From an uncultured Candidatus Saccharibacteria bacterium (lineage in GTDB: Bacteria; Patescibacteriota; Saccharimonadia; Saccharimonadales; JAGQNJ01), in contig CAZBGZ010000004.1 of assembly GCA_964491925.1 (NCBI GenBank), positions 23,529-87,528 of the forward strand: a DNA stretch of 64,000 nt, given 5' to 3'. A program made the position numbers and the translations under genes. Of the stretch, positions 1 to 64,000 are shown in pieces. The notes below the pieces were generated by a model that saw nothing but the letters and a program-made list of their open reading frames with translations, did not search any database and had not been told where the DNA came from. Within the stretch, counting starts at the first letter, position 1. Every line of letters begins with the position of its first letter.

Positions 1-85
1 TAGTTTTGACGCCAAGTCGATTAAGTTTTTTAGAGAGAACAACTCCAACGCCTTTCAAAGACTCAACAGAATCACTTAACTCCAT
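1..85 (-). CDS. RecG-like DNA helicase, first 28 codons only (gene runs off the left edge)
   Basis: Minus-strand translation from ATG at 83-85: MELSDSVESLKGVGVVLSKKLNRLGVKT. The L-x-GVG...L-x2-LG-x-x-T leader resembles RecG N-termini. Too short to be sure. Confidence 0.3.
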   Translation of the reverse strand, partial: MELSDSVESLKGVGVVLSKKLNRLGVKT

Positions 86-100
86 AACCAACATTATAGA

Positions 101-892
101 TTACTTAGCTTTGCGAACGAGAAAAAAGACACTAGGACCAAAGTGAGTCTTGGCAAGGGTGGGCTGTAAGAACTTCTCTATATGCAACATAACTGCGTGC
201 GGAACGACTTTTTTTAAGGTGGTAGACCGCAAGTTAGAGACTGATAAAACTTTATCTACTTTTAGCCCGGCGTGAGCCAGCTGTTTTACCACTGTTTTAG
301 GATTGTGATTAACAAAAGCTATCTCGTCCTTGCCTTTGTTTTTGGCGCTTCGGATATCGACTGGTTGTGTTGGTAGTTTTTTGCCACGAATATAGTACTT
401 GAACTTGTTCCTGGCATGTGCGAAATTGGCCATTTCAAGTATCAAAAAACCGTCATCTGATAAAACACGGGCAAATTCAGCAAATTCAGCTTTTGGGTCT
501 GGCAAGTGGTGCATGACCCTAATAACCGTAATTAAGTCTAATTCTCCATCATCGAACTTTAACTGATCAGCCTGCATTAGTTTAAGATCAACTTTTGGGT
601 GTTCTTTCAAAAAGTCTTTGCCGATATCCAGCTGTTGTTGGCTTGGTTCGGCCAATGTTACCTTGTCAGCGTATTTTTCCAACATTATGCACAGTCGGCC
701 ATAACCACCACCGATGTCTACTGCATGCCTAAAATGGCGACCTTTTAAGAAACGCCGAATAGCTATTTTCTCTGAAGCATTCTCGTAATCACGCCCTTCC
801 CAATATTGCAGGTAATTATGGTTGGGATCATTATATTGATCGGCTTTTTTCGTTGATTTTTTTATTTTTGATTTGCTAGTTTTTTTAGTCAT
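101..892 (-). CDS. class I SAM-dependent methyltransferase
   Basis: 263-aa ORF. Glycine-rich SAM motif I VDIGGGYGRL, acidic residue after beta-2 (LAEPS), Lys-rich N-terminal tail. Confidence 0.8.
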   Translation of the reverse strand: MTKKTSKSKIKKSTKKADQYNDPNHNYLQYWEGRDYENASEKIAIRRFLKGRHFRHAVDIGGGYGRLCIMLEKYADKVTLAEPSQQQLDIGKDFLKEHPKVDLKLMQADQLKFDDGELDLITVIRVMHHLPDPKAEFAEFARVLSDDGFLILEMANFAHARNKFKYYIRGKKLPTQPVDIRSAKNKGKDEIAFVNHNPKTVVKQLAHAGLKVDKVLSVSNLRSTTLKKVVPHAVMLHIEKFLQPTLAKTHFGPSVFFLVRKAK

Positions 893-914
893 AGGATTAA
901 AAGTATAGCACGGG

Positions 915-2138
915 CTATTTTTCTATAATAGCAAAGTTATTTTTTCCACGTTTAACTAAATTTTTGCCTTTTTTGAAATCATTCCAAGAACTATCTATCT
1001 TTGCTCCGTTAATCGATATGCTACGTGCCTCAATTAATCGTTTAGCTTCGCTATTTGATTCAGCTAGACCCGCGTTTACTAGAGACTGGACAAGGTTGCC
1101 TTTATACGAAGTAGTCGGCAATTCTTGTGCAAGTTTTGACTTTTCTGATTCTGATAGTTCTAGAAAATCAGCCTTGCCGAAGAGTACCTCAGTTGTGCGT
1201 ACGACACTATCAACTTCGTCTATGCCGTGCACTAGTTTTGTTACTTCGTATGCTAGCTTCTTTTGAGCTATACGAGTCGCTTTGTCCTCATTGAATTCTT
1301 TAATTATTTGATCGATTTCTGGCTTGGACAGCTCTGTGAACACCTTCAGGTATCCTTCAACACCCTCGTCGTCTACGTTTAACCAGAATTGGTAAAACTT
1401 ATAAACGCTTGTTTTGGACGAGTTCAGCCACACTGCACCATCTTCTGACTTTCCGAATTTCTTACCAGTCGCTTTATTGATAATAAGCGGCAAAGTAATA
1501 ACATGTACCTCTTTCCCACGTGCTCGACGAATAAGATCGACTCCACTTAAACAATTGCCCCATTGGTCTGACCCTCCTAGTTGCAAAGTCACGCCATAAT
1601 TATCATAAAGATGCAGGTAATCAAGCCCCTGTAATATTGTGTAGCTAAACTCGGCGTAACTAATTCCAGCCCCTTCTTCCCCGATTCTTTTTGCAATATA
1701 GTCACGCTGCACAAGGGGGGTCATACTGAAGTGCTTACCGATGTCTCTGAGGAATTCAATCACTGTCAACTTCTTCGTCCAGTCGAGGTTATTGACTAGT
1801 TCAAATTTTTCTCCGCGAAAAACCCGCTTTATTTCCTCGGTCGCGTTGGCTACGTTGAGAGCAATTGTTTCCTCATCTTGTAAGGTTCTCTCTTTGTCTT
1901 TGCCGCCGGGGTCGCCTATTAGACTGGTTGAACCTCCAGCAAGTAAAATTGCTTTATAGCCATGGCGAATGAAAATCTTGTCAAACATCATAGCAGCCAA
2001 GTTGCCGATTGTCTGCGAGTCTGCAGAAGCATCGAAGCCATGATAGAAAGTTCTTTTCTTTTTATCTAAATCGCTTAAATCATTAAACGTTGTTTGATTA
2101 ATAAATCCGCGCCACTGTAATTCTTCTGATAGTGTCAT
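915..2138 (-). CDS. tyrS: tyrosyl-tRNA synthetase
   Basis: 407 aa. YHGFDASADSQTIGNL (degenerate HIGH region), KFGKS (KMSKS), C-terminal S4-like domain (RLIEARSISINGAKI). Confidence 0.93.
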   Translation of the reverse strand: MTLSEELQWRGFINQTTFNDLSDLDKKKRTFYHGFDASADSQTIGNLAAMMFDKIFIRHGYKAILLAGGSTSLIGDPGGKDKERTLQDEETIALNVANATEEIKRVFRGEKFELVNNLDWTKKLTVIEFLRDIGKHFSMTPLVQRDYIAKRIGEEGAGISYAEFSYTILQGLDYLHLYDNYGVTLQLGGSDQWGNCLSGVDLIRRARGKEVHVITLPLIINKATGKKFGKSEDGAVWLNSSKTSVYKFYQFWLNVDDEGVEGYLKVFTELSKPEIDQIIKEFNEDKATRIAQKKLAYEVTKLVHGIDEVDSVVRTTEVLFGKADFLELSESEKSKLAQELPTTSYKGNLVQSLVNAGLAESNSEAKRLIEARSISINGAKIDSSWNDFKKGKNLVKRGKNNFAIIEK

Positions 2139-2338
2139 AGTTATAATAATTATACCCTAGTGATCACTGTACCAAAAATTAGACAAAAACAACCGTTTAC
2201 CTGCCCTACATCGGCCCCAGCACACTGACGAAATTATGCGTAATTAGTTTCTTTTCGCTTATGGAAAAAATAATGGCAAGTCTGCTGTTGTATTTGCTAT
2301 AATATAACCTACATCTTAATGGAGACAGTAATACTTAT

Positions 2339-5332
2339 ATGAGCAACCCTAGGCGTGGTTCACGCGTTACAAAAAATTCTTTCACAACCAAGAGTGGCTC
2401 TGTGGTCAAACTAAACCGAAGCCTAGGCGACAGAATGAAAATCCGCGGCGACCAAAAAGCTAGACGTAAAGCCGAACGCTTAAACGGTATGCCAAAAGGG
2501 CGTACACAACGCTTCTTTTATCGCCTAAATCCTAAGCGCATGTACCACTACTGGTTTAGCCGCGAAGGCGGAATAATGGCCCTAAAAATTATGGGCATAT
2601 GTTTCATTGCAGGATTTTTGTTTTTTGTTGGATTATTCGCATTTTTCCGAAAAGATTTACCTAACCTTCGTGATATCAGTGGCAATAATATCGGTGGTAG
2701 TATCAGATACTACGACAGAACTGGAAAAACCTTGTTATGGGAAGACTATGACGCAGTCAAGAGGATCCCGGTACAAGATAAAGAGATCACTCAGGACATG
2801 CGTGACGCAACAGTTGCTATTGAAGATAAAGACTTTTATAAACATGGTGGATTTGACCCGAAAGGCATCACAAGAGCAACTTGGAATAATGCTTTCGGCG
2901 GCAGTACACAGGGCGGGTCTACAATCACACAGCAACTAGTAAAGTTAACCCAAAACTGGACCCAGGAAAGAACCATTAGCAGAAAAGTTAAAGAACTAAT
3001 TTTAGCCGTAGAACTAGAACGAAGTTACTCTAAAGATGAAATTTTGACTGGCTATTTGAACACGGCGCCGTATGGTGGTATCGAATATGGCGTAGAGGCA
3101 GCCTCTCGAGATTACTTTAATAAATCTGCAAAAAAACTAACCCTCGCCGAGGCGTCGATGTTGGCCGCAATTCCAAAATCACCAACGTTGCTATCACCTT
3201 ATAGTCCTAGCTTTAATAAACAAGCATTTCTTGGAAGACAGCACTACATCCTGGATCAGATGCAACACCAAGGAATGATCACAGAAAAAGAACGTGATGC
3301 TGCTAAAAAAGTTGATGTAGTCAAGAGCGTGAAGCCTAGACAGGCTAAATATAGCGGCATAAAAGCTCCTTGGTTTGTGATTACGGCCAAAGAACAATTA
3401 GAGAATCAGTTCGGTGCAAAAGTAGTTGCCAGAGGCGGTTGGCGAGTCACGACTACCTTAGACATAAAATTACAAGAGGAAGCAGAAAAACAGGTCAAAG
3501 CCGGTATCAACCAAGTTTATGCGCAGGGTGGTGACACCGCCGCCTTTGCTGCCGAAGACGTACCCACGGGTCAAATGGTGGCCTTGGTTGGTGGTGTAGA
3601 TTTCGGGAACAAAGAGTTTGGGCAGAATAATTACGCCAGATACAAGCTGCCTCCTGGGTCTAGCTTTAAACCCTATGATTATGTGTCACTGATTAACAGC
3701 AAAAATAATTTTGGCGCAGGTTCGGTCCTATACGACTCTCAGGGCCCACTAGAAGGCTACCCATGTACCCAGAAAGGCTTGCCACCACCAAGAGGCAATG
3801 GTAACTGTCTACAAGACTATGACTTTAGATATCCGGGAGCTATGACCGTTCGTTATGCCCTAGGAGGCTCTAGAAACGTACCTGCCATGAAAGCAATGCT
3901 TTTAACTGGCGTGGATAAGACAATAGAAACAGCTGAACGGCTCGGGCTAAAAAGTGGCTATAATTGTTATCAAGACGACGCATTAACAAAAGAAGGGCCT
4001 TGTTATGCTTCTTCATCTATTGGTGATGGTGCATATTTAAAACTAGACGAGCACGTACATGCTCAAAGTTCACTATCAAGAAATGGTTTGAACATACCCC
4101 AAACCTACATCTTAAAAATAGATGACTCCAATGATAAACCAGTCTATCAATGGAAAAAAGAAAAAGGCGACCAGGCAGTTCGTCCAGATGCTGCGTATAT
4201 TATCAATAATATTTTGTCTGATCCCAACGCCAGCTACTTCCCTGCAGGACGAAAGCCTCAAAGATTTGGTGACTGGAAGTTCGCCATGAAAACCGGAACG
4301 ACAAACGACGGCAAAGACGGTTGGATGACAGGATATTCAACAAAATACGCTGCCAGTGTCTGGGTCGGATACCACAACCGTAGGGTCCAAATGAGTGGCA
4401 CGATGGAAAACATGACTCAGCCCATTTGGCAGGGCTGGATGCAATCAGCACACACCGGCAAACCAGCCAAAGACTGGGTAAAGCCTAGTGGAGTTAAAAC
4501 AGCACCTGCTTACGTAATTAGAACTCATGTGGGTATCGGTTCCGTAGAGCCTAGCCCAAGCACCGATCTATACCCATCTTGGTACACGAACACTAAGAAA
4601 AAATCCACATCTAAGAAGACGATTGACAAAGTATCTAACAAACTCGCTACTAGTTGTACGCCACAAAGAGCCAGAAAAACACTCAGCGAAACTGATGCCT
4701 CTAGTTTCTCGGGAGACACATTCGTTGATGCCGGCGGCAATAACTCCAATCAGCAAGATGACGTACATAAATGTAGTGACAAAAAACCGAGTATTAGTTT
4801 GTCTGTTCAAAAATCGGGTAGTTCCTACAATTTGGTTGCAACAGTCAGCCAAGGAACTCACCCACTTTCTAGCACTAAATTCAAAGGAACGGTAACATTT
4901 GTTGTTGACGGAAAAGAAATCGCAGGCGGATCGTATAACATTAACAGTCCAGGCACCGTAACTTACAAGAACTACAAGCCTAACTTCTCGGGAACAAAAA
5001 CAGCAACAGCTACGATCGTAGATAGCGTTCTGTACGATGATAGCGACTCTAAAAGTATTACAGGGTCTGGTTCATCATCTAGCGCCTCATCCATTAGCAA
5101 CTTCCGAACAACCAACGAAAGCTCAAACACGATCACCCTAGCATGGAATGCTTACTCTGGCGCAACCGGATATACTTTAACAATAGTATCAGGTGGCAGT
5201 GGGTCATGTACTTCTTCGGGCACGAATGGGGTATGTACCGGTCTAACTAGTAGCACAAACTACAGCTTCAAAGTTAAAGCCAACGGTGTTAGCGGCAATC
5301 CATCGGCAACCACCTCAGGCACAACGGACTAG
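2339..5332 (+). CDS. class A penicillin-binding protein (GT51 glycosyltransferase + transpeptidase) with C-terminal Ig/FN3-like repeats
   Basis: 997 aa. GT51 motifs EDKDFYKHGGFD and GGSTITQQL. Transpeptidase SSFKP (SxxK), SRN, KTGTT. TM helix after an ~80-aa basic tail. FN3-like end (ITLAWNAYSGATGYTL...YSFKVKA). Confidence 0.92.
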   Translation: MSNPRRGSRVTKNSFTTKSGSVVKLNRSLGDRMKIRGDQKARRKAERLNGMPKGRTQRFFYRLNPKRMYHYWFSREGGIMALKIMGICFIAGFLFFVGLFAFFRKDLPNLRDISGNNIGGSIRYYDRTGKTLLWEDYDAVKRIPVQDKEITQDMRDATVAIEDKDFYKHGGFDPKGITRATWNNAFGGSTQGGSTITQQLVKLTQNWTQERTISRKVKELILAVELERSYSKDEILTGYLNTAPYGGIEYGVEAASRDYFNKSAKKLTLAEASMLAAIPKSPTLLSPYSPSFNKQAFLGRQHYILDQMQHQGMITEKERDAAKKVDVVKSVKPRQAKYSGIKAPWFVITAKEQLENQFGAKVVARGGWRVTTTLDIKLQEEAEKQVKAGINQVYAQGGDTAAFAAEDVPTGQMVALVGGVDFGNKEFGQNNYARYKLPPGSSFKPYDYVSLINSKNNFGAGSVLYDSQGPLEGYPCTQKGLPPPRGNGNCLQDYDFRYPGAMTVRYALGGSRNVPAMKAMLLTGVDKTIETAERLGLKSGYNCYQDDALTKEGPCYASSSIGDGAYLKLDEHVHAQSSLSRNGLNIPQTYILKIDDSNDKPVYQWKKEKGDQAVRPDAAYIINNILSDPNASYFPAGRKPQRFGDWKFAMKTGTTNDGKDGWMTGYSTKYAASVWVGYHNRRVQMSGTMENMTQPIWQGWMQSAHTGKPAKDWVKPSGVKTAPAYVIRTHVGIGSVEPSPSTDLYPSWYTNTKKKSTSKKTIDKVSNKLATSCTPQRARKTLSETDASSFSGDTFVDAGGNNSNQQDDVHKCSDKKPSISLSVQKSGSSYNLVATVSQGTHPLSSTKFKGTVTFVVDGKEIAGGSYNINSPGTVTYKNYKPNFSGTKTATATIVDSVLYDDSDSKSITGSGSSSSASSISNFRTTNESSNTITLAWNAYSGATGYTLTIVSGGSGSCTSSGTNGVCTGLTSSTNYSFKVKANGVSGNPSATTSGTTD

Positions 5333-5348
5333 CAAATTAATATGATTC

Positions 5349-6692
5349 TCAAGTCTCCAAAAACGTATTAAGAGCCGTTCGAATGTCTTTTGCTGGAAAC
5401 AGTAGCTTTTCTTTCTTTTTAGAATCTCGTGGCCTAGGGCCTATAACAACTTCGAACCCCATCTTCTTTGCCTCTGTAATCCGTTTTTCTATGTAGGGTG
5501 CATGCCTAATTTCGCCAGATAATCCGACCTCACCAAAGACTACAGCGTTTTGTTTTAATTTTAATCCCTTGCTAGCCGACCCTATAGCCATACAAATAGC
5601 TAGGTCTGCCGCCGGTTCGGTGACACGAATGCCACCGACAATGTTTATGTATATATCTTTGTCCGAGAGATTTAGCTTTGTTCGTCGTTCTAACATTGCG
5701 ATTAATAGATTCAAACGGTTAATATCAATGCCGCTTGCCGTCCGTTTAGGGTACCCGTAGCTTGTTTTATTGACCAAGGCCTGTACCTCTACCAAAATCG
5801 GTCTACTGCCCTCCATAGTAGCCAGCACGACCGAACCATCAGTCACTTGTCTCTCTGCCAATAATGCCTTTGATGGATTGTCTACTATCTTTAGTCCCTC
5901 GTCGGCCATCTCTAAGATTGCTACTTCATTAGTTGATCCGAAACGATTCTTGACCCCCCGCAAAATTTTAAACCCGCCATAACGGTCTCCTTCTAGCTGT
6001 AAAACGACATCTACGATATGTTCCAGAAGCTTAGGGCCAGCAATTGATCCTTCTTTCGTCACATGCCCGACTAAAATCAGTGCGGTGTTGGACTCTTTGG
6101 CTGCTTGCATTAGCATTGTTGTACAGCTAGTTATTTGGCTGACCGAGCCGGCAGAACTAGTTAACCTATCGGTAGCTATGGTCTGGATAGAATCGACGAC
6201 CACTGCATCATACTCATTGCCAGAAATACTGGCTTCAATGTCTTCAACTCTTGTGCTAGCAGCCAATTGCAGGTTGGTATTAGTCGAGCTGAGACGTTTG
6301 GCTCTTAAACCAATCTGATGAACGGATTCTTCGCCACTGATGTATAGAACTTTTTTAGTTTTAGCAACGGCATTTGCTAGTTGCAACAAAAGCGTGCTTT
6401 TCCCAATTCCAGGTTCTCCTGCCAATAACATTACGCTACCAGGGACTATTCCGCCACCGAGAACGGTATCAATATCGGTAATTTCACTGGGCATTCGTTT
6501 TTCATTACTTCTAGCGGCTTTGTCGCTGGTTATCGGACTCAGTTTTTTGCCAGTTGTGCCCGTCCTGACACTGGTTGACGTAATTACTTCTTCTAGAGTG
6601 TTCCACTCGCCACATGTTTGGCATTTTCCGCCCCAAGTAATAGACTCGGCGCCACAATTGCTACAAACATATTTTTTTTGACTTTTAGCCAT
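5349..6692 (-). CDS. radA: DNA repair protein RadA
   Basis: 447 aa. N-terminal Zn finger CSNCGAE...CQTCGEWNT, Walker A GEPGIGKST, KNRFG motif, Lon-like C-terminal domain. Confidence 0.95.
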   Translation of the reverse strand: MAKSQKKYVCSNCGAESITWGGKCQTCGEWNTLEEVITSTSVRTGTTGKKLSPITSDKAARSNEKRMPSEITDIDTVLGGGIVPGSVMLLAGEPGIGKSTLLLQLANAVAKTKKVLYISGEESVHQIGLRAKRLSSTNTNLQLAASTRVEDIEASISGNEYDAVVVDSIQTIATDRLTSSAGSVSQITSCTTMLMQAAKESNTALILVGHVTKEGSIAGPKLLEHIVDVVLQLEGDRYGGFKILRGVKNRFGSTNEVAILEMADEGLKIVDNPSKALLAERQVTDGSVVLATMEGSRPILVEVQALVNKTSYGYPKRTASGIDINRLNLLIAMLERRTKLNLSDKDIYINIVGGIRVTEPAADLAICMAIGSASKGLKLKQNAVVFGEVGLSGEIRHAPYIEKRITEAKKMGFEVVIGPRPRDSKKKEKLLFPAKDIRTALNTFLET

Positions 6693-6715
6693 AATACTAA
6701 ACAGTATACTCGACT

Positions 6716-7693
6716 TTACAGCGACTGTGGCCGGCTATCGATAGCTTTTGCTAACTCTTGAGCTTCTAGTGCTATTTCGTTGCGCTTGGACACAAGTTCG
6801 TTATGCCTGGCTATTAAACCTTTCGTCATACTAACAAGCTCATTATATTCACCAACTGACTGATTAAATGTAGAAACTCGGCTGTTAAATTCGCTCGGTT
6901 CTGCCGAGGACCTCAATTTTTCTAGCTCTGTCTGTTCTTGTCGGAGTACAACCACTTTTTTATTCATAATAGTCTCGTTTGACTCAATTTCTTCTTTTAA
7001 TGCTTTTAGTTGCAGATCATATTGATCAACTGCAATCCGTCGTTTTGTAAACTCTGATTCGTATTGCTCTGAAAATGACACAACGTTTTCACGATCACTA
7101 AAGTAACGGCTATAATACGCCTCCAAATCTGGTGACAGATCTCTTGATTCTGTTCCCAGAATAGAATGCAGCTCGTTTGGTACTACACTAGGGTCCTGTT
7201 TTTTATACTGCTCTATTGTTTCAGACAATCGCTTATCTTTGTTTTTCTTGTATTCGTTCGCGAGCATTTTATCAACCCGCTCTCTATCGCTAGGATTTAA
7301 CCTTTCGTAAGCGACATGAAGCATTTCGTGTGCGGCTGTGACCTCCAGAACACCATCTAATCGACTGTCTTTGATGTTATACAAGTAAATGTCTCCGTAT
7401 ACTCCACGATTACTGACGTAGCATCCCAGAATTATTGATAATTCGTTAAAGTTACAGTATTTATTGAACTCTGACTTACCGTAAATGTTCGGATGTGAAA
7501 CATAGAACAGCTTCTTACCTTCGTCTGTCATTGTGGTACGTTTAGCCAGTCCTGCAACAGATGCGGGGGCAGAATAATCTCGTAACCTATACCAGTCCGA
7601 TATGTCCTGGCGAAAGAGCAAGCCAGCGGCTATAACCAACATAGTCACCAGAGGCAGAACATACCTAAAACGTCTCGTGGAACTATTTTCCAT
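6716..7693 (-). CDS. membrane-anchored HExxH protein (putative Zn metalloprotease fold) with C-terminal coiled coil
   Basis: The ORF track starts at GTG 7699. I prefer ATG 7693 (MENSSTRRF...) because TATAAT lies 7 nt upstream. One N-terminal TM helix, AAHEMLHVAYE (HExxH), heptad-like Glu/Lys-rich tail. Confidence 0.6.
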   Translation of the reverse strand: MENSSTRRFRYVLPLVTMLVIAAGLLFRQDISDWYRLRDYSAPASVAGLAKRTTMTDEGKKLFYVSHPNIYGKSEFNKYCNFNELSIILGCYVSNRGVYGDIYLYNIKDSRLDGVLEVTAAHEMLHVAYERLNPSDRERVDKMLANEYKKNKDKRLSETIEQYKKQDPSVVPNELHSILGTESRDLSPDLEAYYSRYFSDRENVVSFSEQYESEFTKRRIAVDQYDLQLKALKEEIESNETIMNKKVVVLRQEQTELEKLRSSAEPSEFNSRVSTFNQSVGEYNELVSMTKGLIARHNELVSKRNEIALEAQELAKAIDSRPQSL

Positions 7694-7726
7694 AACCACT
7701 ATTATATCTGTATTAGGACAAACTGA

Positions 7727-10207
7727 CTATTCAGTAACGACAGCGTAGTTCAGATTTTTCTTTTTGGCTGACACTTCTATGATGTCGCCTTTTCTATAGC
7801 TTTCTTTTAACAACTCGTCAGAGATGTAATCTTCGAGCGTATCTTGGAGTAATCTTCGCATGGGTCGAACACCATTCAGTGAGTCGTATCCATTTTCTAG
7901 CATGTACTGTTTTGCTGCTGTTGTAAGCTTGATGCCGAGGCCGTGCTTTACTAGCCTATCTTTCAGCTCTTGAACTTGTAAATCCAAAATTTTTAAAATG
8001 TCGTTTTTGGTTAATGCTCGGAAAACTATGGTTTTATCTATTCGGTTAATTAGCTCTGGTCGCAGTAGTTTTTTTAGCTCTTCGTGCACTTTATCTTTGT
8101 TAATCTCGTGCAATTTGTCCAAATCTTTCAGGTCTTTGCTGTCGGTGGCAGAAAAGCCCAGATTGACTTCTTTTTGCAAGCGGTCTGCACCAATGTTACT
8201 GGTCATTATCACGATAGTGTTGGTAAAGTCGATTTTTCGTCCCTTTGCATCAGTTAAATGTCCGTCTTCTAAAATTTGCAGCAGCACGTTGAAAACTTCT
8301 GGATGAGCTTTTTCTATTTCGTCGAATAAAACTAAACTGTGTGGTTGGCGTCGAATCTTGTCTGTCAATTGGCCTCCGTCATCATAGCCAACATAGCCTG
8401 CGGGCGCACCAACTAGTCTGGCAACATTGTGGTGTTCGCTGAATTCACTCATGTCTATTTTTACTAATGAATCTTCTGACCCATAGAATTCTCTAGCCAA
8501 AACCCTGGCCAGCTCGGTTTTCCCAACGCCTGTAGGTCCCAGGAATACGAATGACCCGACTGGTCGTTTGCCACTTCCGACACCAGACCTACTGCGTCGC
8601 ACTGCCTTAGCTACAGCTGAAACAGCCTCGTCTTGTCCAATCACATACTTGGAAAGTGTTTTTTCTAGATTGATTAGATATTTTGCCTCTGCTCGAATAA
8701 CTTTCTTAACTGGTACACCGGTCATTCTCGCTACTGTTTCAGCGACATCGTCGGTTTGCATGACTATTTTTTTGGCCTTTTTTTCTTCTGCTTGTAGTTT
8801 TTTAAGCTCTTCATGTATCTGACTAGTTCGCTGTTTGTGTTTTGCAGCCAAAGCGTAGTCTTCTTTATCGACCGCATCTTCTGTACGAACTTCTACCAAT
8901 TTTAATTCCTTTTGGAGTTTTCTGACTTCTGGTGGAGTACGCCCCTTATCCAGCCTTAAGTGTGCTGCTGTTTCGTCAATTAAATCTATTGCTTTGTCTG
9001 GCATAAAACGATCATTGATATAACGCTTTGCTAGCGCAACCGTATCTTCGATGATCTCGTCACTGATAGTCACGCCATGAAAACTCTCGTAATGCTTCCT
9101 AAGGCCTTTTAGAATAGCTATCGTTTCAGTAATGTTTGTTTCTGGCACTTGGACAGGCTGTAACCTACGCTCCAGTGCTGCATCTTTTTCGATGTGTTTT
9201 GTGTATTCATTAGTTGTTGTTGCGCCGATTAGTTGGATTTTACCCCTAGCAAGAGCAGGCTTTAAGATATTACCAGCGTCCATTGACCCTTCGGCCGCGC
9301 CAGCCCCAACAATTAGGTGTAGCTCGTCGATGAAAATAATAATATTATTACTACTTTCAAGTTCTGCCATAACTTTCTTTAAACGTTCCTCAAACTCACC
9401 GCGGTACTTAGTGCCGGCTATCATGCCGGCAAGATCCAACATCATAATTCTCTTGTCAAGTAGCGCGTCAGGGACGTCTTCGTTCACTATTCTTTGCGCC
9501 AAACCTTCCACGATTGCGGTTTTTCCTACACCTGGCTCACCAATTAGTACTGGATTATTTTTTGTTCTACGGTTCAAAATTGTGATTACGCGTCGAATCT
9601 GGGCTTCGCGTCCAACGACAGGGTCTAATTTGTTATCTCTGGCTAATACAGTCAGATCCGTGCCAAAAAAGTCTAGGGCTGTTTTTTTGGTCTTTTTGGT
9701 ACGTTTTTTTGCCGCGCCGTTGCTTGACCCGCCTTCTTCGTATTGTTGGCGATTCAAGAACTGTTCTAGTTCAGTGTTGATAGCATCGATACTAACACTC
9801 ATATCTCGGAGTAGAACGGTAGCACGGGCATTCTTTTGGCTGAGGATACTGTATAAAATATGCTCTGTTCCGCAAAACTCCTGGTTGAATTCTTGTGCAA
9901 TATCGTAGGCCATTTTTAGAGTCAATTTGGCTGTCTCAGACAATCCTTTGGCGCCCATGTTTATAACAATTGTCTTAGGGTTGAGGTTTAGTGCCAACCT
10001 TGCTTTATCTAATGTTATGCCAGCGTCAGTCAAAACTTTTGCTCCAATAGAGCCTTCTTGCGCTAATACACCTAGCAACAGGTGCTCTGTTCCAACAAAC
10101 GGGCTGCCAGCAGTACGTGCGATAGCATCCGCATGCCGTAGTGACTGTAATGCGTTTTCAGTTAGGTGATTCAAGAACTCTTGGAAATCTGCGTTATTTG
10201 GCATCAT
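7727..10207 (-). CDS. clpC: ATP-dependent Clp protease ATP-binding subunit ClpC (class I AAA+)
   Basis: 826 aa. Duplicated Clp-N repeat, Walker A GEPGVGKT and GPTGVGKT, short middle domain (ClpC rather than ClpB). Confidence 0.92.
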   Translation of the reverse strand: MMPNNADFQEFLNHLTENALQSLRHADAIARTAGSPFVGTEHLLLGVLAQEGSIGAKVLTDAGITLDKARLALNLNPKTIVINMGAKGLSETAKLTLKMAYDIAQEFNQEFCGTEHILYSILSQKNARATVLLRDMSVSIDAINTELEQFLNRQQYEEGGSSNGAAKKRTKKTKKTALDFFGTDLTVLARDNKLDPVVGREAQIRRVITILNRRTKNNPVLIGEPGVGKTAIVEGLAQRIVNEDVPDALLDKRIMMLDLAGMIAGTKYRGEFEERLKKVMAELESSNNIIIFIDELHLIVGAGAAEGSMDAGNILKPALARGKIQLIGATTTNEYTKHIEKDAALERRLQPVQVPETNITETIAILKGLRKHYESFHGVTISDEIIEDTVALAKRYINDRFMPDKAIDLIDETAAHLRLDKGRTPPEVRKLQKELKLVEVRTEDAVDKEDYALAAKHKQRTSQIHEELKKLQAEEKKAKKIVMQTDDVAETVARMTGVPVKKVIRAEAKYLINLEKTLSKYVIGQDEAVSAVAKAVRRSRSGVGSGKRPVGSFVFLGPTGVGKTELARVLAREFYGSEDSLVKIDMSEFSEHHNVARLVGAPAGYVGYDDGGQLTDKIRRQPHSLVLFDEIEKAHPEVFNVLLQILEDGHLTDAKGRKIDFTNTIVIMTSNIGADRLQKEVNLGFSATDSKDLKDLDKLHEINKDKVHEELKKLLRPELINRIDKTIVFRALTKNDILKILDLQVQELKDRLVKHGLGIKLTTAAKQYMLENGYDSLNGVRPMRRLLQDTLEDYISDELLKESYRKGDIIEVSAKKKNLNYAVVTE

Positions 10208-10255
10208 ATTGGTATTTTACCCCTTAATGGCGATTTTATATATCGTACGAATAAC

Positions 10256-10283
10256 ATTATCAAATTTGGCACTCCCATGTCAA
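10256..10283 (-). promoter_or_regulatory. sigma-70-type promoter for clpC (TTGACA-16-GATAAT)
   Basis: Minus strand: TTGACA (rc of 10278-10283), 16-nt spacer, GATAAT (rc of 10256-10261). About 48-nt leader with AAGGGG Shine-Dalgarno before ATG 10207. Confidence 0.5.
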
Positions 10284-10336
10284 GAGTGCCAATTTTACTT
10301 TTTGATCTGATTGCTGGGGATGTGGTTTTTGTAGGC

Positions 10337-11116
10337 TCAAGCAACACTGGCTAAGAATCTATCGTCAAGGAATTGCACAACTTTTTCGGCCTGATCGGGC
10401 ATTAAAAGTTCCATCGAACGAACGTCGAATTCCCGACGAGCAAAGTTTCTTGCACTTCGTGAGCTATCGGACATTGTTGCCTCAAGTACGAACTGCAACT
10501 CGGTTAACTCCTCAAATGGAACAACCCCCTCTACTCCTTCGTTCATTGCTAGATCAGCAGCCCAAGCACCTGCATGGCTAGCTATATGATCATCGATTTG
10601 GTCAAGCCCGGATGTTGCCCAAATAGTATCGGATTTACCTAGCAAAATTCCACCAGCGGCTCTCATAAGACCCGGGAACTCTGGATTAGCGCCATCTGGG
10701 CTAAAGCTGGACAACGTTTGATCTATTCTTATAGTCTCGGCTTTTCCAAAAGCATTCATTCTATATCGGGGCATATATTGTTTGAAAATTGGGTCAATTT
10801 CTTCAACTCCTAGTCCGGTAGGGGTATGAGGGTCATCGGACCTAATCCCGTTATAAAAATCTAATACAGCGTTACTCTTGGGACCCCTTAAGCCTATGTT
10901 AACCATCGTAAATGGGTTCAGCGTCCTGGATCTATTATTGTGACCAGCAACTATTGCCAACCCCAAATCTCCACGTTTTTTCGCATATCGTGTTTCTCGC
11001 CAACCACCACCGGCGTATATATTCTGCGCTGCTTGTTCTGTGGCTATAGCAACTGATAGAGCTACGACTGGCTCAGTCTCTAGATAACTCGCAAGATCAG
11101 CTTTATGTTTACTCAT
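10337..11116 (-). CDS. hypothetical protein (orphan, 259 aa); weak GlcG/DUF336-like motifs
   Basis: Clean 259-aa ORF with its own promoter. Weak resemblance to GlcG/HbpS family: LGLAIVAGHNN and GGILLGKSDTIWATSGLDQIDDHIASHAG versus the GG-h-P...IGAxGVSG...D motif. Not verified. Confidence 0.6.
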   Translation of the reverse strand: MSKHKADLASYLETEPVVALSVAIATEQAAQNIYAGGGWRETRYAKKRGDLGLAIVAGHNNRSRTLNPFTMVNIGLRGPKSNAVLDFYNGIRSDDPHTPTGLGVEEIDPIFKQYMPRYRMNAFGKAETIRIDQTLSSFSPDGANPEFPGLMRAAGGILLGKSDTIWATSGLDQIDDHIASHAGAWAADLAMNEGVEGVVPFEELTELQFVLEATMSDSSRSARNFARREFDVRSMELLMPDQAEKVVQFLDDRFLASVA

Positions 11117-11123
11117 TGACGTT

Positions 11124-11152
11124 ATTATATCATTTTTTGACCGGAGTGTCTA
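11124..11152 (-). promoter_or_regulatory. promoter TAGACA-17-TATAAT, 7 nt before ATG 11116 (leaderless-type)
   Basis: rc of 11147-11152 = TAGACA (overlaps the nusA TAG stop), 17-nt spacer, rc of 11124-11129 = TATAAT, then 7 nt (aacgtca) to the ATG. No Shine-Dalgarno. Confidence 0.55.
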
Positions 11153-12352
11153 TTCTTCGGTGCCGTGCTCTTCTACGGCGTCAAGCAAGCTGCTTTCTAG
11201 TTCACTTTTTTTCTTCAATTTCTTTGGCTTTTTATCTTCTTTTGGCTGTTCAGCTGTTGGTTGTTTTTCCACGTCAGACGCTTCAACTGGCGCTAACTCG
11301 TCGGGTGTTTGTTTTTGGTCTGATTCGATATCAAGTTCGTACCCCGAAATCTTGCTGGCTAAACGCACGTTTTGCCCGCTTTTACCGATAGCGATACTTA
11401 ACTGGTCTTCTGGAACCACTACTGTGGCTTTGTGCTTGGCTTCGTCGATTCCAACTCTAGTAACTTTTGTAGGGCTAAGAGCATTTGTTATGAATGTTTT
11501 GATATCGTCATCCCATACTACAATGTCGATTTTCTCTTGCTCTCCCACCTCTGACATAACAGCATTAACACGTGTTCCGTGGCCACCGACGAATGTTCCG
11601 ACTGGGTCAACTCCCTGAACAGTACTGTTTACAGCTAGTTTTGTTCGGACACCAGCTTCTCGGGCAATTTTCTTGATCTCTACTGCGCCACTTTCCATCT
11701 CAGGAACTTCATTTCTAAATAGCCATTCGACAAATTCAGTCGAACCACGAGAAACAATTAGTTGTGGACCTCGCTGGCCTCGTTCAACGTCTTTTAGGTA
11801 GACTTTCACCCTTTGTCCCGGGTAGTAATGTTCGCCTTGGATTTGCTCACTAGCCGGCATGATCCCTTGGGCCTTGCCTAGCTCTACGCGCACAAGTCGT
11901 CCTTCTACGCGGGCAACAATTCCATTTAGTACTGTGCCGATTTTGTCTTCGTATTCTGCTAGGATTATTTCACGCTCTGCTTCTCGCAGCCTTTGTAAAA
12001 TAACTTGTTTAGCAGTTTGGGCGGCTACACGGCCAAAACTTTCTACTTTTTCGTGAACTTCGATCTCGTCACCAAGTTTTGCGTTTTTTTTCATAACCTG
12101 TGCATCTTTTAGACTAATGTCGTATTTTGCATCGTGGATTTTTTCAACGACGTCTTTCGTAACGTAAGCGTCCACATCCCCAGTATTGAGGTTCATGGAT
12201 ACGCGGACTTCTTGTTCGCGGTCGCCATAATCACGTCGATATGCAGCCGCTAAAGCTTGTTCTACAGTTTCTTGCACGACTTCTTCGGGCAAGTTTTTTT
12301 CTTCGGCGATTGTCCTTACAGCCAATGCTAGTTGTTTCATGTCTAATTCCAT
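11150..12352 (-). CDS. nusA: transcription termination/antitermination factor NusA
   Basis: 400 aa. NusA N-terminal domain, S1 domain, two KH domains (GKSGQNVRLASKI), acidic/Lys-rich tail. AAGGAG Shine-Dalgarno 7 nt upstream. Confidence 0.93.
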   Translation of the reverse strand: MELDMKQLALAVRTIAEEKNLPEEVVQETVEQALAAAYRRDYGDREQEVRVSMNLNTGDVDAYVTKDVVEKIHDAKYDISLKDAQVMKKNAKLGDEIEVHEKVESFGRVAAQTAKQVILQRLREAEREIILAEYEDKIGTVLNGIVARVEGRLVRVELGKAQGIMPASEQIQGEHYYPGQRVKVYLKDVERGQRGPQLIVSRGSTEFVEWLFRNEVPEMESGAVEIKKIAREAGVRTKLAVNSTVQGVDPVGTFVGGHGTRVNAVMSEVGEQEKIDIVVWDDDIKTFITNALSPTKVTRVGIDEAKHKATVVVPEDQLSIAIGKSGQNVRLASKISGYELDIESDQKQTPDELAPVEASDVEKQPTAEQPKEDKKPKKLKKKSELESSLLDAVEEHGTEE

Positions 12353-12444
12353 AATATTTCTCCTTTATCCTGAGTTTGTCGAAGGATTTACCCTGTGTTA
12401 GTCGAAGGGTTTCCTTAAAATGCGTCAGAATTTTTATTAAAAAA

Positions 12445-12463
12445 TCCGACCAAACTGGCCGGA
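12445..12463 (-). terminator. putative intrinsic terminator inside the nusA upstream region
   Basis: Minus strand CCGGCCAGTTTGGTCGGA hairpin (7 bp, one mismatch) followed by TTTTTTAATAAAAATT. Confidence 0.4.
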
Positions 12464-12568
12464 ATCTCTGACTATATTGTAGCAACCTTCGCCTTATATA
12501 GCAAGGCATGTATGGTGATTTCTTAATACACTTAAAAATTGTTATTTTAAATCTTTTTTGTGACGCCT

Positions 12569-12964
12569 TTATGCACTGTAAAGAATTTCGGTGCGGGTTA
12601 TATCACCCGCTGGTTGCTCTCGTAATCCCCTATCCAGAGGCAAACCATCTACTGCGTTCGCGACATCACTTTCCGTGAACGGTGGACATGGGACAACCCC
12701 TAAGTCAAAATCAGCACCAGAATCAATATCATGTAGAAGGGCTCTCTCTCCGATTTCTACGTAATGTGTGGTTCCCTTGTTCATAAAACCTATCGCAGCC
12801 TTTTGTGAGGCTATCCATACATCTGCGTCTACAGACCTGTCGTGAAAACGGCTTCCGACTCCGTAGCCTGCAACAACTGGCGTAGAGCCTTCCAAAAATG
12901 CTCTGAATTGCCTTTTGATGTCAAGTAACCGAGCTATTTGCCAGCTGGATCTCCGGGGTGCCAT
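12569..12964 (-). CDS. hypothetical protein (orphan, 131 aa); weak nucleotidyltransferase-like G-S...D-x-D pattern
   Basis: 131-aa ORF, looks GC-richer than neighbours by eye. VVAGYGVGSRFHDRSVDADVWIA loosely fits the Pol-beta/MNT hG[GS]-x(n)-DxD signature, but the spacing is only 7 residues. Confidence 0.5.
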   Translation of the reverse strand: MAPRRSSWQIARLLDIKRQFRAFLEGSTPVVAGYGVGSRFHDRSVDADVWIASQKAAIGFMNKGTTHYVEIGERALLHDIDSGADFDLGVVPCPPFTESDVANAVDGLPLDRGLREQPAGDITRTEILYSA

Positions 12965-13068
12965 TTAGGTGCATTCCAAAAAATAAATTCAGCACGCTCT
13001 ACTACTAGCGCCCTTCCTGCCTTCTCGACTAGCTCCACAACATTGGTGCGGTTTTCCATTGTCCTCAT
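12934..13068 (-). CDS. small ORF (44 aa) overlapping the start of the 131-aa ORF by 31 nt
   Basis: MRTMENRTNVVELVEKAGRALVVERAEFIFWNAPKWHPGDPAGK. ATG 13068 lies 8 nt after a perfect TTGACA-17-TATAAT promoter. Below the ORF-track size cutoff. Confidence 0.35.
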   Translation of the reverse strand: MRTMENRTNVVELVEKAGRALVVERAEFIFWNAPKWHPGDPAGK

Positions 13069-13076
13069 TTCACTAA

Positions 13077-13105
13077 ATTATAAACTTTCTTTATGATAGT
13101 GTCAA
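13077..13105 (-). promoter_or_regulatory. perfect consensus promoter TTGACA-17-TATAAT (leaderless-type)
   Basis: rc of 13100-13105 = TTGACA, 17-nt spacer, rc of 13077-13082 = TATAAT, 8 nt to ATG 13068. Confidence 0.6.
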
Positions 13106-13124
13106 TTACTATAACTCCCTCACC

Positions 13125-15707
13125 ATGGTACAATTTACGGATATGAGCAAAAATGTCACTCGATTATTCCAACAGTTCCGACCAGAAAATTACAAACTGG
13201 ATATAAACATTGATAAAAAAACAATGGCGTTTAGTGGCTCGGTAGTAATTCCCGGCAAAAAGGTAGGCAGGCCTAGCAAAAGAATTACCTTTCATCAAAA
13301 AGAGCTAAAAATTACAGGCGCAGTATTAACTAAACACGACAAAAAGAGCGAAACGCCAATAAAAATATCACGTATCAACCTGCACAAAACCTTTAGCGAG
13401 GTCAGATTACACTCCGACGATATGATTTACCCAGGCAAATACACTGTAGTCCTTGAATTCAGTGGCAAAATAACTGATGCCATGAACGGTCTCTACCCCT
13501 CTCGATATAAAGATAATGGCAATAATAAGATTATTTTCGGCACGCAGTTCGAGAGTCACCATGCCCGCGAAGTCTTCCCTTGCATCGATGAGCCAGAGGC
13601 AAAGGCTACATTCGACCTGTCAATAAATTCAGATGCTGGTGATATAGTATTGTCCAATACCCCGACAAAGTCACAAACAAATTCTGGCGGTCTTACAAAG
13701 TCAACTTTTGAGACTACCCCCATTATGCCGACGTATTTACTAGCTTTCGTAGTGGGAGACCTAAAATATAAAGAAGCAAAGACTAATGATGGGGTCGTTA
13801 TTCGTACCTATGCAACGCCAGACAAAGTCAATGAAACAGATTTTGCCCTAGATGTCGCTGTAAAAACACTAGAATTTTACAATCAGTACTTCGACATCCC
13901 TTATCCTCTAGAAAAACTAGACATGGTTGCCTTGCCGGATTTTGCAGCTGGTGCCATGGAAAACTGGGGCTTAGTGACCTACCGCGAGCACTGTTTGCTA
14001 GTAGATCCAAAAAACACTTCCGTGCCCACAAAACAGTACGTTGCTATGGTTGTTGCGCACGAGCTAGCTCATCAGTGGTTCGGCAACCTAGTAACCATGC
14101 GCTGGTGGACAGACTTATGGTTAAACGAAGGCTTTGCTAGCTGGATAGAATATATGGCTGTCGACAAAATATTTCCACAGTGGCAAATGTGGACGCAGTT
14201 TATCACGGACGAGCAGCAAGTCGCCTTAAGGCTAGATGCGCTAGACAATACTCATCCCATACGGGTTCCAGTTCACCATCCTGATGAAATCCGAACTATT
14301 TTTGACACAATCAGCTACGCCAAGGGGGCAAGTGCCATCCATATGTTGCATGACTACCTGGGCCCAGAGAACTTCCGTGACGGACTTCGCCACTACCTCA
14401 AAAAACATTCATACAAAAACACCGAAACCGTTGACCTGTGGCAAGCGCTAGAAGAAGTTTCCAAAAAAGATGTCAAAGGTTTCATGCATGCCTGGACCCG
14501 GCAACCTGGTTTCCCAATGGTAACCGCCTCATTCGAAGGGTCAAAAGCCACCGTTTCACAACAACGATTTTTCCTATCGAAACCAAGCAAAATAGAGAAA
14601 CCCTTACTGTGGCCCATACCACTTCGTGGCGGAAATGGTTTGACTGATGCTGTTCTATCAACAAAAAGCTCTAGTTTTTCACTAAACGGCATTAGTGACG
14701 ATTATTACATCAACAAAAGTCGTAGTGGGTTTTATAGAACATCTTATGACAGCTCTACAACCCAGAAACTTGCCAACTTAATAAGTGCAGGCAAAATAAC
14801 TCCACTCGCAAGATTAGGGTTATTATCAGACAGTTTCGAAGTTGCAAAAGCCGGATTCGGAAGCACAGAGAGTGCACTCTTGCTGTTATCGCATTTTGGC
14901 AATGAAGACAACGCGGCTGTTTGGGATTCTATAGCTAGCGCGGTTGGCGACGTTAAATCAGTAATGGGCAACGATGAAAACATCCGAGAAGCCATGAAAC
15001 CATTTGTACGTTCTATCGCTGCAAAACAGTTCCAACGCTTAGGTTGGCAGCCGAAAAAGGATGAGGATTATTTTGACACCTTACTGCGGTCGACGATTCT
15101 CGGTCTAATGTCTAGCTCCGACGATACTGATGTCATCAAACATTGCCAAAAACTGTTCCAGGGTTCTAAGTCTCCAGAAGATATCCAACCTGATATACGT
15201 AGCATTGTCTGGGGCACTGTCGCCAGGCATGGTGGCAAAAAAGAGTTCGACATATTTATTGATTGGCACAACCAATCGACCAATAGCGAAGTCCGCACAT
15301 CGCTAGCGTCGGCCATAACGGGCTTCAAGGACGTGGATTTGACCAAAGAAGCGCTTGCCATGGTGAAGACCAAAGATGTCCGCAACCAGGACGCAGCCTA
15401 TTGGATTGCTTATGCGCTAATGAATCGTTTTGGCCGAGATGCCGCCTGGCAATGGTTGCAACACAACTGGGACTGGCTAGAAGAAATACTAGGGACCGAC
15501 CTCAGCTTCTCGCGGTTTCCCATCTACGCAGCCCGCGTTTTTACAGGCAAAAAATACTTGAAACAATTTAAAGATTTCTTCGAACCGAAGATGTCACCAT
15601 CTTTAGAGCGATCTATAAAACAAGGTATCGAGATAATACAGTGGCACACCGACTGGTACGACCGCGATCATGCGGTAGTATTAGAATTTCTAAAAAAACA
15701 GAAATAA
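13125..15707 (+). CDS. pepN: M1-family aminopeptidase N
   Basis: 860 aa. GAMENWG exopeptidase motif, HELAHQWFGN...WLNEGFA zinc site, ERAP1-like C-terminal domain. Alternative start ATG 13143, preceded by TGgTACAAT. Confidence 0.93.
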   Translation: MVQFTDMSKNVTRLFQQFRPENYKLDINIDKKTMAFSGSVVIPGKKVGRPSKRITFHQKELKITGAVLTKHDKKSETPIKISRINLHKTFSEVRLHSDDMIYPGKYTVVLEFSGKITDAMNGLYPSRYKDNGNNKIIFGTQFESHHAREVFPCIDEPEAKATFDLSINSDAGDIVLSNTPTKSQTNSGGLTKSTFETTPIMPTYLLAFVVGDLKYKEAKTNDGVVIRTYATPDKVNETDFALDVAVKTLEFYNQYFDIPYPLEKLDMVALPDFAAGAMENWGLVTYREHCLLVDPKNTSVPTKQYVAMVVAHELAHQWFGNLVTMRWWTDLWLNEGFASWIEYMAVDKIFPQWQMWTQFITDEQQVALRLDALDNTHPIRVPVHHPDEIRTIFDTISYAKGASAIHMLHDYLGPENFRDGLRHYLKKHSYKNTETVDLWQALEEVSKKDVKGFMHAWTRQPGFPMVTASFEGSKATVSQQRFFLSKPSKIEKPLLWPIPLRGGNGLTDAVLSTKSSSFSLNGISDDYYINKSRSGFYRTSYDSSTTQKLANLISAGKITPLARLGLLSDSFEVAKAGFGSTESALLLLSHFGNEDNAAVWDSIASAVGDVKSVMGNDENIREAMKPFVRSIAAKQFQRLGWQPKKDEDYFDTLLRSTILGLMSSSDDTDVIKHCQKLFQGSKSPEDIQPDIRSIVWGTVARHGGKKEFDIFIDWHNQSTNSEVRTSLASAITGFKDVDLTKEALAMVKTKDVRNQDAAYWIAYALMNRFGRDAAWQWLQHNWDWLEEILGTDLSFSRFPIYAARVFTGKKYLKQFKDFFEPKMSPSLERSIKQGIEIIQWHTDWYDRDHAVVLEFLKKQK

Positions 15708-15770
15708 GCATTACTAGACTAAAGATCCAATTTGTGGGATTATCTGACACATGGCAGATAAAGGACATAT

Positions 15771-16010
15771 TTATGATGGATTTGTTGACCCCGCTGCATC
15801 TTCTTTCGTCCAGCGGATGGTTGTAAACAGCCTCGAATACCGTTCTTTTCGAACATGAAATCCTGGCACTAGAGATTATTCGATTGTACGGGCGTTGGCG
15901 CATATTTTCACAACCGCGTAATCGGATCTTGCCAGTTCAACGACGATACTATAAACCCGGCTAAGAGTCTTTTCAATATGGGATCTGGGAACCGTTGAAT
16001 AGGATTTCAA
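15771..16010 (-). pseudogene. possible decayed coding remnant with an in-frame TAA
   Basis: One minus-strand frame reads LKSYSTVPRSHIEKTLSRVYSIVVELARSDYAVVKICANARTIE-TAA-SLVPGFHVRKERYSRLFTTIRWTKEDAAGSTNPS. No recognisable family. Could be chance. Confidence 0.12.
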
Positions 16011-16090
16011 TTTACCATATTAAGACTCTAAATTTTTTTTAAATGCTAGCAAGCAAAATCAAAATTTTTGTATAACTAGGCACGCGAGTA

Positions 16091-16119
16091 TTGTTAATAC
16101 GTTGTTTTTATGCTATTAT
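16091..16119 (+). promoter_or_regulatory. promoter TTGTTA-17-TATTAT with TGc extended -10, 7 nt before ATG 16127
   Basis: TTGTTA 16091-16096, 17-nt spacer ending in tgc, TATTAT 16114-16119, then atgtttt and ATG. No Shine-Dalgarno. Confidence 0.5.
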
Positions 16120-16126
16120 ATGTTTT

Positions 16127-17026
16127 ATGACTAATTTCTTTGAAGAAAAAGTAATAGGTCATTACCTTGAGAGAGCAATAACAGAGCTTGATTTGCTAGG
16201 AAAAAGCGGAAATACATTAGCGAACAACCCTGAATTGATGCCGATTACCGGTGGTCTTCTACAAAAATTCGCGGGTAATTTTGCATGTAGGATTTATTTA
16301 GACAGCAGAGGACCTAGCCCATTACTTCTTTTGAGCCGTTTACTGCAATTCGACATTAACGACAGACCAGCTGATTCTAGACGGTCTTCTCAACTACTAG
16401 GGAATTTTGTTTTGCCGGCTCTTAATACCACCGCCAGCGAAAAAACCATAGCTGCGACCCAATCAACCAACGACGATACCAGTATTGCATGCATACAAAC
16501 CGAGGCTAGATTCGTTGGAGCGTTGAAACAAATTAATTCTAGGTCATACCAACTTCAAAACAGAGTAAGTGTAATTGTTGACGAAACCGGAACACCTGTA
16601 CTATTTCGTAAAGGAAGTGCCGAGAGTACAGCATTAACTCTGTGCAATCTCAAAGTTGATGGTTGTATATTCCCACCAGGAACCATAGTGGACATCAGAG
16701 GTAATAACGAAAATAATCCCACGCATACTATACAAAACAAACTGAATGGTCACCGTGAGCGACTTGATGTTTTTGCCATCCCAGATGATCTTACGGCAGC
16801 ACCGGTACGTTTAAGCCCGTGGGCTTTTCACGACCCACTAGATAGGGCAATTTTTGGCATGTCTGGAGGAATAATAAGGGAAGGTTCTGATTTACAGGCA
16901 TCACAAGACTTACATTTCAACCCCAGCCGTGCAGATATAGCAGTAAGCTACGAAATTGGCGATTTCAGAGATGCTGCGAGCCAAGTTTTAGTGCTCTGTG
17001 GTGCTGATGTGTCTGTTGCCGCCTAA
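16127..17026 (+). CDS. hypothetical protein (orphan, ~299 aa)
   Basis: The ORF track starts at TTG 16091, which coincides with the -35 hexamer. I prefer ATG 16127 (MTNFFEEKVIGHY...). No TM segment and no motif I recognise. Confidence 0.6.
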   Translation: MTNFFEEKVIGHYLERAITELDLLGKSGNTLANNPELMPITGGLLQKFAGNFACRIYLDSRGPSPLLLLSRLLQFDINDRPADSRRSSQLLGNFVLPALNTTASEKTIAATQSTNDDTSIACIQTEARFVGALKQINSRSYQLQNRVSVIVDETGTPVLFRKGSAESTALTLCNLKVDGCIFPPGTIVDIRGNNENNPTHTIQNKLNGHRERLDVFAIPDDLTAAPVRLSPWAFHDPLDRAIFGMSGGIIREGSDLQASQDLHFNPSRADIAVSYEIGDFRDAASQVLVLCGADVSVAA

Positions 17027-17364
17027 ATACTGTCGATGAATTCTGTTATTTGGTACTCGGGACCGGTGACCTCTGCCGCCGCAAGGCTGTAATCTCCATC
17101 CCAGTTGTTTTTTGATACCCAGAATTGGGCCGCAAATGCCATTTGTTTTTGTTTGGCGGGCGTTATGTACTGTATGCCACCGCCAAATTCATCTGATTTG
17201 CGGTACTTCACCTCAACAAATGAGACGACATTGTCTTTTTTTGCAACAATGTCTATTTCACACCAGCGAGTACGCCAGTTTTGGTCAAGGATTTTATAGC
17301 CTTGTTTTTTAAGATAAGCTGCAGCAGCGTCTTCAGCAGCCCTACCGGTGCTTGTAGTGCTCAT
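17023..17364 (-). CDS. yraN: YraN-family (UPF0102) endonuclease-like protein
   Basis: 113 aa. GRAAEDAAAAYLKKQGYKILDQNWRTRWCEIDIVAKK...SFVEVKYR is the typical YraN layout. Confidence 0.85.
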   Translation of the reverse strand: MSTTSTGRAAEDAAAAYLKKQGYKILDQNWRTRWCEIDIVAKKDNVVSFVEVKYRKSDEFGGGIQYITPAKQKQMAFAAQFWVSKNNWDGDYSLAAAEVTGPEYQITEFIDSI

Positions 17365-17927
17365 ACAAACACTGCCACAGGTTTATACGATAATCTGTGA
17401 ATGGGTGAAATCCCTAATTCTTTTAGTCTTTCTAGATGCATTTTTGTCCCGTAGCCAACATGTTTTTCGAATCCATAGCCAGGGTTTTCCGCAGCCAGCT
17501 CGGTCATTTTGTGATCACGTAGTACCTTAGCGTAAATGCTAGCCGCACTAACAATTGGAAATTCTGCATCGGCTTTAGCGATACACTGCACATTGGTAAA
17601 TTCTTCCCCGCAGTAGTTAATAATGCCATCTATAATAATCGCAGAATCCACCGTATATAAACTGTCTTTGTAAAGGTGCGTCAGGGCGCGCTTAACGCCT
17701 AGTTTCATGGCCTCTGTCAGGCCTAAAGAATCAATTTCAATCGGTTGTACCCATCCTTCACCAAATTTACATGACTCTATGAGAATCTGGTACAGTTTTT
17801 CGCGGTTTTTCTTTGACAAGACTTTAGAATCTTTTAACCCCACAGGTAGCGTTGTTTTAGCTGTTGCGGCTACTACCAGTAGTGGTCCTGCCCAACAACC
17901 CCGTCCAACTTCATCTATACCGATCAT
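17361..17927 (-). CDS. rnhB: ribonuclease HII
   Basis: 188 aa. IGIDEVGRGCWAGPL catalytic motif. 4-nt overlap with yraN. Confidence 0.92.
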   Translation of the reverse strand: MIGIDEVGRGCWAGPLLVVAATAKTTLPVGLKDSKVLSKKNREKLYQILIESCKFGEGWVQPIEIDSLGLTEAMKLGVKRALTHLYKDSLYTVDSAIIIDGIINYCGEEFTNVQCIAKADAEFPIVSAASIYAKVLRDHKMTELAAENPGYGFEKHVGYGTKMHLERLKELGISPIHRLSYKPVAVFV

Positions 17928-17939
17928 GTTTTAATCATA

Positions 17940-17970
17940 GCAAAAAACCGCTCATGGTTAGAGCGGTTTT
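17940..17970 (-). terminator. intrinsic terminator after rplS
   Basis: 8-bp stem AACCGCTC/GAGCGGTT (17946-17953 / 17961-17968), 7-nt loop, T6 run on the minus strand. Confidence 0.7.
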
Positions 17971-17991
17971 GTTATTACTAGTAAAAGACGG

Positions 17992-18531
17992 TTACTCAGA
18001 TTTCTCAGTTTTTTCGGCTTCAGCATGACGTTTCTCAACTTCTGCGGCTTTTGCCTCTAGCTCAGCTTCTTCTTTAGCTTTTTCAGCCATTTCGACTTCG
18101 TGCATTGCTTCTTTTTCTTCGTGAATCTTAGCTTCCTCTTCTTCGGCCTTTTTATCAACAACTGTGTTTACTGTTTCTTTGTCGAAGTCCATGCCTGTCA
18201 TGCGGGCAGATTTACCCGTACGGTTACGCATATAACTGAGGTAGTTTCGGCGAACTTTGCTACGTTTTACTACTTCTACTTTTAACACTAGCGGTGAGTG
18301 TAGCAAATATGTCTTTTCGACACCTACACCACTGGCAATACGTCTAACGGTAATAGAGGATGTGTGACTATTCTTGCGGTCAGTTCTAATAACCAGACCT
18401 TCGAAGATCTGTACACGTTCTTTAGCACCTTCTTTGATCTTTTGGTGCACCTTTACAGTGTCGCCAGAACGAACATCAACGACCTGGTGTTTTTTGAACT
18501 GTTTTTCGATCTCTCTTACAACTGTGCTCAT
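17992..18531 (-). CDS. rplS: 50S ribosomal protein L19 with ~60-aa Glu/Lys/Ala-rich C-terminal extension
   Basis: 179 aa. L19 core (GDTVKVHQKIKEG...RVQIFEGLVI...GVGVEKTYLLHSP) followed by EEEAKIHEEKEAMHEVEMAEKAKEEAELEAKAAE... Confidence 0.93.
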   Translation of the reverse strand: MSTVVREIEKQFKKHQVVDVRSGDTVKVHQKIKEGAKERVQIFEGLVIRTDRKNSHTSSITVRRIASGVGVEKTYLLHSPLVLKVEVVKRSKVRRNYLSYMRNRTGKSARMTGMDFDKETVNTVVDKKAEEEEAKIHEEKEAMHEVEMAEKAKEEAELEAKAAEVEKRHAEAEKTEKSE

Positions 18532-18540
18532 AGAAGGTAA

Positions 18541-18569
18541 ATTTTACACGATTACCACCTCTATTGCAA
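18541..18569 (-). promoter_or_regulatory. rplS promoter TTGCAA-17-TAAAAT, 9 nt before ATG 18531
   Basis: Palindromic TTGCAA at 18564-18569, 17-nt spacer, rc of 18541-18546 = TAAAAT. No Shine-Dalgarno. Confidence 0.45.
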
Positions 18570-18596
18570 CACCTCGGGCGTGTTATTATTTAGGGT

Positions 18597-19736
18597 ATGG
18601 GAAAAGATTTTGGAAAATTGGCGTTAGAGCAACACAAAAAACTTGGTGGCAAACTGAGTATTGCCCCTAAAGACCAGCTAGACACTAATGACAAACTGAG
18701 CACCTACTACACCCCAGGAGTGGCAGCCGTATCTAGCCATGTCGCAAAACACCCTGACGAAACCAGAGACTATACCTGGACCAATAACACCGTAGCGGTC
18801 GTCAGCGATGGCACGGCGGTTCTCGGCCTAGGGAATATTGGCCCGCAAGGCGCACTACCAGTAATGGAAGGTAAAGCCATGATATTCAAAGACTTTGCCA
18901 ATGTGGATGCTGTGCCGGTAGTTATTGACGTGCACTCTGCCGATGAAATCGTTGAAACCGTTAGAGCAATTGCGCCAAGTTTTGGTGGAATTAACCTTGA
19001 AGATATAGCAGCACCAATCTGTTTCGAAGTCGAAGAAAGACTAAAAAAACAGCTTAAAATACCTGTTTTTCACGACGACCAACATGGTACAGCAATAGTG
19101 GTGCTAGCAGGGTTAATAAATTCCATGAAGATTACCGGCAGGAAATTAAAAGAATGCCGAATCGTATGCGTTGGTGCGGGGGCCGCGGGTACAGCGGTCA
19201 TGAAGCTGATTCACTTGTATGCCAAGCCAGAAATACTAGTGGTGGATAGTAAAGGAATTATTTCACCATCTAGAACTGATCTAAATAGCGAAAAAAAGAA
19301 GTTGCTGGATTTTACTAATAATAATGGTAAAAATGGTTCACTTGCTGATGCCATGGAAGGTGCTGACATTTTTATTGGCGTATCTGCGCCGGGACTAGTT
19401 ACTGCCAAGATGGTAAAAACCATGGCAAAAGACCCAATAATCTTTGCTATGGCTAACCCTGTCCCAGAAATAATGCCGGATATTGCCAAGAAGGCTGGCG
19501 TAGCCATAATGGCCACTGGACGTAGCGACTTCCCTAACCAAGTCAATAATGCCCTGGCATTCCCTGGTATATTTCGCGGGGCACTCGACAACAAAGTCAG
19601 TCAAATCACAGAACAGCACAAAATTGCGGCCGCCGAAGTTATCGCAGGTCTCGTTGAAAAACCTACACCTGAAATGATTATCCCAAGCGTCCTAGACAAA
19701 CGCCTAGTCCCAGCAATCGCAAGTGTCATTATCTAA
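18597..19736 (+). CDS. NAD(P)-dependent malic enzyme (short form)
   Basis: 379 aa. YYTPGVAAVS, AVVSDGTAVLGLGNIGP..ALPVMEGKAMIFK, GAGAAG dinucleotide-binding loop. Confidence 0.88.
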   Translation: MGKDFGKLALEQHKKLGGKLSIAPKDQLDTNDKLSTYYTPGVAAVSSHVAKHPDETRDYTWTNNTVAVVSDGTAVLGLGNIGPQGALPVMEGKAMIFKDFANVDAVPVVIDVHSADEIVETVRAIAPSFGGINLEDIAAPICFEVEERLKKQLKIPVFHDDQHGTAIVVLAGLINSMKITGRKLKECRIVCVGAGAAGTAVMKLIHLYAKPEILVVDSKGIISPSRTDLNSEKKKLLDFTNNNGKNGSLADAMEGADIFIGVSAPGLVTAKMVKTMAKDPIIFAMANPVPEIMPDIAKKAGVAIMATGRSDFPNQVNNALAFPGIFRGALDNKVSQITEQHKIAAAEVIAGLVEKPTPEMIIPSVLDKRLVPAIASVII

Positions 19737-20391
19737 CATCGAGACAATTATGGTCTAAAGAAAGCATGAGTCGTTGGTTGGCATCGTCAAACGGATCAAA
19801 AATAGTTCGACCAGAATGTACTTTTGGCTTTTTCCCCAAAATTTTTACTTCTTGTCTTAGAACTAAGATATCTCCAGGACGATAAATCGACCTGCCTTCC
19901 ATAAATAAACCAAGACCTGAGCATCTCTGAGATATATCTCTTTTTAAAAATCCATCTTCACCCAATTTTAATCCGCTGACATCAAACCAGTCATCACCAT
20001 AAACAGTAAATTCTCCCTTGTGCACAATTGGTATTAGAGCTGAGATATCTCTGACGTTCGATGCAATATCAACATGAGGCCCAAGACTTTCGCCATTTTC
20101 AAAACAGTCGATAAACATGCCGTTTAATGGAGACAATTTACGCCTGGCTATTGAAGCTTGTAGCTCACGAAGAATATCAATTTGGGATAATACGTGAGAA
20201 ACATGTTCGCTTGCCTCACCCTCTTTTCGACCTGGACTCAAATCAAGGCCACATTCTTCGAACACAGTCTGAATCTCACACACATTTATTACACTTGGCA
20301 TCAAAGCAGCTCCAGCATTTAGCGCTATGGCAACAGCCTCATCGGGGTTCGGTGCTACACGCAAGCCAGGCATAGTCTCAAGGGATGGCAT
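19729..20391 (-). CDS. hypothetical protein (orphan, 220 aa); possible HxD...H metal-site/beta-helix fold
   Basis: 220-aa ORF directly downstream of pilB. GPHVDIAS ... KPKVHSGRT ... QRLMLS resembles a 2OG-Fe(II)/cupin HxD-H-R pattern. Unverified. Confidence 0.55.
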   Translation of the reverse strand: MPSLETMPGLRVAPNPDEAVAIALNAGAALMPSVINVCEIQTVFEECGLDLSPGRKEGEASEHVSHVLSQIDILRELQASIARRKLSPLNGMFIDCFENGESLGPHVDIASNVRDISALIPIVHKGEFTVYGDDWFDVSGLKLGEDGFLKRDISQRCSGLGLFMEGRSIYRPGDILVLRQEVKILGKKPKVHSGRTIFDPFDDANQRLMLSLDHNCLDVR

Positions 20392-20440
20392 AAGTTATTC
20401 GACTTTAATATATTATACTGTTTTAGTCAATTTTATAACT

Positions 20441-22045
20441 TTATCCTATTACTCGGTAGACTTCTTGCAAGGTTGTTTCGCCGGCACAAACTTTCAGGAT
20501 GGCGTTTTGACGCATCGTGGTCATCCCACTATCAACAGCAGCTTGTTCTATCTGTTCAGTACTAGTTGCGGTGTTGCCGTTTTGAAGTAGCTCTAGAATA
20601 GGTCCGCTAAGTATGAACTGTTCGCGAATCGCCAACTGCCCACGGAAACCATAGGGGTTATCGGCTGATTTACCCGACGAAAAGAATTTTAGGTCTTCTA
20701 GTTTTGGCCTTTCTACGCCCTGTGGCAAAGTTGCTAATACATCTTGTATTTGTTTCAATTCTGCACCACTGGGGTTGTATGGAACCTTGCACGTATCATC
20801 TAGTTTTCGGACCAAACGCTGTGCCATTACCAGCCGGATCGCGGAAGCAAACAGTGGGTTAGCACCAATAACCTCCATTAGTCTGGTTAGAGCAGCTGCG
20901 GCAGAACCAGCGTGAAAAGTAGACAGAACCAGATGTCCCGTCAACGATGCTTGCAGTGCTGTCTTTGCCGTATCCATGTCGCGAATCTCGCCAACCATAA
21001 CGATATCAGGGTCTAGGCGCAGTACTGCACGAAGTTTATCTGCAAAATTAGTCTGTTGACCAGTTGTTGAGCGAACAGGTATCTGAGTAATGCCCTCGAA
21101 CTGGTACTCTACGGGGTCTTCGACAGTGATTATCTTGCGCTCTTCACTATTTAGCGAGTTGAGCATCGAATATAGTGTTGTTGTTTTACCCGAGCCTGTT
21201 GGCCCAACTGCAAGCACCAACCCACTGGGTTTTGCGATAATATCATCAACAATTTTTCTCTCTGTTGGGGTCAGTCCCAGGCGATCTAACTGATACATTT
21301 CTTGTTGCATATTAAATAAACGCATAACTATGTCCATGCCACTGACAGTCGGCACTGTTTCTAGACGAAGATTGACGTCAACGGCGTTGCCATCAGCCAT
21401 TTTTACCTGTTGAGATATATGGCCCTGCTGCGCATCGTCTGAAGATGTTGATATATTGCCAGCACTTGCGATAGCTGATACTAAGATTCTAGTTTTTTCA
21501 ATACTGACCTTGGCGATGGCATGCAGCACTCCGTCAATACGGAATCGTATTCGTGTGTAGGCTCGTTCAGACTCAATGTGGATGTCTGAAGCTTTTAGTC
21601 TGTGCGCCTGCAGCACTAGATAAGCCAGCATGTCATCGGCACGCACTTGCTCTAAGGTTGCAGACACTTGCGCAACTAAATCATCAGTTCCTGCTGTTGT
21701 TAGCTCGATGTCCTTGTAAACAATTGCTTTAGGCGGATCATACAGCTTCATATATTCCCGAAACCCGGTGTCAGAAATCATACCAAAAGCGATTCTTTGG
21801 TCTAAGAATCGTTGTCGAAGTGTTGCCATAGTTTGCTGCGAAGTAATATTGGTAACCCCAAAGCGAATATTGTGTGCATCAACCTGCACGGGAATGACTT
21901 TCAAATTATATAATTCAGGAACAGATAAAACGTCTTTATAGATTTGTTTATTGGGTATTTTTGATGTGTCAATATATGGCAATCCCAGTATATTGGCACG
22001 CTTTAGTGTACTCTGCTCTTCATCCCGGCGAGCATCTTGACTCAT
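20441..22045 (-). CDS. pilB: type IV pilus / type II secretion assembly ATPase (PilB/GspE family)
   Basis: Walker A GPTGSGKTTT, Asp/His boxes, T2SSE N-terminal domain. Start moved to ATG 22045 (MSQDARR...) with GAGGG Shine-Dalgarno; the ORF track gives 22084. Confidence 0.9.
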   Translation of the reverse strand: MSQDARRDEEQSTLKRANILGLPYIDTSKIPNKQIYKDVLSVPELYNLKVIPVQVDAHNIRFGVTNITSQQTMATLRQRFLDQRIAFGMISDTGFREYMKLYDPPKAIVYKDIELTTAGTDDLVAQVSATLEQVRADDMLAYLVLQAHRLKASDIHIESERAYTRIRFRIDGVLHAIAKVSIEKTRILVSAIASAGNISTSSDDAQQGHISQQVKMADGNAVDVNLRLETVPTVSGMDIVMRLFNMQQEMYQLDRLGLTPTERKIVDDIIAKPSGLVLAVGPTGSGKTTTLYSMLNSLNSEERKIITVEDPVEYQFEGITQIPVRSTTGQQTNFADKLRAVLRLDPDIVMVGEIRDMDTAKTALQASLTGHLVLSTFHAGSAAAALTRLMEVIGANPLFASAIRLVMAQRLVRKLDDTCKVPYNPSGAELKQIQDVLATLPQGVERPKLEDLKFFSSGKSADNPYGFRGQLAIREQFILSGPILELLQNGNTATSTEQIEQAAVDSGMTTMRQNAILKVCAGETTLQEVYRVIG

Positions 22046-22241
22046 ATAATTACCCTCACCCGAAATTCGCGAATCGTCATGCATCTATTTAACCATAAGC
22101 ACGTGATTACTTCTAGAGACGAAGTATCTTGTTTTTCAGAATGTCTTATCATATATCTTTCTTACGAGCTTAAGCTCACGGCATACTTATATAAAAAGCT
22201 CTGAGAACATACTTTAGGGTAAAATAAGATAGAATAGACTG

Positions 22242-22745
22242 ATGAGAAAAATTGTTTTGATTGCTCATGATATTCGTAGCGCACACAATGTTGGGTCATT
22301 ACTGCGCACTGCAGATGGCTTTGGCGTTACACATGTTTACCTCACGGGATTTACCCCTTACCCCAGGCAAACGAATGACGTACGTCTTCCCCACTTGTCA
22401 ACTAAATTGACGAGACAGATCAGCAAAACTGCTCTCGGGGCAGAAGCCAACACGAGCCTTTGGACGCATCATGAAGATATTAAAATTTTACTAAGCGAGC
22501 TACGAGCTAACGAATACATGGTCGTAGGTTTAGAGCAGGCAAAAAACTCAATACAGTTACCGAAATTTAACCCGTCAGACAAAGTTGCGATATTACTAGG
22601 GCGAGAAGTCGAAGGCGTAGAACCACAACTGTTAAAACTGTGTGATCAGGTCGTTGAAATACCAATGTTTGGCAAAAAGGAGTCTTTCAATGTTATAGAG
22701 GCCGCAACCGCCACAATTTATCATTGTCGATTTTACCCATTTTAG
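22242..22745 (+). CDS. SpoU/TrmH-family RNA 2'-O-methyltransferase
   Basis: 167 aa. NVGSLLRTADGFG, LLGREVEGV, IPMFGKKESFNVIEAATATIY (SPOUT knot motifs). Confidence 0.8.
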   Translation: MRKIVLIAHDIRSAHNVGSLLRTADGFGVTHVYLTGFTPYPRQTNDVRLPHLSTKLTRQISKTALGAEANTSLWTHHEDIKILLSELRANEYMVVGLEQAKNSIQLPKFNPSDKVAILLGREVEGVEPQLLKLCDQVVEIPMFGKKESFNVIEAATATIYHCRFYPF

Positions 22746-22754
22746 TGTTACAAT

Positions 22755-23726
22755 ATGCTTATGCCTGTTACGAAAGGCGCAAAAACGAGAAAACACTCAA
22801 AAAAACGTGATCATCAGCACGAAGAGCACGAACAAAAAACGAGGCATCACTCGAACCTACGCCCAAAACACAAAAACTCAAAAGATTTTCTAAAAGTCTA
22901 CTACCCTTACCTACCGTTGGTTACGGTTCTAATTATAATTTTGGCCGTTATACAGCCCTGGCAATCACGGTTTGCGCAGAAACAAGGTGTGTTGCCATAT
23001 GCTACCGAAATGAGCGTAACCGAGCTGACCAGAGACACAAATGCCAGGAGAGAGAAACAACACCTGGGACAGTTAACTCTAAATAAAAAGTTGACCGAAG
23101 CGGCTCAAGCCAAAGCCAACGACATGGTAAAACGCGATTATTGGTCACATTCGACGCCCGAAGGAAATGCTCCGTGGCAATTTATAACAGATGCAAACTA
23201 TTTGTACCAAAAAGCTGGTGAAAATTTAGCATATGGTTTCACTAACGACAATGAGGTCATAGCCGGCTGGATGAATAGCAAAAGCCATAGAGACAACCTA
23301 CTTGACCCAAGCTATATGAATGTTGGTTTTGGATTTGCCCAAAGCAAAGATTTTATCGATCAGGGGCCAACAACTGTTGTCGTAGCAATGTATGGACAGC
23401 CTTCTTCATCATCAAAAGTTACCTCGGAAAAAAACTCGACACACAACTCATTTAACACGCTCGGCGCTTCACAGGAGCCAGGTAATTACTCGATTAGAAA
23501 GGTTCAGTCTCTAACTTCTGGTATAGCCCCCTGGTCGCCTTATGCCGTAGGGGCAATCTTAGGAGCACTAATAATGTTCTTGCTAATCAAGCATGGACGG
23601 GCTTTCAGAAAATCATTAGTCCGTGGCGAGCATTACGCCTTGAAGCATCCACTAGTTGACGTAACAATCATGTCAATAATTGCCCTTGGCGCAGTTATTA
23701 GCCAGCAAATTGGAGTGATTAGGTAA
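22755..23726 (+). CDS. CAP/SCP (YkwD-like) domain protein with N- and C-terminal TM helices
   Basis: 323 aa. AQAKANDMVKRDYWSHSTPEG...GENLAYGF...AGWMNSKSHRDNLL. His-rich basic N-terminus. Confidence 0.8.
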   Translation: MLMPVTKGAKTRKHSKKRDHQHEEHEQKTRHHSNLRPKHKNSKDFLKVYYPYLPLVTVLIIILAVIQPWQSRFAQKQGVLPYATEMSVTELTRDTNARREKQHLGQLTLNKKLTEAAQAKANDMVKRDYWSHSTPEGNAPWQFITDANYLYQKAGENLAYGFTNDNEVIAGWMNSKSHRDNLLDPSYMNVGFGFAQSKDFIDQGPTTVVVAMYGQPSSSSKVTSEKNSTHNSFNTLGASQEPGNYSIRKVQSLTSGIAPWSPYAVGAILGALIMFLLIKHGRAFRKSLVRGEHYALKHPLVDVTIMSIIALGAVISQQIGVIR

Positions 23727-23731
23727 AAAAT

Positions 23732-26700
23732 TTATTGAATTTTGATATTAGATTCACCAACGATTGAAGTTATTGCACTCAACGAGTCCTTTTTTTGACT
23801 GATTCTGGCCGGCAAACGGATAATTTGCTTTTCAGAGTCTTCACCAACAACCAACACTACTTCTGAGTCGCCAACATTATTTTCTAACACAACTTTCAAG
23901 TCTGACAGTAAATTCCGATCACTAGAATCGTGGATTCGTATGTATATTCTAGTATCTTCGTTATATTCTGTCGGTTTTGGTGCCTTTACTGCTGTTTTTT
24001 TCTTTGCTGGTTTTGGAGTTTTGCGTTTTTTGCCCGTTGCTTCGTAGGCTGTAGCTTGTTCGTGAGTTACTTCTCGGGCCTCATCAGCGAGTATCTTAAT
24101 GTCGCCTGTTAGCTCCCCCGACTTATCCTGAGCAGAAACTTTACCAGCTACAATTACGACTCTATCTTTGTCCCAGATGCCCAGGGTTTGTTGATAAACA
24201 TTGGGAAATAATACAATTTCAATCTCTTCATGGTCGTCTGAAATACTGACAAACGCCATTTTTTGCCCATTTTTAGTTATTATCTCCCTAAAGGCTGTGA
24301 TTATTCCGCCAACGTGAACGCTCTTGTTGTGATGCTCAGCCATTATCTCGTCAATTGGGACGACTTGTTCGTTCAGTATCGCTTTAAATGCCTCTAGAGG
24401 GTGCTGCGACAAATAAACCCCTAGTAACTCTCTCTCCCACTGCAGCTGCTCGCGCTGGGACAATGCCGTCCCAGGTTCATCCAGCTTTAGAACTGGCTTA
24501 GAATGCTCACTGAGCTCTTCGACATTTCCAAACAAGTCAGTCTGGCCGGATGCCAAATCTTTGTGTATTTTTGACCCATACGCCAATAGAACGTCGATGT
24601 TAGAAATCAATTGATGTCGGTCGGCAAGATTATCGAAAGCACCTGATTTTATCAGGCTCTCTACCGACTTTCTGTTGACTGTTTTTGGACTGACAGTTGA
24701 AAAAAAGTCTTCAAGAGTCTCGAATGGACCATTCGCCTGTCTCGCACGCAAAATCTCTTCCACAGCAGCCGTACCTACATTTTTTATAGCGTTCATTCCA
24801 AATCTTATCGACTTTTTATCCGGGGTGACGGCAAACTCTACAAAAGATTCGTTAACGTCTGGCGCTAAAACTGTGATACCCATTGCCTGACATTCCTTTA
24901 TTTCTATAGCAAGCCTATCAGTATCGTCGAAATCACTAGACATTACTGCGGCCATAAATGCTGCCGGATAATGTGCTTTTAGATAGGCTGTTTGGTATGC
25001 GATAAGGCCGTAACAGGCCGCGTGAGATTTGTTAAAACAATATGCGGCAAAATCTTCTAGCTGTTTCCAGAATTTTTCCATGAGTGGGCGATCAGCATCC
25101 ACTGTATTTATGGCACCTTGAATAAATTCTTCTTTTAGTTTTGCCATTACCTCTGGTATTTTTTTGCCGATAGCTTTTCTCAAGGTGTCTGACTGACCAC
25201 CAGTAAAGCCACACATCTCCTTACTTATCTGCATGACTTGCTCTTGGTAGACCATGATGCCGTAAGTATTTTCGAGAGCTGATTTCATCGCAGGATGTAA
25301 ATATTCTACTTTCTTTGTACCATGTTTGCGGTCTATAAAATCTTCGATCCACTGCATGGGGCCAGGCCTATAAAGTGCAACCATTGCAATTATGTCTTCG
25401 AAAGCTGTGGGCTTTAACTCTTTTAGATAACGTTTCATGCCTGCAGATTCCAGCTGAAATACTCCAGTAGTGTCGCCACGTTGAAATAGCTCGAATGTTT
25501 TTTGATCGTCCAGTGGGATAGTATTTATATCAATGACTTCGCCATATACTTTTTTTATTATTCGGAGGGCATTCTTTATTATCGTCAAGTTCGACAGACC
25601 AAGAAAGTCCATTTTTAGTAGTCCAAGCTCCTCAATAGGGTTCATAGAATACTGAGTAGCCACTACGCCTTTTTGGGCCATTTCCAGGGGTACGTATTTT
25701 ACGATATCATCAGGAGCAATAACTACGCCGGCTGCATGGACACCATGCGATCGGATTGTGCCCTCTAGTCTAACAGCCAGATCGAATACTCTCGTCGACT
25801 GTTCGTTTGTTTCGTATTCACGCTTTAGATCTGCGTCGTCAACTAAGGACTTTGCAAGAGGTATCTGGCGGCCTTGTATAGGTGGAGGGATCATTTTTGC
25901 CAAACGATCAGCATCTGCATAAGGTACTTGTAAAACTCTGGCCACATCTCTAACAGCGTTTCGTGCGGCCATCGTTCCAAAAGTTACGATGTTGGCGACC
26001 CGCTCAGTGCCATATTTCTCAACACAATACTGAATAACTTCGTCACGCCTGGTGTCCTGGATATCAATGTCAATATCTGGCATTGATACACGATCAGGAT
26101 TTAAAAACCTCTCAAAAAGTAAGTCATATTTCAACGGATCTAGCTCTGTTATTTTTAATGAATAGGCAATTATCGAACCAGCTGCTGAACCTCTTCCCGG
26201 ACCAAAAACAATACCGTTATCTTTTCCCCAATTAATAAAATCTGAAATAATTAGAAAATAACCGCTGAAACCCATTTTCTCAATTACTTCCAACTCGTAT
26301 TTTGCCCGCTTCTTAATATCTTCCGTTAGTGTTTTTTTTGCTTCGGGTGTTGATAGTTTGCCAGCATTTTTTCCTTTTATACCTCCGTAACGCCAAGCAA
26401 GCCCTTGATAAACTTGTTTTTCGAGACTCGAACGTTCTGTTTCTCCTTTGTTAACGGGGAACTTTGGAATTAGTATCTTTCCTAGTTCTATATTAACTGC
26501 ACACCGATTTGCAATCTGGCTGGTGTTTTTTATAAGCTCTGGGTGGTCATCTCCCCACCGGTCAATTATCTCTTTTGGATCTGTCACATGTAAATCGAAG
26601 TTTTTTAGACTCATTCTCTTTTCGTCAGTCAGAAAAGAACCAGTTTGCACGCAGAGTAAGATCTCGTGGGCCTCTTGATCTTCATGACTCAAATAATGAG

Positions 26701-27358
26701 CGTCACTGGTAACAACACATTTTATATCTAGTTCTTTGCCCAATCGGAGCGTCTGTTCCGTTACTGCTACTTGTTCATCCCAAACGTGTGGATGTTCAGG
26801 ATGACCGTGGTCCTGCACTTCTAGATAGTATCTATCCCCGAAAACCGACTTGTACCACTGCGCTGTTTCTTTGGCCTTTTTGTATTGATTTTGGCGTAAT
26901 GCATCGCCTATCTCACCCCCGATACAGCCAGACAAAACTATCAAACCTTCGTTATATTTCTTTAGCAAATCGTGGTCAATTCTTGGCCGATAATAGAACC
27001 CCTCTAGGTTGGCTCGGGTACTGAGTTGCATCAGGTTTTGATAACCCTTGTTGTTCATCGCTAGCACTATCAAGTGACTGTTTAGCTTGTCCTTGGCCGG
27101 GTCCTTGTCGGTGTGTTTTCTTGGGGCTACATATGTTTCCATACCTATTACGGGTTTTAACTCTTGCGAATACGCTTGTTTATAAAAATCAATGACGCCG
27201 GAGAGAGTCCCATGGTCAGTTATGGCAATTGATTGCATGCCAAAAGACTTTACGCGGGTAACCAGTGCTGGAATTTTGGTTAGTCCGTCCAATAGACTGT
27301 ACTGAGTATGGTTGTGCAAATGCACAAAGTCGCTAACAGCTAAATCACTTTTCTTCAT
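23732..27358 (-). CDS. dnaE: DNA polymerase III alpha subunit
   Basis: 1208 aa. PHP domain FVHLHNHTQYSLLDG, polymerase core, OB fold, C-terminal Lys-rich linker plus extra domain. Confidence 0.95.
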   Translation of the reverse strand: MKKSDLAVSDFVHLHNHTQYSLLDGLTKIPALVTRVKSFGMQSIAITDHGTLSGVIDFYKQAYSQELKPVIGMETYVAPRKHTDKDPAKDKLNSHLIVLAMNNKGYQNLMQLSTRANLEGFYYRPRIDHDLLKKYNEGLIVLSGCIGGEIGDALRQNQYKKAKETAQWYKSVFGDRYYLEVQDHGHPEHPHVWDEQVAVTEQTLRLGKELDIKCVVTSDAHYLSHEDQEAHEILLCVQTGSFLTDEKRMSLKNFDLHVTDPKEIIDRWGDDHPELIKNTSQIANRCAVNIELGKILIPKFPVNKGETERSSLEKQVYQGLAWRYGGIKGKNAGKLSTPEAKKTLTEDIKKRAKYELEVIEKMGFSGYFLIISDFINWGKDNGIVFGPGRGSAAGSIIAYSLKITELDPLKYDLLFERFLNPDRVSMPDIDIDIQDTRRDEVIQYCVEKYGTERVANIVTFGTMAARNAVRDVARVLQVPYADADRLAKMIPPPIQGRQIPLAKSLVDDADLKREYETNEQSTRVFDLAVRLEGTIRSHGVHAAGVVIAPDDIVKYVPLEMAQKGVVATQYSMNPIEELGLLKMDFLGLSNLTIIKNALRIIKKVYGEVIDINTIPLDDQKTFELFQRGDTTGVFQLESAGMKRYLKELKPTAFEDIIAMVALYRPGPMQWIEDFIDRKHGTKKVEYLHPAMKSALENTYGIMVYQEQVMQISKEMCGFTGGQSDTLRKAIGKKIPEVMAKLKEEFIQGAINTVDADRPLMEKFWKQLEDFAAYCFNKSHAACYGLIAYQTAYLKAHYPAAFMAAVMSSDFDDTDRLAIEIKECQAMGITVLAPDVNESFVEFAVTPDKKSIRFGMNAIKNVGTAAVEEILRARQANGPFETLEDFFSTVSPKTVNRKSVESLIKSGAFDNLADRHQLISNIDVLLAYGSKIHKDLASGQTDLFGNVEELSEHSKPVLKLDEPGTALSQREQLQWERELLGVYLSQHPLEAFKAILNEQVVPIDEIMAEHHNKSVHVGGIITAFREIITKNGQKMAFVSISDDHEEIEIVLFPNVYQQTLGIWDKDRVVIVAGKVSAQDKSGELTGDIKILADEAREVTHEQATAYEATGKKRKTPKPAKKKTAVKAPKPTEYNEDTRIYIRIHDSSDRNLLSDLKVVLENNVGDSEVVLVVGEDSEKQIIRLPARISQKKDSLSAITSIVGESNIKIQ

Positions 27359-27387
27359 AACCCCTCGTTCATACTATTTTTATTATA

Positions 27388-27414
27388 AGAAAAACTGTCG
27401 CTTATAGCGACAGT
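27388..27414 (-). terminator. intrinsic terminator after the ytxH-like gene
   Basis: Perfect 9-bp stem ACTGTCGCT/AGCGACAGT (27394-27402 / 27406-27414), 3-nt loop, TTTTTCTT on the minus strand. TATAAT and GAGGGG Shine-Dalgarno for dnaE follow. Confidence 0.75.
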
Positions 27415-27440
27415 TATGTCATGTAAAATTTACGAGATAC

Positions 27441-27848
27441 TTATTTCTTAAGGTACTTAAGTAGATTGTCTTTTGCTTTTGTTGCGTCCTCGATGGCTTT
27501 TTTTAATTCGGGTTCATCTGTTTCGCCGTTCTTTATAGCGCTGATTACTACTTTTACCTTTTGTTGGGCTTCCTGGGCTACTTCTAGGGCTTGGGTTAGC
27601 CCTTCTTTGGCCTTTGCGCCTTCTTTTCGGGCCAGTTCTTTGCCCTTACTTATCAAATCACTTAGCTCACCATGAAGTTGCTTTAACTTTTTTTCTGCTT
27701 CGCGCTTTAGGTTATTGGCAGTTTTTTTGATATCTGCGCGAGTTTCCTTGCCACTTTTTGGAGCCGTCAAAATACCCGCTAAAAAACCAGCTACTACACC
27801 GATTGCTGCACCAGCCGCGAGTTTTTTTCCTGAATTGTTTTTCCCCAT
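27441..27848 (-). CDS. YtxH-domain protein
   Basis: 135 aa. GAAIGVVAGFLAGILTAPKSGKETRADIKK followed by a Lys/Glu helical region. Confidence 0.7.
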   Translation of the reverse strand: MGKNNSGKKLAAGAAIGVVAGFLAGILTAPKSGKETRADIKKTANNLKREAEKKLKQLHGELSDLISKGKELARKEGAKAKEGLTQALEVAQEAQQKVKVVISAIKNGETDEPELKKAIEDATKAKDNLLKYLKK

Positions 27849-27849
27849 A

Positions 27850-28110
27850 TTATTTCTCCTTTTTGCTCTTCATTTCTGTTACTTTACTAACTATGTTACT
27901 TATCAAACTAGTTATAGCCACTGGTCCAGCAGTCTTCCTAAAAAAACCACTAACAGTCTCGACATCATCGACAATTTCTTCAGCCTTGTGGCTGACAATC
28001 CGAAGTTGATTAACTAGTTTAACGAGTACTACAACTAGAAAGATTGATGCGATTAATAAGACAGCCAAGGTTATTGATAGTATTATGACTAGTATTTCAA
28101 ATGCATCCAT
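27850..28110 (-). CDS. DUF948 (YtxG-like) membrane protein
   Basis: 86 aa. N-terminal TM helix then a helical domain. Adjacent to YtxH as in Firmicutes ytxGH pairs. Confidence 0.5.
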   Translation of the reverse strand: MDAFEILVIILSITLAVLLIASIFLVVVLVKLVNQLRIVSHKAEEIVDDVETVSGFFRKTAGPVAITSLISNIVSKVTEMKSKKEK

Positions 28111-28121
28111 ATGTGTTTATT

Positions 28122-29006
28122 CTACTCCTCTTGAAGGCGCTTCTCAAGGTACATACGCAACTTGGGGCCGATAGACGGGTGAATCAAACCCGTATCTACC
28201 AGTGCTTCTAGATATTTTAATTTTCCACCAGTGTCATGGTAAACACCATCAATATGTTTACAGTAAACATTATCTTTTTCTGCCAGTTCATTGATTCCCT
28301 CAGCAAGTTCTATTTCACCTCTAACGCTAACTTTTTCTTTTTCCAAGATAGGTAGTATATCTGGAGTTAACAGATATCCTCCTACAGAGGCGATTGTTGA
28401 TGGCGTTGCATCAACACCAGGTTTTTCAACTAATTTTTTGACTTGGTAGGTTCTATCGTCGAACTGTTCGCCTAGCTCGACCATGCCGTACTGGTCAGCG
28501 TCTGATCGTGGGACGTCAATAACAGATATGACTGATTTTCCGGTTTTATTATAGGTATCGAGTAATTGTTGCGCTCTTGGGACATCGGAACGAAAAAAGT
28601 CATCTGCGAAAAACACAAAGAAAGGCTCGTTATTTAAAAGGTGCGCTGCGTTCAGGACAGGCCGGGCATTGCCCCTCGGCTCACCTTTTTGTCGCAAATA
28701 AACGAAATTTGCCAGCTCTGCAATCGACTGAATTTCATCAGCTTTGTCGGCTTTGCCACTAGAACGTAGATCATCTTCGAGTTCTATCGCTCTGTCAAAA
28801 TGGTCCTCAATTGCCCGCTTCGTAGAACCCGTAACAATAATTATGTCGGTTACACCGGCAGCCACTGCCTCTTCGACAATTAACTGAATTACCGGTTTGT
28901 CTATGATTGGCAGCATTTCTTTTGGCATAGCTTTTGTCTGTGGCAAAAACCGCGTTCCAAGTCCTGCTGCTGCTATGACTGCTTTCCTTACTGGCCTAAT
29001 ATCCAT
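28122..29006 (-). CDS. galU: UTP--glucose-1-phosphate uridylyltransferase
   Basis: VRKAVIAAAGLGTRFLPQTKAMPKEMLPIIDKPVIQ. The ORF track starts at TTG 29030; ATG 29006 (MDIRPV...) is more likely. Confidence 0.9.
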   Translation of the reverse strand: MDIRPVRKAVIAAAGLGTRFLPQTKAMPKEMLPIIDKPVIQLIVEEAVAAGVTDIIIVTGSTKRAIEDHFDRAIELEDDLRSSGKADKADEIQSIAELANFVYLRQKGEPRGNARPVLNAAHLLNNEPFFVFFADDFFRSDVPRAQQLLDTYNKTGKSVISVIDVPRSDADQYGMVELGEQFDDRTYQVKKLVEKPGVDATPSTIASVGGYLLTPDILPILEKEKVSVRGEIELAEGINELAEKDNVYCKHIDGVYHDTGGKLKYLEALVDTGLIHPSIGPKLRMYLEKRLQEE

Positions 29007-29019
29007 ACTTACAAGTGTA

Positions 29020-30480
29020 TCAAAGCCCAAGCTGTTTTTTGATAAGTTTTTGGGCTAGGCCAGGGTTGGCCTTACCTTTTGACTCTTTCATTATTTGACC
29101 AATTAAAAATCCGATGGCTTTCATCTCGCCGTTTTTAACATCTTCACTTGCCTTAGGATTGTTAGCAATAACCTCGCTGACAATTTTTTCAATTTCAGCT
29201 TCATCAGAGACTTGGAGTAAATCACGTTCTTTGGCGACAACCATAGGATCACCTCCATGCTCTACTAATACGCCAGTAACAACTTTTGCGTTGGTAGAAC
29301 TAATCTTAGAGGAGCAGACTAAGCTACTCAGTTGCTGAAACGCTGAAACATCCAGAATCGCGTCTTCCCACGACACTTTTTCTTCAGCAACTAAAGCTTG
29401 AACGTCTGATGCCAGCCAGTTTGCGATTCGTTTAGAGTCTTCGGCTGAGCATTCGTCAAGGATCAAGTGCATAAATGTGCCGGCTGGCATTTCGTCTACA
29501 AGTGTTTCAATGACCGAATCATCAAGACCTAAATGCGCCATTTTATCTCGAAGAACAGCCGGCATGACAGGCATAGAATCTTTGATGTTGCTGATATATT
29601 TGTCATCAAGAACCACTGGTGGAATATCTGGATCAGGGAAATATCGATAATCATGAGCGTCTTCTTTTGACCTCTGTGAGAAAGTTTTTTGCTTGGCATC
29701 ATCCCAACCTCGTGTTTCTTGAACAACTTCACTGCCCTTTTCTAGTAGTTCTATTTGGCGTTTAATTTCGAATTCAACAGTTTTTTCAACACTTCTGAAA
29801 GAGTTGAGGTTTTTTGTCTCACTTCTTGTGCCAAGTTTCTTTGGATCTTTACTGATGCTTACATTAACGTCAAAACGCATGTTCCCGTAAAACAAATTAG
29901 CGTAAGAAACATCAGCGTAACGCATCAACAAGTACAACTCGTGGGCATAGGCTTTGGCTTCTTTGGCTGAATGTATGTCAGGCTCTGAGACGATCTCTAG
30001 TAGTGGCGTACCAGCCCTGTTTAGATCGACAAGACTATACTCTGCTGCGCTGGGGTGAGTTGATTTTCCGGCATCTGCCTCTAGATGAGCTCTGGTGATC
30101 CCGATTTTCTTAGGTTTACCGTCTACGGTAATGTCTACATGGCCACCAATAACAATCGGTTCATCAAACTGAGTTATCTGATAACCATTGGGCAAGTCAG
30201 GGTAAAAATAGTGTTTACGATCGAACTTGCTGAACTTTGAGGGAACAGTATTCAATGCGAAAGCTGCTTTCGAAGCGAGTTCTACGGCTTTTTCATTAAG
30301 TACAGGAAGTGCGCCTGGCATTCCCAGACATATATGGCTTATCAAGCTGTTGGGTTCGGCTGAACGCGCATCATTATCAACACCAGCAAATAGTTTTGTC
30401 AATGTTTTTAACTGTACATGGCATTCGATACCAACGGTTGGCAGATATCCTTCAACAATATACTCTTTCAGATCTAACAT
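29020..30480 (-). CDS. gatB: Asp/Glu-tRNA amidotransferase subunit B
   Basis: GatB core plus YqeY-like tail. Start at ATG 30480 (MLDLKEY...), 1 nt after the stop of the preceding ORF. Confidence 0.93.
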   Translation of the reverse strand: MLDLKEYIVEGYLPTVGIECHVQLKTLTKLFAGVDNDARSAEPNSLISHICLGMPGALPVLNEKAVELASKAAFALNTVPSKFSKFDRKHYFYPDLPNGYQITQFDEPIVIGGHVDITVDGKPKKIGITRAHLEADAGKSTHPSAAEYSLVDLNRAGTPLLEIVSEPDIHSAKEAKAYAHELYLLMRYADVSYANLFYGNMRFDVNVSISKDPKKLGTRSETKNLNSFRSVEKTVEFEIKRQIELLEKGSEVVQETRGWDDAKQKTFSQRSKEDAHDYRYFPDPDIPPVVLDDKYISNIKDSMPVMPAVLRDKMAHLGLDDSVIETLVDEMPAGTFMHLILDECSAEDSKRIANWLASDVQALVAEEKVSWEDAILDVSAFQQLSSLVCSSKISSTNAKVVTGVLVEHGGDPMVVAKERDLLQVSDEAEIEKIVSEVIANNPKASEDVKNGEMKAIGFLIGQIMKESKGKANPGLAQKLIKKQLGL

Positions 30481-30481
30481 A

Positions 30482-30901
30482 TTACAGCGCCTCAAGATCT
30501 TTTAGGGCCTGGCAAAATGCTAGTAGAGCGGTCTTTACTTCTTTTTCTTTAAGTTTAACAGTTGGGTCTTCTTGCAACTTTTTCTTTAGTTTGTGGGCAG
30601 ACCACAGGCCGTCGTTATCAGTAAAAGTCCGCTGTGCGCTAACTATTCGAGCGCCCGTACTCTTCCCCTTGAAACCTTTTTTTATAAGCGCTTTGTCTAG
30701 CAGTTTATCGGCCGATAATATGGCTTCAGGCCATGTTTCTTTTGACTTGCAAAGTTTTTGCAAATCTCGCCAGCGAGTACGGTAGCTTTTTTTCTTTGGT
30801 TTCAAATGCGCACGACGAAGGACGAACTTTACCAAAATTGCAAGCATAGTCACAAAAACTATACCCAGCCCGATTAGAGCGATTATATATTCGGTGCTCA
30901 T
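30482..30901 (-). CDS. hypothetical single-pass membrane protein inserted between gatA and gatB
   Basis: Start ATG 30901 (MSTEYIIALIGLGIVFVTMLAILV...) forms an ATGA overlap with the gatA stop (tcat at 30898-30901). Basic cytoplasmic helical domain. Confidence 0.6.
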   Translation of the reverse strand: MSTEYIIALIGLGIVFVTMLAILVKFVLRRAHLKPKKKSYRTRWRDLQKLCKSKETWPEAILSADKLLDKALIKKGFKGKSTGARIVSAQRTFTDNDGLWSAHKLKKKLQEDPTVKLKEKEVKTALLAFCQALKDLEAL

Positions 30902-32319
30902 TTTGCTAACGCCTCTACTTCTGTTGCAATACCCAGTAACTCGCGGTCCGCGCACTGCGGCGCCATCAACTGAACTCCGACTGGCATGTCGTTAGCTTTT
31001 CCGATTGGGATACTGATAGCTGGAATGCCGACTAGGCTAGGGCTAACGGTCATAACATCGTTAAGATACATTTTCAGTGGGTCGCTGATGTTTTCACCAA
31101 TTTTGAAAGCTACTGTTGGGGCAACTGGACTAATCATGAAATCTACCACTTTGAAAGCCTCTTCAAATTCGTTAATTAGTTTTGTGCGAACTGTTTGGCC
31201 TTTTTTGTAGTATGCATCGTAATAACCACTGCTAAGTACATACGTTCCTATCATTATTCGCCTTTTTGCTTCCCTTCCAAATCCGTTGCTACGAGACAAT
31301 TCGTAGCTGTCATCCAGATTTCTTGCGTTAGTATCACTATATCCGAAACGCTGTCCATCATATCTGGATAGGTTACTGCTTACTTCTGCTGGGCAAACAA
31401 TGTAATAAGCCGCTAGCGCCAATGGCAATGACGGCAAACTGATTTCAATTATTTTTGCTCCCTTGTCTTTCAGTTTTTTGATTGTTGCATTGACTGCTTT
31501 TTCTACCTCAGGGTCAAGACCTTCTCCGAAACATTCCTTCATAAGGCCTATTTTTTTTCCGGCTATATCTAGAGTATTTTCTGTGTAAGGAGTATGGTCA
31601 CGCTCAACCGTTGTGCTATCCAATGAATCTTTGCCCGACATTATATCCAATACTAGTGCACTATCCTCTACAGTACAGGTCAAAGGACCAATTACATCGG
31701 TACTGCTAGCCATAGCAACAACGCCGCTGCGCGAAACTAGGCCATATGTGGGTTTTAGGCCAACTACCCCACAAAAGCTAGCAGGCAAGCGAATAGAGCC
31801 TCCTGTATCTGTCCCTAAAGCGAAAGGTACTATACCAAGTGCTACTGCTGCTGCAGCGCCTCCAGAAGAACCGCCTGGGACTCGTGTTTTATCATGTGGG
31901 TTTTTGGTTACAAAAAAATCACTATTTTCCGTTGAAGAGCCATGAGCAAAAGCATCCATATTTGCCTTTGCTATGCAAATTGCGCCTTCAGCCTCTAGGC
32001 GTTCGATCGCGGTTGCTTGATACGGCGCTTTGAAGCCTTTTAATATGTTACTGGCCGCAGTAGTCTCGCCGCCAAAAGTCAAAAAGTTATCCTTGGCAAT
32101 AAACGGGACGCCGGCTAATCTTCCGCCCGGTTTGCCTTTTTTTACTAAATCGTCAATTTCCTTTGCTCTGTGCAAGGCACGTTCTTTTGTGGTCGAGATT
32201 GTTGTTTGGAAATCTTTATTTTTTTCTAATTCCTTATAGGCATTTTCAACTAGCGCAACAGCAGTCACGGATTGATCCTGTACATCCTTTGCAATATCAA
32301 CAAGCGGGGACCATTTCAT
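30898..32319 (-). CDS. gatA: Asp/Glu-tRNA amidotransferase subunit A
   Basis: 473 aa. Amidase signature GGSSGGAAAAVA and surrounding Ser-cisSer-Lys region. Confidence 0.94.
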   Translation of the reverse strand: MKWSPLVDIAKDVQDQSVTAVALVENAYKELEKNKDFQTTISTTKERALHRAKEIDDLVKKGKPGGRLAGVPFIAKDNFLTFGGETTAASNILKGFKAPYQATAIERLEAEGAICIAKANMDAFAHGSSTENSDFFVTKNPHDKTRVPGGSSGGAAAAVALGIVPFALGTDTGGSIRLPASFCGVVGLKPTYGLVSRSGVVAMASSTDVIGPLTCTVEDSALVLDIMSGKDSLDSTTVERDHTPYTENTLDIAGKKIGLMKECFGEGLDPEVEKAVNATIKKLKDKGAKIIEISLPSLPLALAAYYIVCPAEVSSNLSRYDGQRFGYSDTNARNLDDSYELSRSNGFGREAKRRIMIGTYVLSSGYYDAYYKKGQTVRTKLINEFEEAFKVVDFMISPVAPTVAFKIGENISDPLKMYLNDVMTVSPSLVGIPAISIPIGKANDMPVGVQLMAPQCADRELLGIATEVEALAK

Positions 32320-32324
32320 GATAT

Positions 32325-32618
32325 CTACCCTAAAACCCGTTTTACTCTAAACTGTTTCTTTTCAACCGCTGGTGCATTATTGAGCAATTCAGCCGGTTTT
32401 GCCTGATATTTTATATCTTCATCTGGCCGCATCACGTTTACCAGTCCCGTAACCTGCGTAGTTGGCTTTAGGCCCTTAGTGTCAACTTTGCCTAGCTGTT
32501 CTACGTACTCTAGAATCTCGGAAATTTCCGAACCAAATTGGTCTATCTCTTCGTCAGTTAGACGTAGTCTGGATAGTTTTGCCAATTTTAATACTTCTTC
32601 TCGCGAAAGTTTTGCCAT
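32325..32618 (-). CDS. gatC: Asp/Glu-tRNA amidotransferase subunit C
   Basis: MAKLSREEVLKLAKLSRLRLTDEEI... The ORF track starts at TTG 32627; ATG 32618 preferred. Confidence 0.88.
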   Translation of the reverse strand: MAKLSREEVLKLAKLSRLRLTDEEIDQFGSEISEILEYVEQLGKVDTKGLKPTTQVTGLVNVMRPDEDIKYQAKPAELLNNAPAVEKKQFRVKRVLG

Positions 32619-32672
32619 CTGTATCAACTAGTATATCAAATATATGTCGTGAATCAGGCCAAAATTAACTAA

Positions 32673-32700
32673 TTGCATATTGTGATGCTAGGCGTACAAT
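32673..32700 (+). promoter_or_regulatory. promoter TTGCAT-16-TACAAT for the hydrolase locus
   Basis: TTGCAT 32673-32678, TACAAT 32695-32700. AAGGAG Shine-Dalgarno at 32721-32726 before ATG 32731. Confidence 0.45.
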
Positions 32701-32730
32701 TAATATTAAGCGCAAGCAAAAAGGAGCAGA

Positions 32731-33783
32731 ATGGCTTTAGCAGTCGCAGAGGCACCCGAACTTTCATCTCAAGGCGGTCCAGGCGGACCCCACTTAACGA
32801 TTTTAAGAGACCCATATGAACCTTCGCCAGAAACTAGCGAAGGTTTTTTTATTACTGGTGATGCGGAACCAAAAATCAAACCAGATCTCATACACGGGGT
32901 CGTCCAAGTTGGCGATGGTACTACGTAATATTCTTACCAGCCTGCTGGTACAGAAAACCCCCTTCCCGGGATTATTGTGGGTGTTGTTCCAGGTTTCGGG
33001 GCAAAGAAATTTACATCAAGAGTATTAAGAGACGCATTTGAAGATAGAGGTATCCCTTCTTTTACATATGAACCGATACGAAAAGACGGCAAAGGAGCAA
33101 AAGAGCATTGGAATAATCCACAGCTGACACACGAAGAAACTATCAGTGCTATCGTTGTAGACCTAGCCAATCACGTTGAAATAAACTTCACAGATACTGA
33201 GCCTCCGGATAAAAGTTCATCAGCTACCAAAAAAGAAATTGAAGTGGTAAAAAATAAGCTTCTATTATTGCCCCACTCTATGGGTGGGCCTGCCGCCGCG
33301 CGCTATGCAGAGCATAGACCGCAAACCGTTGATTCAGTATTATTCTTGGAATGCATCGGTTTCGGATCACCTACCTTACTTCAACTTGCAAAAAACGTCC
33401 CTAGAAAATTAATCGGTTCCATAAAAAACGAGTTTTATCCTTTTTTACGAAGCGGGAACATCGATATTGATCCAAGGTATGTCCTAGGAATGCTTGATTA
33501 TTATTTTTCTGTACCTACTCGTACTGCAGGCGAAATAAAGTCGTGTCTTACCGAGAATATAATAGATCTTGTAATTAATTTGGGCCATGCCGGTATCCAA
33601 ACAGCGTATGCAGATGGCGAACACGATATACTTGTCGCCGTAACCGAAGATGCAACCGATGGCATTGTTCACTTGAGACAAAAAATAAAAGGAATTGGCC
33701 ATCTAGGTCCCCAGGCAAAGCCTAATCGAGTTGTAAGTTGGGTCATTGATACCCATAAAGAACTGAATGGTTTGACGGCTTAA
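32731..33783 (+). pseudogene. alpha/beta-fold hydrolase split by a single in-frame TAA (32926-32928); alternatively a 65-aa ORF plus a GTG-started 268-aa hydrolase
   Basis: 32731 and 32977 are in the same frame. The read-through text ...VQVGDGTT*YSYQPAGTENPLPGIIVGVVPGFG continues the hydrolase N-terminal strands. Nucleophile elbow HSMGG. No Shine-Dalgarno before GTG 32977. Confidence 0.45.
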
Positions 33784-35738
33784 ATTTTGGATTTTATTTC
33801 AGCAATTAGGTCACGAAGTTCGGCAGCTTTTTCGAATTCTAGATTGGCACTCGCTAGATCCATCTGACCCGTCAGATCACGAACCATTGATCCATATTCT
33901 TCTTTCGGTATCTTTTTTAGGTTAAGCTTTTTAGGAGTTCTTTCTTCTTCTGATCGCATGCTAGTAGCAATTGCATTAGAAATGCTTTCGGGAGTTATCC
34001 CGTGCTTTTCGTTATAAGCAGTCTGAATTTTTCGCCGACGGTTAGTCTCGTCAATAGCGCGTTTCATGCTACCTGTAACATTGTTGGCGTACATGATTAC
34101 TCGACCATCAACGTGACGAGCAGCACGTCCGACAGTCTGAATTAATGCTTGCTCACTTCTCAAAAAACCTTCTTTGTCAGCGTCTAAAATCGCAACAAGG
34201 CTAACTTCTGGTAAATCTAGCCCTTCCCTGAGCAGGTTGATACCTACAACTACGTCATAAGTTCCCAGACGCAAATCACGTAAAATATCTGTTCGCTCCA
34301 ATGTATCGACATCACTATGCAGGTAAGTGACTTTAATATTGATTTCTTTCAGATAGTCGGTCAAGTCTTCGGCCATTCGTTTTGTGAGCGTCGTCACAAG
34401 TACTCTGTGGTGTTTTTCGATGGTTTCCCTGATTTCGTTTATCAAATCATCTATTTGCCCATCGACCGGACGAACATCAATGGGAGGGTCTATTAGGAAT
34501 GTTGGACGAATCACCTGCTGAACAGGATCTGGGCTGCGGCTAAGCTCGTATTCAGCCGGCGTGGCACTGACATATACAACCTTATTGACGTGTCTTTCAA
34601 ATTCACTAAAAGTTAGCGGCCGATTATCCAGTGCACTAGGCAACCTAAAACCATGCTCTACCAGCACTTCTTTCCTGGCCCTATCCCCGTTATACATTCC
34701 TCGGACCTGTGGCAATGTCATATGTGATTCGTCGATAAACATCAAAAAGTCATCAGGAAAATAATCTAGTAGTGTCGCAGGCTGGTCACCTTCTTCACGG
34801 TTAGTTAGGTATCGACTGTAGTTTTCGATACCTTTTACAAAACCTGTCTCTTCCATCATTTCTAGGTCAAAATTCGTTCGCTGCTCAAGTCGCTGAGCCT
34901 CTAAGAGTAAGCCGTTTTTTTTGAAGTACTTCAAGCGCTCTTGTAGCTCTGTTCGAATTTTGCCCATTGCCATTTTTAGCTTTGTCTCAGGCGTAACATA
35001 GTGGCTACTAGGAAAAATTTTTAGCTCTGATAACTTATCTATTATCTCACCTGTTAATGGATCTAGTTTTAAAATTCTCTCAACCTCGTCACCAAAAAAT
35101 TCTACACGGTAGCCAATCTCTTCACTCGCGGGGAAAATGTCAACAACATCACCGCGAACGCGAAATGTACCACGATGAAAATCTATATCATTTCGCTCAT
35201 ACTGTATGTCATTTAATTGACGCAAAAACTTGTCGCGTACGCGGCGTTCGCCTTTTTTAACAGTTACCGCCAGACTTCCGTAATCATCTACGGAGCCAAT
35301 GCCGTAAATACAGCTCACGCTAGCGACAATCAACACATCACGGCGGGTTAATAGAGAATCCGTAGCAGCGTGACGCAATCTATCTATTTCTTCATTTATT
35401 TGGCTGTCTTTTTCTATATATGTGTCACTGCGAGCAATGTAGGCCTCTGGCTGGTAGTAATCAAAGTAGCTCACAAAATAATGAACGGCGTTATTGGGAA
35501 AAAAGTTCTTGAACTCATTATATAGCTGTGCAGCCAGTGTTTTGTTATGGCACAAAACAAGTGTTGGCTTTTGCACCTGTTGCACAACATTTGCCATAGT
35601 AAAAGTCTTACCAGAACCAGTAACGCCCAACAGCGTTTGTTCTTTGGAATTTTTACTGAGCCCGTCAACTAAAGAGGTAATAGCCGCAGGCTGATCTCCT
35701 GTAGGTTTATACTTTGACTGTAGATTAAACTTACTCAC
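33780..35738 (-). CDS. uvrB: excinuclease ABC subunit B
   Basis: 652 aa. GVTGSGKT Walker A, helicase motifs, C-terminal UVR domain ([11 protein letters not shown]). GTG start. Confidence 0.95.
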
Positions 35739-35761
35739 TAGCCTATTGTAGCAATAAGTTA

Positions 35762-36430
35762 CTACTGTATTTGTATGCTACTGAGAATTTTCTCTACTTC
35801 TTTGTGGTAGTCGGTTTGATTCGGGCCAAATGAGTAGATTAGACCAAGTCGGCCTTTTTTGTTGCCAACATAGTATTCGTATTGTTTACCACCAGCAGGT
35901 ACGCCTATGCCCTGAGGCTCCTCAGTTACTTCTAGATAGTATTTATCGATAGTAAGGCCGGCTTTCGTAGTTCCACTTAACTGCTTTTTCCCCTGGGGAG
36001 CCTGCCATGGCTCTGATAGTTCCTTGGCCGTCGAATAAGAAATTGATAGGCCTGTGTTAAAGTCTCTGCCGCCAGTTACCTCTTCAACGACCGCACGGGT
36101 GCCTGGTTTAATTTCAAGTTTGTTATCCAGCTGGAAAATGCTTGGGTACTTCATATACCTAGTAAAACTCCAACCGTCAGCCAACTTAATTTTGAACTCG
36201 CCCCCCGGTGATTCGTACAGTAGCCAATTCGTCGTCTCATCCTTAACAACAGGGACTGTTTCTGCTTTTTTCTCGATTTTTCCAGAAGTGTCACCTGACG
36301 GTTGGCTAGTTTCGTCGTTTTTCTGGGCTTGGTTGTATACGTAGTAGCCAATACCACCGACCAACCCAATAAGGAGTATTACCAATAAAACCTCAACTAT
36401 TCCGAAGCCCTTTTGATTTAGTTTTTTCAC
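35762..36430 (-). CDS. type IV pilin-like protein (prepilin-type N-terminus)
   Basis: 222 aa. [34 protein letters not shown]: Gly(-1), Phe(+1), Glu(+5) class III signal. GTG start with GGGAG Shine-Dalgarno. No Cys. Confidence 0.85.
36326..36430 (-). repeat. pilin N-terminal coding repeat (copy 1; copy 2 at 36949-37053)
   Basis: About 105 nt encoding the same ~35 aa in both genes. The DNA differs mostly at synonymous positions. Confidence 0.7.
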
Positions 36431-36441
36431 CGTTTACTCCC

Positions 36442-37053
36442 TTATTTTGGTGCTCTTGAACTGTTGTCAGTATCGTAGCAATCTTTAATCAAGCCGCTTG
36501 GGTAACCTTTACCATCAACCTCTGAACATATAGGCCCCATTTGCGTATGGACATCTACGACCCACGCACTGCCAGTTTTGTGAAGATAGGTCGCAGAACC
36601 AGAACCATAGCTGTCGCGGGGAGTGCCTGACTTTATGCAGCCTGCGTTAATATAAGCGTGGTCACCAACCTGTCGATAATTCTTCCCATCTGTAAAAGTC
36701 ACTTGGTTTATCACTACATTAGTATCTGGAGCCTTGCAGACAGATTTATGGATAGCTTCAAGAACTCCTTTTTGATCATCAGTTTTTGCTATTTGGTCAG
36801 GCGTAACTTCTTTGATTGAATCATCAGCTTGAATTACATTAACGTATGCATTTTCGGTACCGGATACGTTATCTACTTCAGCGACCTGTTTATTACTATA
36901 TCCTGTGTTGACACTGCTCTGTGGCGCATTTGAAGTGTCGTTTTTTAGTGCTTGATTGTAAACATAATAGCCGATACCGCCTACCAGCCCAATCAGGAGA
37001 ATTACTAGTAATATTTCGACAATTCCGAAGCCTTTTTGGTTAAGTTTTTTCAT
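36442..37053 (-). CDS. type IV pilin-like protein, paralog with four Cys
   Basis: 203 aa. N-terminal ~36 aa nearly identical to the neighbouring pilin. The divergent globular part has 4 Cys (VCKAPD, AGCIKSG, PICSEVD, KDCYDTD). Confidence 0.85.
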   Translation of the reverse strand: MKKLNQKGFGIVEILLVILLIGLVGGIGYYVYNQALKNDTSNAPQSSVNTGYSNKQVAEVDNVSGTENAYVNVIQADDSIKEVTPDQIAKTDDQKGVLEAIHKSVCKAPDTNVVINQVTFTDGKNYRQVGDHAYINAGCIKSGTPRDSYGSGSATYLHKTGSAWVVDVHTQMGPICSEVDGKGYPSGLIKDCYDTDNSSRAPK

Positions 37054-37110
37054 TTTTTATCCTTGTTTACGGTTATGCTTATATTAATGTACAGGGTATA
37101 TAAAGTCTAG

Positions 37111-37767
37111 CTAATGCTTTTTATCTTTTTTAAGGTACCAAAAATTATCTTGTAGCATAAATTGTTTTCTAACATCTTCGTTTTCTTTTTTCAAAATTTC
37201 TTCAAGTTTTTCAACCAACTTTGTCGGATTAGAGTCATAAACCACGAGACTTCTGGCAGGTGGTTCTAGAACTTCCATTAGTTTTGGTATCAAATCCGCA
37301 GCACCACCACTACCAATCAGAATCCCACAGGGTTTACCCGTTTCTAAGGCAGACGTGAACTCGTGTAAACTACCGAAGCGTCCGCCAATGGTTATTACTG
37401 CGTCACTCGACTGAATCAAATACAAATCCCTGCCAGCATACTCCATACCGGTGAAGTTGATAAAGTCGTAATTTTCAAAAGGTAATCGATATTTTCTTAG
37501 ATGTTCCCTTAGGCTGCCTGCAGGGGAAAACCCTATGCTGGTTCCTCCGGCAATTCGAGCTCCATGAGCAGCTCTGTCTGGCAATCCGTTCGTAGAACCG
37601 GTAGTTAAAATATGCCCCCTCTTTGCAACCTCTGCCCCAACTTTTTCCGCCAAATCGCCATCTTCACCAACTGTTTTTCCACCAGCAGCACCAGAAACAC
37701 ATATGGTAAAACGCAGTTCTATGACTGTTTTGTTTCCATCTTTTTTCTCTTGGAATAAATAATTCAT
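37111..37767 (-). CDS. LOG/TIGR00725-like Rossmann-fold protein (lysine-decarboxylase-like / SLOG superfamily)
   Basis: 218 aa. VSGAAGG...HILTTGSTNGLPDRAAHGA...AVITIGGRFGSLHEF (compare LOG GGxGTxxE). ATGA overlap with the upstream ORF (tcat 37764-37767). Confidence 0.65.
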   Translation of the reverse strand: MNYLFQEKKDGNKTVIELRFTICVSGAAGGKTVGEDGDLAEKVGAEVAKRGHILTTGSTNGLPDRAAHGARIAGGTSIGFSPAGSLREHLRKYRLPFENYDFINFTGMEYAGRDLYLIQSSDAVITIGGRFGSLHEFTSALETGKPCGILIGSGGAADLIPKLMEVLEPPARSLVVYDSNPTKLVEKLEEILKKENEDVRKQFMLQDNFWYLKKDKKH

Positions 37768-39014
37768 ACAATGGGCTCCAAATGTTCCGGCTCTATCATA
37801 TCGTTATCCAGCTGTTCTAAAACTTGTTGCTCCAAGACTTTTTCGCCCATATAGCGCATAAAGATCTCATTCCATAGTGAATCCCTAAAATGATAGACAT
37901 ATCTGTTGTTGAAATTTTCTTCATTAGAGTAGGCAAGCGCAACATCCATAAGGTTCAGTGCAACAGGCAGGCCTTTTGCTGGCATAGCCACATAATCTAG
38001 GTCACGCCAAAAGCTCAACTGCTCGTCAAGATCGTATAGTGCATCTTCGGCCTTGCGCCAGTGCAGATCTTCTGGCTGGACGTGTGGCTGGAAGGCTTCT
38101 GGATGACTCTCGTCTTTTAGCTTGCCGAAATAGCGTTGAATAACTCTCCAGTGGATATGTTGACCAGCCATTACGGCCGCTTTGCTTGGATCGGCGATCA
38201 GAGTATCTACAATTTCTTCGCCAAATTTAGGGTGGGTTGACTTCAGTTTGAAAAAAGCACTGTAAAGCCTAATCTCGTTTATGTAGTGGAACAACAAAGA
38301 CATTGTTTTTAGTGGCAAACCACGCATGCTATCTTGCTTCATTGGTACTACAACGATTACCCCAAGCTCCTTTGTATGCGTAACGTTATGTCTCTTTTTC
38401 TCAACATAATGTTGAGCCAAATCAACCCATTTATCGTGGTCCATCACCACAATTCGAATGTTTCGTTCCTCGAAATCGGATGGTCTAACTGATTTAAATA
38501 ACTGATCGTATTGGTTCAGCCAGTCTGCTCCCTCAGAGAATCTGAGCGCTGTGTACATTTCATCAAATGGTTCGTTTTTTAGCATGCTATCGATAGATCT
38601 GTAGCCCAAGGTTTTCATCATGTTAATTGGTGGCATTTTTTTGAGCAGGCGTTTTGCCACAGACCGTTTTAATGCCCAACACTTCTTGGGTACTTTTGAT
38701 GAATTAACAATATCCACTATGGGCGGGACAAGTTCACGAATCGTAGTTGTTCCTTTCGGTAAACCCAGCAATTCGTGAGTGATTCGTTCGTTATCCTTTT
38801 CAACATGCGTCAACAACGCATAGTACAGTTCCTCTGGCGTTGTATCGTCTGGATCCAAGCCTAATTCTTCGATTTTTAGGTGTACTCTGCCAGCTATCTC
38901 TGCAGTCAAGCGTATATCGGCACTGGGGTTACCGCTTTCTTTTTCCAATTGCTTTACACTCATAGAAAATAACGGTTCTTTAGCGTCCAATAACTCTGAT
39001 AACATTCTGCTCAT
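37764..39014 (-). CDS. hypothetical protein (orphan, 416 aa)
   Basis: Clean 416-aa ORF, soluble, His/Trp-rich C-terminal half (HIHWRVIQRYFGKL, HPEAFQPHVQPEDLHWRKAED). No family recognised. Confidence 0.65.
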   Translation of the reverse strand: MSRMLSELLDAKEPLFSMSVKQLEKESGNPSADIRLTAEIAGRVHLKIEELGLDPDDTTPEELYYALLTHVEKDNERITHELLGLPKGTTTIRELVPPIVDIVNSSKVPKKCWALKRSVAKRLLKKMPPINMMKTLGYRSIDSMLKNEPFDEMYTALRFSEGADWLNQYDQLFKSVRPSDFEERNIRIVVMDHDKWVDLAQHYVEKKRHNVTHTKELGVIVVVPMKQDSMRGLPLKTMSLLFHYINEIRLYSAFFKLKSTHPKFGEEIVDTLIADPSKAAVMAGQHIHWRVIQRYFGKLKDESHPEAFQPHVQPEDLHWRKAEDALYDLDEQLSFWRDLDYVAMPAKGLPVALNLMDVALAYSNEENFNNRYVYHFRDSLWNEIFMRYMGEKVLEQQVLEQLDNDMIEPEHLEPIV

Positions 39015-39066
39015 GCTTACCTACAGATTAACATGCTGGCCCCTGACAGGCAAAGGGAATAACAGA

Positions 39067-40032
39067 CTAAAGATCGCTAACCTTAATATCCATAGAATGT
39101 AGCTTGGCGTGTGAATGAAGAATGCCGTTAATTGCGCCTATTTTGCTGACTACACTGGTTGAATTAGCACTAGCAAAAATTAGAGCTTCTTCTATTGTTT
39201 TGTCACAAGCAATCGCTGCAGTGAATCCGCTAGAGTAGGCGTCTCCAGCACCAGTTCGATCTATTACCGCTACGTCCTGGTACATGCCGGCCTTGTATAT
39301 TTTTTGGCCATCAGTTGCATACGAGCCCTTTGCACCATCCGTCAAAAGAACGATTGGGACGTACTGTGCTGCCTCTTTCAGTATTTCTCGTGCCTTCACC
39401 CCACCGAAAAGCATTTGCATCTCTTCGCGGTTCAGACTGAGGATTGTAAAGTTTGAGAGCAATTGTTTCAGTAAAATTCGCTCGGAAAGCTCTTTTTTAC
39501 CGGGGTTAATAGCGATTTTTATATTATTTTTTTGTGCGTAGTTTGCAATTGTTCTCAGAGCTTTCATGTCCCCAGACAAAGAACTGATATAAATCCAATC
39601 TGCTGTTCTATTTAAAAAATCACTTTCGCGCAGGTTATAGTCAGATGATGCACCTCTATAAGTCAATATTGTTCTTTCGCCATTTGGTGCCAGCATTACA
39701 GTTGCGTGTCCTGTACCTAGCTTTTCGTTATAGGTGACCAACGAAGTATCTACGTTATCTTCTCTTAGCATATCTAGAATAGCTCGCCCAGAAATATCCT
39801 TGCCTATATGACCCATGAAATTGCTTCTTAACCCATACCTAGCAAAAGTCACACTTGCATGCGCTGCTCCACCACCGATACTATACGCAACCGAGTCTAC
39901 TTCGTTTTTAGACCCCAAAGAGAACTCTGCTACTTTTTCGTTATTATCGGTATGCGGCTTAAAAATTGCTCCCTGCAAAAAAACGTCCTGGATTGCTGCG
40001 CCAATTGATATTATTTTTATTTGTCCACGCAT
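39067..40032 (-). CDS. PfkB-family carbohydrate kinase
   Basis: 321 aa. GGGAAHA N-terminal motif and DRTGAGDAYSSGF C-terminal PfkB signature. Confidence 0.88.
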   Translation of the reverse strand: MRGQIKIISIGAAIQDVFLQGAIFKPHTDNNEKVAEFSLGSKNEVDSVAYSIGGGAAHASVTFARYGLRSNFMGHIGKDISGRAILDMLREDNVDTSLVTYNEKLGTGHATVMLAPNGERTILTYRGASSDYNLRESDFLNRTADWIYISSLSGDMKALRTIANYAQKNNIKIAINPGKKELSERILLKQLLSNFTILSLNREEMQMLFGGVKAREILKEAAQYVPIVLLTDGAKGSYATDGQKIYKAGMYQDVAVIDRTGAGDAYSSGFTAAIACDKTIEEALIFASANSTSVVSKIGAINGILHSHAKLHSMDIKVSDL

Positions 40033-40037
40033 TGTAT

Positions 40038-40952
40038 CTAGCCTACCCTTGCCTTACCAGAGCTTCCGAAAGCGTCAATTCTGCTTTCTACAATCCTCTG
40101 GACGGCTGAAATTACTGCTCCCATCAGCTTCACGACTGCATATTCGTCCACGTTTTCAGCCAACACCTTTTCTAAAGTATTACGATATGCTATGCGCATA
40201 TCAGAGTTAATGTTGATTTTACCTACACCAATTTTAGCGGCCGACTCAAAATAATGAGCTGGCGTTCCGCTGCCACCATGCAAACTGATATTGCAGTTTA
40301 TGGAATCCCTTATTTTCTGCAGCAGGTCTAGATCGAGTTTTTTAGGTACGGGGTATTTGCCATGCAAATTTCCGATGGCTGCCGCATAAGTATCAATGCC
40401 AGTTGCCTGTACGAAATGTCGAGCACCTTCTGGTGTACTAAGTGTTTTTTTGACTTCTTCGTAGTCAATTTTTTCTTTGTGCAAGTTAGAGCTTCCTGCA
40501 AAATAATGCTGTTCACTTTCTACCAATGCTCCAGTTTTTTTGGCATAATCTACAACTTGCTTAGTTGCATCGATTATTTTTTCGTTCGTGGCATTGTGAT
40601 CGGCTTGGGATATATCTATATGAATGAACTCGTAACCAGCATCTATGGCTGCTTTGCAATCGGCTACTGTCGGACTATGATCTAGATTAATGAACATCTC
40701 GATACCGTACTCGGCTTTGTAGTTGTCAACCAGGTCACGAACGTTCTCTAGACCTAAAGCGTCTACTTCGCCTTTACTGACCTCAACCATCACCGGCGCA
40801 TCTTTGGCTTTTGCCGCCCTCGCCACAGCAATTAGGGTCTCCTGATTGTCTAAATTAAAAGCGCCGACCGCAAACTTTCCTTTTCGTGACCTTACCATCA
40901 GAGCCCTAGCTTTGATGCAATTTTGTCTTATTTCGCTGAGTGAAGTCGGCAT
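40038..40952 (-). CDS. fba: class II fructose-bisphosphate aldolase
   Basis: 304 aa. LDHSPT, HIDIS, SLHGGSG metal/phosphate-binding motifs. Confidence 0.9.
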   Translation of the reverse strand: MPTSLSEIRQNCIKARALMVRSRKGKFAVGAFNLDNQETLIAVARAAKAKDAPVMVEVSKGEVDALGLENVRDLVDNYKAEYGIEMFINLDHSPTVADCKAAIDAGYEFIHIDISQADHNATNEKIIDATKQVVDYAKKTGALVESEQHYFAGSSNLHKEKIDYEEVKKTLSTPEGARHFVQATGIDTYAAAIGNLHGKYPVPKKLDLDLLQKIRDSINCNISLHGGSGTPAHYFESAAKIGVGKININSDMRIAYRNTLEKVLAENVDEYAVVKLMGAVISAVQRIVESRIDAFGSSGKARVG

Positions 40953-41932
40953 TATATTTTGTCTCCCATTAGTTCATGGGCCGTAATGGCAATATGCTTG
41001 TGGGTTAAACCATAGTGGTGTAGTAGCTCGGCAGGATCACCAGACTCACCGAATTTATCCACCACACCAATACGCCTTACTGGAACGGGGTAGTGTTCTC
41101 CTAGGAACTCTGCGACTGCTCCACCAAGTCCGCCATTAATTTGATGCTCCTCTACTACAACCACTTTGCCAGTTTTTTTAACACTTTTCAGTATCGTTAC
41201 AGCATCGAGAGGCTTTATTGTGGGGCAATGTATCACCTCGGCGTCAATACCATCTTTGTACATATGCTCTGCTGCCACCAGGCTAGGGTAGGTCATTGTT
41301 CCGGTCGAGATAATCGTGATGTCAGATCCAGGGGCAAAAATATACGCTTTACCAATCTCAAACGGTGTTTGAGTTGTAGTAAACGAAGGTATGGGCTCCC
41401 GGGCCAGTCGCATGTAATTGGGCCTTTTATCGTTGATCATAGCGAGTGTCATCTTTTCGGCTTCAACGGCATCGCACGGTGCCAAAACAACCATGTTGGG
41501 CAAGGCTCGCATCAGGGCGATGTCTTCGAGCATCTGATGAGTAGCGCCATCTTTCCCAGTATACAGGCCAGCGTGAGAACCAATAATCTTGACTGGCCTA
41601 TCGTTCAGACATATCGTAGTGCGTATCTGTTCCCAGTTCCGCCCAGGGCTAAATGCAGCATAACTACTGACGAACGGTATTTTTCCCTCAGCGGCCAAAC
41701 CGGAACCAACAGTTACCAGATTTTGTTCGGCTACTCCCATTTCCACAAAACGATCCGGAAAAGCTTCTGCAAATAAATGCATTTGGGTAGATTCGGTCAA
41801 ATCAGCGCAAGCAGCAACGACGTTAAGATTTTCTCCTCCTGCCTGTAACAGCCCTTTGCCGAAACCCTTGCGGTTAGGCTCCAAAATGATGTCTTTGCTC
41901 AGAATGTCTTCGACTAGGTGCATATCATTCAT
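40952..41932 (-). CDS. transketolase, C-terminal (pyrimidine-binding) subunit
   Basis: 326 aa. FVEMGVAEQNLV, HAGLYTGKDGATHQ. Split-type transketolase. Confidence 0.92.
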   Translation of the reverse strand: MNDMHLVEDILSKDIILEPNRKGFGKGLLQAGGENLNVVAACADLTESTQMHLFAEAFPDRFVEMGVAEQNLVTVGSGLAAEGKIPFVSSYAAFSPGRNWEQIRTTICLNDRPVKIIGSHAGLYTGKDGATHQMLEDIALMRALPNMVVLAPCDAVEAEKMTLAMINDKRPNYMRLAREPIPSFTTTQTPFEIGKAYIFAPGSDITIISTGTMTYPSLVAAEHMYKDGIDAEVIHCPTIKPLDAVTILKSVKKTGKVVVVEEHQINGGLGGAVAEFLGEHYPVPVRRIGVVDKFGESGDPAELLHHYGLTHKHIAITAHELMGDKI

Positions 41933-42800
41933 GCTCGCTCCTAATTTTGCCTTTTAGAGTTCGCAATTCTTTTAAGGCTTCGATTTCTTGCTTGTGATCA
42001 GGGACGCCTTTGCCTGGACCGCCGCCGTGCCAATGGTAATCATATTCCATAAAATCTACGCCTTTTCCAGGCACTGTATGGGCGATAATCATGACTGGTT
42101 TATTTACGACAGCCCTAGCCATGGCACATGCGTCAATGACGGCCTCGATATTGTTGCCATCTATCTCAATTACATGCCAGCCAAAAGCTTCCCATTTTGC
42201 TGCTAAATCTTCTAGGGGCATGACTTTTTCTGTTGGGCCGTCGATCTGAATGTTATTACGGTCAGTTATAGCGATTAGGTTGCTGAGGTTTTCCTTGCTG
42301 GCCAGCATCGCTGCTTCCCAAACATTTCCTTCGTCCTGCTCACCATCACCCAATATTACGTACACCCAACGATGATTTTGCTTATTCATCCGCATCCCTA
42401 GAGCCATACCAACGCCTTGGCTAAGCCCCGAGCCCAAAGGGCCACTAGTAGTTTCCAGTCCAGGTAGTTTTTTACGTTCTGGGTGTCCCTGGAGGCGTGA
42501 ACCGTATTGGCGCAATGTCATTAGTTCTTTTTTATCGAAATACCCAACGTGGGCCATTGTGGCGTACTGAACAGGCACACAGTGTCCGTTGCTAAGAATT
42601 AGTTTATCCCGTTCGTCCCAATTTGGCTTCTCTGGGTCAATCTTCAAAATTTCAAAATATAATGCCGTAAAAATATCTGCTAGGCCCAAAGGTCCTGCAC
42701 TATGCCCACTGCCGGCGTGCTCTAACATCCGAATAATATCTTGCCGTATATCATTGGCAATTATCTCTAAATCTTCGATTGTATAGTTTTTAGAACTCAT
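41925..42800 (-). CDS. transketolase, N-terminal (TPP-binding) subunit
   Basis: Start ATG 42800 (MSSKNYTIEDLE...). SGHSAGPLG, GDGEQDEGNVWEA TPP motif. The ORF-track extension to 42917 has no support. Confidence 0.92.
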   Translation of the reverse strand: MSSKNYTIEDLEIIANDIRQDIIRMLEHAGSGHSAGPLGLADIFTALYFEILKIDPEKPNWDERDKLILSNGHCVPVQYATMAHVGYFDKKELMTLRQYGSRLQGHPERKKLPGLETTSGPLGSGLSQGVGMALGMRMNKQNHRWVYVILGDGEQDEGNVWEAAMLASKENLSNLIAITDRNNIQIDGPTEKVMPLEDLAAKWEAFGWHVIEIDGNNIEAVIDACAMARAVVNKPVMIIAHTVPGKGVDFMEYDYHWHGGGPGKGVPDHKQEIEALKELRTLKGKIRSEHE

Positions 42801-43014
42801 AGTTATGATTCTCCTGAAAGCCGAGAACTGTTTTGGGGTACAGTAATTTATAATAAATTGCGATAAAGCGTACAGTCTTGTACGTTGCAGAGCAAAATTT
42901 ATCAAGAACTGCCCCAAAATAGGACACAGATCGGGATGAATTGTTACTATGAGTTCTTACCACCATAACGTATATGTTTATTTTAGCAGACTCTGCGCGT
43001 GCCAGAAATCTTGT

Positions 43015-44145
43015 TTATTCTTTGTCTAGATCAAAATACTCAACTTCTTCTTTTAATGCCTGAAGGCCTGCTTCAACAGCCTCAGTCATTACCTGACTCT
43101 TGTCATAATGGAACTTTTTATGACGCAAGGTCAGCTTTGATACGGTATAACGCAAACGGTAAATATGTAACCTCTCTTCAAAGTCATCTGGCAGGTCAGC
43201 AATCTCTTTATAGCCATCTAGAAGCATTCGAAGCCTAGCAATAGGGAAAAAGAGCGTCCAGCAGGCAATATCCGCAATCGGATCGCCAGCGAATGCCTCG
43301 TCCCAATCAATAGCCGCAATCACTTTCCCGTCTTTTACTATAGTATTCCAGTCGGCAAAGTCATTATGAATCAGCCGTGGATCGTCATAGTCTAAAAGTT
43401 TACTTTCGGTAAGTAACCGTGTTATCTCTGTAGCTTGGGCGGCGGTTACGTATTTTGCCGCAACCAATTCTTCTAAATTCTGTGGTAGAGCAGCTAGTAC
43501 GTGTTCTCTGTTACTGGCATGTATGCCTCGAAGTCCCCCTGTCTCTCTAGCCAGATTATTGTCAAAGAAACCAAATCCATTGACTTTTATTCGATGTATC
43601 CGAGCCATGACTCGCCCTACATCTCGTACTAATTCTGGTTCATCTTCGGGGTGCTCGGCCAGGTGAATTTTCATATTAGCACCCTGAGCTTTTTCAAATA
43701 ACACAAAATCTAGTTTCCCAGGCCCATGTTGATAACCGACGGCAAGTGGTTTTGGTGCTGGAATACCGTTCTCGAGCGCTAAGTTAACGACTGCTGTTTC
43801 TACGCTAAAGTAACCATTCCGAAGGCCTACAGGATGAAAACGGCCCACAACTTCGAGACCATTATCAAAAGTAAAATTTCGATTTATATTTATACTCCCA
43901 ATCTCGTAATGATGCCCACCCTCCACATCAGTTATTTTGCTCCCAGCAAATGCACCATTGTCCTCAAGAGCGCTCTCTACAGAAGAACAAAGGTTTTCTT
44001 CGTTCAGTCCCGCGTTTCGCTGGCCAAAGATAACAGAACACTCTTCAATGCTCATTGGCCTGTCAGTTTGCCAGTAAAACATATCCGAACGATCGACTGT
44101 CTGCCGGTTTATTGCCTCCATTCTTACTTCAGTTATTGCACTCAT
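43015..44145 (-). CDS. APH/choline-kinase-fold phosphotransferase, substrate unknown
   Basis: LIHNDFADWN (HxDxxxxN catalytic loop), AIDWDEA (DxD). Start ATG 44145 (MSAITEV...) with AAGGAG Shine-Dalgarno and an ATGA overlap with the trmB-like stop. Confidence 0.8.
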   Translation of the reverse strand: MSAITEVRMEAINRQTVDRSDMFYWQTDRPMSIEECSVIFGQRNAGLNEENLCSSVESALEDNGAFAGSKITDVEGGHHYEIGSININRNFTFDNGLEVVGRFHPVGLRNGYFSVETAVVNLALENGIPAPKPLAVGYQHGPGKLDFVLFEKAQGANMKIHLAEHPEDEPELVRDVGRVMARIHRIKVNGFGFFDNNLARETGGLRGIHASNREHVLAALPQNLEELVAAKYVTAAQATEITRLLTESKLLDYDDPRLIHNDFADWNTIVKDGKVIAAIDWDEAFAGDPIADIACWTLFFPIARLRMLLDGYKEIADLPDDFEERLHIYRLRYTVSKLTLRHKKFHYDKSQVMTEAVEAGLQALKEEVEYFDLDKE

Positions 44146-44918
44146 ACTTCTTCTCCTTGTTGCCACAAAGTATCAAACATTGTGGTCATTATTCCTGATA
44201 GGATAGGGTCGCTTATAATTACACCTATGTATTCGCCACCCTGTTTTGTATAAAACCCAAATCTGTCGCCAAAAATACTCATAAAACCGTCAAGTGGCTC
44301 AACCAGGTCAACTACTCGTTGCTGTTTTAGTATCTTTTTGCTCGTATGATCATAGCTTCGCATCGGGATACTCCCGTCACTGAGAACACGGATTGATATG
44401 CCTTTTTTCACACGATTCTTGATGTAAGAATTCATATAAATGCTCATTTGTTGTTCACTGCCAAAAAGCTCTCGTAGAAATTTTCCGCTCCCGAACTCAC
44501 TGATAGATTTAACGTTGCCCTCGAGCCTTTCGTTATTCCAGGACCTGTAACCATCCATGCCCTTGAAAACTTCTATGTGGTTATGCTGATAAAACTCGTG
44601 TTGAGCTTTTGTTGCACTAGATACAAGAACCTCTAGCTGTTCCCTGAGAGAGGTAAGCTGTTTCACCTGGTAATCGTATTTATCAAATAGGCCTTTCGTA
44701 GAATTGACACTGTAGCGTTGGTTACGAGTTTCCCCAGTCACGTGAATGAGTCCTTGCTGTTCTAGGCTTTTTAGTGCTCTATATACAGAAACTTTGTCCA
44801 TAGATAATAGACTAATTATCTCTTGGGCTGGTCTTTGACCAGTTGACGCTAGAAGGTACTTATATACTTCTGACTCGTTTGGGGTTAACCCCAATGATTC
44901 CAACGCGTTATAACTCAT
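44142..44918 (-). CDS. TrmB-family transcriptional regulator
   Basis: 258 aa. N-terminal wHTH LGLTPNESEVYKYLLASTGQRPAQEIISLLSMDKVSVYRALKSLEQQGLI, C-terminal sensor-like domain. Confidence 0.8.
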   Translation of the reverse strand: MSYNALESLGLTPNESEVYKYLLASTGQRPAQEIISLLSMDKVSVYRALKSLEQQGLIHVTGETRNQRYSVNSTKGLFDKYDYQVKQLTSLREQLEVLVSSATKAQHEFYQHNHIEVFKGMDGYRSWNNERLEGNVKSISEFGSGKFLRELFGSEQQMSIYMNSYIKNRVKKGISIRVLSDGSIPMRSYDHTSKKILKQQRVVDLVEPLDGFMSIFGDRFGFYTKQGGEYIGVIISDPILSGIMTTMFDTLWQQGEEV

Positions 44919-44930
44919 TCACACATAGTA

Positions 44931-45566
44931 TCACGTAGTTGCTAGAATTGCAACTAATTTTGTATAGGCTTGTTTGGGGTCTTTTGCACGGTGGATGTAA
45001 CCACCGACGTTTAGTACGTCTACGCCGTAATCTACCATTTTTTTAATGTTTTGGTCGTTTATTCCGCCGTCCCAGCCTATCTCGATGCTATGATTTAGTT
45101 TCTTAACCTGTTCTACTTTATCTAATAGGCTCGTATCCGCCTCGCCGCCAAAGTGGCCCAAATCTCCGCTAAAAATTAATACGTGGTCTATATGTTCTAG
45201 CGCTGGGATAATTGTTTTTACATCTGTTTTTGGTAGTAGCGCTACACCGGCCATGATCCCTGCTCCATGTAGGCCTTCGGCCAGTTTAATAAAATTGCCT
45301 TCTGCCTCAGCGTGAACTATTACAAGCCGCGGGTTCAACCTAATTATTTGTTCTGTAAAATTTTGTGGATTTTTGAACATTATATGTAGGTCTGCCTGCA
45401 TTGTATGCGGCCACCACGCCTGACCGAGACCTGGGGATTCATTAGGCGTAAAGTCACCATCCATAAAATCGATGTGCACATGCGAAACAAAAGGGGCTAT
45501 CCTCTCTATCTGCTCCCTATACTGATGTGGATTTTCAGCTGTTACCGTAGGACAAATGACTGCCAT
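44931..45566 (-). CDS. rpe: ribulose-phosphate 3-epimerase-like protein
   Basis: 211 aa. HVHIDFMDGDFTPN, TIM-barrel layout, divergent C-terminus. Confidence 0.8.
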   Translation of the reverse strand: MAVICPTVTAENPHQYREQIERIAPFVSHVHIDFMDGDFTPNESPGLGQAWWPHTMQADLHIMFKNPQNFTEQIIRLNPRLVIVHAEAEGNFIKLAEGLHGAGIMAGVALLPKTDVKTIIPALEHIDHVLIFSGDLGHFGGEADTSLLDKVEQVKKLNHSIEIGWDGGINDQNIKKMVDYGVDVLNVGGYIHRAKDPKQAYTKLVAILATT

Positions 45567-45584
45567 GATGGTTATTATTGTACG

Positions 45585-46028
45585 CTAATTAAGATTATCT
45601 AGTTGTTTATTTCGCCTAATATACCTGGCTGCCCCGCCGAATTCTGTATCTAGCCATGTATCTACAAGCCGTTCAACCTCACTGTTGTCTTGGAGTTCTC
45701 TGGCCGGCAGGCACATAACGTTGCTGTCATCATCATGGCGCGAATCGTGTGCCTCATCTTCATTCCAAATTAAACTAGCTCTAATTCCCTTGAACCGATT
45801 TGCACCAATGCATACCCCTTGACCGCTACCGCAGATCAAGATGCCAACGCTCCCTGCATTTGCCAGGACTTCGCTTGCAACTCTACCTGCATAAATCGGG
45901 AAATCATCTTGAGGATCTAATTGCTCGTCGCCCTTATCGATAACCTCATGCCCTTTTGATATTAAATACTTTTCGACATGCTCTTTCAGCTCGTATCCGT
46001 TATGATCCGCTCCAATAAAAATTCTCAT
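45585..46028 (-). CDS. rpiB: ribose-5-phosphate isomerase B
   Basis: 147 aa. MRIFIGADHNGYELK, ICGSGQGVCIGANR. Confidence 0.92.
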   Translation of the reverse strand: MRIFIGADHNGYELKEHVEKYLISKGHEVIDKGDEQLDPQDDFPIYAGRVASEVLANAGSVGILICGSGQGVCIGANRFKGIRASLIWNEDEAHDSRHDDDSNVMCLPARELQDNSEVERLVDTWLDTEFGGAARYIRRNKQLDNLN

Positions 46029-47039
46029 CTAAGCCTTTAGCAATTTACCAACGTCGGCAACAACTTCTATTAACCTGTTGCTATACGCCCATTCATTGTC
46101 ATACCAAGCCACAACCTTTACTAGATTTCCACCAACAACCCGTGTCAACCCCAGGTCTACAACCGCGGAGTGGCTATTGCCCTTAAAGTCGCTAGATACA
46201 AGTTTTTCTTCTGTTACGTCTAAAATACCTTGGTAGTACGGCTCTTTTGCAGCTTTTTTGAAGGCATCGTTCACTTCGTCGACAGTAACATCTTTTTTGG
46301 TTACAAAAGTCAGGTCACTCAGCGAAACAACAGATGTCGGAACCCGCATAGCCATTCCGTCAAAAATGCCGTCAAAATGTGGCAAAACTTCCTTGGTAGC
46401 AATTGCGGCGCCGGAAGACGTTGGCACTATATTCTGTGCTGCTGCCCTAGCACGGCGCAAATCGTCGTGTGGAGCGTCCTGGAGACGCTGATCAGCTGTG
46501 TAACTGTGTACAGTGGTCATCAAGGCTTTTTCTACGCCAAAACTAGCATCCATTACGTCGGCCACAGGAACAATGCAGTTAGTTGTACATGACCCGTTAT
46601 TCAGAATCTCGCCGGCTTCTTTTAAGGAATCATCATTCACTCCAAGCACAACTGTAGTAGAGCCTTCCCCCTTAGCCGGGGCTGATATAACTACTTTTTT
46701 TGCACCGGCTGCTATATGTGCTTTTGCCTTGGACGGGTCAACAAAAAATCCAGTCGACTCAATAACCACATCGATTTCATTTTCTTTCCATGGCAGATTA
46801 GCCGGGTCTTTTTCGGCTGTTATCTTTATTTTCTGTCCGTCGACGATCAGGTGATGTTCGTCACATTCCACTTTTTTTTCGTAATTACCATAGTTTGAAT
46901 CGTGTTTTAACAGATGAGCCAGTGTTTTTGTATCTGTTAGATCGTTAATAACTACAACTTCGATATCACTCCGATCCATAGCAACCTTAAAGGCTGTTCT
47001 GCCGATTCGTCCAAATCCGTTAATTGCCACCCTGGTCAT
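46029..47039 (-). CDS. gap: type I glyceraldehyde-3-phosphate dehydrogenase
   Basis: 336 aa. INGFGRIGR, SCTTNC active site, WYDNEWAYS. AAGGAG Shine-Dalgarno. Confidence 0.95.
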   Translation of the reverse strand: MTRVAINGFGRIGRTAFKVAMDRSDIEVVVINDLTDTKTLAHLLKHDSNYGNYEKKVECDEHHLIVDGQKIKITAEKDPANLPWKENEIDVVIESTGFFVDPSKAKAHIAAGAKKVVISAPAKGEGSTTVVLGVNDDSLKEAGEILNNGSCTTNCIVPVADVMDASFGVEKALMTTVHSYTADQRLQDAPHDDLRRARAAAQNIVPTSSGAAIATKEVLPHFDGIFDGMAMRVPTSVVSLSDLTFVTKKDVTVDEVNDAFKKAAKEPYYQGILDVTEEKLVSSDFKGNSHSAVVDLGLTRVVGGNLVKVVAWYDNEWAYSNRLIEVVADVGKLLKA

Positions 47040-47142
47040 TATTTACTCCTTAATATGCTTGGTTACCATTATAAACCGCTTATGTTGCTGCGCACAAGCC
47101 GATTCCTTGCATTTGCATGAAATTGATACAATACATTCAAAG

Positions 47143-48342
47143 ATGAACAAATATAAACGCAATATCCGGCTGTACGGGGTTATAAAAATATTTACAAAAA
47201 GAGTGTTTTTGCCCTTAACAACTATATATCTAGTTGAAGTTGGTGGTTTCTCGATTGCTCAGATTGGTTTGTTGGCAACACTAAGCGCTGTTGTATCCAT
47301 CATCGCAGAAATTCCAACAGGATACTTTGCTGACAGAATTAGTCGTAAATCTTCAGCAATGATTGGTGGGGCCATATGTACAATATCCGCGCTAATATTC
47401 GCTTTTTGGCCACATTTCCCTGGACCTCTGTTGGCAGTAAGTTTAGAATCTATCGGTTACGCGTTCCTGAGCGGAGCAGCTGAGGCACTGATTCACGATA
47501 CATTAGTAGATATGAAGCAGTCAGATAACTATGCCAAAGTTGCTGGTAGTGCACAATCATTCGGCCTTGTCGGCAATACAGTTTTAGTTGCTCTGGTTCC
47601 GCTTAGTTACAGTATAGATAAGCGCTTACCATTTATTATGGGCGCTTTGGCATATTCTCTATTGATATTCACGGCGTCACTGCTACGAGAGCCACCGAGG
47701 GAACAGCGGGTTAGCCTTCATGAAAATCCAGTGAAAGACCTACTGATGAATCTGCGGGTTTTTGTGTTCCGCTCTACGATTCTAATGTTTATGGCAATTG
47801 GTATTTTGTATGGTCTTTACGGGGCGAGTTCGGACTTTACCAATCTGATTTTTAAAGACCTAGGGGCTAACCCAAGTTATCTAGGTTTTGCGTTTGCAGC
47901 CTCTAGTATTGTTGGTATTATTGGTGGCTATTTTATCCATTTACTACGAAACATTAGCTTGCGGACCTATGCACTGATGGATACGTTTGTTTTTTGCAGC
48001 TATGCTCTTGCCATCGGATTTACTCAAAATTTAGCTGTTGCTATCGTAGGATTCATCATAAGCATGGGTTGGTGGCGACTTCGCAATATCCTATATACTC
48101 ATCATCTGTTAACTTACTATAAAAATAGTAGCTACAAAGCAACCTTAATTTCAACTGTTGCCTTCTTTTATCGGCTGAACGAAGCTTGGCTGCCATTTGT
48201 ATTTGTCGGTACTATTGGGGCTGTTGGTTACTACGTTGGCTACATATGGATAGGCGTCGTGGGTGCTGTTGTGTTGGTGCCACTATTCATAATCGGGGCC
48301 AATATAATGGCCCATCATTTTCAAAAATACTCTGTCAACTAG
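47143..48342 (+). CDS. MFS transporter
   Basis: About 400 aa and about 12 predicted TM helices. GYFADRISRK loop motif. Start ATG 47143 (MNKYKRN...) preferred over TTG 47059. Confidence 0.8.
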   Translation: MNKYKRNIRLYGVIKIFTKRVFLPLTTIYLVEVGGFSIAQIGLLATLSAVVSIIAEIPTGYFADRISRKSSAMIGGAICTISALIFAFWPHFPGPLLAVSLESIGYAFLSGAAEALIHDTLVDMKQSDNYAKVAGSAQSFGLVGNTVLVALVPLSYSIDKRLPFIMGALAYSLLIFTASLLREPPREQRVSLHENPVKDLLMNLRVFVFRSTILMFMAIGILYGLYGASSDFTNLIFKDLGANPSYLGFAFAASSIVGIIGGYFIHLLRNISLRTYALMDTFVFCSYALAIGFTQNLAVAIVGFIISMGWWRLRNILYTHHLLTYYKNSSYKATLISTVAFFYRLNEAWLPFVFVGTIGAVGYYVGYIWIGVVGAVVLVPLFIIGANIMAHHFQKYSVN

Positions 48343-48346
48343 GTTA

Positions 48347-48760
48347 TTAGATAATCTTATTGTCGTATAGATAATTTAATAAATTTGTTTGCACGGGGTT
48401 TTCAAACTCTTTGATTGCTTTTGCTAGGGGCAACCACTGATATTCACTATGCTCAAAACTGAGTATCACTTCCGGTTTTGCGACGGGTGCCGAGAAATGT
48501 AACCAAATCACATTAGCGCCGTTAATAATTGCTACATTGGTATGCACGAGCCTAAAATCACGATGATCGACAGCGATGCCAGTTTCTTCCAGAACTTCTC
48601 TTGAAACAGACTTGGCAAAATTTTCATCATTTGGTTCAACCCCACCGCCGGGCAAATCCCATTGAAGTGGCCTGCGTGGCGCTGTCTTGGACCGACGAAC
48701 TATCAGTATTTCGTCTTTTTCGTTTATTAGAACTGCTTTCGTAACAATTTCAGTTTCCAT
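48347..48760 (-). CDS. NUDIX hydrolase
   Basis: 137 aa. Nudix box GGGVEPNDENFAKSVSREVLEETGI. Confidence 0.88.
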   Translation of the reverse strand: METEIVTKAVLINEKDEILIVRRSKTAPRRPLQWDLPGGGVEPNDENFAKSVSREVLEETGIAVDHRDFRLVHTNVAIINGANVIWLHFSAPVAKPEVILSFEHSEYQWLPLAKAIKEFENPVQTNLLNYLYDNKII

Positions 48761-48794
48761 AGTAAAGTTGTAGGGTTGAATTAGTGGAGCTTGA

Positions 48795-49328
48795 TTAACT
48801 CTCGTTTTTCCAACGTTCTATGCATTCTTTGATTGTGCTTTTTGCCTCTTTCGCATCACCCCAACCCAGGACTTTTGTGCTGCCAGGTTTTTTTAGATCT
48901 TTGTAGTGGTTAAAATGATGTTCTAACTGTTTTATGTACTGCGGGCTTAGGTCGTCTAGTGTTTTAATCGAATCACCAGTATCGCGGTCATCTGCCGGTA
49001 CAACAACAACTTTGTGATCCATATCACCGTCATCTTCAAAGTTCATAATCCCAATTATCCGCGCTTCTAGAAAAACACCCGTTGAAACAGCTTCATCACA
49101 AATTAGCAACACGTCTAACTCATCGCCATCTTCATCTAGAGTCTGCGGGATAAAGCCGTAATTGCAAGGTTTTGAGAAAATACCTGGCTCTACACGGTCT
49201 AATTGAAAAATTGCTAGTTTGCGATTGTATTCTACTTTTAGATTGGAACCTTTCCCTATTTCATTAACGACGTTAATAATGCCGTTATCTACGTCGCCAG
49301 CATCTAATATCTTATTGTAGTCAGCCAT
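48795..49328 (-). CDS. ppa: inorganic pyrophosphatase (family I)
   Basis: 177 aa. YGFIPQTLDEDGDELDVLLI, HKVVVVPADD. AAGGAG Shine-Dalgarno. Confidence 0.92.
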   Translation of the reverse strand: MADYNKILDAGDVDNGIINVVNEIGKGSNLKVEYNRKLAIFQLDRVEPGIFSKPCNYGFIPQTLDEDGDELDVLLICDEAVSTGVFLEARIIGIMNFEDDGDMDHKVVVVPADDRDTGDSIKTLDDLSPQYIKQLEHHFNHYKDLKKPGSTKVLGWGDAKEAKSTIKECIERWKNES

Positions 49329-49379
49329 TCTTTGCTCCTTTTAGTACATTTTATAGTGTAAACTAGGAGTAATTGTATC

Positions 49380-49463
49380 ATGAAATCAATAAGAAATAAC
49401 CTGGGTCTCATCTGTTGGTTGGCGCTAAACTCCCAAACTTCTTGTGGTGGTCTGGTCGTATGA
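49380..49463 (+). CDS. 27-codon upstream ORF, signal-peptide-like, ending in an ATGA overlap with the GDPD start
   Basis: MKSIRNNLGLICWLALNSQTSCGGLVV. AGGAG at 49365-49369. Its TGA (49461-49463) overlaps ATG 49460. Confidence 0.25.
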   Translation: MKSIRNNLGLICWLALNSQTSCGGLVV

Positions 49464-50125
49464 AAATAATTGGGCACAGAGGTGCAGCTGGACTGGCGCT
49501 AGAAAATACTATTGAAAGCATCAAGCAAGGTATTAAATCTCAGGCATCGTATATCGAGATAGATGTTCATCAGACAAAAGACGGCGTTCTGGTTCTTAGT
49601 CACGATGATAACCTGAAACGAACTTTTGGAGTCGACACGAAGGTGACGGACAGCACCATCGCCGAGCTTCAAAAAATAGCACCAGAACTTCCCACGTTAG
49701 AATCGGCGCTAAAAGAGTGCAAGACAGAGGGAGTAATAGTAGAGCTAAAACACTACATTGAACCGGGCGAAATTATTGCCATGATCAAAAAGTACCCCAA
49801 ACTAGATATTAGGGTTGCTTCTTTCAATCACAGCGTACTCCGCGACCTGAAAAAAGCAGACCCAAAAGTTTTTTGTTATGTTCTAGAACGACACAGCCCT
49901 TTTGAAATAGTTAACTTTGCTAGCGGGATGAAAGCTGACGGTATTGGACTTAGCTATAGTCTATTGAACCCTATCACTTATCACCTGGCGAAACGGAAGA
50001 AATTACACATATACATATGGACCGTAGACAAACCGTGGATAGCTCGTATTTACGCACGCCTATATAAAGATGTCTACATCTGTTCCAACTACCCAGAGTT
50101 GATGAAAAAAATCTTTAAAAAATAA
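49460..50125 (+). CDS. glycerophosphodiester phosphodiesterase (GDPD family)
   Basis: MKIIGHRGAAGLALENT...EIDVHQTKDGVLVLSHD. The ORF-track TTG 49415 extension is not convincing. Confidence 0.88.
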   Translation: MKIIGHRGAAGLALENTIESIKQGIKSQASYIEIDVHQTKDGVLVLSHDDNLKRTFGVDTKVTDSTIAELQKIAPELPTLESALKECKTEGVIVELKHYIEPGEIIAMIKKYPKLDIRVASFNHSVLRDLKKADPKVFCYVLERHSPFEIVNFASGMKADGIGLSYSLLNPITYHLAKRKKLHIYIWTVDKPWIARIYARLYKDVYICSNYPELMKKIFKK

Positions 50126-50135
50126 CAAATAGATA

Positions 50136-51080
50136 TTAAGCTGTTGCGATATGCGTGGTGGATTCAAGGAATTCTCGGATGCGCAGGGCTGCGGTCGCGC
50201 CCTCACCTACTGCACTGGCAATCTGCATAGTTGCCCCAGACCGTACATCGCCGGCTGCGAAAACACCGTTCATGCTGGTTTTTAGACCTTGCTCGGCAAT
50301 AACAAATCCTATTTCATCTAGTCGCACTTCTGTGTCTTTCAAAAATGCTGTGTTTGGCTTTAACCCGACAAAAACAAATACTCCGTCAATATCGAACGAC
50401 ACTTTTTTACCATCTTTTGTGCCCGTAACGCTTACGACAACGTTGTCCTTTGCCACTATTTCATCAGTTGTGGTGCCCTCATGAACTGTAATCTTACTGT
50501 TCTTTTTTAACTCTCGTAGCAATACATCCGATGCTTTTAGCGTACTGCGAACTAATAAATCAATGTGGCTGGCGAATTTAGTCAAAAACAATGCTTCTTG
50601 TACTGCTGAGTTCCCCCCGCCTACGACAACTAACTTTTTGTCACGGTAAAATGCACCGTCACACGTGGCACAGTAATGTACCCCTCGTGCAAAGTACTCA
50701 GCCTCTCCAGGTACTCCAATTTTTTTGTAGTCTGTACCAGTAGCGATTAGTACCGCCATGGCCTTTACAGGGCCGTCAGTGGTGTCTAAAACACGGTAAT
50801 CACCGGCATCCTTGATAGACAAGACTTCACCCAGCTGAATATCGGCTCCAAAACGCTCGGCTTGCTTGCGAAGTTCTTCTGCTAGATCAAGTCCGGAAAT
50901 ACCTTTTGAGAAACCCGGGTAATTATCAACCCAGTCCGTAATTGCGGCCAGGCCACCAGGTACCCCTTTTTCGTATAATACCGTATCAAGGTCTTCGCGT
51001 GTCGTATAAATAGCCGCAGCAAGAGCCGCCGGCCCAGCCCCAACTATCACCAAATCATGAATCTTTTTATCTTCCGCCAT
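50136..51080 (-). CDS. trxB: thioredoxin-disulfide reductase
   Basis: 314 aa. GAGPAA FAD loop, CATCDG redox site, GGGNSA NADPH loop. Confidence 0.94.
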   Translation of the reverse strand: MAEDKKIHDLVIVGAGPAALAAAIYTTREDLDTVLYEKGVPGGLAAITDWVDNYPGFSKGISGLDLAEELRKQAERFGADIQLGEVLSIKDAGDYRVLDTTDGPVKAMAVLIATGTDYKKIGVPGEAEYFARGVHYCATCDGAFYRDKKLVVVGGGNSAVQEALFLTKFASHIDLLVRSTLKASDVLLRELKKNSKITVHEGTTTDEIVAKDNVVVSVTGTKDGKKVSFDIDGVFVFVGLKPNTAFLKDTEVRLDEIGFVIAEQGLKTSMNGVFAAGDVRSGATMQIASAVGEGATAALRIREFLESTTHIATA

Positions 51081-51173
51081 ATTAGTCTCTATATTTTAAT
51101 CGAAATAATTATTTTTAGCTAGGGTCTCGAGGCTGCGAATAGGCCAATGTGCTTCGTAAAACTATTCGTAAAA

Positions 51174-51470
51174 CTATGGTGCGATGGGCGTGCCATTTTC
51201 GGACATAGTCTGAATACAGGCGAGTGCTTTGTCGTAGTAGGCATCAACAACAGAATTCCCAACCACTTCTATGGGTAATCGTTTAATGGGTTCGTCTGGA
51301 CCAGGGAACATCGATATATCTCTGCCTTGCGCTACCCTGAGTAGAACCACCGAATTGTCCATTGCTGTTCGAGCGCAATATGTTTTAGCCTCCCCCTTTT
51401 TAAACTCTACGGGGACCCCACGGTACTCGCAACCGTCGCAATAAGGTATAGGTAAACGCGTCTCATTCAT
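51174..51470 (-). CDS. hypothetical protein (orphan, 98 aa) with N-terminal CxxC
   Basis: MNETRLPIPYCDGCEYRG... plus two more Cys. TTGATG-17-TATCAT sits 6 nt before the ATG. Confidence 0.5.
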   Translation of the reverse strand: MNETRLPIPYCDGCEYRGVPVEFKKGEAKTYCARTAMDNSVVLLRVAQGRDISMFPGPDEPIKRLPIEVVGNSVVDAYYDKALACIQTMSENGTPIAP

Positions 51471-51583
51471 AAAAATATGATATCATATTTTCAAGCATAC
51501 ATCAACTATGCAGTATTTCCCCAACTTGTAGTAGGTTAGAAATGGAACGCTCGCCGCAGTAATGTGCCACCGTCGAATAATGA

Positions 51584-51702
51584 GGTTGCTTTTCTGTTAG
51601 TAGAGTGTACGGATGGCCGAGGAACGCAAACGAGACGTACTAGAGGTACGTTGAAGTGCGTAGCACAGAGCCAGACACAGCAATCTGCAACAGAAAACAA
51701 TC
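51584..51702. ncRNA. candidate structured RNA element (~119 nt, nested helices), strand undetermined
   Basis: Closing helix 51586-51598 / 51689-51700 (12 bp, one bulge). Inner helix GTGT..TGGC / GCCA..ACAC (51605-51617 / 51670-51678). Hairpins 51635-51651 and 51656-51666. No ORF. Confidence 0.2.
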
Positions 51703-51951
51703 TCAGCCGAGGGCGGGGGCTAGTTTTGCTAGATTGTAACCAACTACAACTTCCCTAGAATCATCTTGCTTCGTAACAACTGTTACGGGGACGGTCATAG
51801 CACCGCTCATCTCTAAGGCTTCTTTTTGCCTGCCTGGGTTTTCGTCTAGATTTACCTCAGAATATGTGTGACCCTTTGCTTTTAACCACTTTTTTACCAT
51901 TACGCAGTAGGCGCAGGTGTTAGTTGTATATATTGTGATGTCTTTCGGCAT
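51703..51951 (-). CDS. glutaredoxin-like / NrdH-like redoxin
   Basis: 82 aa. ITIYTTNTCAYCVMVKKWL (CxxC), TVPVTVV cis-Pro region. Confidence 0.85.
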   Translation of the reverse strand: MPKDITIYTTNTCAYCVMVKKWLKAKGHTYSEVNLDENPGRQKEALEMSGAMTVPVTVVTKQDDSREVVVGYNLAKLAPALG

Positions 51952-52078
51952 ATTTTCCCCTCATTATTGCATTTTTAGGGGCTTTTGAACCAAGTCTTCA
52001 CCTCACTGAAGCCTCGGTCTACCCTCAAAATATGCTGTTTTTATGTTTTGTTTAACGTACTTTTTACTTACAAAGTCT

Positions 52079-52107
52079 ATTGTATATAGCGTTCATGCTT
52101 ATGTCAA
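52079..52107 (-). promoter_or_regulatory. promoter TTGACA-17-TACAAT for the glutaredoxin-like gene (~120-nt leader)
   Basis: rc of 52102-52107 = TTGACA, rc of 52079-52084 = TACAAT, 17-nt spacer. The leader holds an imperfect hairpin whose G-U pairs only work on the minus strand. Confidence 0.5.
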
Positions 52108-52162
52108 CTACCCCACATGTTGTGTTTTTGTACATAAAAATGCTCTCTGGGCACCTCTGTAG

Positions 52163-52681
52163 CTATTTGCTGATTGCTACGAGTTCTATGTCAAAAACTA
52201 ACGGAGAATTAGCTGGGATATCAGCTGACGGAGATTGAGAGCCATAGGCGAGTTCTGCGGGTATTACTAAACGCCTTTTCCCACCTACTTTCATACCTGG
52301 AACGCCTTGTGTCCACCCCTTTATAACTTGGTCTAGACCAAATGTCGCTGGGTTACCAGAATCTAGAGAACTCTCAAAAATACTCCCTGTTGTGGCTACT
52401 GCACCAGTGTAGTGTGCCGTTATGGTGGCACCTGGCTTAACAACTTCGCCATTTCCAACCACCAAATCTGTTGATTCTAGTTTTGGTACGCTTGATACTG
52501 GCTGGTATCCCTGCAATTTCGTACCCTTTAATTTTGTTGCGTCTGTTTTTTGAGTTTCTTCCACTTTTTTGTTCTCCTGTGACATTTGCCATATTACGGC
52601 GCCGGTAAACCCAACACTAGTTAGTAAAAATAAGATTGCTGCACTTAGGGCAAACACTCTATGTATTTTCTTTGTTGCCAT
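52163..52681 (-). CDS. FKBP-type peptidyl-prolyl cis-trans isomerase, N-terminal TM/signal anchor
   Basis: 172 aa. VKPGATITAHYTGAVATTGSIFESS...FGLDQVIKGWTQGVPGMKVGGKRRLVIP. Confidence 0.9.
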   Translation of the reverse strand: MATKKIHRVFALSAAILFLLTSVGFTGAVIWQMSQENKKVEETQKTDATKLKGTKLQGYQPVSSVPKLESTDLVVGNGEVVKPGATITAHYTGAVATTGSIFESSLDSGNPATFGLDQVIKGWTQGVPGMKVGGKRRLVIPAELAYGSQSPSADIPANSPLVFDIELVAISK

Positions 52682-52839
52682 TTATTCTCCCTTTATTGTA
52701 AAAGTTAGTATAGCTTATACATGGCTGATTCAGAAACAATATAAGAGAGTGACACTATTGCTAAAAAAATAACAAGATACAGATGAGCTCACTAGTGTCG
52801 TGAGAATTTAGTAACCAGTAGAATCTATTTTGTTGAAGT

Positions 52840-52899
52840 CTATTCTGTTGGTGGATGCATAGCTACAGGAGGGACGCCTTCTACACACCTGGCAGCCAT
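52840..52899 (-). CDS. 19-codon upstream ORF with two Pro-Pro motifs in the FKBP leader
   Basis: MAARCVEGVPPVAMHPPTE. AGGAG (rc of 52906-52910) 6 nt before ATG 52899. About 27 nt downstream of a consensus promoter. Confidence 0.2.
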   Translation of the reverse strand: MAARCVEGVPPVAMHPPTE

Positions 52900-52932
52900 T
52901 GACATCTCCTATAAATAACAATTAATAACACT

Positions 52933-52960
52933 ATTATAACGTATAACTAGTAATTGTCAA
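52933..52960 (-). promoter_or_regulatory. consensus promoter TTGACA-16-TATAAT immediately after the ABC exporter stop
   Basis: rc of 52955-52960 = TTGACA, rc of 52933-52938 = TATAAT. About 245 nt upstream of the FKBP ATG. Confidence 0.55.
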
Positions 52961-52975
52961 TATATAAAGCTCAAA

Positions 52976-54745
52976 TTAGGCCTTTATTTCAAACTCTTGC
53001 AGCTTCTTCTTGCTGGAATCAGTTTTGCCTTGTTGCAGTTTTAGTAATTGGGCGTAAATACCGTCTGTTTTCGCTAGCTGTTCGGGCGAACCCACCTCGT
53101 CAACTTGGCCGTTAGCCAAAGTGATTATTTGGTCTACATGCTGAATTGTACTCAGTCTGTGAGCGATTATTAGTGTAGTACGACCCTTCATTAGCCTTCG
53201 TAGGGCCTCTTGCACCATTGCTTCGCTCTTACTATCCAAACTGCTGGTAGCTTCGTCCAGAATCAAAATGGGAGCATTTTTAAGAAGTGCTCTGGCGATG
53301 GCTATGCGTTGTTTTTGGCCACCGGATAGTTTTAACCCACGCTCGCCAATCTCTGCCTGATAGCCTTTGTCGAACTTTTTAATAAATTCATGGGCATTGG
53401 CTGCTTTTGCCGCCGCTATGATATCTGCTTCTTTAGCGTTGGGATTAGAATAAGCAATATTCTCGCTTATTGTTCCACTAAAAAGCGCTGGATCCTGGAA
53501 AACTACACCAATGTTATCGCGCAAGCTTTTTTGGGTCACACTGTTGATATCTTGTCCGTCTATCAGAATTGCACCTTTTTGAGGCTCGTATAGTCGCATC
53601 AACAAATTGGTTATTGTTGTCTTCCCCTCGCCGCTCTCCCCAACTAGGGCAACTTTTGAATCTGGTTTTAGATCAAGATTAATTCCTTTTATTACAAGGT
53701 GGTCACTGTATCCAAACTCTACATTCTCGAAGGTAATTCTGCCTTTTTTGACAGCCAGCTTTTTGGCACCTTCAACATCGGAAATTTCCGGTTCTAGGTT
53801 CATTATTTCAAAATAATCTTTGCTGTCGGCTATGGCTTTTTGGGTGTTTTCAACCAGGAAACTAATGGTAAATATTGGAATACGTATCTGCATAGCATAC
53901 AAAATCAAGGCTACTGCTTGTCCAGGGCTAAAATGGCCGTTAACTGCTTGGACGAAAATCAGCAGATAAACAGCGTAGAAGATCACGTTTAGGATCACGC
54001 GTCGCTGTATATCCCTTTTGTGCCACAATTTTGACTGAGATTTTGCTATATTAACGGTTTTGTCGTAATGACGACGGAAAAAATTGAGTTCGTGTTTTTC
54101 CTGAATGAAGCTTTTTACTACTTTTATTTGGCTTATGGATTCTGCAAAACGCCCCGTAGCGATATCGAGGTTTTTATTGATTTTTGCCTGATATTTCATC
54201 CACTTACCACTGGTCTTGACCGTCATGAGAATGTATATCGGGTAGAGAGCAAACAACAGCAGAGCTATGGGAACGCTGTAATAGGCAATTATTATAAGTG
54301 CAAAAACTGTACTAAAAACAAACTGTAAAAAGTTGTTGCTCCACATCTGCATAAAATTGCTGACTTGAGCAATGGAACGGTTGAGGCGGTTGATAATCTT
54401 TCCAGATAGCTCTGTATCAAAGTAGTTTTGGGGAAGACTCAGCAAATGTTGATAATAGCGCCGACTTAGTAACCTCTGAAGCTTTACCCCCATTCTGTCG
54501 CCAAAATACCCCCCGATGTTACTCAACAAAGTAGATGCTACATCTAGTAGGAAAATACCGGTTGCTAGCATTACGACATAACGAACATTGCCGGTAGTGC
54601 CAACCTTGATGGTGTCTATTGCTCGTCCGCTCAGCATTGGTATCAGCAAGCCGGTCAGAGCAACCAATATTGATATAAAACTAACGGTGATGTAATAGGG
54701 CCACAGCTGGCGGGTAAACTTTATGATTCGCCAGATGTGTTTCAT
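52976..54745 (-). CDS. ABC exporter, fused permease/ATPase (MsbA/ABCB type)
   Basis: 589 aa. Six TM helices, Walker A GESGEGKTT, signature LSGGQKQR, Walker B ILILDEATS. Confidence 0.92.
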   Translation of the reverse strand: MKHIWRIIKFTRQLWPYYITVSFISILVALTGLLIPMLSGRAIDTIKVGTTGNVRYVVMLATGIFLLDVASTLLSNIGGYFGDRMGVKLQRLLSRRYYQHLLSLPQNYFDTELSGKIINRLNRSIAQVSNFMQMWSNNFLQFVFSTVFALIIIAYYSVPIALLLFALYPIYILMTVKTSGKWMKYQAKINKNLDIATGRFAESISQIKVVKSFIQEKHELNFFRRHYDKTVNIAKSQSKLWHKRDIQRRVILNVIFYAVYLLIFVQAVNGHFSPGQAVALILYAMQIRIPIFTISFLVENTQKAIADSKDYFEIMNLEPEISDVEGAKKLAVKKGRITFENVEFGYSDHLVIKGINLDLKPDSKVALVGESGEGKTTITNLLMRLYEPQKGAILIDGQDINSVTQKSLRDNIGVVFQDPALFSGTISENIAYSNPNAKEADIIAAAKAANAHEFIKKFDKGYQAEIGERGLKLSGGQKQRIAIARALLKNAPILILDEATSSLDSKSEAMVQEALRRLMKGRTTLIIAHRLSTIQHVDQIITLANGQVDEVGSPEQLAKTDGIYAQLLKLQQGKTDSSKKKLQEFEIKA

Positions 54746-57246
54746 AGCCTAGTAGCTTTGACCTTCTCTTTGGCTATGGTGGCTATGGAATCTAGAAGTT
54801 TGTTGACCTCTTCAGTCACTAGAGTGCGGTCTGGGTGTGACAGGCTGATTCGAAAGCTAATATGTTTTGATGTTTTGTCTTTGCTAAAAATATCAATCGG
54901 CTGGAAAGTGCATGTATAACCATGTTCTTTTTCTGCCTTGCGTAGTTGGGCTTTCGCGCAGTTAGCTAAATCGGAATAGGGTGTATCACAAGTCACCTTA
55001 AAGCTAATATCCTGGTGAGTGCTAGGGTATTTTGATAGCGGTGTATATACACTTGTTTTCGTTTGCGCAGACTGTATTCCCTCTGTTCCAATTTCAAAAC
55101 CGGCGGTATTTGGTGGTAATTTTAGAGCTTTTCGCACACTAGCTTTGTATTCGCCTATAATGCCCAGGAATGTACCACTTTGTCCATCGATGACGTATGC
55201 CGAACGGGCAGAGTTAAAAGGCGCCGTAACTGGGTAATTCGGCTTATCGTCAACCGATTTATAGGCCAATTCTAGACCAAAACTTTTACCTAGATGTTCC
55301 AGTAGTTCTTTGACCTTGTAATATGGCGCTCCCTCGTTTTTCGACTTTGTATTCGATGAGTAGACGGCCGCAACCATCTCTAATTCTGTTGGCAGTTTGC
55401 TATCTTTTTCGAGATGTGTCTTGTTATGTGATTTGCCAATTTCGAACAATGCAAACTCGTCATATCCAGACTTTATATTCATGTGTACCTTGTCCAACAG
55501 ACTTGGTGTTAGGGTGAGTCGGTAATATTGCAGATCGGGGCTAAGGGCGTTACTGATTTGATAAGCTTGTTTTTTATCTTGACCCGTTTTATCGAATAAA
55601 TCCCCATGAACAAAGCTATAAGTTAGTACTTCGTTCGCGCCTGCTCGCGACAAAACGTCTCGGACTTTGCTTTTTATGACAAGCATTTTATCTTTTTGCG
55701 CTGGTGTTATGTCACGCTTCGGCAATGTCAGTGGCAAATGATCATATCCATACAATCGTCCTACTTCTTCGACTATATCTTCTGGTATCTCGAGATCGGT
55801 TCGCCAGAATGGCGGACTAGCTATTAAGTTTTTACCGTTTGTTGCTACTGAAATTTCGACGTTTTTCAACAAAGTAGCTATCTGTGTCGTTGATAGGTCT
55901 AGACCTAAACGTTCGTTTATAAAACCGCTGTTGGTGTGGATACCCTTCCAGAAACCTTGGGATTTGTGTGCCGCCGTATCAATAATGTCGCCTGCCAACT
56001 CTGCATTTGCTAATTTCTGAAGCATTCCAACAGCGTAGGTCGCAACAACATCATTTTGTAACGGCGATTGGCCTTTGTTGAACCTGGTAACAGCGTCCGT
56101 AAATAAACCGTGCGTCATACTAGTTTTTCGGATCGAATACATATCAAAGCTAGCACATTCCAAAATTATGTTTTTGGTTTCGCTATCGACTTCTGTATCT
56201 GTCCCCCCCATGACGCCACCGATTCCAATCAGTCTTTTTTCGGTTGCAATCATTATCGCTTTATCGTGAGGTTGAATTGTTTTGCCGTTGAGTAGCACGA
56301 TTTTTTCACCCTTTTTTGGCAATCTGGCTATTATTGTAGCTTTTGCAGAATTATCCTGCGCAGCTACTTTGTCATAATCGTAGGCGTGCGTTGGCTGGGC
56401 CGTCAGCAACATAATAAAGTTAGTTATATCTACTACGTTATTGATCGATTTTATGCCAAGTCTACTGAGATAAGACTGCATAATTATTGGTGATTTTGTG
56501 ACTTTTATGTCGGATAATGGCACGGCAAAGAAGCGCGGCACGAGCTCAGGAATTTGGTTTTTGACTGTTAATGACAGTTTTTTATCAGATTTACTGGCCT
56601 TTATTGGCAGGCTATGAAGATACCATTTTGGTGAAGTGAACTTTATGTTTTGAATACCGGCAATTTCCCGCGCAACACCTAATATACCGAAACAATCCGG
56701 ACGATGAGTGAACATCTTGTTCTCGATGTCAATAATATAGTCGTCTAATTCATAAAGCTCGGCGAATGATGCCCCAGGCTTGGCCGGCTTATCGACAATT
56801 AGTATGCCATCGTGGTCATCGCTAATCTGCAGTTCCTTCGCACTGCCCAGCATTCCATTGCTGTCTGCACCGCGCAGGGGCCGAACGTCCAGTTTGAACT
56901 GTTCCTTTTCAAAAGTACTAGGCACTATTGCGCCTGGTGGTATCCAGGCGACGCTAATACCAGCACGTACATTTTGTGCGCCGCAAACAACTTGGACTAA
57001 TCCTTTGCTGTCACGCTTCACACCCTTTGTGACACCACCATCATCGATTTTACAGACATGTAATTTGTCGGCGTTAGGATGCTTTTCGCAACTGACAACT
57101 TTAGCGACAACCACGCCTTCGTACCGCTCACCCAACGATATTACTTCTTCTACTTCGCCCAGTTGAGCCCCAATTTTCTTAACCAGTTCATCGACCGATA
57201 TCTGTATATCAGTAAACTCTCTTAACCAATTAAGCGATATCTTCAT
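54742..57246 (-). CDS. pheT: phenylalanyl-tRNA synthetase beta subunit
   Basis: 834 aa. tRNA-binding domain (HPNADKLHVCKIDDG), B3/4, B5 and FDX-ACB domains. Confidence 0.94.
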   Translation of the reverse strand: MKISLNWLREFTDIQISVDELVKKIGAQLGEVEEVISLGERYEGVVVAKVVSCEKHPNADKLHVCKIDDGGVTKGVKRDSKGLVQVVCGAQNVRAGISVAWIPPGAIVPSTFEKEQFKLDVRPLRGADSNGMLGSAKELQISDDHDGILIVDKPAKPGASFAELYELDDYIIDIENKMFTHRPDCFGILGVAREIAGIQNIKFTSPKWYLHSLPIKASKSDKKLSLTVKNQIPELVPRFFAVPLSDIKVTKSPIIMQSYLSRLGIKSINNVVDITNFIMLLTAQPTHAYDYDKVAAQDNSAKATIIARLPKKGEKIVLLNGKTIQPHDKAIMIATEKRLIGIGGVMGGTDTEVDSETKNIILECASFDMYSIRKTSMTHGLFTDAVTRFNKGQSPLQNDVVATYAVGMLQKLANAELAGDIIDTAAHKSQGFWKGIHTNSGFINERLGLDLSTTQIATLLKNVEISVATNGKNLIASPPFWRTDLEIPEDIVEEVGRLYGYDHLPLTLPKRDITPAQKDKMLVIKSKVRDVLSRAGANEVLTYSFVHGDLFDKTGQDKKQAYQISNALSPDLQYYRLTLTPSLLDKVHMNIKSGYDEFALFEIGKSHNKTHLEKDSKLPTELEMVAAVYSSNTKSKNEGAPYYKVKELLEHLGKSFGLELAYKSVDDKPNYPVTAPFNSARSAYVIDGQSGTFLGIIGEYKASVRKALKLPPNTAGFEIGTEGIQSAQTKTSVYTPLSKYPSTHQDISFKVTCDTPYSDLANCAKAQLRKAEKEHGYTCTFQPIDIFSKDKTSKHISFRISLSHPDRTLVTEEVNKLLDSIATIAKEKVKATRL

Positions 57247-57695
57247 AGCTTAACCTCACAACGAGTATCTATGTAGTACCCGTTTTTTTTGCCTTCACTG
57301 TTCAACCAAATACGTTCGGGGGTGGCTGTGAATATTCTGGTAGGGGCATCCCCTGTAGTGGTATCTTCGGTCAACTGAAAAAGTTTAGCGCGTTGGTTAT
57401 ATAGAGCAAGTGCGCTTTTTAGTTCTTCCCCCTCTTCTAATATTCTTGCTTTTGCTTCCATGTAAACGCCTGCGGCTTCTTTTTCGGATGCATTCGGGTT
57501 AAACATCGTAATAAACACTCTGTTGTCTCGGTCTAAATTCTGCGAATGCACACTTTCTGCATCCGTCCACCAATAGATATTACTATTATTATCAAACACA
57601 AAAAAAACTGGGCTTGCCCAAGGCGAACCGTCATTACACACCGTTGAAAGTGTGCAAAATATCGTTGAGTCTAGAATTTGCATTACTTTGTTCAT
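57243..57695 (-). CDS. pyridoxamine 5'-phosphate oxidase-like FMN-binding split-barrel protein
   Basis: 150 aa. CTLSTVCNDGSPWASPVFFVFD...IYWWTD pattern typical of the PNPOx-like family. Confidence 0.7.
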   Translation of the reverse strand: MNKVMQILDSTIFCTLSTVCNDGSPWASPVFFVFDNNSNIYWWTDAESVHSQNLDRDNRVFITMFNPNASEKEAAGVYMEAKARILEEGEELKSALALYNQRAKLFQLTEDTTTGDAPTRIFTATPERIWLNSEGKKNGYYIDTRCEVKL

Positions 57696-58258
57696 TTTTC
57701 TATCTCCTCTAGCAATTCGGGGAATTGCATTCGTCTGTCATCAAAGAAATGTCCATACTCATGAAACTGTTTATATTTCACGCCACGTATCTTTTCTTTC
57801 AGTATTTGTGCGCTCTTTTTCACACTTTCGCCATCATCATCCGAATTAAAAATTGTAACCCCGGCCGTTCGCTTAACTAAATCAGGGTCGATGGTAAATT
57901 CAAAAAAATCGCCAGTATCGAATTTCTTATCTGGATCGATCCAGGGCGCTACCAAAACGACCTTGCCCACTGAAATGTCTTTATGTTCACTTAGCCAGCG
58001 TGCTAAGAAACCGCCGCCACAACTATGGCCGACCAATATTGTCTCTGGGCTAATATCGTAACGTTCAAATTCTTTTTGCCATGTAGGGTAATCGGCTATC
58101 CAGCCATTGGGGACTTCTGGCGTTTGCGTCGGGATTTCGCGCACAACAAGTTGTTTCTGAAGCCACGGTAACCAGTAATAGTTACTGAACGAAGGAAAGT
58201 TAACATCATAAAAGTGGTCTTTGCTGGGTTTCCCGTGTAGGATTATTGCATTTTTCAT
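57692..58258 (-). CDS. YdeN/RBBP9-type serine hydrolase (alpha/beta fold)
   Basis: 188 aa. ILHG..., nucleophile elbow LVGHSCGG, late Asp and His (DDDGESV, EYGHF). Confidence 0.75.
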   Translation of the reverse strand: MKNAIILHGKPSKDHFYDVNFPSFSNYYWLPWLQKQLVVREIPTQTPEVPNGWIADYPTWQKEFERYDISPETILVGHSCGGGFLARWLSEHKDISVGKVVLVAPWIDPDKKFDTGDFFEFTIDPDLVKRTAGVTIFNSDDDGESVKKSAQILKEKIRGVKYKQFHEYGHFFDDRRMQFPELLEEIEK

Positions 58259-58866
58259 GTCTCTATCTCCGCAATTATTCTGGCAGGGGCTGCGTCTATC
58301 TGTAGATTTATTGGCAGGGCGAATACTTTGAATGTCTTGCCCACTAATTGTTCGAGATTTGTTAGGTTTTCGGCTATAAGGACGCCGCCTTCAAGTAAAA
58401 TTTTATGGACTGGAAAGCCGTCTTTATTGTCTGGACTACAAGCGTCTATACCTATCATTTTGATTTTTTTGGCTACAAGGTACTGGGCAACTTCCTCGCT
58501 CATGGCTGGATAGTCTTCAAAATAGGCGGATTCGTGATATTTTGCGCCCATACCGGTATAAAGCAGCACTATGTCGCCTTCCTGAATATCAGCATCTTTT
58601 AGCGTGTCGAAATTGCCATCTATTACGTCAACATAAACCCCGCGTCCAATAAATTGGTCGACCGGGATTTGGTCCAGAGCTTTGCCACCAGCAAGCATGT
58701 GCATAGGTGCATCGACGTGTGTGCCGACGTGCGTTCCAATCGAAAGATAATGGTCGCAATAGCCGTCTTTATCAAGAACACCGGCTGGTTTTATGATGGT
58801 TTTCGGATCACCAGGGTAAATTGGCGTATCTTCATTAATTAGTACCGATAGGTCAACGTATTTCAT
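58255..58866 (-). CDS. cyclase-family protein (kynurenine formamidase-like fold)
   Basis: 203 aa. IYPGDP..., SIGTHVGTHVDAPMH metal-binding motif. Confidence 0.8.
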   Translation of the reverse strand: MKYVDLSVLINEDTPIYPGDPKTIIKPAGVLDKDGYCDHYLSIGTHVGTHVDAPMHMLAGGKALDQIPVDQFIGRGVYVDVIDGNFDTLKDADIQEGDIVLLYTGMGAKYHESAYFEDYPAMSEEVAQYLVAKKIKMIGIDACSPDNKDGFPVHKILLEGGVLIAENLTNLEQLVGKTFKVFALPINLQIDAAPARIIAEIET

Positions 58867-59330
58867 GAGGATTGCCTCAATTTAACTTTTTCCTCTATAA
58901 AAGTTTCTACATCCGGGTAGACTTTGTCCATCATCAGATATAGCGTTTCGTACTTGTCGGGGCTCCCGATGCCGTAGCATTTTTTGCCCATGCCGTAGGC
59001 TGCCCCTAGCTCCATATGCGCAGACAAACCAGCAGGAAAAACTAAAATAAATTCTTTAGAATTTCTTTGGTTTCTCATATCAGTTTCAAAAATCTCTCTG
59101 AAAGTGGGGTTCGTTTCCCAATCTTCTAATGTCTCGAGCTTTTGCATAAAGCTTTCAACATCAGAACCTTCTGAGGTATCGATAACAAGCCCAGCCTTAT
59201 CTTCGTACTGATTCTCAATAAAACAGTAAACAGACTTCCCCGCATCCCGAAGCTTGTCGACTATAGTCCTAATGGCATCACGGTTTCGCCAGCGGCCAGC
59301 AACAAAATAATCGTATTTCCTAACGCTCAT
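58863..59330 (-). CDS. nucleoside 2-deoxyribosyltransferase-like Rossmann protein
   Basis: 155 aa. YDYFVAGRWRNRD N-terminal strand-loop, FPAGLSAHMELGAAYGMGKKCYGIG (conserved Glu region). Confidence 0.6.
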   Translation of the reverse strand: MSVRKYDYFVAGRWRNRDAIRTIVDKLRDAGKSVYCFIENQYEDKAGLVIDTSEGSDVESFMQKLETLEDWETNPTFREIFETDMRNQRNSKEFILVFPAGLSAHMELGAAYGMGKKCYGIGSPDKYETLYLMMDKVYPDVETFIEEKVKLRQSS

Positions 59331-60367
59331 GAGAATTGCCTCAAAAAGTCTAATTTACCAGATTCAAAGTGTCGGACGTCTTCGATATTGGATTTCATCA
59401 TAACTAACCGATCGATTCCGCCGCCCCAGGCAAAGCCGGTATATATATCAGGGTTAATGTCAGCCATTTTCAGCACGTTTGGGTGGATCATTCCACAGCC
59501 AAGCAGCTCAATCCAACCAGATTGCGAGCACACACTACAGCCTTTTTTCTTGCAAAATGGGCAACTAAGAGCAAACTCAAAACTAGGCTCTGTGAACGGA
59601 AAATAGAAAGGCTGTGTCTTTACCTCTATATCCTGATGGTAGTATTCCTGCAAAAAAGTCTTTAGTGTGGCTATTAGGTTGCCAGCGTTCATGCCTTTAT
59701 CTACAAAAATTCCTTCGTGTTGGTAAAAGGTATGCTCGTGCCGAGCGTCCAAGTCTTCATTACGAAACACTCTATCAGGGACCAAAACGGCAATTGGGCG
59801 GCCGTTTTCTAAATTTGATTTGTACTTTTTCAATAGTCTGTTTTGCATGGTACTAGTATGCGCCGGTGCGATTAATCCATCTGTGGTCATAAAAGTGTCA
59901 TAGTCGTCACGTGCTGGGTGTCCTTTAGGGAAATTTAGACTATCAAACATATGATAATCATCATCAAGCAGCCTGGACTGTTCTACATTGAAACCCATTC
60001 TATAGAAAATGTCAGAGATTTGTTCTATCTCAATCATAAGTGGGTGCTTGCTGCCGTTTTGCGCGGGCAGCAACGACGGTTTTTTAGCGTTAACATCGAA
60101 TGGTGCCGTAACATCAATGGGGTCAAGTTTTTCACTGTCATCTGACGCATCAGCGACCAACACTGTCAGTTCGGCTTTCAGCTGGTTTAATTCTTTGCCG
60201 AAACTAGCCCTTTCGTCAGGCTTTAACAGAGGTATTTCAGCCGCCAAAGCCTTCAGCTCAGGTGCGCGCAAAACAGAAGCTTTATTTTCAACCTTTTCTA
60301 GACGTCTTTGCAATGCCTCGGCCACATCCCCAATTTTCTTATGCTTATAGCTCATACTTATAGTCAT
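59327..60367 (-). CDS. pheS: phenylalanyl-tRNA synthetase alpha subunit
   Basis: 346 aa. Class II motifs (HPARDDYDTF, FRNEDLDARHEHTFYQHEG, GWAWGGGIDRL-like GFAWGGGIDRL). Confidence 0.94.
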   Translation of the reverse strand: MTISMSYKHKKIGDVAEALQRRLEKVENKASVLRAPELKALAAEIPLLKPDERASFGKELNQLKAELTVLVADASDDSEKLDPIDVTAPFDVNAKKPSLLPAQNGSKHPLMIEIEQISDIFYRMGFNVEQSRLLDDDYHMFDSLNFPKGHPARDDYDTFMTTDGLIAPAHTSTMQNRLLKKYKSNLENGRPIAVLVPDRVFRNEDLDARHEHTFYQHEGIFVDKGMNAGNLIATLKTFLQEYYHQDIEVKTQPFYFPFTEPSFEFALSCPFCKKKGCSVCSQSGWIELLGCGMIHPNVLKMADINPDIYTGFAWGGGIDRLVMMKSNIEDVRHFESGKLDFLRQFS

Positions 60368-60401
60368 TATATACTAACTTGCCCCTCGTTCGCCTCTTAA
60401 A

Positions 60402-61136
60402 TTAAGGACGGTCTTTCACTTCATACGATATTCGAATAGTGCCCGAGGATGTTTTTATTTTGCGAACTGTCTCTTGTCCGATGTCTTTTAGTTCTGCAAC
60501 GTGCGTTCCACCGCACGGCACCCCAAAGTCACCATATAAAACAACTCGGCTAGGCTTATCTTTTGGTAAATAGTCGGGAACATGACGACACAATTGTGCC
60601 ATTTCATCCCTGTCAACGAACTTTATTTCTGTTTTTATCCCCGACCCTAAGATTTCACTAATTTTTTGAGTTATCTTGGCCGATACTTCTTCCTTGGTTT
60701 CTTCTCCTAAATCACCGTCGTATTCAACATATGGCCCCCGTGGAAAATGAAATCCTTTGTCTGGTATCCAGGTGTAGCCGAGTTGGTTAACCGCCATATC
60801 AAGAACATGACCACCAGAATGCAAGCGAGTATGTAATTTTCGACGTTCACTGTCCACCTCACACTGCACATCTTCCCCTTGCATGAACTGATTGCCTTCA
60901 AAATGCCCAATATGATGCACTACGCCGTCAACAAATCGAACTTCTTCGACCACAAATTTTGCGGCGTCACTTGATATTACACCCGTGTCATACGGCTGGC
61001 CTCCACCCTGCGGGTAGAAAACTGTCTGATTCAAATATACTATTGTTTTTCCGTCTTTTTGCTCTACGCCTTCTACATATCCATCGCACTCTAGTTTCTG
61101 CATATTTTCCAGGTACAATAACTTAGTCGGTTCCAT
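60402..61136 (-). CDS. AlaX-type Ala-tRNA editing protein (Thr/Ala-tRNA synthetase second additional domain)
   Basis: 244 aa. HSGGHVLD and CGGTHV zinc motifs. AGGAG Shine-Dalgarno. Confidence 0.85.
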   Translation of the reverse strand: MEPTKLLYLENMQKLECDGYVEGVEQKDGKTIVYLNQTVFYPQGGGQPYDTGVISSDAAKFVVEEVRFVDGVVHHIGHFEGNQFMQGEDVQCEVDSERRKLHTRLHSGGHVLDMAVNQLGYTWIPDKGFHFPRGPYVEYDGDLGEETKEEVSAKITQKISEILGSGIKTEIKFVDRDEMAQLCRHVPDYLPKDKPSRVVLYGDFGVPCGGTHVAELKDIGQETVRKIKTSSGTIRISYEVKDRP

Positions 61137-61184
61137 GTTTGCTCCTAATTTAGTTTACTTATAGTTTAACGCACACCGTTTTTA

Positions 61185-61568
61185 CTAAAAGAACGGGCTC
61201 TTTTCTCTGAAAGGGTCGTATCTCTTAGCAACGCCGCCTGCCTTACTGGCGTCTGTATAAGTAGGCGCTTCTTCATCTCTGCCCATCATTCGAATAACAT
61301 GATATATCTGACCAAAAGGCCGAGTATCACCACGAGCAATCTCAATTAATGCGCGCCGTTCGTGGTCTTCATTCTGTAAAATACCGTTTTGTACCACACG
61401 ATCATAGTCGTCCGGCATTATTGCAAGTCCAGCTAAATGTCTAACAGCATCCCTTGGCGTTGGTGTATATCTGTCAAGCTCGGCAATATGCGCTTCATAA
61501 CTTGCCTGGACGTCCATGCTGCCTGTTTGCACATGTGCTGGCACATTTCCATAAGTTGTCATTGTCAC
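61185..61568 (-). CDS. hypothetical protein (orphan, ~127 aa)
   Basis: The ORF track starts at TTG 61586. GTG 61568 sits 6 nt after AAGGAG. No motif recognised. Confidence 0.5.
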   Translation of the reverse strand: MTMTTYGNVPAHVQTGSMDVQASYEAHIAELDRYTPTPRDAVRHLAGLAIMPDDYDRVVQNGILQNEDHERRALIEIARGDTRPFGQIYHVIRMMGRDEEAPTYTDASKAGGVAKRYDPFREKSPFF

Positions 61569-61607
61569 TTTAATCTCCTTTTTCAATAATTACGCAAGAA
61601 TTTAAAA

Positions 61608-61624
61608 ACCGCCCTAGTGGCGGT
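61608..61624. terminator. bidirectional-looking terminator hairpin
   Basis: ACCGCC-ctagt-GGCGGT, flanked by an A5 run on the left and TCTTTT on the right. Confidence 0.45.
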
Positions 61625-61753
61625 CTTTTCAATACTTTTCTATTTGTTTACAAACGCACAGAAGAAACCGCCACGATAGTGTCGGTAAAGAGAAATCCTT
61701 TATTTGCGATTATAGTATCCATAACTTTTCTACGATAACAGGTCTATTCATTT

Positions 61754-61781
61754 TTGGCAATAGCGTTTTATGGTCTATACT
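61754..61781 (+). promoter_or_regulatory. promoter TTGGCA-16-TATACT, 7 nt before yajQ ATG (leaderless-type)
   Basis: TTGGCA 61754-61759, TATACT 61776-61781, then ggaaagt and ATG 61789. No Shine-Dalgarno. Confidence 0.5.
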
Positions 61782-61788
61782 GGAAAGT

Positions 61789-62286
61789 ATGGCAAGCTTT
61801 TCTTTTGATGTAGTTAGTGAATTCGATAAGGCCGAGATGATTAATGTCTTTGACCAGACACAGCGAGAACTCTCAAACCGTTATGATTTTAAGGGGACTT
61901 CGGCTGCTGTCGAGTGGCTAAATAGTGATAAAACAGGGTTCAAGGTTATGGGTGATAGTCAGTATCAGCTAGATGCGATTGCAGACATTATTCGTAAAAA
62001 ACTGGCTGCGCGTAGCCAAAGCCAAAAGATTATTGATGTTTCAAAAGAACCCCTGACAACAAACCTGAAGATGCATTGGGAAGTTCCGTTTCAGAGTGGT
62101 TTGGACCAAGAAAAAGCCAAAAAAATAACAAAATTGATCCGTGATGAATTACCAAAAGTAAAAACTCAAATTCAAGGCGAAGAGGTACGTGTAACCAGCC
62201 AGAAAAAAGACGAACTACAAGCAGCCATGCAATTATTAAAATCACAAGATTTCGACTTTCCGCTATCCTTTACAAACTTCCGCTAA
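61789..62286 (+). CDS. yajQ: YajQ-family (UPF0234) nucleotide/c-di-GMP-binding protein
   Basis: 165 aa. MASFSFDVVSEFDKAEMINVFDQTQRELSNRYDFKG is the typical YajQ N-terminus. Confidence 0.9.
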   Translation: MASFSFDVVSEFDKAEMINVFDQTQRELSNRYDFKGTSAAVEWLNSDKTGFKVMGDSQYQLDAIADIIRKKLAARSQSQKIIDVSKEPLTTNLKMHWEVPFQSGLDQEKAKKITKLIRDELPKVKTQIQGEEVRVTSQKKDELQAAMQLLKSQDFDFPLSFTNFR

Positions 62287-62547
62287 ACAGCATCTTTTTT
62301 TTGGCCCACGAACTGTTTCAGCACCAATAATGTGCTGTAGTGTATCTTGCCCCAGAGGCAATGTATCAAGATTAGCAATTACCTCTCTATCGATAGTCGT
62401 CATTGTTTTTACCCCAAGACTTCTAACTGCCGTGTTGACACCGATCGCTGAGGCACCTGCACGTAGTAAACGCACAGGTTTACCTAAAAAACGTCGAAAT
62501 AGTAGGTTTTGAAGTCGAGAGCCAGCAATTTGTAGAGACTCAAACAT
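62263..62547 (-). CDS. questionable 94-aa ORF (Arg-rich), possibly non-coding or a gene remnant
   Basis: Only ORF in a 329-nt gap. Overlaps the yajQ 3' end by 24 nt. No Shine-Dalgarno and no clear promoter. Confidence 0.2.
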   Translation of the reverse strand: MFESLQIAGSRLQNLLFRRFLGKPVRLLRAGASAIGVNTAVRSLGVKTMTTIDREVIANLDTLPLGQDTLQHIIGAETVRGPKKRCCLAEVCKG

Positions 62548-62581
62548 CTATTTTCGAAGCACTCTGGAAAACTGCAAAACC

Positions 62582-62602
62582 CGTCACAGAATATCTGTGA
62601 CG
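62582..62602 (-). terminator. intrinsic terminator after the amidohydrolase gene
   Basis: Perfect 9-bp stem CGTCACAGA/TCTGTGACG with a 3-nt loop, followed on the minus strand by GGTTTTGCAGTTTTCC. Confidence 0.6.
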
Positions 62603-62615
62603 ATAATGCACAATT

Positions 62616-63854
62616 CTACCTAGGGCACTTTACTAGATGACGTAGGCTAACTTGGTAGTTTCTGGTTTTCGTGCCGTTTTGGCCTCTCCTAAATTCTGAC
62701 TCGCCCGAGGCTGCATGCACGACCCTGCCTGCAAGATGGTACACAGCGCCGATTTGTTCGAGATGCCCGAACATGTTTTGCCCGTACTGCGGGTTAATAG
62801 TACGTTCGGCATCAGCAATACTATCGAATTTACCGCCAATATCAAATACTGCACTCGTACCATCGTCCATCGATATATTGAATATTTCTCGCGGAGTAAC
62901 AACTATTTTTTGATACAAATCGTCCAGAGCAATTCTGCCTTCGGAAACTGCGCCTAATAGCAAGGGTATCATTACGGTATGGTTTGTTACCCCAAACGCC
63001 GGGTTCTCTGCTTCTTTTTCCTCCAATCGATGCGGGGCACAGTCACTAGCAAATACGTCAATGTAGTCCATATTATCCCATAAAAACTGTACGTCTTCAG
63101 CCGACTTTAACGAAGGCTTCATGCAGCCAAAACCTCCAATTTTCGCTACCTCGGCTGCGGTTGCAAATAGGTGGTGGGGAGTAACCTCGCACGTTACCCG
63201 CATACCATTTTCTTTGGCTTCTATTACTGACTCAAGCTCTTCTCGAGACGAAACATGCGCAATATGAATTGGGATCTCGTTGCCATTTGGCTTGCCAGCA
63301 ATCGCAGCAAGGATCGTTCGGACGTTGCCATCCTCAGCATGAACAATAGTCGGCTTCTCTGGGTAAAATTTATTCCATTCATCTATTAGCTGTGAGGCAT
63401 GATCTATGGACACATTCATACCGCCCGTGGACAAATCAACCCACAGTTTTAGCCCTGACGCATTTGTGCCACCGGTGTAAAAGAGGCGCCTGGCCTTATA
63501 AGCAACCACTTCGCGTCCGTTGTCCGACAAAACTTCTTTTTTATCTATGCCTAGGTGAATACCAGCCAAGGTTCTCGATTGAGAACTAATAGCTGTTTCC
63601 ATCGCCCCTACCCTATCAGGGTTTGAAATCGGATATTGGACTTGTTCTATTTGACCTGTTTTGTCGTTTATGACCCGCCTTGCCTCGTTTGGCATAGCCA
63701 GCATCACAGTTATGCCTGACTCAAGCATTGCCTCGGTATATGCTTCCAGTCCGGCTTTGCCATCTGGAAGCGGATCAAACACTCTGGGATGAGCATGTAC
63801 GTCTATCGGACCCGGCGTCATAGTAATCAAATCGCCCGCTACTTCTAACCCCAT
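62616..63854 (-). CDS. dihydroorotase-like cyclic amidohydrolase
   Basis: IDVHAHPR (HxH), ASDCAPH (compare SDHAPH). Start ATG 63854 (MGLEVAG...) 5 nt after GGAGG; the ORF track gives TTG 63905. Confidence 0.8.
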   Translation of the reverse strand: MGLEVAGDLITMTPGPIDVHAHPRVFDPLPDGKAGLEAYTEAMLESGITVMLAMPNEARRVINDKTGQIEQVQYPISNPDRVGAMETAISSQSRTLAGIHLGIDKKEVLSDNGREVVAYKARRLFYTGGTNASGLKLWVDLSTGGMNVSIDHASQLIDEWNKFYPEKPTIVHAEDGNVRTILAAIAGKPNGNEIPIHIAHVSSREELESVIEAKENGMRVTCEVTPHHLFATAAEVAKIGGFGCMKPSLKSAEDVQFLWDNMDYIDVFASDCAPHRLEEKEAENPAFGVTNHTVMIPLLLGAVSEGRIALDDLYQKIVVTPREIFNISMDDGTSAVFDIGGKFDSIADAERTINPQYGQNMFGHLEQIGAVYHLAGRVVHAASGESEFRRGQNGTKTRNYQVSLRHLVKCPR

Positions 63855-63941
63855 AATTCCTCCGTATTTCATCAAAACTATATTCGATATATTTTCCAAA
63901 AGCAAGCAAGTCCTTTTTTTGACACTGTATACTATATGCTA

Positions 63942-64000
63942 ATGGCTAACGACGAAAAAAATACTGATTTGATGAATAAAGCCAAGGAGGTTTTGGCTAA
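63942..64000 (+). CDS. start of an unidentified ORF running off the right edge
   Basis: ATG 63942: MANDEKNTDLMNKAKEVLA... Only 19 codons visible. Confidence 0.25.
   Translation, partial: MANDEKNTDLMNKAKEVLA

Follow-up and report, generated by a model that had tools for sequence, protein, structure and literature searches.

It is well established that Actinobacteria and Deinococcus make messenger RNAs with no or nearly no leader, and direct recognition of a 5′-terminal AUG by the ribosome has been experimentally demonstrated in Mycobacterium and Deinococcus. Among the genome classes of GeneMarkS-2, 'group C' is characterized by a Pribnow box located 6–8 nt from gene starts (PMC6028130). The start-proximal −10 architecture of Candidatus Saccharibacteria (TM7; Patescibacteria/CPR) described below matches this group; in the literature on Saccharibacteria, we found no report of such a leaderless-type promoter signature.

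The DNA analysed here, referred to as the window, is a 64,000-nt stretch from a Candidatus Saccharibacteria bacterium. A −10 box lies 6–11 nt before the start codon of ~25 of its ~62 genes (~40%), and leaderless-type promoters precede about half of the genes that lack translational coupling to the gene before them. We describe the position of this motif, its enrichment, its promoter-specific features, its exclusivity with Shine-Dalgarno (SD) sites, its conservation at orthologues and the correctness of the start codons, from which we infer where transcription starts and how these genes are translated. On these sequence features, it is likely that extended −10 sigma-70 promoters place the transcription start at, or within a few nucleotides of, the start codon, alongside SD-led initiation.

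Start-proximal −10 boxes in the window

The original prediction listed 15 such sites, and the start codons, hexamers, coordinates and gaps all proved exact when rechecked. Twelve are on the minus strand (given below as site, hexamer, gap in nt and start codon). These precede a recG-like gene (83–98; TATAAT 93–98, 7, ATG 85–83), whose orthologue in related locus L001 is a 680-aa RecG-type helicase and where a further in-frame ATG (94–92) overlaps the hexamer, making the second ATG the leaderless start; a SAM methyltransferase gene (890–910; TGcTATACT 902–910, 9, ATG 892), just 22 nt from the tyrS stop; tyrS (2136–2154; TATAAT 2149–2154, 10, ATG 2138); radA (6690–6708; TATACT 6703–6708, 10, ATG 6692); rnhB (17925–17942; TGcTATGAT 17934–17942, 6, ATG 17927); rplS, encoding L19 (18529–18546; TAAAAT 18541–18546, 9, ATG 18531); uvrB (35736–35753; TGcTACAAT 35745–35753, 6, GTG 35738); and a 98-aa orphan (51468–51485; TGaTATCAT 51477–51485, 6, ATG 51470). 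The remaining four also carry a −35-like hexamer at a 17-nt spacing: an HExxH protein gene (7691–7729; TAGTCA 7724–7729, TATAAT 7701–7706, 7, ATG 7693), a 259-aa orphan (11114–11152; TAGACA 11147–11152, TGaTATAAT 11124–11132, 7, ATG 11116), a 44-aa ORF (13066–13105; TTGACA 13100–13105, TATAAT 13077–13082, 8, ATG 13068) and a 220-aa orphan (20389–20430; TTGACT 20425–20430, TAAAGT 20402–20407, 10, ATG 20391). The latter has a weak −10, with a perfect TATAAT 24 nt farther upstream. The 44-aa ORF has a perfect sigma-70 consensus promoter and may not be an independent gene: it overlaps a 131-aa ORF (12569–12964) in a different frame, and neither has homologues in the compared loci or Pfam. On the plus strand are pepN, encoding an M1 aminopeptidase (13126–13145; TGgTACAAT 13126–13134, 8, ATG 13143, the second ATG of the ORF), a 299-aa orphan (16111–16129; TGcTATTAT 16111–16119, 7, ATG 16127) and yajQ (DUF520; 61754–61791; TTGGCA 61754–61759, 16-nt spacer, TATACT 61776–61781, 7, ATG 61789).

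About ten further sites of the same kind were found. On the minus strand, these belong to a clpC-like AAA+ chaperone gene (10205–10219; TAAAAT 10214–10219, 6, ATG 10207), a galU-like nucleotidyltransferase gene (29004–29022; TGaTACACT 29014–29022, 7, ATG 29006), gatC (32616–32638; TGaTATACT 32630–32638, 11, ATG 32618), a trmB-like regulator gene (44916–44933; TGaTACTAT 44925–44933, 6, ATG 44918), whose TGn element is the TGA stop of rpe (44931–44933), rpe itself (45564–45582; TACAAT 45577–45582, 10, ATG 45566) and pheS (60353–60371; TATAAT 60366–60371, 10, ATG 60355). On the plus strand, they belong to genes for a malic enzyme (18581–18599; TGtTATTAT 18581–18589, 7, ATG 18597), divergent from rplS across a 65-bp spacer, a SpoU methyltransferase (spoU; 22230–22244; TAGAAT 22230–22235, 6, ATG 22242), a CAP-domain protein (22746–22763; TGtTACAAT 22746–22754, 6, ATG 22761) and an MFS transporter (47124–47145; TGaTACAAT 47124–47132, 10, ATG 47143).

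Enrichment in the window and across the clade

Window gene starts were chosen blind to the upstream motif (ORFs of 100 aa or more were picked greedily without overlap, each starting at its first ATG), and a −10 was scored at no more than one mismatch to TATAAT, with A2 and T6 fixed and a gap of 6–10 nt. By this measure, 14 of 58 genes carry the box. The original prediction had proposed shuffled upstream regions as a control for AT-richness, and the enrichment persists under it: when the 40 nt upstream of each gene were shuffled with dinucleotides preserved, the mean was 2.9 genes (maximum 9), and when only the proximal 20 nt were shuffled it was 3.65 (maximum 11), with 0 of 2000 reaching 14 in either case. 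Among the non-start ATGs of the window (n = 1928), 2.4% have the hexamer, which predicts 1.4 genes (binomial p ~1e-10).

The same signal is seen in 63 related Saccharibacteria loci (802 ORFs from simple ORF calls, not curated annotation, with the taxonomy of metagenome loci resting on RadA similarity only). Here, −10 hexamers number 55, 53, 44, 23 and 23 at gaps of 6, 7, 8, 9 and 10 nt (N6–N10) over a baseline of ~8, and occur at 26.7% of genes vs 7.4% expected. Fifteen control loci (14 non-CPR loci and Gottesmanbacteria locus L080) are flat, at 8.7% vs 8.3% expected; 80 Gottesmanbacteria-like contigs show the same gap peak. In the positive control, Deinococcus deserti plasmid 3, TAnnnT peaks at N6 (12.5% vs 3.3%), the same gap position as in Saccharibacteria. 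A motif-free comparison of hexamers in −22 to −1 with those in −65 to −44 recovered both a −10 class (TATACT 86/13, TATAAT 69/21) and an SD class (AAAGGA 54/3, AAGGAG 42/2), with SD-type hexamers only in the controls. The family-weighted leaderless-type fraction is 0.22, as it is for families of one or two members (controls 0.08), so the signal is not driven by a few families.

Retention of the box, defined as a −10 at a gap of 5–11 nt before the aligned orthologue start, is gene-specific despite the divergence of these loci (RadA identity ~53–78% across the compared orthologues, 97% for L001). It precedes the conserved MAK start of radA in 53 of 62 orthologues and the start aligned to 13143 of pepN in 29 of 35, and is kept at rnhB (25/34), the SAM methyltransferase gene (22/29), rplS (18/28) and the HExxH protein gene (32/53). 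For tyrS, 19 of 42 orthologues are leaderless-type and many others have an SD-like motif with a TATAAT farther upstream; for the clpC-like gene, just 13 of 52 are leaderless-type, and SD-like motifs are present in most of the orthologue upstream regions listed. A start-proximal −10 is found in 0 of 47 nusA orthologues, nearly all of those listed having an AAGGA/GGAG-type SD, and in only 4 of 53 PBP and 3 of 31 UPF0102 orthologues.

Promoter features and the Shine-Dalgarno class

Within the start-proximal boxes, T1, A2 and T6 are near-invariant, 64% have a G at −14, and the TGn extension, which was not used in selection, is present in 38% vs 7.4% of all −10-like hexamers. The −35 is weak: hexamers with at most two mismatches occur at a 16–18 nt spacing in 23% vs 12–16% at control spacings. 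A pyrimidine at −1 does not distinguish the leaderless-type class. As had been proposed, two TAG stops, of the clpC-like gene (7727–7729) and nusA (11150–11152), lie within −35-like hexamers (TAGTCA and TAGACA, respectively), each spaced 17 nt from its −10. The suggestion that orphan genes have the better promoters also held in the window (mean −35 mismatches 1.2 vs 3.15, p = 0.001, n = 5 vs 20), with a weak trend in larger sets (p = 0.02 and 0.15).

The SD-led class includes, on the minus strand, nusA (12350–12365; AAGGAG 12360–12365, 7 nt from ATG 12352), gap, encoding GAPDH (47037–47051; AAGGAG, 6 nt from ATG 47039), and an operon-internal gene with an ATGA stop/start overlap (57693–57708; AGGAG, 8 nt from ATG 57695). 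None of the 15 translationally coupled window genes, the latter included, has a start-proximal −10, and a start-proximal −10 and an SD 4-mer occur together in 1% of genes. Where same-strand gaps are 10 nt or less, or genes overlap, the box is at background (4–7%) and SD sites dominate; at same-strand gaps of 11–40 nt, it is present in 42–46% of genes. Starts are ATG in 93% of leaderless-type and 82% of SD-led genes.

Alternative explanations

The alternative that survives best, though an improbable one, holds that the promoters are real and that their mRNAs have short leaders (1–5 nt or more) or derive mostly from polycistronic read-through, with strictly leaderless translation as a minority route. 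Gaps are 6–8 nt at 14 of the 25 window sites and 9–11 nt at the other 11, among them 5 of the 15 originally listed, and the longer gaps imply a 1–5 nt leader rather than none (~4 nt would be expected for gatC); across the clade, N9–N11 counts are still ~2–3 times the baseline. Nine leaderless-type window promoters lie in same-strand gaps of 12–33 nt, with their upstream half overlapping the 3′ end of the preceding gene and sometimes its stop codon; such gaps leave no space for a terminator, so these genes are probably also on read-through transcripts. The leaderless reading is less secure for N9–N11 sites and for genes possibly read through from upstream. However, the clade peak at N6–N8 puts the A of the ATG at the preferred start distance, leaderless-type genes have no SD usable on a read-through transcript, and Mycobacterium studies by convention class transcripts with leaders as long as 5 nt as leaderless.

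It is far less probable that the hexamer acts on a leadered mRNA as a translation signal, i.e. an A/U-rich, non-SD element that either binds the ribosome or keeps structure low, of the kind found in GeneMarkS-2 'group B' genomes (e.g. Bacteroidota). Its distance to the start is similar to that of an SD, and CPR ribosomes are unusual, with a short bS1 and missing proteins (PMC9297842). However, the box is at background level at overlapping or adjacent operon-internal genes, where a ribosome-binding site is most needed, and some sites carry a full TTGACA-17-TATAAT promoter. The near-invariant positions and the 5-fold TGn enrichment are sigma-70 contacts, for which we know of no ribosomal meaning.

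A shade less probable again are mis-assigned start codons, with true starts downstream and the boxes acting as ordinary promoters with normal leaders. Some starts in the original prediction were not the 5′-most (pepN 13143, HExxH 7693, recG 85), and orphan genes are not checkable by homology. Against this, the first Pfam domain begins at residues 2–14, i.e. 1–13 residues past the proposed start, in ten genes (rnhB, spoU, rpe, rplS, yajQ, trmB, galU, radA, uvrB and pepN), for instance at residue 2 for RNase HII in rnhB and residue 4 for L19 in rplS, which indicates that these starts are right; alignments of the orthologues place their N-termini at the same residue. The next candidate starts of tyrS, uvrB, rplS and rnhB lie 27–46 codons downstream; that of uvrB (36 codons) falls within its first Pfam match (ResIII, residues 10–85) and would truncate a conserved N-terminal region.

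Finally, a chance product of AT-rich intergenic DNA (upstream regions are 62% A+T, loose −10 criteria give 10–15% background matches, and AT-rich Bacteroidota control loci give some) is refuted by the shuffles, by a clade gap peak restricted to N6–N8 (its flanks in those regions are flat) and absent from non-CPR loci, and by conservation of the box at particular genes only.

Proposed initiation at leaderless-type genes

Each testable sequence-level expectation of the original proposal, that leaderless promoters and SD sites coexist, was borne out. In the favoured reading, of transcription starting at or near the start codon, the promoter would be mainly an extended −10 (TGnTAnnnT), the −35 being weak or missing. 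Gaps of 6–8 nt would place the A of the ATG 7–9 nt past the box, where RNA polymerase starts; transcription would begin at the A/G of the start codon, or 1–5 nt earlier for gaps of 9–11 nt. The resulting mRNA would have no room for an SD, and the ribosome, together with initiator tRNA, may recognize its 5′-terminal AUG directly. AAGGAG-type SD sites instead serve the operon-internal genes, along with a second set of first genes. On read-through transcripts of leaderless-type genes, another initiation mode would be needed.

Start-proximal -10 boxes in the window

The original prediction placed a -10 (Pribnow) hexamer 6–10 nt before the start codon of 15 genes in the window. When the 50 nt upstream of each start were inspected and all values re-derived, every one of these start codons, hexamers, coordinates and gaps (N, the number of nt between hexamer and start codon) proved exact. 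Inspection of every candidate start in each long ORF revealed about ten further start-proximal sites: a clpC-like gene (start 10207, TAAAAT, N6), malic enzyme (18597, TGtTATTAT, N7), spoU (22242, TAGAAT, N6), a CAP-domain gene (22761, TGtTACAAT, N6), galU (29006, TGaTACACT, N7), gatC (32618, TGaTATACT, N11), trmB (44918, TGaTACTAT, N6), rpe (45566, TACAAT, N10), an MFS transporter (47143, TGaTACAAT, N10), and pheS (60355, TATAAT, N10). In total, roughly 25 of the ~62 window genes have a start-proximal box, with gaps of 6–8 nt in 14 and 9–11 nt in 11. About 27 window genes instead carry an AAGGAG/GGAG/GAGG-type Shine–Dalgarno (SD) sequence, including nusA, gap, ppa, and the pilins, and the predicted coexistence of two initiation signals is therefore borne out. 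Of the 15 window genes that overlap their upstream neighbor or directly adjoin it (coupled genes), none has a box and most bear an SD.

Nine of these leaderless-type promoters lie in same-strand gaps of just 12–33 nt. Stop codons of upstream genes also contribute bases to the promoter of the gene that follows. As predicted, those of the clpC-like gene (TAG, 7727–7729) and nusA (TAG, 11150–11152) fall within the -35-like sequences TAGTCA and TAGACA, at 17-nt spacing to TATAAT, and the TGA that ends rpe (44931–44933) supplies the TGn of the extended -10 upstream of trmB. Two leaderless-type gene pairs are arranged divergently, back to back: rplS (−) and malic enzyme (+) at 18529–18599, with 65 bp between start codons, and the 44-aa ORF (−) and pepN (+) at 13066–13145, with 74 bp between start codons.

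The 44-aa ORF (13068 to about 12934, − strand; region 12569–13105) has a consensus-perfect promoter (TTGACA, 17 nt, TATAAT, 8 nt, ATG). It overlaps a 131-aa ORF (12964–12569, − strand) by ~30 nt in another frame, and the two may represent one frameshifted gene. The 131-aa ORF shows a GS...DxD pattern reminiscent of nucleotidyltransferases. Neither ORF has a Pfam match or homologs in 80 related loci; the idea that the 44-aa ORF encodes the N-terminal part of RimP, or of some conserved gene preceding nusA, found no tblastn match in these loci and no Pfam match. Elsewhere in the window, ribosomal protein L19 (17992–18531, − strand) is 179 aa long, with the L19 domain at residues 4–111 and a C-terminal extension of ~65 aa. 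No tRNA genes and no Rfam families at the gathering threshold were found in the 64 kb (1–64000).

Enrichment over chance

To keep upstream sequence out of the choice of starts, we applied a blind rule (non-overlapping ORFs of ≥100 aa collected greedily, each starting at its first ATG) and required at most one mismatch to TATAAT, with A2 and T6 fixed, at a gap of 6–10. Under this rule, 14 of 58 window genes have a matching hexamer. When each 40-nt upstream region was shuffled with dinucleotides preserved, the mean was 2.9 (maximum 9), and with the proximal 20 nt alone shuffled it was 3.65 (maximum 11); 14 was reached in 0 of 2000 shuffles in both cases. At the 1928 non-start ATGs of the window the hexamer occurs in 2.4%, predicting 1.4 genes (binomial p ~1e-10). 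The signal thus persists against the AT-matched null that the original prediction had named as its refuting test.

The RadA protein of the window was searched against species-representative genomes, yielding 80 loci (best match 97% identical, L001). About 63 of these are from Candidatus Saccharibacteria/Saccharimonadales MAGs, with RadA otherwise ~53–78% identical; one is from Gottesmanbacteria (L080), and the remainder are from Bacillota, Bacteroidota, and other phyla. Gene order around radA is well preserved, and the loci provided a larger sample as well as orthologous upstream regions. Two of the loci, L005 (DATHYB010000136.1) and L007 (DATIIZ010000012.1), are filed under Limnocylindrales (Chloroflexota) and Babeliales (Dependentiae) MAGs, respectively. 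Their RadA proteins are 65–67% identical to that of the window and their syntenic neighbors are of Saccharibacteria type, and they look like mis-binned or mislabeled Saccharibacteria contigs.

Across 63 Saccharibacteria loci (802 ORFs, blind start rule), -10-like hexamers number about 9–12 at each gap from N0 to N5, rise to 55 at N6, 53 at N7, and 44 at N8, then fall to 23 at N9, 23 at N10, and 14 at N11, with about 8 at each gap from N12 to N44. A match at N5–11 is present in 26.7% of the genes vs 7.4% expected from the flanking rate, and the excess above background amounts to 17–23% of all ORFs under criteria of differing stringency. No peak is present in 15 control loci (183 ORFs, including L080), with 8.7% vs 8.3% expected. 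The same picture emerges when no motif is assumed: comparing hexamers in the -22 to -1 region with those in the -65 to -44 region, Saccharibacteria show one class of TATACT (86 vs 13 genes) and TATAAT (69 vs 21) and a second of AAAGGA (54 vs 3) and AAGGAG (42 vs 2); control loci show SD-type hexamers only. A few orthologous families do not account for the signal, as the family-weighted box fraction is 0.22, and again 0.22 in families with one or two members (controls 0.08). In Deinococcus deserti plasmid 3, used as a like-for-like positive control, 120 annotated genes have a TAnnnT peak at N6 (12.5% vs 3.3%); leaderless mRNAs of this species were mapped by experiment, as cited in PMC6028130.

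A probable promoter element rather than a ribosome signal

A motif at a fixed distance from start codons might be read by either RNA polymerase or the ribosome. Outside the search criterion, 64% of start-proximal boxes have a G at position -14 and 47% a T at -15, and the complete TGn extension precedes 38% of them, compared with 7.4% for -10-like hexamers overall in these loci. This extended -10 element is contacted by sigma. Box and SD 4-mer occur together in only 1% of genes. Where a same-strand upstream gene overlaps or ends ≤10 nt away, the box is at background (4–7%), and SD-only genes make up 39% of the overlapping genes; at same-strand gaps of 11–40 nt, 42–46% of genes in the clade have a box. 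Consistent with the coupled genes of the window, the box is confined to the first genes of transcription units, and internal genes are served by SDs. Were the box a general ribosome-binding motif of the non-SD type known from Bacteroidota (GeneMarkS-2 group B), it would be expected before coupled genes as well, where it is at background. Taken together, the TGn extension, mutual exclusivity with SDs, and absence from coupled genes argue for an RNA polymerase signal.

The -35 element is less pronounced: a match with ≤2 mismatches at 16–18 nt spacing is found in 23% vs 12–16% at control spacings, and only a few window sites have a good one (TTGACA for the 44-aa ORF, TAGACA for the 259-aa orphan, TTGACT for the 220-aa orphan, and TTGGCA for yajQ). 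This overall weakness fits extended -10 promoters, since sigma-70 promoters with TGn function without a -35, as in the E. coli galP1 type, and are common in Firmicutes and mycobacteria. The original prediction that orphan genes have the best promoters holds within the window, where their -35 mismatches range from 0 to 2 (mean 1.2, vs 3.15 in 20 conserved genes; Mann–Whitney p = 0.001), but weakens to a trend in the larger sets (p = 0.02 in Saccharibacteria, p = 0.15 in the Gottesmanbacteria-like loci described below). Start codons are ATG in 93% of leaderless-type vs 82% of SD-led genes. A pyrimidine at -1 with a purine at +1 was considered as separate evidence of the transcription start site (TSS) and dropped because it is not class-specific: T at -1 occurs in 52% of leaderless-type, 41% of SD-led, and 49% of other genes, which is not significant.

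Conservation and switching of initiation modes

For the comparison of orthologs, each window start was projected by protein alignment, the nearest start codon was taken irrespective of its upstream sequence, and a box was scored at a gap of 5–11. It is present in 53 of 62 orthologs of radA, 29 of 35 of pepN (aligned to 13143, not 13125), 22 of 29 of the methyltransferase, 25 of 34 of rnhB, 18 of 28 of rplS, 32 of 53 of the HExxH gene, and 19 of 42 of tyrS. The clpC-like gene, leaderless-type in the window, has a box in 13 of 52. Low counts are seen for SD-led nusA (0 of 47), the PBP gene at 2339 (4 of 53), and the coupled UPF0102 gene at 17364 (3 of 31). With RadA only ~53–78% identical and the flanking sequence otherwise unalignable, this retention indicates that the box is subject to gene-specific selection.

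The initiation mode of tyrS and the clpC-like gene switches between species (loci L002–L067). Many tyrS orthologs without a box have an SD-like motif and a TATAAT further upstream, and SD-like motifs are present upstream of most clpC-like orthologs among those listed. The PBP/transglycosylase gene (2339–5332, + strand; upstream region 2295–2341) represents another promoter class, with a short SD-bearing leader. In the window, TGCTATAAT lies ~35 nt upstream of this gene, followed by GGAG and ATG; a TATAAT/TATACT box is recognizable within 40 nt in 20 of the 46 orthologs listed. The arrangement of TGcTATAAT ~25–35 nt upstream with a GGAG-type SD is thus shared by the window and a good share of the listed orthologs. 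Nearly all listed orthologs of nusA retain an AAGGA-type SD, and in many of loci L002–L063 they share a GGTCGGATTTTTTCATG-like sequence ~15–35 nt before the start, directly upstream of the SD. This sequence may represent a terminator T-tract or, alternatively, the 3′ terminus of an RNA gene that lacks annotation.

Start codon assignment

If starts were wrongly assigned, a promoter of a leadered mRNA could appear to abut a start codon. Among conserved genes of the window, the first Pfam domain begins at residue 2 of RnhB, residue 4 of SpoU, Rpe, and RplS, residue 5 of YajQ, residue 6 of TrmB, residue 8 of GalU and RadA, residue 10 of UvrB, and residue 14 of PepN (counted from 13143). The next candidate starts of tyrS, uvrB, rplS, and rnhB are 27–46 codons downstream, within or beyond the onset of the first Pfam match. 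A look for annotated starts to compare with these found no public record of the window's RadA protein. Mis-assigned starts therefore cannot account for the pattern. If the architecture is real, it could guide start codon annotation in many MAGs of the candidate phyla radiation (CPR). In the window it would favor 13143 over 13125 for pepN, 22761 over 22755 for the CAP-domain gene, and 7693 over 7699 for the HExxH gene, and a CPR-wide trait would imply systematic start errors in genomes annotated by SD-centered gene callers. As the NCBI pipeline runs GeneMarkS-2+, the pattern may already be modeled implicitly in its annotation, though undescribed.

Beyond Saccharibacteria

The lone Gottesmanbacteria locus (L080) shows the pattern at 4–5 of its 10 genes. 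When its RadA was used to scan metagenomes, 80 contigs totaling 744 kb were recovered, whose RadA is 66–100% identical and whose taxonomy is based on this similarity only. In these Gottesmanbacteria-like contigs (613 ORFs), hexamers number 50 at N6, 42 at N7, and 39 at N8 vs a baseline of ~7, and 28.1% of genes have a box vs 8.6% expected. TGn precedes 67 of 131 boxes (51%), and SD 4-mers are found before just 11% of genes. Enrichment of GAAAGGCGG hinted at an altered SD (GGCGG) in these loci, a possibility we rejected, as ~30 of 33 matches come from one orthologous gene. This gene, encoding ~385 aa, has a conserved GAAAGGCGGTAnnAATGA 8–9 nt before its start in ~30 of the contigs (L082–L160); the element is tied to this gene and does not represent a general altered SD.

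The N6–8 peak is thus seen in the window, the 63 Saccharibacteria loci, and the 80 Gottesmanbacteria-like loci, placing the architecture in at least two distant CPR lineages. Whether it extends further is a more tentative matter: we consider it possible, though slightly short of probable, that start-abutting extended -10 promoters, with leaderless or near-leaderless mRNAs as their consequence, are typical of CPR at large and not peculiar to this genome. The trait, apparently unreported, would then affect one-fifth or more of genes in a minimum of two classes that are deeply separated (Saccharimonadia and Gottesmanbacteria-like Microgenomates).

Relation to known systems

The closest known counterpart is group C of Lomsadze et al. 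(2018; PMC6028130), characterized by a Pribnow box 6–8 nt from the start of first operon genes and 25–50% leaderless transcripts, frequent in Actinobacteria (90%) and Deinococcus-Thermus (97%), with Mycobacterium tuberculosis, M. smegmatis, Corynebacterium, Streptomyces, and D. deserti as leaderless-rich examples. The sequence-level defining features of this group are all found here: motif position, enrichment, restriction to first genes, and SD absence. The likeness extends to the share of transcription units affected (about one-quarter to one-half), retention of SDs for the remaining genes, including operon-internal ones, a weak -35 with a TAnnnT-type -10, and a gap peak the same as in D. 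deserti plasmid 3. Differences also exist. Saccharibacteria and Gottesmanbacteria-like CPR are absent from the main text of PMC6028130; the -10 is near the full TATAAT/TATACT/TACAAT because the genome is AT-rich (43% GC); and promoters are squeezed into 12–33 nt intergenic gaps, overlapping upstream stop codons. Furthermore, TSSs of Actinobacteria and Deinococcus were mapped experimentally, whereas those proposed here are predicted from sequence.

Other systems resemble the pattern in part. Like extended -10 promoters, the boxes have TGn directly before the hexamer (38–51%) and a weak -35, but classical extended -10 promoters produce leadered mRNAs, while those described here appear placed for transcript onset at the start codon. 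Archaeal group D (Haloferax, Sulfolobus) shares the fixed promoter–start distance, high leaderless fraction, and SDs for internal genes, but uses TATA/BRE elements ~26 nt upstream and other transcription machinery, in contrast to a bacterial -10 at ~7 nt. Bacteroidota-type group B likewise lacks SDs at many genes, but has its motif before all genes, including operon-internal ones, whereas the box is missing from coupled genes and SDs are clearly used.

Our literature search found no paper tying leaderless mRNAs to Saccharibacteria, TM7, Patescibacteria, or CPR, and queries on Saccharibacteria TSSs or Shine–Dalgarno sequences returned reference-list or unrelated matches only. A 2025 promoter survey (PMC12641261) includes 188 RNA-seq-inferred TSSs of N. 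lyticus TM7x, its passages on this organism remarking only on a variable -10-to-TSS distance, and a TM7x transcriptome (RNA-seq) preprint contains no TSS or UTR analysis. Work on CPR ribosomes (PMC9297842) describes a short bS1 and an anti-SD retained outside one Parcubacteria subgroup, and does not discuss leaderless initiation.

Proposed mechanism and implications

We propose that an extended -10 sigma-70 promoter makes transcription start with the first base (A or G) of the start codon at gaps of 6–8, or a few nt earlier at gaps of 9–11. The resulting mRNAs would have no room for an SD, and the ribosome and initiator tRNA would bind the 5′-terminal start codon directly, as is established for Mycobacterium and Deinococcus. 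SD-dependent initiation would serve genes inside operons, along with a second set of first genes. At the sequence level, the steps of this scheme are directly observed; from these we infer where transcription begins and how translation starts. As same-strand gaps of 12–33 nt leave no room for a terminator, box genes in such gaps are probably also carried on read-through transcripts, on which they would be SD-less. Overall, the original observation is confirmed, its interpretation as leaderless promoters is supported by sequence and comparative evidence, and Saccharibacteria appear as a new taxon within an already known leaderless-rich architecture.

A large part of bacterial diversity belongs to CPR/Patescibacteria, whose gene expression is, to our knowledge, almost unstudied. 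The architecture speaks to genome compaction, as a small genome fits promoters in 12–33 nt gaps and builds them in part from stop codons. The Actinobacteria on which cultivated Saccharibacteria live are themselves leaderless-rich; a link between host and trait is suggestive, but speculative. New Saccharibacteria genetic systems currently borrow tuf and rpsJ promoters (PMC10633639), and the pattern, if true, would inform promoter and translation design for such tools. A CPR-wide trait would bear on initiation by the reduced CPR ribosomes and tie CPR to other leaderless-rich Terrabacteria (Actinobacteria, Deinococcota). A leaderless-type architecture in one-fifth to two-fifths of genes would add CPR to the groups sharing an initiation mode so far seen chiefly in Actinobacteria, Deinococcus-Thermus, and archaea.

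Follow-up and report, generated by a model that had tools for sequence, protein, structure and literature searches.

Two small open reading frames (ORFs) with a short overlap and one strong promoter bear a superficial likeness to type II toxin-antitoxin modules, and such a pair is found in the Saccharibacteria (TM7) genome considered here. A comparable picture is presented by frameshift-disrupted accessory genes, or recent pseudogenes, of reduced genomes: an indel of one base, two overlapping ORFs in different frames, homologues that are intact single ORFs and two halves that still look like coding sequence. Two further systems need to be considered, namely the programmed -1 frameshift of dnaX type and, for the DNA lying just downstream, the rimP-leader attenuator, which has been described for rimP-nusA-infB operons and is proposed to mediate NusA feedback (PMC2965389). 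We conclude below that the locus very probably belongs with the disrupted accessory genes, ORF1 and ORF2 being the two halves of a single gene of 166 codons from which one base was lost at about position 12940. The analysis covered a stretch of 64,000 nt, called hereafter the window, and the features that matter for the argument are the following.

11150 to 12352, minus strand: nusA, conserved flank
12439 to 12463, minus strand: nusA-leader hairpin (12463-12445) followed by six T, TCCGGCCAGTTTGGTCGGA TTTTTT
12476 to 12504, minus strand: ancestral nusA promoter, TTGCTA-17-TACAAT with TG, followed after 12 nt by the leader hairpin
12569 to 12940, minus strand: putative C-terminal 122-123 codons and stop of the ancestral gene, in the ORF2 frame (predicted helix 2, four long beta strands and C-terminal helices)
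12934 to 12942, minus strand: probable frameshift site, GCT GGC [N]CAA ATA, now GCTGGCAAATAG, with 1 base missing
12941 to 12964, minus strand: probably spurious start of ORF2, ATG and MAPRRSSW, an out-of-frame reading of the native KWHPGDPAG
12940 to 13068, minus strand: putative N-terminal 43 codons of the ancestral gene, in the ORF1 frame (predicted helix 1 and the conserved HPGDPAG loop)
13077 to 13105, minus strand: sigma-70-type promoter TTGACA-17-TATAAT, 12/12 matches, attributed to the accessory gene
13125 to 15707, plus strand: pepN (M1 aminopeptidase), conserved divergent flank

The spacer between pepN and nusA

With the NusA protein of the window as the query, 80 loci of Saccharibacteria (TM7) were retrieved at 66-87% identity, and the spacer counts cover the 76 loci that also hold the start of pepN. 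The two genes are adjacent and divergent in 62 of these 76, with a spacer of 77-190 bp (median ~122 bp) that contrasts with the 772 bp found in the window; the claim that the locus interrupts the stretch between pepN and nusA is thereby borne out. Between pepN and the nusA promoter the window has about 600 bp of additional, lineage-specific DNA that the same 62 loci lack, and the accessory gene is located within it. Expanded spacers, ranging from 244 to 3945 bp and mutually unrelated in content, characterize the other 14 loci, which are the window's own (L001) and those of 13 relatives (L002, L011, L018, L024, L025, L027, L038, L040, L068, L069, L071, L072 and L075). In all 14, the added DNA is located to the pepN side of the nusA promoter, and unrelated extra genes occur at this spot in roughly one relative out of five. 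The spacer of L002, for example, encodes a 268-aa protein whose sequence includes the Tat-like signal RRGFLKG, that of L069 contains a 563-aa ORF and that of L038 extends to ~3.9 kb. Around the extra DNA of the window, the search for repeats gave only short matches at chance level, with neither a target-site duplication nor terminal inverted repeats.

The promoter within this extra DNA stands as originally described. It is the only perfect TTGACA-17-TATAAT site in the 64-kb window, where shuffles lead one to expect 0.01, and the spacer between its -10 box and the ATG at 13068, read in the sequence, is the 8 nt TTAGTGAA. This ATG is not preceded by a Shine-Dalgarno (SD) sequence, and the combination of the short distance with the missing SD suggests that the consensus promoter belongs to the accessory gene and that its transcript is leaderless or nearly so. 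Promoters of consensus strength are not unusual in the lineage, for the nusA promoters of five relatives also match at 12/12 positions. ORF1 (13068-12934, 44 aa) and ORF2 (12964-12569, 131 aa), both on the minus strand, have the coordinates previously given for them, overlap by 31 nt in different frames and are arranged so that a TAA directly precedes the ATG of ORF2.

As regards base composition, the locus had been judged by eye to be richer in GC than its surroundings, and windowed values agree: GC is 0.48 over 12569-13068 against a window mean of 0.43, placing the segment at the 97th percentile of 500-nt windows. It is codon positions 1 and 2 that carry the excess (0.61/0.45 vs 0.53/0.38), GC3 being normal (0.39 vs 0.40), which speaks for an effect of amino-acid composition rather than for a foreign-DNA signature. 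A foreign origin of the accessory gene, considered on the basis of GC, was consequently rejected, both GC3 and codon usage being native-like.

On the opposite strand, the pepN ATG at 13143 is preceded by TACAAT and 8 nt without an SD (13100-13145), and the alignment with the pepN of relatives begins at residue 7 of the window ORF, which corresponds to this same ATG. Hence pepN may also be leaderless, in which case its promoter would overlap the promoter and start region of the accessory gene.

Two ORFs and a probable missing base

The layout of the locus poses a question: Are ORF1 and ORF2 two genes that truly overlap, or are they the remains of one? The original prediction had left both answers standing, a two-gene module of toxin-antitoxin-like architecture on one side and a gene broken by a frameshift inside 12934-12964 on the other, and it had named an uninterrupted version in relatives as the outcome that speaks against two genes. 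Two such versions exist. An exhaustive phmmer search with ORF2 alone as the query was the source of these two distant relatives, P0002 (160 aa, E 2e-12, 38% identity) and P0003 (189 aa, E 3.6e-05), each of which is a single intact ORF. Their alignment to ORF2 starts only at residue 8-9 of the latter, and each relative begins about 34 residues ahead of this onset with a segment that matches ORF1 in register. Frame translations indicate that ORF1 ends with KWHPGDPAG, the single wrong codon AAA (Lys) and a premature TAG at 12936-12934, while the ORF2 frame goes on with QIARL; the equivalent segments are KKHPGDPAAQIASL in P0002 and NNPGNPASQLEHF in P0003. The N-terminal match of KWHPGDPAG with KKHPGDPAA is thus followed by that of QIARL with QIASL in the ORF2 frame, the relatives' alignment switching from one frame to the other between PAG and QIA.

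The first half of the gene can also be evaluated separately. ORF1 alone forms an ungapped alignment of 42 residues with residues 2-43 of P0002 (E 4e-05), a score that 0 of 2000 shuffles reach; against P0003 it falls in the same register, in an alignment that is not significant on its own (E 0.11, reached by 243 of 2000 shuffles). At the DNA level, alignment with the two intact genes leaves a single 1-nt gap in the window, with GATCCAGCTG-GCAAATAGCT placed against GATCCAGCTGCGCAAATTGCT in the P0002 gene, and the repaired protein of 166 aa aligns end to end with both relatives. Judging from these alignments, the presumed 1-nt loss falls in the loop coding for the most conserved motif of the family, HPGDPA-Q.

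Under the alternative of a toxin-antitoxin-like module, the 44-aa and 131-aa products would be made separately and act on each other. It has in its favor the presence of two ORFs under one strong promoter, their 31-nt overlap and the stop located just ahead of the second ATG; however, both relatives are single ORFs that span the two parts, no relative with two genes was found, and the features of the second start are explained by a shift of reading frame, given that the TAA-ATG opening ORF2 results from a one-base displacement in the reading of CCT AAA TGG, which in frame encodes Pro-Lys-Trp. The ATG of ORF2 has no SD, and its first eight codons are the off-frame version of the conserved motif. 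Moreover, neither Pfam and NCBIfam (E up to 10) nor PADLOC (E up to 1) returned a match, and the helices encoded by ORF1 and ORF2 form one domain in the predicted model presented below. The locus therefore differs from type II modules in that its ORFs are parts of one domain, show no homology to toxin, antitoxin or defence families and have relatives that are single genes. We consider the two-gene reading very improbable, and this half of the original prediction is abandoned in favor of the single gene split by a frameshift.

The same reading receives support from codon usage, which had been proposed as a check. A score trained on the 34 long genes of the window gives 0.246 for ORF1 and 0.218 for ORF2, each in its own frame, compared with 0.233 +/- 0.058 for in-frame genes and -0.544 off frame, so that both ORFs score as in-frame coding sequence. 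No second lesion was found in the gene and, together with the intact codon usage of both halves, this indicates either that the break is recent or that it is an error at the level of the reads.

Before these two possibilities are weighed, it needs to be asked whether the present sequence could still yield the full-length protein by recoding, be it programmed -1 ribosomal frameshifting or some other mechanism. The shift needed is indeed -1, and the in-frame TAG that follows directly could pause ribosomes. The site itself, GCU GGC AAA UAG, lacks a slippery heptamer of the form X XXY YYZ, and slippage of the Lys-tRNA from AAA to CAA would be mismatched at the first position. The 96-nt segment that begins at the shift site (12945-12850) is not more strongly structured than its shuffles, its minimum free energy (MFE) of -27.6 comparing with -24.1 +/- 3.2 (z = -1.08); an A/T run that might allow transcriptional slippage is absent, and neither homologue needs a frameshift, both being uninterrupted. 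Without a slippery heptamer, a stimulatory downstream structure or conservation of the shift in homologues, the locus is unlike dnaX-type frameshifting in every one of these respects, and recoding has in our opinion only a very slight chance of being correct.

There remains the possibility that the gene is intact in the organism and that the missing base reflects a sequencing or assembly error in the metagenome-assembled genome (MAG). The site as assembled reads GCTGGCAAATAG, and with one extra base it would read GCTGGNCAAATAG. The MAG derives from a single run, and the lack of other damage, with codon usage fully kept in both halves, is what an error would produce, as would a very recent mutation. 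Against an error, the NCBI MAG contig and a separately assembled Logan contig (SRR14932609) are identical over 10,396 bases; since both were built from the same reads, this concordance excludes an assembler artefact and leaves a read-level error untouched. The site, moreover, does not lie in a homopolymer (GGC/AAA, with runs of at most 3), and the window, of which 95% is coding, contains long intact genes and no other gene that is evidently split. We regard an error as unlikely, though it deserves a real share of the probability, and give clear preference to a genuine lesion. An unbroken allele of this gene was not found in the metagenome and viral contig collections. It would be more speculative to propose that the one-base break constitutes a reversible on/off state of the population instead of a dead gene. 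On the preferred reading of a split gene, the event as a whole is essentially ordinary, namely a one-base break in an unusually rare and uncharacterized accessory gene.

The predicted protein and its family

Structure prediction for the 131-aa protein and for the fusion of both parts, another check that had been suggested, favors the fused form. The repaired 166-aa protein, modeled with an alignment of three sequences, has a mean pLDDT of 77.2 and a pTM of 0.68, while the single-sequence model of ORF2 alone is uninformative (pLDDT 38.2, pTM 0.32); the comparison is not like for like, given the different inputs, and should be taken as suggestive rather than strict. In the repaired model, an ORF1-encoded helix (residues 5-36) is followed by the loop HPGDPAG and by an ORF2-encoded helix (residues 41-60), after which come four long antiparallel strands and short C-terminal helices. 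The model shows a protein predicted with confidence to fold as one soluble alpha+beta domain, in which a helical hairpin packs on a four-stranded antiparallel sheet, and the position of the frameshift corresponds to the loop between the two helices.

Fold searches with the repaired model against the PDB and viral structures (BFVD) produced no convincing match. The best PDB match, 6p7l, has an E value of 0.022 with TM 0.20-0.23 and an rmsd of 15 A; the viral match with the lowest E value (1.3e-4) has TMq/TMt of 0.23/0.31. The top full-length matches do not exceed a TM of 0.31, the higher target-normalized scores found further down being short partial alignments. Most of the weak PDB matches are alpha+beta proteins of the NTF2-like or SnoaL-like type, including Aln2 (6p7l), ActVI-ORFA (5bka) and the CaMKII hub, with which the model shares N-terminal helices followed by an antiparallel beta-meander. 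The differences are considerable, with E values of at least 0.02, TM of 0.20-0.25 and rmsd of 10-16 A, and consequently this resemblance of the predicted fold is a lead and not an assignment.

The 131-aa product had also been said to contain a loose G-S...D-x-D pattern, which would suggest a nucleotidyltransferase of Pol-beta type. The residues are present as GVGS...DAD, and the acidic pair is conserved in charge among the family members (DAD, EGD, DGE). Yet in the relatives the position of the G-S Ser is occupied by Ala or Lys, the acidic pair follows G-S at a spacing of 5-7 residues instead of the 9-13 of the pattern hG[GS]-x9-13-Dh[DE]h, and both motifs fall within one beta-hairpin of the predicted model, no helix separating the two. 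A match to a nucleotidyltransferase was found neither in Pfam and NCBIfam, even at E up to 10, nor among the top 50 fold matches in the PDB or in viral structures, nor in the PDB sequence-profile search. The assignment is thus extremely improbable; what survives of the pattern is the acidic pair, kept in charge only, which may matter in some way.

From the sequences retrieved, the gene appears to belong to a very rare family of three members, which is uncharacterized. ORF1, ORF2 and a provisional fusion of the two had no match in Pfam or NCBIfam (E up to 10), and PHROGs, PADLOC and PDB sequence profiles, queried with the family alignment, returned no hit with an E value under 0.19. A word-indexed search of 5.8 billion protein clusters returned only the protein itself when queried with the fusion, and only the same three proteins when queried with the profile of three sequences. 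Likewise, when the 80 related Saccharibacteria nusA loci were searched by tblastn with ORF1, ORF2 and the repaired protein, only the window's own copy was recovered; metagenome contigs yielded nothing, either with the family profile or with a DNA pattern that crosses the frameshift and allows a gap of variable length, and a scan of viral contigs was equally negative. The fact that the word-indexed search came back empty while the exhaustive HMM search found the two deciding relatives implies that orphan calls in the genomes of candidate phyla depend heavily on the sensitivity of the search.

The two relatives occupy unrelated contexts, which fits a mobile accessory gene. P0002 lies on a 3.5-kb contig among unannotated small genes and P0003 on a 444-kb contig, 140 nt downstream of a Fic-domain gene; the latter arrangement, on the same strand and with a Fic_N/Fic-domain gene, is seen in two independent contigs (L083, 6710-8570; L084, 322-2182). 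The adjacency, which may point to a functional link, is not shared by the other two members of the family. The DNA flanking the relatives' genes has nothing in common with the locus of the window, and comparison of their neighbor genes with Saccharibacteria sequence yielded no close match, only a PNPOx-like protein of 33% identity. In the P0002 and P0003 genes, which likewise lack an SD, a TATAGT box precedes the ATG by 9-14 nt; all three family members thus combine a missing SD with a TATAAT or TATAGT box at a distance of 8-14 nt from the ATG.

These observations would be compatible with a broader proposal, which we put forward only tentatively and consider doubtful: The three proteins would represent a new small alpha+beta class, encoded by leaderless and self-promoted single-gene cargo that travels among variable sites in ultra-small genomes and that in the present case feeds, from a promoter of consensus strength, into an autoregulated nusA leader. 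If this were true, the gain or loss of cargo could alter the expression of nusA.

Predicted transcripts of the probably broken gene and the nusA leader

As read from the sequence, transcription from the consensus promoter would start at the ATG at 13068 or within 1-2 nt of it, and translation from this ATG would produce 43 native residues plus Lys before stopping at the TAG. The remaining 122-123 native codons are open in the -1 frame and would be reachable only via the accidental ATG of ORF2; because this ATG has no SD, the downstream native codons would probably be translated poorly or not at all. Between the stop of the gene (12569) and the nusA leader hairpin no terminator-like site was found, which makes the hairpin and U-tract at 12463-12439 the first such signal for transcripts from the promoter; these should reach it and either stop there or add to the expression of nusA.

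This hairpin belongs to a compact architecture, common to the short pepN-nusA spacers of relatives, in which a strong sigma-70-type promoter is followed after 8-15 nt by a GC-rich hairpin with its U-tract, an SD and nusA. The nusA promoter of relatives lies at this same distance of 8-15 nt before the hairpin, and one of them (L009) has the same TTGCTACAAT as the window. At least 78 of 81 loci have the hairpin, and its pairing holds in 99.6% of cells over 32 distinct sequences, a value for which sliding of the partner columns gives no more than 49%; compensatory changes are seen in both outer pairs (G-C/U-A and C-G/U-A), while the CGGCC...GGTCG core is invariant. Between hairpin and SD, the 5' UTR of nusA in the window contains a tandem direct repeat of 23 nt (12364-12409, 83% identical), each unit of which has a small palindrome (CCCT...AGGG and TCCT...AGGA), and the nusA 5' UTRs of relatives are much shorter. 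Directly downstream of nusA there is a 259-aa ORF (10337-11116, minus strand) without a Pfam match, followed by clpB; infB does not follow nusA here, unlike in the classical operon.

The main value of this analysis is one of correction, for the apparent two-gene module behind a perfect promoter is, on the reading that we find very probable, a single gene minus one base, and the locus should not be reported as a toxin-antitoxin system or as a nucleotidyltransferase. Two by-products lend themselves better to further use, namely the conserved hairpin of the nusA leader and the pepN-nusA spacer as a variable site for cargo, and each may deserve a study of its own.

In concluding the comparison with known systems, the hairpin appears to be analogous to the rimP-leader attenuator and distinct from it. 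Both are short terminator hairpins with a U-tract, placed in a 5' leader just ahead of the nusA operon, and both combine a strongly conserved stem sequence with the lack of a visible antiterminator (PMC2965389). The stems differ, however, the attenuator having GGGc...gCCC where the Saccharibacteria hairpin has CGGCC...GGTCG; an Rfam scan of 12200-13300 at E up to 1 gave no match, and no rimP lies between hairpin and nusA in the Saccharibacteria loci. The accessory gene itself compares best with the frameshift-disrupted genes of reduced genomes, from which it differs in its parent family, which is uncharacterized and extremely rare, with three clusters among 5.8 billion.

Follow-up and report, generated by a model that had tools for sequence, protein, structure and literature searches.

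A stretch of 64,000 nucleotides (the window) raises the question of why the genes for the two subunits of phenylalanyl-tRNA synthetase (PheRS) should be held apart by four small enzyme genes, and whether genes packed so tightly act together in one pathway. The host is a member of Candidatus Saccharibacteria (TM7), Saccharimonadales. The canonical pheST operon has pheS upstream of pheT on the same strand, and so does the window; in roughly half of the related Saccharimonadales species, those without an insert, the two genes overlap by ATGA, in line with a two-subunit enzyme. In contrast to the canonical arrangement, the subunit genes of the window are separated by 2.1 kb (2,080 nt) filled by four unrelated ORFs. 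Seven minus-strand ORFs were found between 52976 and 60367, all at exactly the coordinates given in an initial annotation of this DNA. In gene order, these are pheS (59327-60367), a gene of the nucleoside 2'-deoxyribosyltransferase (NDT) / DNPH1 / CMP-N-glycosidase superfamily (58863-59330), a cyclase-family metal-dependent amidohydrolase resembling arylformamidase and isatin hydrolase (58255-58866), a YdeN/PF06821-type alpha/beta serine hydrolase (57692-58258), a PNPOx-like split-barrel protein (57243-57695), pheT (54742-57246), and an MsbA-like ABC exporter with fused TMD and NBD (52976-54745; ABC_membrane and ABC_tran). The separation of pheS from pheT, which the initial annotation had pointed out, recurs with identical layout in two independent Logan assemblies (L057 and L058) and in similar form in L059, the closest relative, which rules out an assembly artefact. 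Composition gives no sign of a recent foreign origin either, as the GC content of the cassette (0.43) is the same as that of the rest of the window.

Both synthetase subunits carry the domains expected of them. PheS has its class II core domain (PF01409, E = 3e-73) and scores 235 bits against TIGR00468, just under the cut-off of 237.45, and PheT matches TIGR00472 (E = 3e-175; 584.7 bits, cut-off 402.65) with the B3/4, B5, core-like, tRNA_bind and FDX-ACB domains all present. The folds first proposed for the four intervening proteins were supported in every case by HMM and structure searches, through Pfam for three of them and through AF2 and Foldseek for the NDT-like protein. The cyclase is a strong match to PF04199 (E = 1.7e-31; 109.7 bits, cut-off 23.1), contains the metal-binding His/Asp motif GTHVGTHVDAPMH (HxGTHxDxPxH), and resembles PDB entries 1r61 (E = 1e-27), 4cz1 and 4co9. 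It differs from kynurenine formamidase in falling far below the cut-off of the arylformamidase equivalog TIGR03035 (88.8 bits against 223.05) and in the absence of kynurenine-pathway genes nearby. The serine hydrolase scores 28.6 bits against PF06821 (cut-off 22); it has a GHSCGG nucleophile elbow and a C-terminal YGHF that aligns with the GGHF of YdeN (PDB 1uxo). The PNPOx-like protein matches PF01243 (PNPOx_N; E = 1.8e-15, 57.8 bits, cut-off 28.1) and lies under the cut-off of every NCBIfam subfamily.

The NDT-like protein reaches 18.5 bits against PF15891, below the gathering threshold of 30, and some members of its family have precomputed matches to PF05014 or PF15891. Its predicted structure (AF2 pLDDT 90.1, pTM 0.85) confirmed an NDT-type flavodoxin-like alpha/beta fold; the best Foldseek matches (7o62, 9gn4, 1s2d, 6evs and 1f8x; probability 1.00, TM about 0.6) are topped by nucleoside 2'-deoxyribosyltransferases, and 4jen and 8rpt are also among the fold matches. 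Glu107, in the sequence HMELG, is invariant in 29 NDT-like sequences, and Asp84 is invariant too. Glu107 aligns with the motif Glu of 4jen (HIEIG) and of 7o62 (FELG) and is a putative catalytic nucleophile. The window protein thus shares with the NDT superfamily (PF05014, PF15891) its fold, the Glu of the ELG motif and the upstream Asp. It differs in an Arg-rich N-terminal motif, GRWRN in place of GPFF, and in lacking an Asp at the position of Asp92 in the L. leichmannii enzyme. The family appears, from the sequences compared, to be specific to Saccharibacteria. Our literature search found no description of a split pheST or of NDT-like enzymes in Saccharibacteria.

All six junctions of the chain from pheS to the ABC gene read TCAT on the plus strand, that is, ATGA in gene orientation, and a GAGG or GGAG Shine-Dalgarno (SD) sequence precedes each downstream start within the last codons of the upstream gene. 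Four-nucleotide overlaps occur at 8 of the 45 same-strand junctions in the window. The run exceeds chance, because six of these eight form the chain, compared with 2/39 elsewhere in the window; the frequency across relatives is 77/573 (13%). Consensus scans for internal promoters or terminators gave nothing above shuffle level, and an Rfam search in and near the unit gave no sign of a regulatory RNA, with no T-box, leader or riboswitch match even at E <= 1. By sequence, the genes lie on one strand with coupled starts and are free of internal promoter and terminator signals, so that the unit from pheS to the ABC gene would be carried on a single transcript. Its downstream limit is probably set by a perfect sigma-70 consensus on the minus strand (TTGACA-16-TATAAT; 52933-52960), just past the ABC stop codon, where the next transcription unit (FKBP) would start. 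The claim of a 4-nt overlap at every junction is thus correct, and the idea of a single co-translated unit is borne out by the tight co-directional packing and by the coupling through SD tail and ATGA.

The pathway question was taken up by comparison with relatives. The ancestral-type layout, pheS|pheT-ABC-FKBP, is insert-free in L002 (87% PheS identity), in L014 and in roughly half the species. The gap between pheS and pheT is occupied in 21 of 44 loci by a strict count, or in 26 of 51, and the split recurs across the clade with differing contents. The 75 gap proteins from 35 loci fall into 27 families, including HIT (8 loci), NUDIX, two PNPOx types, Ser-hydrolase, DUF5674 and MazG-like proteins in shifting combinations; further residents, by Pfam name, are methyltransferase, SDR, GDSL, NYN, cupin and four-helix IVP. 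Many of these genes resemble genes for hydrolases, salvage or 'house-cleaning'. Families of the gap pool are nearly absent from the 10 kb on either side. The NDT-like gene is the only one of the four that keeps to the gap: all 11 loci that carry it have it between pheS and pheT, and none has it in the flanks. Most species representatives have no NDT-like gene in the gap. Plasticity is not limited to this junction, as inserts also occupy the pheT-ABC junction in 12 of 24 loci; the FKBP-Grx junction is occupied in none of 28. The initial annotation had called for such a survey, which shows that the inserts are real and unusual and also that their contents vary and that about half of the species have none. 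We conclude that the pheS|pheT junction is probably a clade-wide insertion hot spot for independent small genes rather than the site of a pathway, and that the enzymes of the set in the window likely act independently, as one combination specific to this lineage.

The initial annotation had offered a different model, in which a small-molecule processing-and-export route, perhaps for a nucleoside or aromatic-amine compound and co-expressed with PheRS, is made up of the four enzymes plus the ABC exporter. The tight, translationally coupled gene chain is in keeping with such a route, as is the retention of the NDT-like and cyclase genes under purifying selection in L059. The gap of this closest relative holds NDT-like, cyclase and two Ser-hydrolase genes in that order, but no PNPOx-like gene, and L002 and L014 have none of the four. 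Adjacent pheST genes with the four others absent or scattered in close relatives had been named at the outset as the observation that would speak against the model, and this is what L002 and L014 display. Each of the four genes is found without the others in many genomes, with co-occurrence judged within 8-10 kb on either side on MAG or metagenome contigs. The gap of L001 holds a Ser-hydrolase and an unknown gene; NDT-like genes (L078-L086) have no partner or are accompanied by HIT, methyltransferase or DUF5674, and PNPOx-like genes have none or are accompanied by HIT or NUDIX. Cyclase homologs with 60-72% identity occur among unrelated neighbors in L060 and L062. In L063, a cyclase and a Ser-hydrolase lie close together away from pheST, with another alpha/beta hydrolase between them, which favors the pathway model to some extent; together with the conserved NDT-like/cyclase pair of the window and L059, this proximity leaves room for a functional sub-module of two or three genes. 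The exporter is not linked to the enzymes. Of 24 relatives, 12 have it immediately behind pheT, among them the insert-free L002, L014, L015, L016, L022, L033, L034, L038 and L053. Because the same exporter adjoins pheT in relatives with no insert, it is, on this comparison, the ancestral downstream neighbor of pheT, standing outside the cassette and independent of the inserts. With 27 unrelated families in the gap across relatives as well, the export-route model is largely refuted by the comparative data, and we regard it as highly improbable.

The ends of the inserted genes offer a clue to how they arrived. The tail of pheS, TTGAGGCAATTCTCATGA (59327-59344, minus strand), contains both the SD sequence GAGG and the stop/start overlap ATGA; it translates as ..LRQFS*, and its conservation extends throughout the clade. 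The NDT-like gene of the window ends with a copy of it, TTGAGGCAATCCTCATGA (58863-58880, minus strand), identical at 17 of 18 positions, so that the gene is flanked by direct repeats, pheS supplying the left copy. Its product accordingly ends in ..LRQSS* in place of the ..GVxV* usual for the family. An ending of the form ..RQ(F/S)S is found in the window protein, in P0002 (the L078 gene) and in the L059 ortholog, and another insert follows in all three loci. Among 10,769 within-locus pairs of gene tails, only four reach an identity of at least 12/14, and all four pair the pheS tail with an insert tail. The motif TGAGGCARTTYNNATGA is confined to pheS ends and gap interiors across 83 loci. L059 and L078 carry exact 16-nt tail repeats, the DUF5674 pair of L023 is bracketed by identical 19-nt repeats, and L029 has three tail copies. 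Short direct repeats flank the inserts because the inserted genes often end with a 16-19-nt copy of the preceding gene's tail.

A second, weaker repeat flanks the Ser-hydrolase gene, with the left copy at the cyclase tail and junction (..GGAGATAGAGACATGA..; 58245-58270) and the right copy at the Ser-hydrolase tail and junction (..GGAGATAGAAAAATGA..; 57682-57707), both on the minus strand. The two are 81% identical over 26 nt, and the same pair is 85% identical in L059. We gave this repeat (D3) less weight as evidence, since the tails are partly inherent to the two families (..AEI.., ..PELLEE..). Tail copies were seen for the pheS and cyclase tails only. A hairpin sequestering the SD sequence was considered as a cause of tail conservation and copying and was rejected: its stability did not differ significantly from that of shuffles (z = -0.5 and -1.7), and lineages in which the last codon differs do not retain the hairpin.

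It is conceivable that these repeats are attachment sites, with a recombinase recognizing the conserved pheS tail in an integron-like system in which capture duplicates the site and places the newest cassette beside pheS. Such a system would account for the 16-19-nt direct repeats around the cassettes, for the increasing degeneracy of the tail copies with distance from pheS in L023, and for the last gene before pheT lacking the pheS tail. The last codon of the pheS tail also usually matches that of its copy lineage by lineage (TCA/TCA, CGA/CGA, AAA/AAA), although L079 is discordant. Integron arrays likewise contain promoterless ORFs in the same orientation that accumulate at one constant position, shortly after a transcription unit begins, with short flanking repeats and a composition shuffled between relatives. 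The pheST cassettes differ, however, in being translationally coupled within an essential operon. Neither IntI nor any other integrase, transposase or recombinase turned up among the genes called in the gap loci examined, and what borders the cassettes is a copied coding tail (SD and ATGA), not the imperfect palindromes of about 60-140 nt that constitute attC sites. Moreover, the same phenomenon involves a tail other than that of pheS (the cyclase tail), and the pheT-ABC junction is plastic without any tail copies. The identity between copies always begins at (T)GAGG, the SD sequence, which fits joining at microhomology, and selection for the SD could give the same picture. Site-specific capture is therefore distinctly unlikely in our assessment.

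The hot-spot reading leads us to a proposal for how the genes were gained. The four promoterless genes would have entered the pheS stop/start junction singly or in small groups and would be read from the pheST operon transcript. The ribosome-binding site of each added gene lies in the last codons of the preceding gene, and its start overlaps that gene's stop (ATGA), so that translation would be passed from gene to gene, with the essential pheT still being made. DNA that is taken up would recombine with one end anchored in a conserved gene, which may be pheS or a gene already resident in the gap, while its other end is joined at the short SD/ATGA similarity; the new gene would then be followed by a duplicate of the upstream tail. 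The pheS gene of the window is a recombination mosaic whose core, unlike the flanking genes, is nearer to L002 and L001 than to L059; the boundaries of the mosaic tract adjoin the gap, which is compatible with a homologous anchor. The last-codon concordance described above is more easily explained if the tail was duplicated locally as the gene went in than if it was imported from a random donor. Natural competence and homologous recombination have been demonstrated in Saccharibacteria (PMC10633639), and homology-facilitated illegitimate recombination is known from naturally competent bacteria (PMC3240628). The footprints would fit the latter process, with mosaic pheS as the anchor and a join at short similarity from GAGG onward; it differs in that repeated use of an SD/ATGA junction, with tail duplication that keeps coupling, was not found described in the literature searched. 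From these footprints, gain by recombination after DNA uptake, with a join at the SD/ATGA junction, is a plausible if tentative route. The stronger proposal, that the junction is an integrase-free capture platform at which each insertion duplicates the 16-19-nt SD and ATGA tail and keeps coupling, building an array of cassettes from a shared pool by natural transformation, may apply but is somewhat unlikely.

The inserts are functional and under purifying selection, with dN/dS values between the window and L059 of 0.046 for the NDT-like gene and 0.085 for the cyclase, against 0.02-0.08 for core genes. Co-divergence of the NDT-like protein with PheS and PheT was uninformative as to vertical or horizontal descent; saturation and mosaicism hold the correlation between PheS and PheT themselves to rho = 0.20. 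The strong selection on the NDT-like gene, together with its location between pheS and pheT in every one of 11 independent loci, could reflect a functional link to PheRS rather than history. In such a case, gap residents, the NDT-like protein above all and perhaps the HIT, NUDIX and MazG-like proteins, would be accessory or quality-control factors for aminoacylation or for adenylate and nucleotide by-products, kept in place for stoichiometric co-expression with PheRS. Hint proteins hydrolyze aminoacyl-adenylates, an activity that would suit the HIT residents of the eight loci. An AlaX-type alanyl-tRNA editing protein (60402-61136, minus strand; PF01411/PF07973; NF040865 AlaXM 112 bits, below cut-off), a trans-editing protein, is encoded co-directionally 34 nt upstream of pheS and might belong to the same group. 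This neighbor is lineage-specific, being found in the window and L059 and upstream of pheS in none of 56 species representatives. Against a functional tie stand the empty gap in about half of the related species, the lack of an NDT-like gene there in most representatives, the very mixed nature of the residents, from methyltransferase to cupin, and the equal plasticity of the pheT-ABC junction. We therefore consider a tie to PheRS unlikely, and the insertion hot spot remains our preferred reading.

Ultra-small, host-dependent Patescibacteria vary in gene content although they possess few promoters and regulators. Our data suggest one way in which such genomes try new genes, namely by placing a promoterless ORF into the stop/start junction of an essential, constitutively expressed operon, where the duplicated ribosome-binding tail would keep the downstream genes from being silenced. 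Tight operon packing is accordingly no safe evidence of a pathway. If the phenomenon is wider, it would account for the acquisition and reshuffling of small enzymes by reduced genomes, and such junctions might serve as natural 'landing pads' for engineering Saccharibacteria. The NDT-like family, always found between pheS and pheT, would then be a candidate for functional study.

In most bacteria pheS and pheT are usually adjacent, whereas in the window they are split, and the split recurs within the clade. The chain comprises seven minus-strand ORFs: pheS (59327-60367), an NDT-like protein of 155 aa (58863-59330), a cyclase-family protein of 203 aa (58255-58866), a Ser-hydrolase of 188 aa (57692-58258), a PNPOx-like protein of 150 aa (57243-57695), pheT (54742-57246), and an ABC exporter of 589 aa (52976-54745). 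These coordinates match the initial annotation exactly, and the overlaps it described read ATGA in gene orientation at 6/6 junctions. Each downstream start has a GAGG or GGAG Shine-Dalgarno (SD) sequence ahead of it, embedded in the final codons of the preceding gene. Overlaps are far more frequent here than in the genome background: 4-nt overlaps account for 8/45 same-strand junctions in the window, six of the eight belonging to the chain, against 2/39 in the rest of the window and 77/573 across relatives. Consensus scans found no promoter or terminator above shuffle level inside the pheS-to-ABC unit, and no Rfam elements are present there. The same layout was found identically in two independent public assemblies.

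The fold-level assignments of the initial annotation were upheld by profile, structure and PDB comparison. Profile matches identify pheS, pheT and the MsbA-like ABC protein unambiguously. The cyclase-family protein matches PF04199 (1.7e-31), carries the metal motif GTHVGTHVDAPMH and resembles PDB 1r61 and the kynurenine formamidases; it scores far under the arylformamidase equivalog cut-off. The Ser-hydrolase exceeds the PF06821 threshold and can be aligned to B. subtilis YdeN, with which it shares both the GHSxG elbow and the C-terminal His. The PNPOx-like protein exceeds the PF01243 threshold and reaches no NCBIfam subfamily. In Pfam the NDT-like protein stays below threshold. The first structural matches of its alignment-based AlphaFold model (pLDDT 90) are nucleoside 2'-deoxyribosyltransferases, followed by DNPH1, CMP N-glycosidases, YtoQ and TIR domains, and Glu107 (HMELG) and Asp84 are invariant throughout the family. 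From these features we infer a probable role as N-glycosidase or transferase, with a nucleoside or nucleotide as substrate. Its Arg-rich GRWRN motif points to a substrate that is phosphorylated.

Of the 56 species-level loci yielded by a PheS scan, nearly all carry the label Candidatus Saccharibacteria or Saccharimonadales, and the window proteins were mapped onto these loci. MAGs or metagenomic contigs are the source of all comparative data, and co-occurrence was judged within ±8-10 kb. In two relatives, L002 (PheS 87% identical) and L014, pheS and pheT overlap by ATGA, with this ABC exporter and this FKBP gene directly downstream, in that order. This makes pheS/pheT-ABC-FKBP the ancestral layout, and the exporter, originally grouped with the cassette, goes with pheT, which it directly follows in these insert-free loci. 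Another relative, L001, whose PheS is also 87% identical, carries a different insert, a Ser-hydrolase and an unknown 181-aa protein.

The gap between pheS and pheT is occupied in about half of the relatives (21/44 by a strict count, 26/51 by a looser one). Inserts span 0.27 to 5.1 kb, lie almost always on the same strand and are usually coupled by ATGA or GTGA. The 75 gap proteins from 35 loci cluster into 27 families. Those named by Pfam are HIT, two PNPOx types, NUDIX, MazG-like, DUF5674 with a fixed partner, a 23S-rRNA-IVP four-helix protein, cupin, Ser-hydrolase, other alpha/beta hydrolases, methyltransferase, NYN, GDSL and SDR; several further families have no Pfam name. These families are almost absent from the ±10 kb flanks. 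The gap is a clade-wide hot spot, in which the genomes reshuffle one recurrent gene pool. The pheT-ABC junction is likewise plastic (occupied in 12/24), and the FKBP-Grx junction holds no inserts (0/28). The biggest coupled array seen, L023 excepted, is that of L078 (4970-12465), where seven genes stand between pheS and pheT in the order NDT-like, methyltransferase, ASCH/DUF3850, unknown, Ser-hydrolase, alpha/beta hydrolase and 2-hydroxyacid dehydrogenase; all its junctions are short stop/start overlaps, five of them of 4 nt (ATGA).

The proposal that the four enzymes form a pathway, with the exporter, tied to PheRS is not supported by the neighborhood survey: close relatives have pheS and pheT abutting, and the four genes are not conserved together, being absent or differently partnered in relatives, the outcome that the initial annotation had named as refuting it. 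The metagenomic contig L059 is 87% identical to the window in PheT, 95% in ABC, 92% in NDT and only about 80% in PheS; its order is AlaX-pheS-NDT-cyclase, then two Ser-hydrolases, then pheT, with no PNPOx gene. Cyclase homologs at 60-72% identity sit in unrelated contexts, in L060 as RidA-cyclase-(178-aa ORF)-(456-aa ORF), the neighbor names being read from translations, and in L062 as a solitary gene. PNPOx-like genes occur alone or beside HIT or NUDIX. For the NDT-like gene, seven further samples out of 389 homologs, biased to long contigs, each showed different partners: in one, methyltransferase-ASCH-unknown-Ser-hydrolase-hydrolase-2-hydroxyacid dehydrogenase; in others, DUF5674 and its partner, HIT, a 108-aa protein, a 58-aa protein, or nothing. 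Between the window and L059, dN/dS is 0.046 for NDT and 0.085 for the cyclase, with core genes at 0.02-0.08; both genes are under purifying selection. Because of this selection, and because a cyclase lies near hydrolases outside pheST in L063, a small cyclase and esterase module may exist. Away from pheST, L060 (1663-6461) contains a chain of overlapping small-enzyme ORFs around its 72%-identical cyclase homolog, whose members, named from their translations, are RidA-like, cyclase, YbaK/ProX-like deacylase, aldehyde dehydrogenase, CMP/dCMP-type deaminase and peptidase E-like.

In 11/11 independent loci where its position is visible, the NDT-like gene occupies the pheS-pheT gap. This placement may reflect history, the gene having been locked in via translational coupling, or it may reflect a functional tie to PheRS. 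The pairwise divergences used to test co-inheritance were too saturated and mosaic.

At the edges of the operon, most relatives have pheS first after a divergent YajQ gene, usually with a trehalase gene as well. The window and L059 differ in having two genes between YajQ and pheS, one for a 133-aa hypothetical protein and the other for an AlaX-type alanyl-tRNA editing protein (in the window, the region upstream of pheS with the YajQ side covers 60402-61586, minus strand, and 61789-62286, plus strand). Genes have therefore been gained upstream of pheS too, and AlaX is another aminoacyl-tRNA quality-control factor gained near it. Upstream of the 133-aa gene (200 nt; 61600-61790, minus strand) are a promoter-like site with an extended TG (61760-61732) and, before the start codon, a strong GC hairpin with a T-run (ACCGCC-ACTA-GGGCGGT TTTTT, ~61630-61605). 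This region resembles a leader carrying a terminator or attenuator, and it matched no Rfam family. The ABC-FKBP spacer (52682-52975, minus strand, 294 nt) has a perfect sigma-70 consensus, TTGACA-16-TATAAT, at 52960-52933, directly after the ABC stop, which probably begins the next unit. A 19-codon mini-ORF (MAARCVEGVPPVAMHPPTE and stop, ~52898-52839), likewise in this spacer, has a good SD. In many relatives this spacer is about 500 nt long and may therefore conceal a small conserved element or gene.

At its 3' end, pheS carries 17-18 nt, TTGAGGCAATTCTCATGA, that encode ..LRQFS and the stop, are conserved across the clade, and provide SD and ATGA to whichever gene comes next. In the window, the NDT-like gene ends in TTGAGGCAATCCTCATGA, so that the gene is flanked by an 18-nt direct repeat whose two copies differ at one position. 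L059 and L078 have exact 16-mer copies; in L009 a copy terminates a PNPOx gene, and in L003, L023, L029 and L079 one terminates the partner gene of DUF5674. In L023, identical 19-mers flank the DUF5674 pair, with more degenerate copies at later junctions, and of the three copies in L029 one follows a 47-aa Cys-rich mini-ORF. That mini-ORF (L029 8407-8549; CxxC ... C ... C, zinc-ribbon-like) separates the DUF5674 pair from the NDT-like gene, and its stop is the TGA of the third copy. DUF5674 (113 aa) and its fixed partner (~104 aa, without a Pfam family) form a gap pair in five species (L003, L009, L023, L029 and L079; e.g., L079 5356-6004). Its members always overlap and are usually bracketed by pheS-tail copies, and the two behave like a small mobile pair.

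Identity of at least 12/14 occurs in only 4 of 10,769 within-locus gene-tail pairs, all four pairing the pheS tail with an insert tail, and across 83 loci the motif is absent outside pheS ends and the gaps. The NDT family usually ends in ..GVxV, and in ..RQ(F/S)S only where another insert comes next. The identity begins in every case at the SD, (T)GAGG, with unrelated sequence upstream of it, and the lineage-specific last codon (TCA, CGA or AAA) is usually common to both copies, L079 being the exception. These observations show the tail copies to be real, neither chance nor family features. A second, weaker repeat between the cyclase and Ser-hydrolase tails (58245-58270 vs 57682-57707) reaches 81% in the window and 85% in L059, a similarity partly inherent to both families.

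The pheS core is closer to L002/L001 (75-85% nt) than to L059 (62-78%), and its last 150 nt are 97% identical to L002; AlaX, NDT, pheT, ABC and FKBP, unlike pheS, are much closer to L059. Along the locus, dS between the window and L059 runs from 0.8 to saturation: pheS 59466-60290 is saturated, and the adjoining AlaX and NDT lie at 0.8-0.95. Judged from these divergences, pheS is a mosaic, most of it swapped for a distant allele in either the window or the L059 lineage.

Promoterless genes thus occupy the pheST operon, each joined to the next via an SD/ATGA tail; tails are duplicated at insert boundaries, and recombination tracts end in pheS. We propose that new genes come on DNA acquired by natural transformation, which, with homologous recombination, has been demonstrated in Saccharibacteria (PMC10633639). 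A conserved gene, either pheS or one already resident in the gap, would anchor one end of the incoming DNA, and the other end would join at the short similarity common to all coupled junctions (GAGG ... ATGA). Such homology-facilitated illegitimate recombination is known from naturally competent bacteria (PMC3240628). The main alternative is that some site-specific system genuinely duplicates its target, which would account better for the last codons common to the tail copies. Under the illegitimate-recombination route, insertion would leave one tail before the new gene and another behind it, so that the newcomer and the essential pheT would both retain a ribosome-binding site; insertions breaking the coupling would be lethal and therefore never observed.

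The array follows an integron-like logic: its cassettes lack promoters, point the same way, occupy a fixed site, are flanked by repeats and come from a shared pool. Unlike an integron, it showed no recombinase such as IntI among the called genes of the loci examined and no attC sites, and it depends on translational coupling. Neither a split pheST nor such tail duplication turned up in the searchable literature. The array is comparable to operon-embedded accessory genes or a recombination hot spot, and a distinct capture mechanism behind it seems less likely than not. Chains of coupled "house-cleaning" enzyme genes may be general in such genomes.
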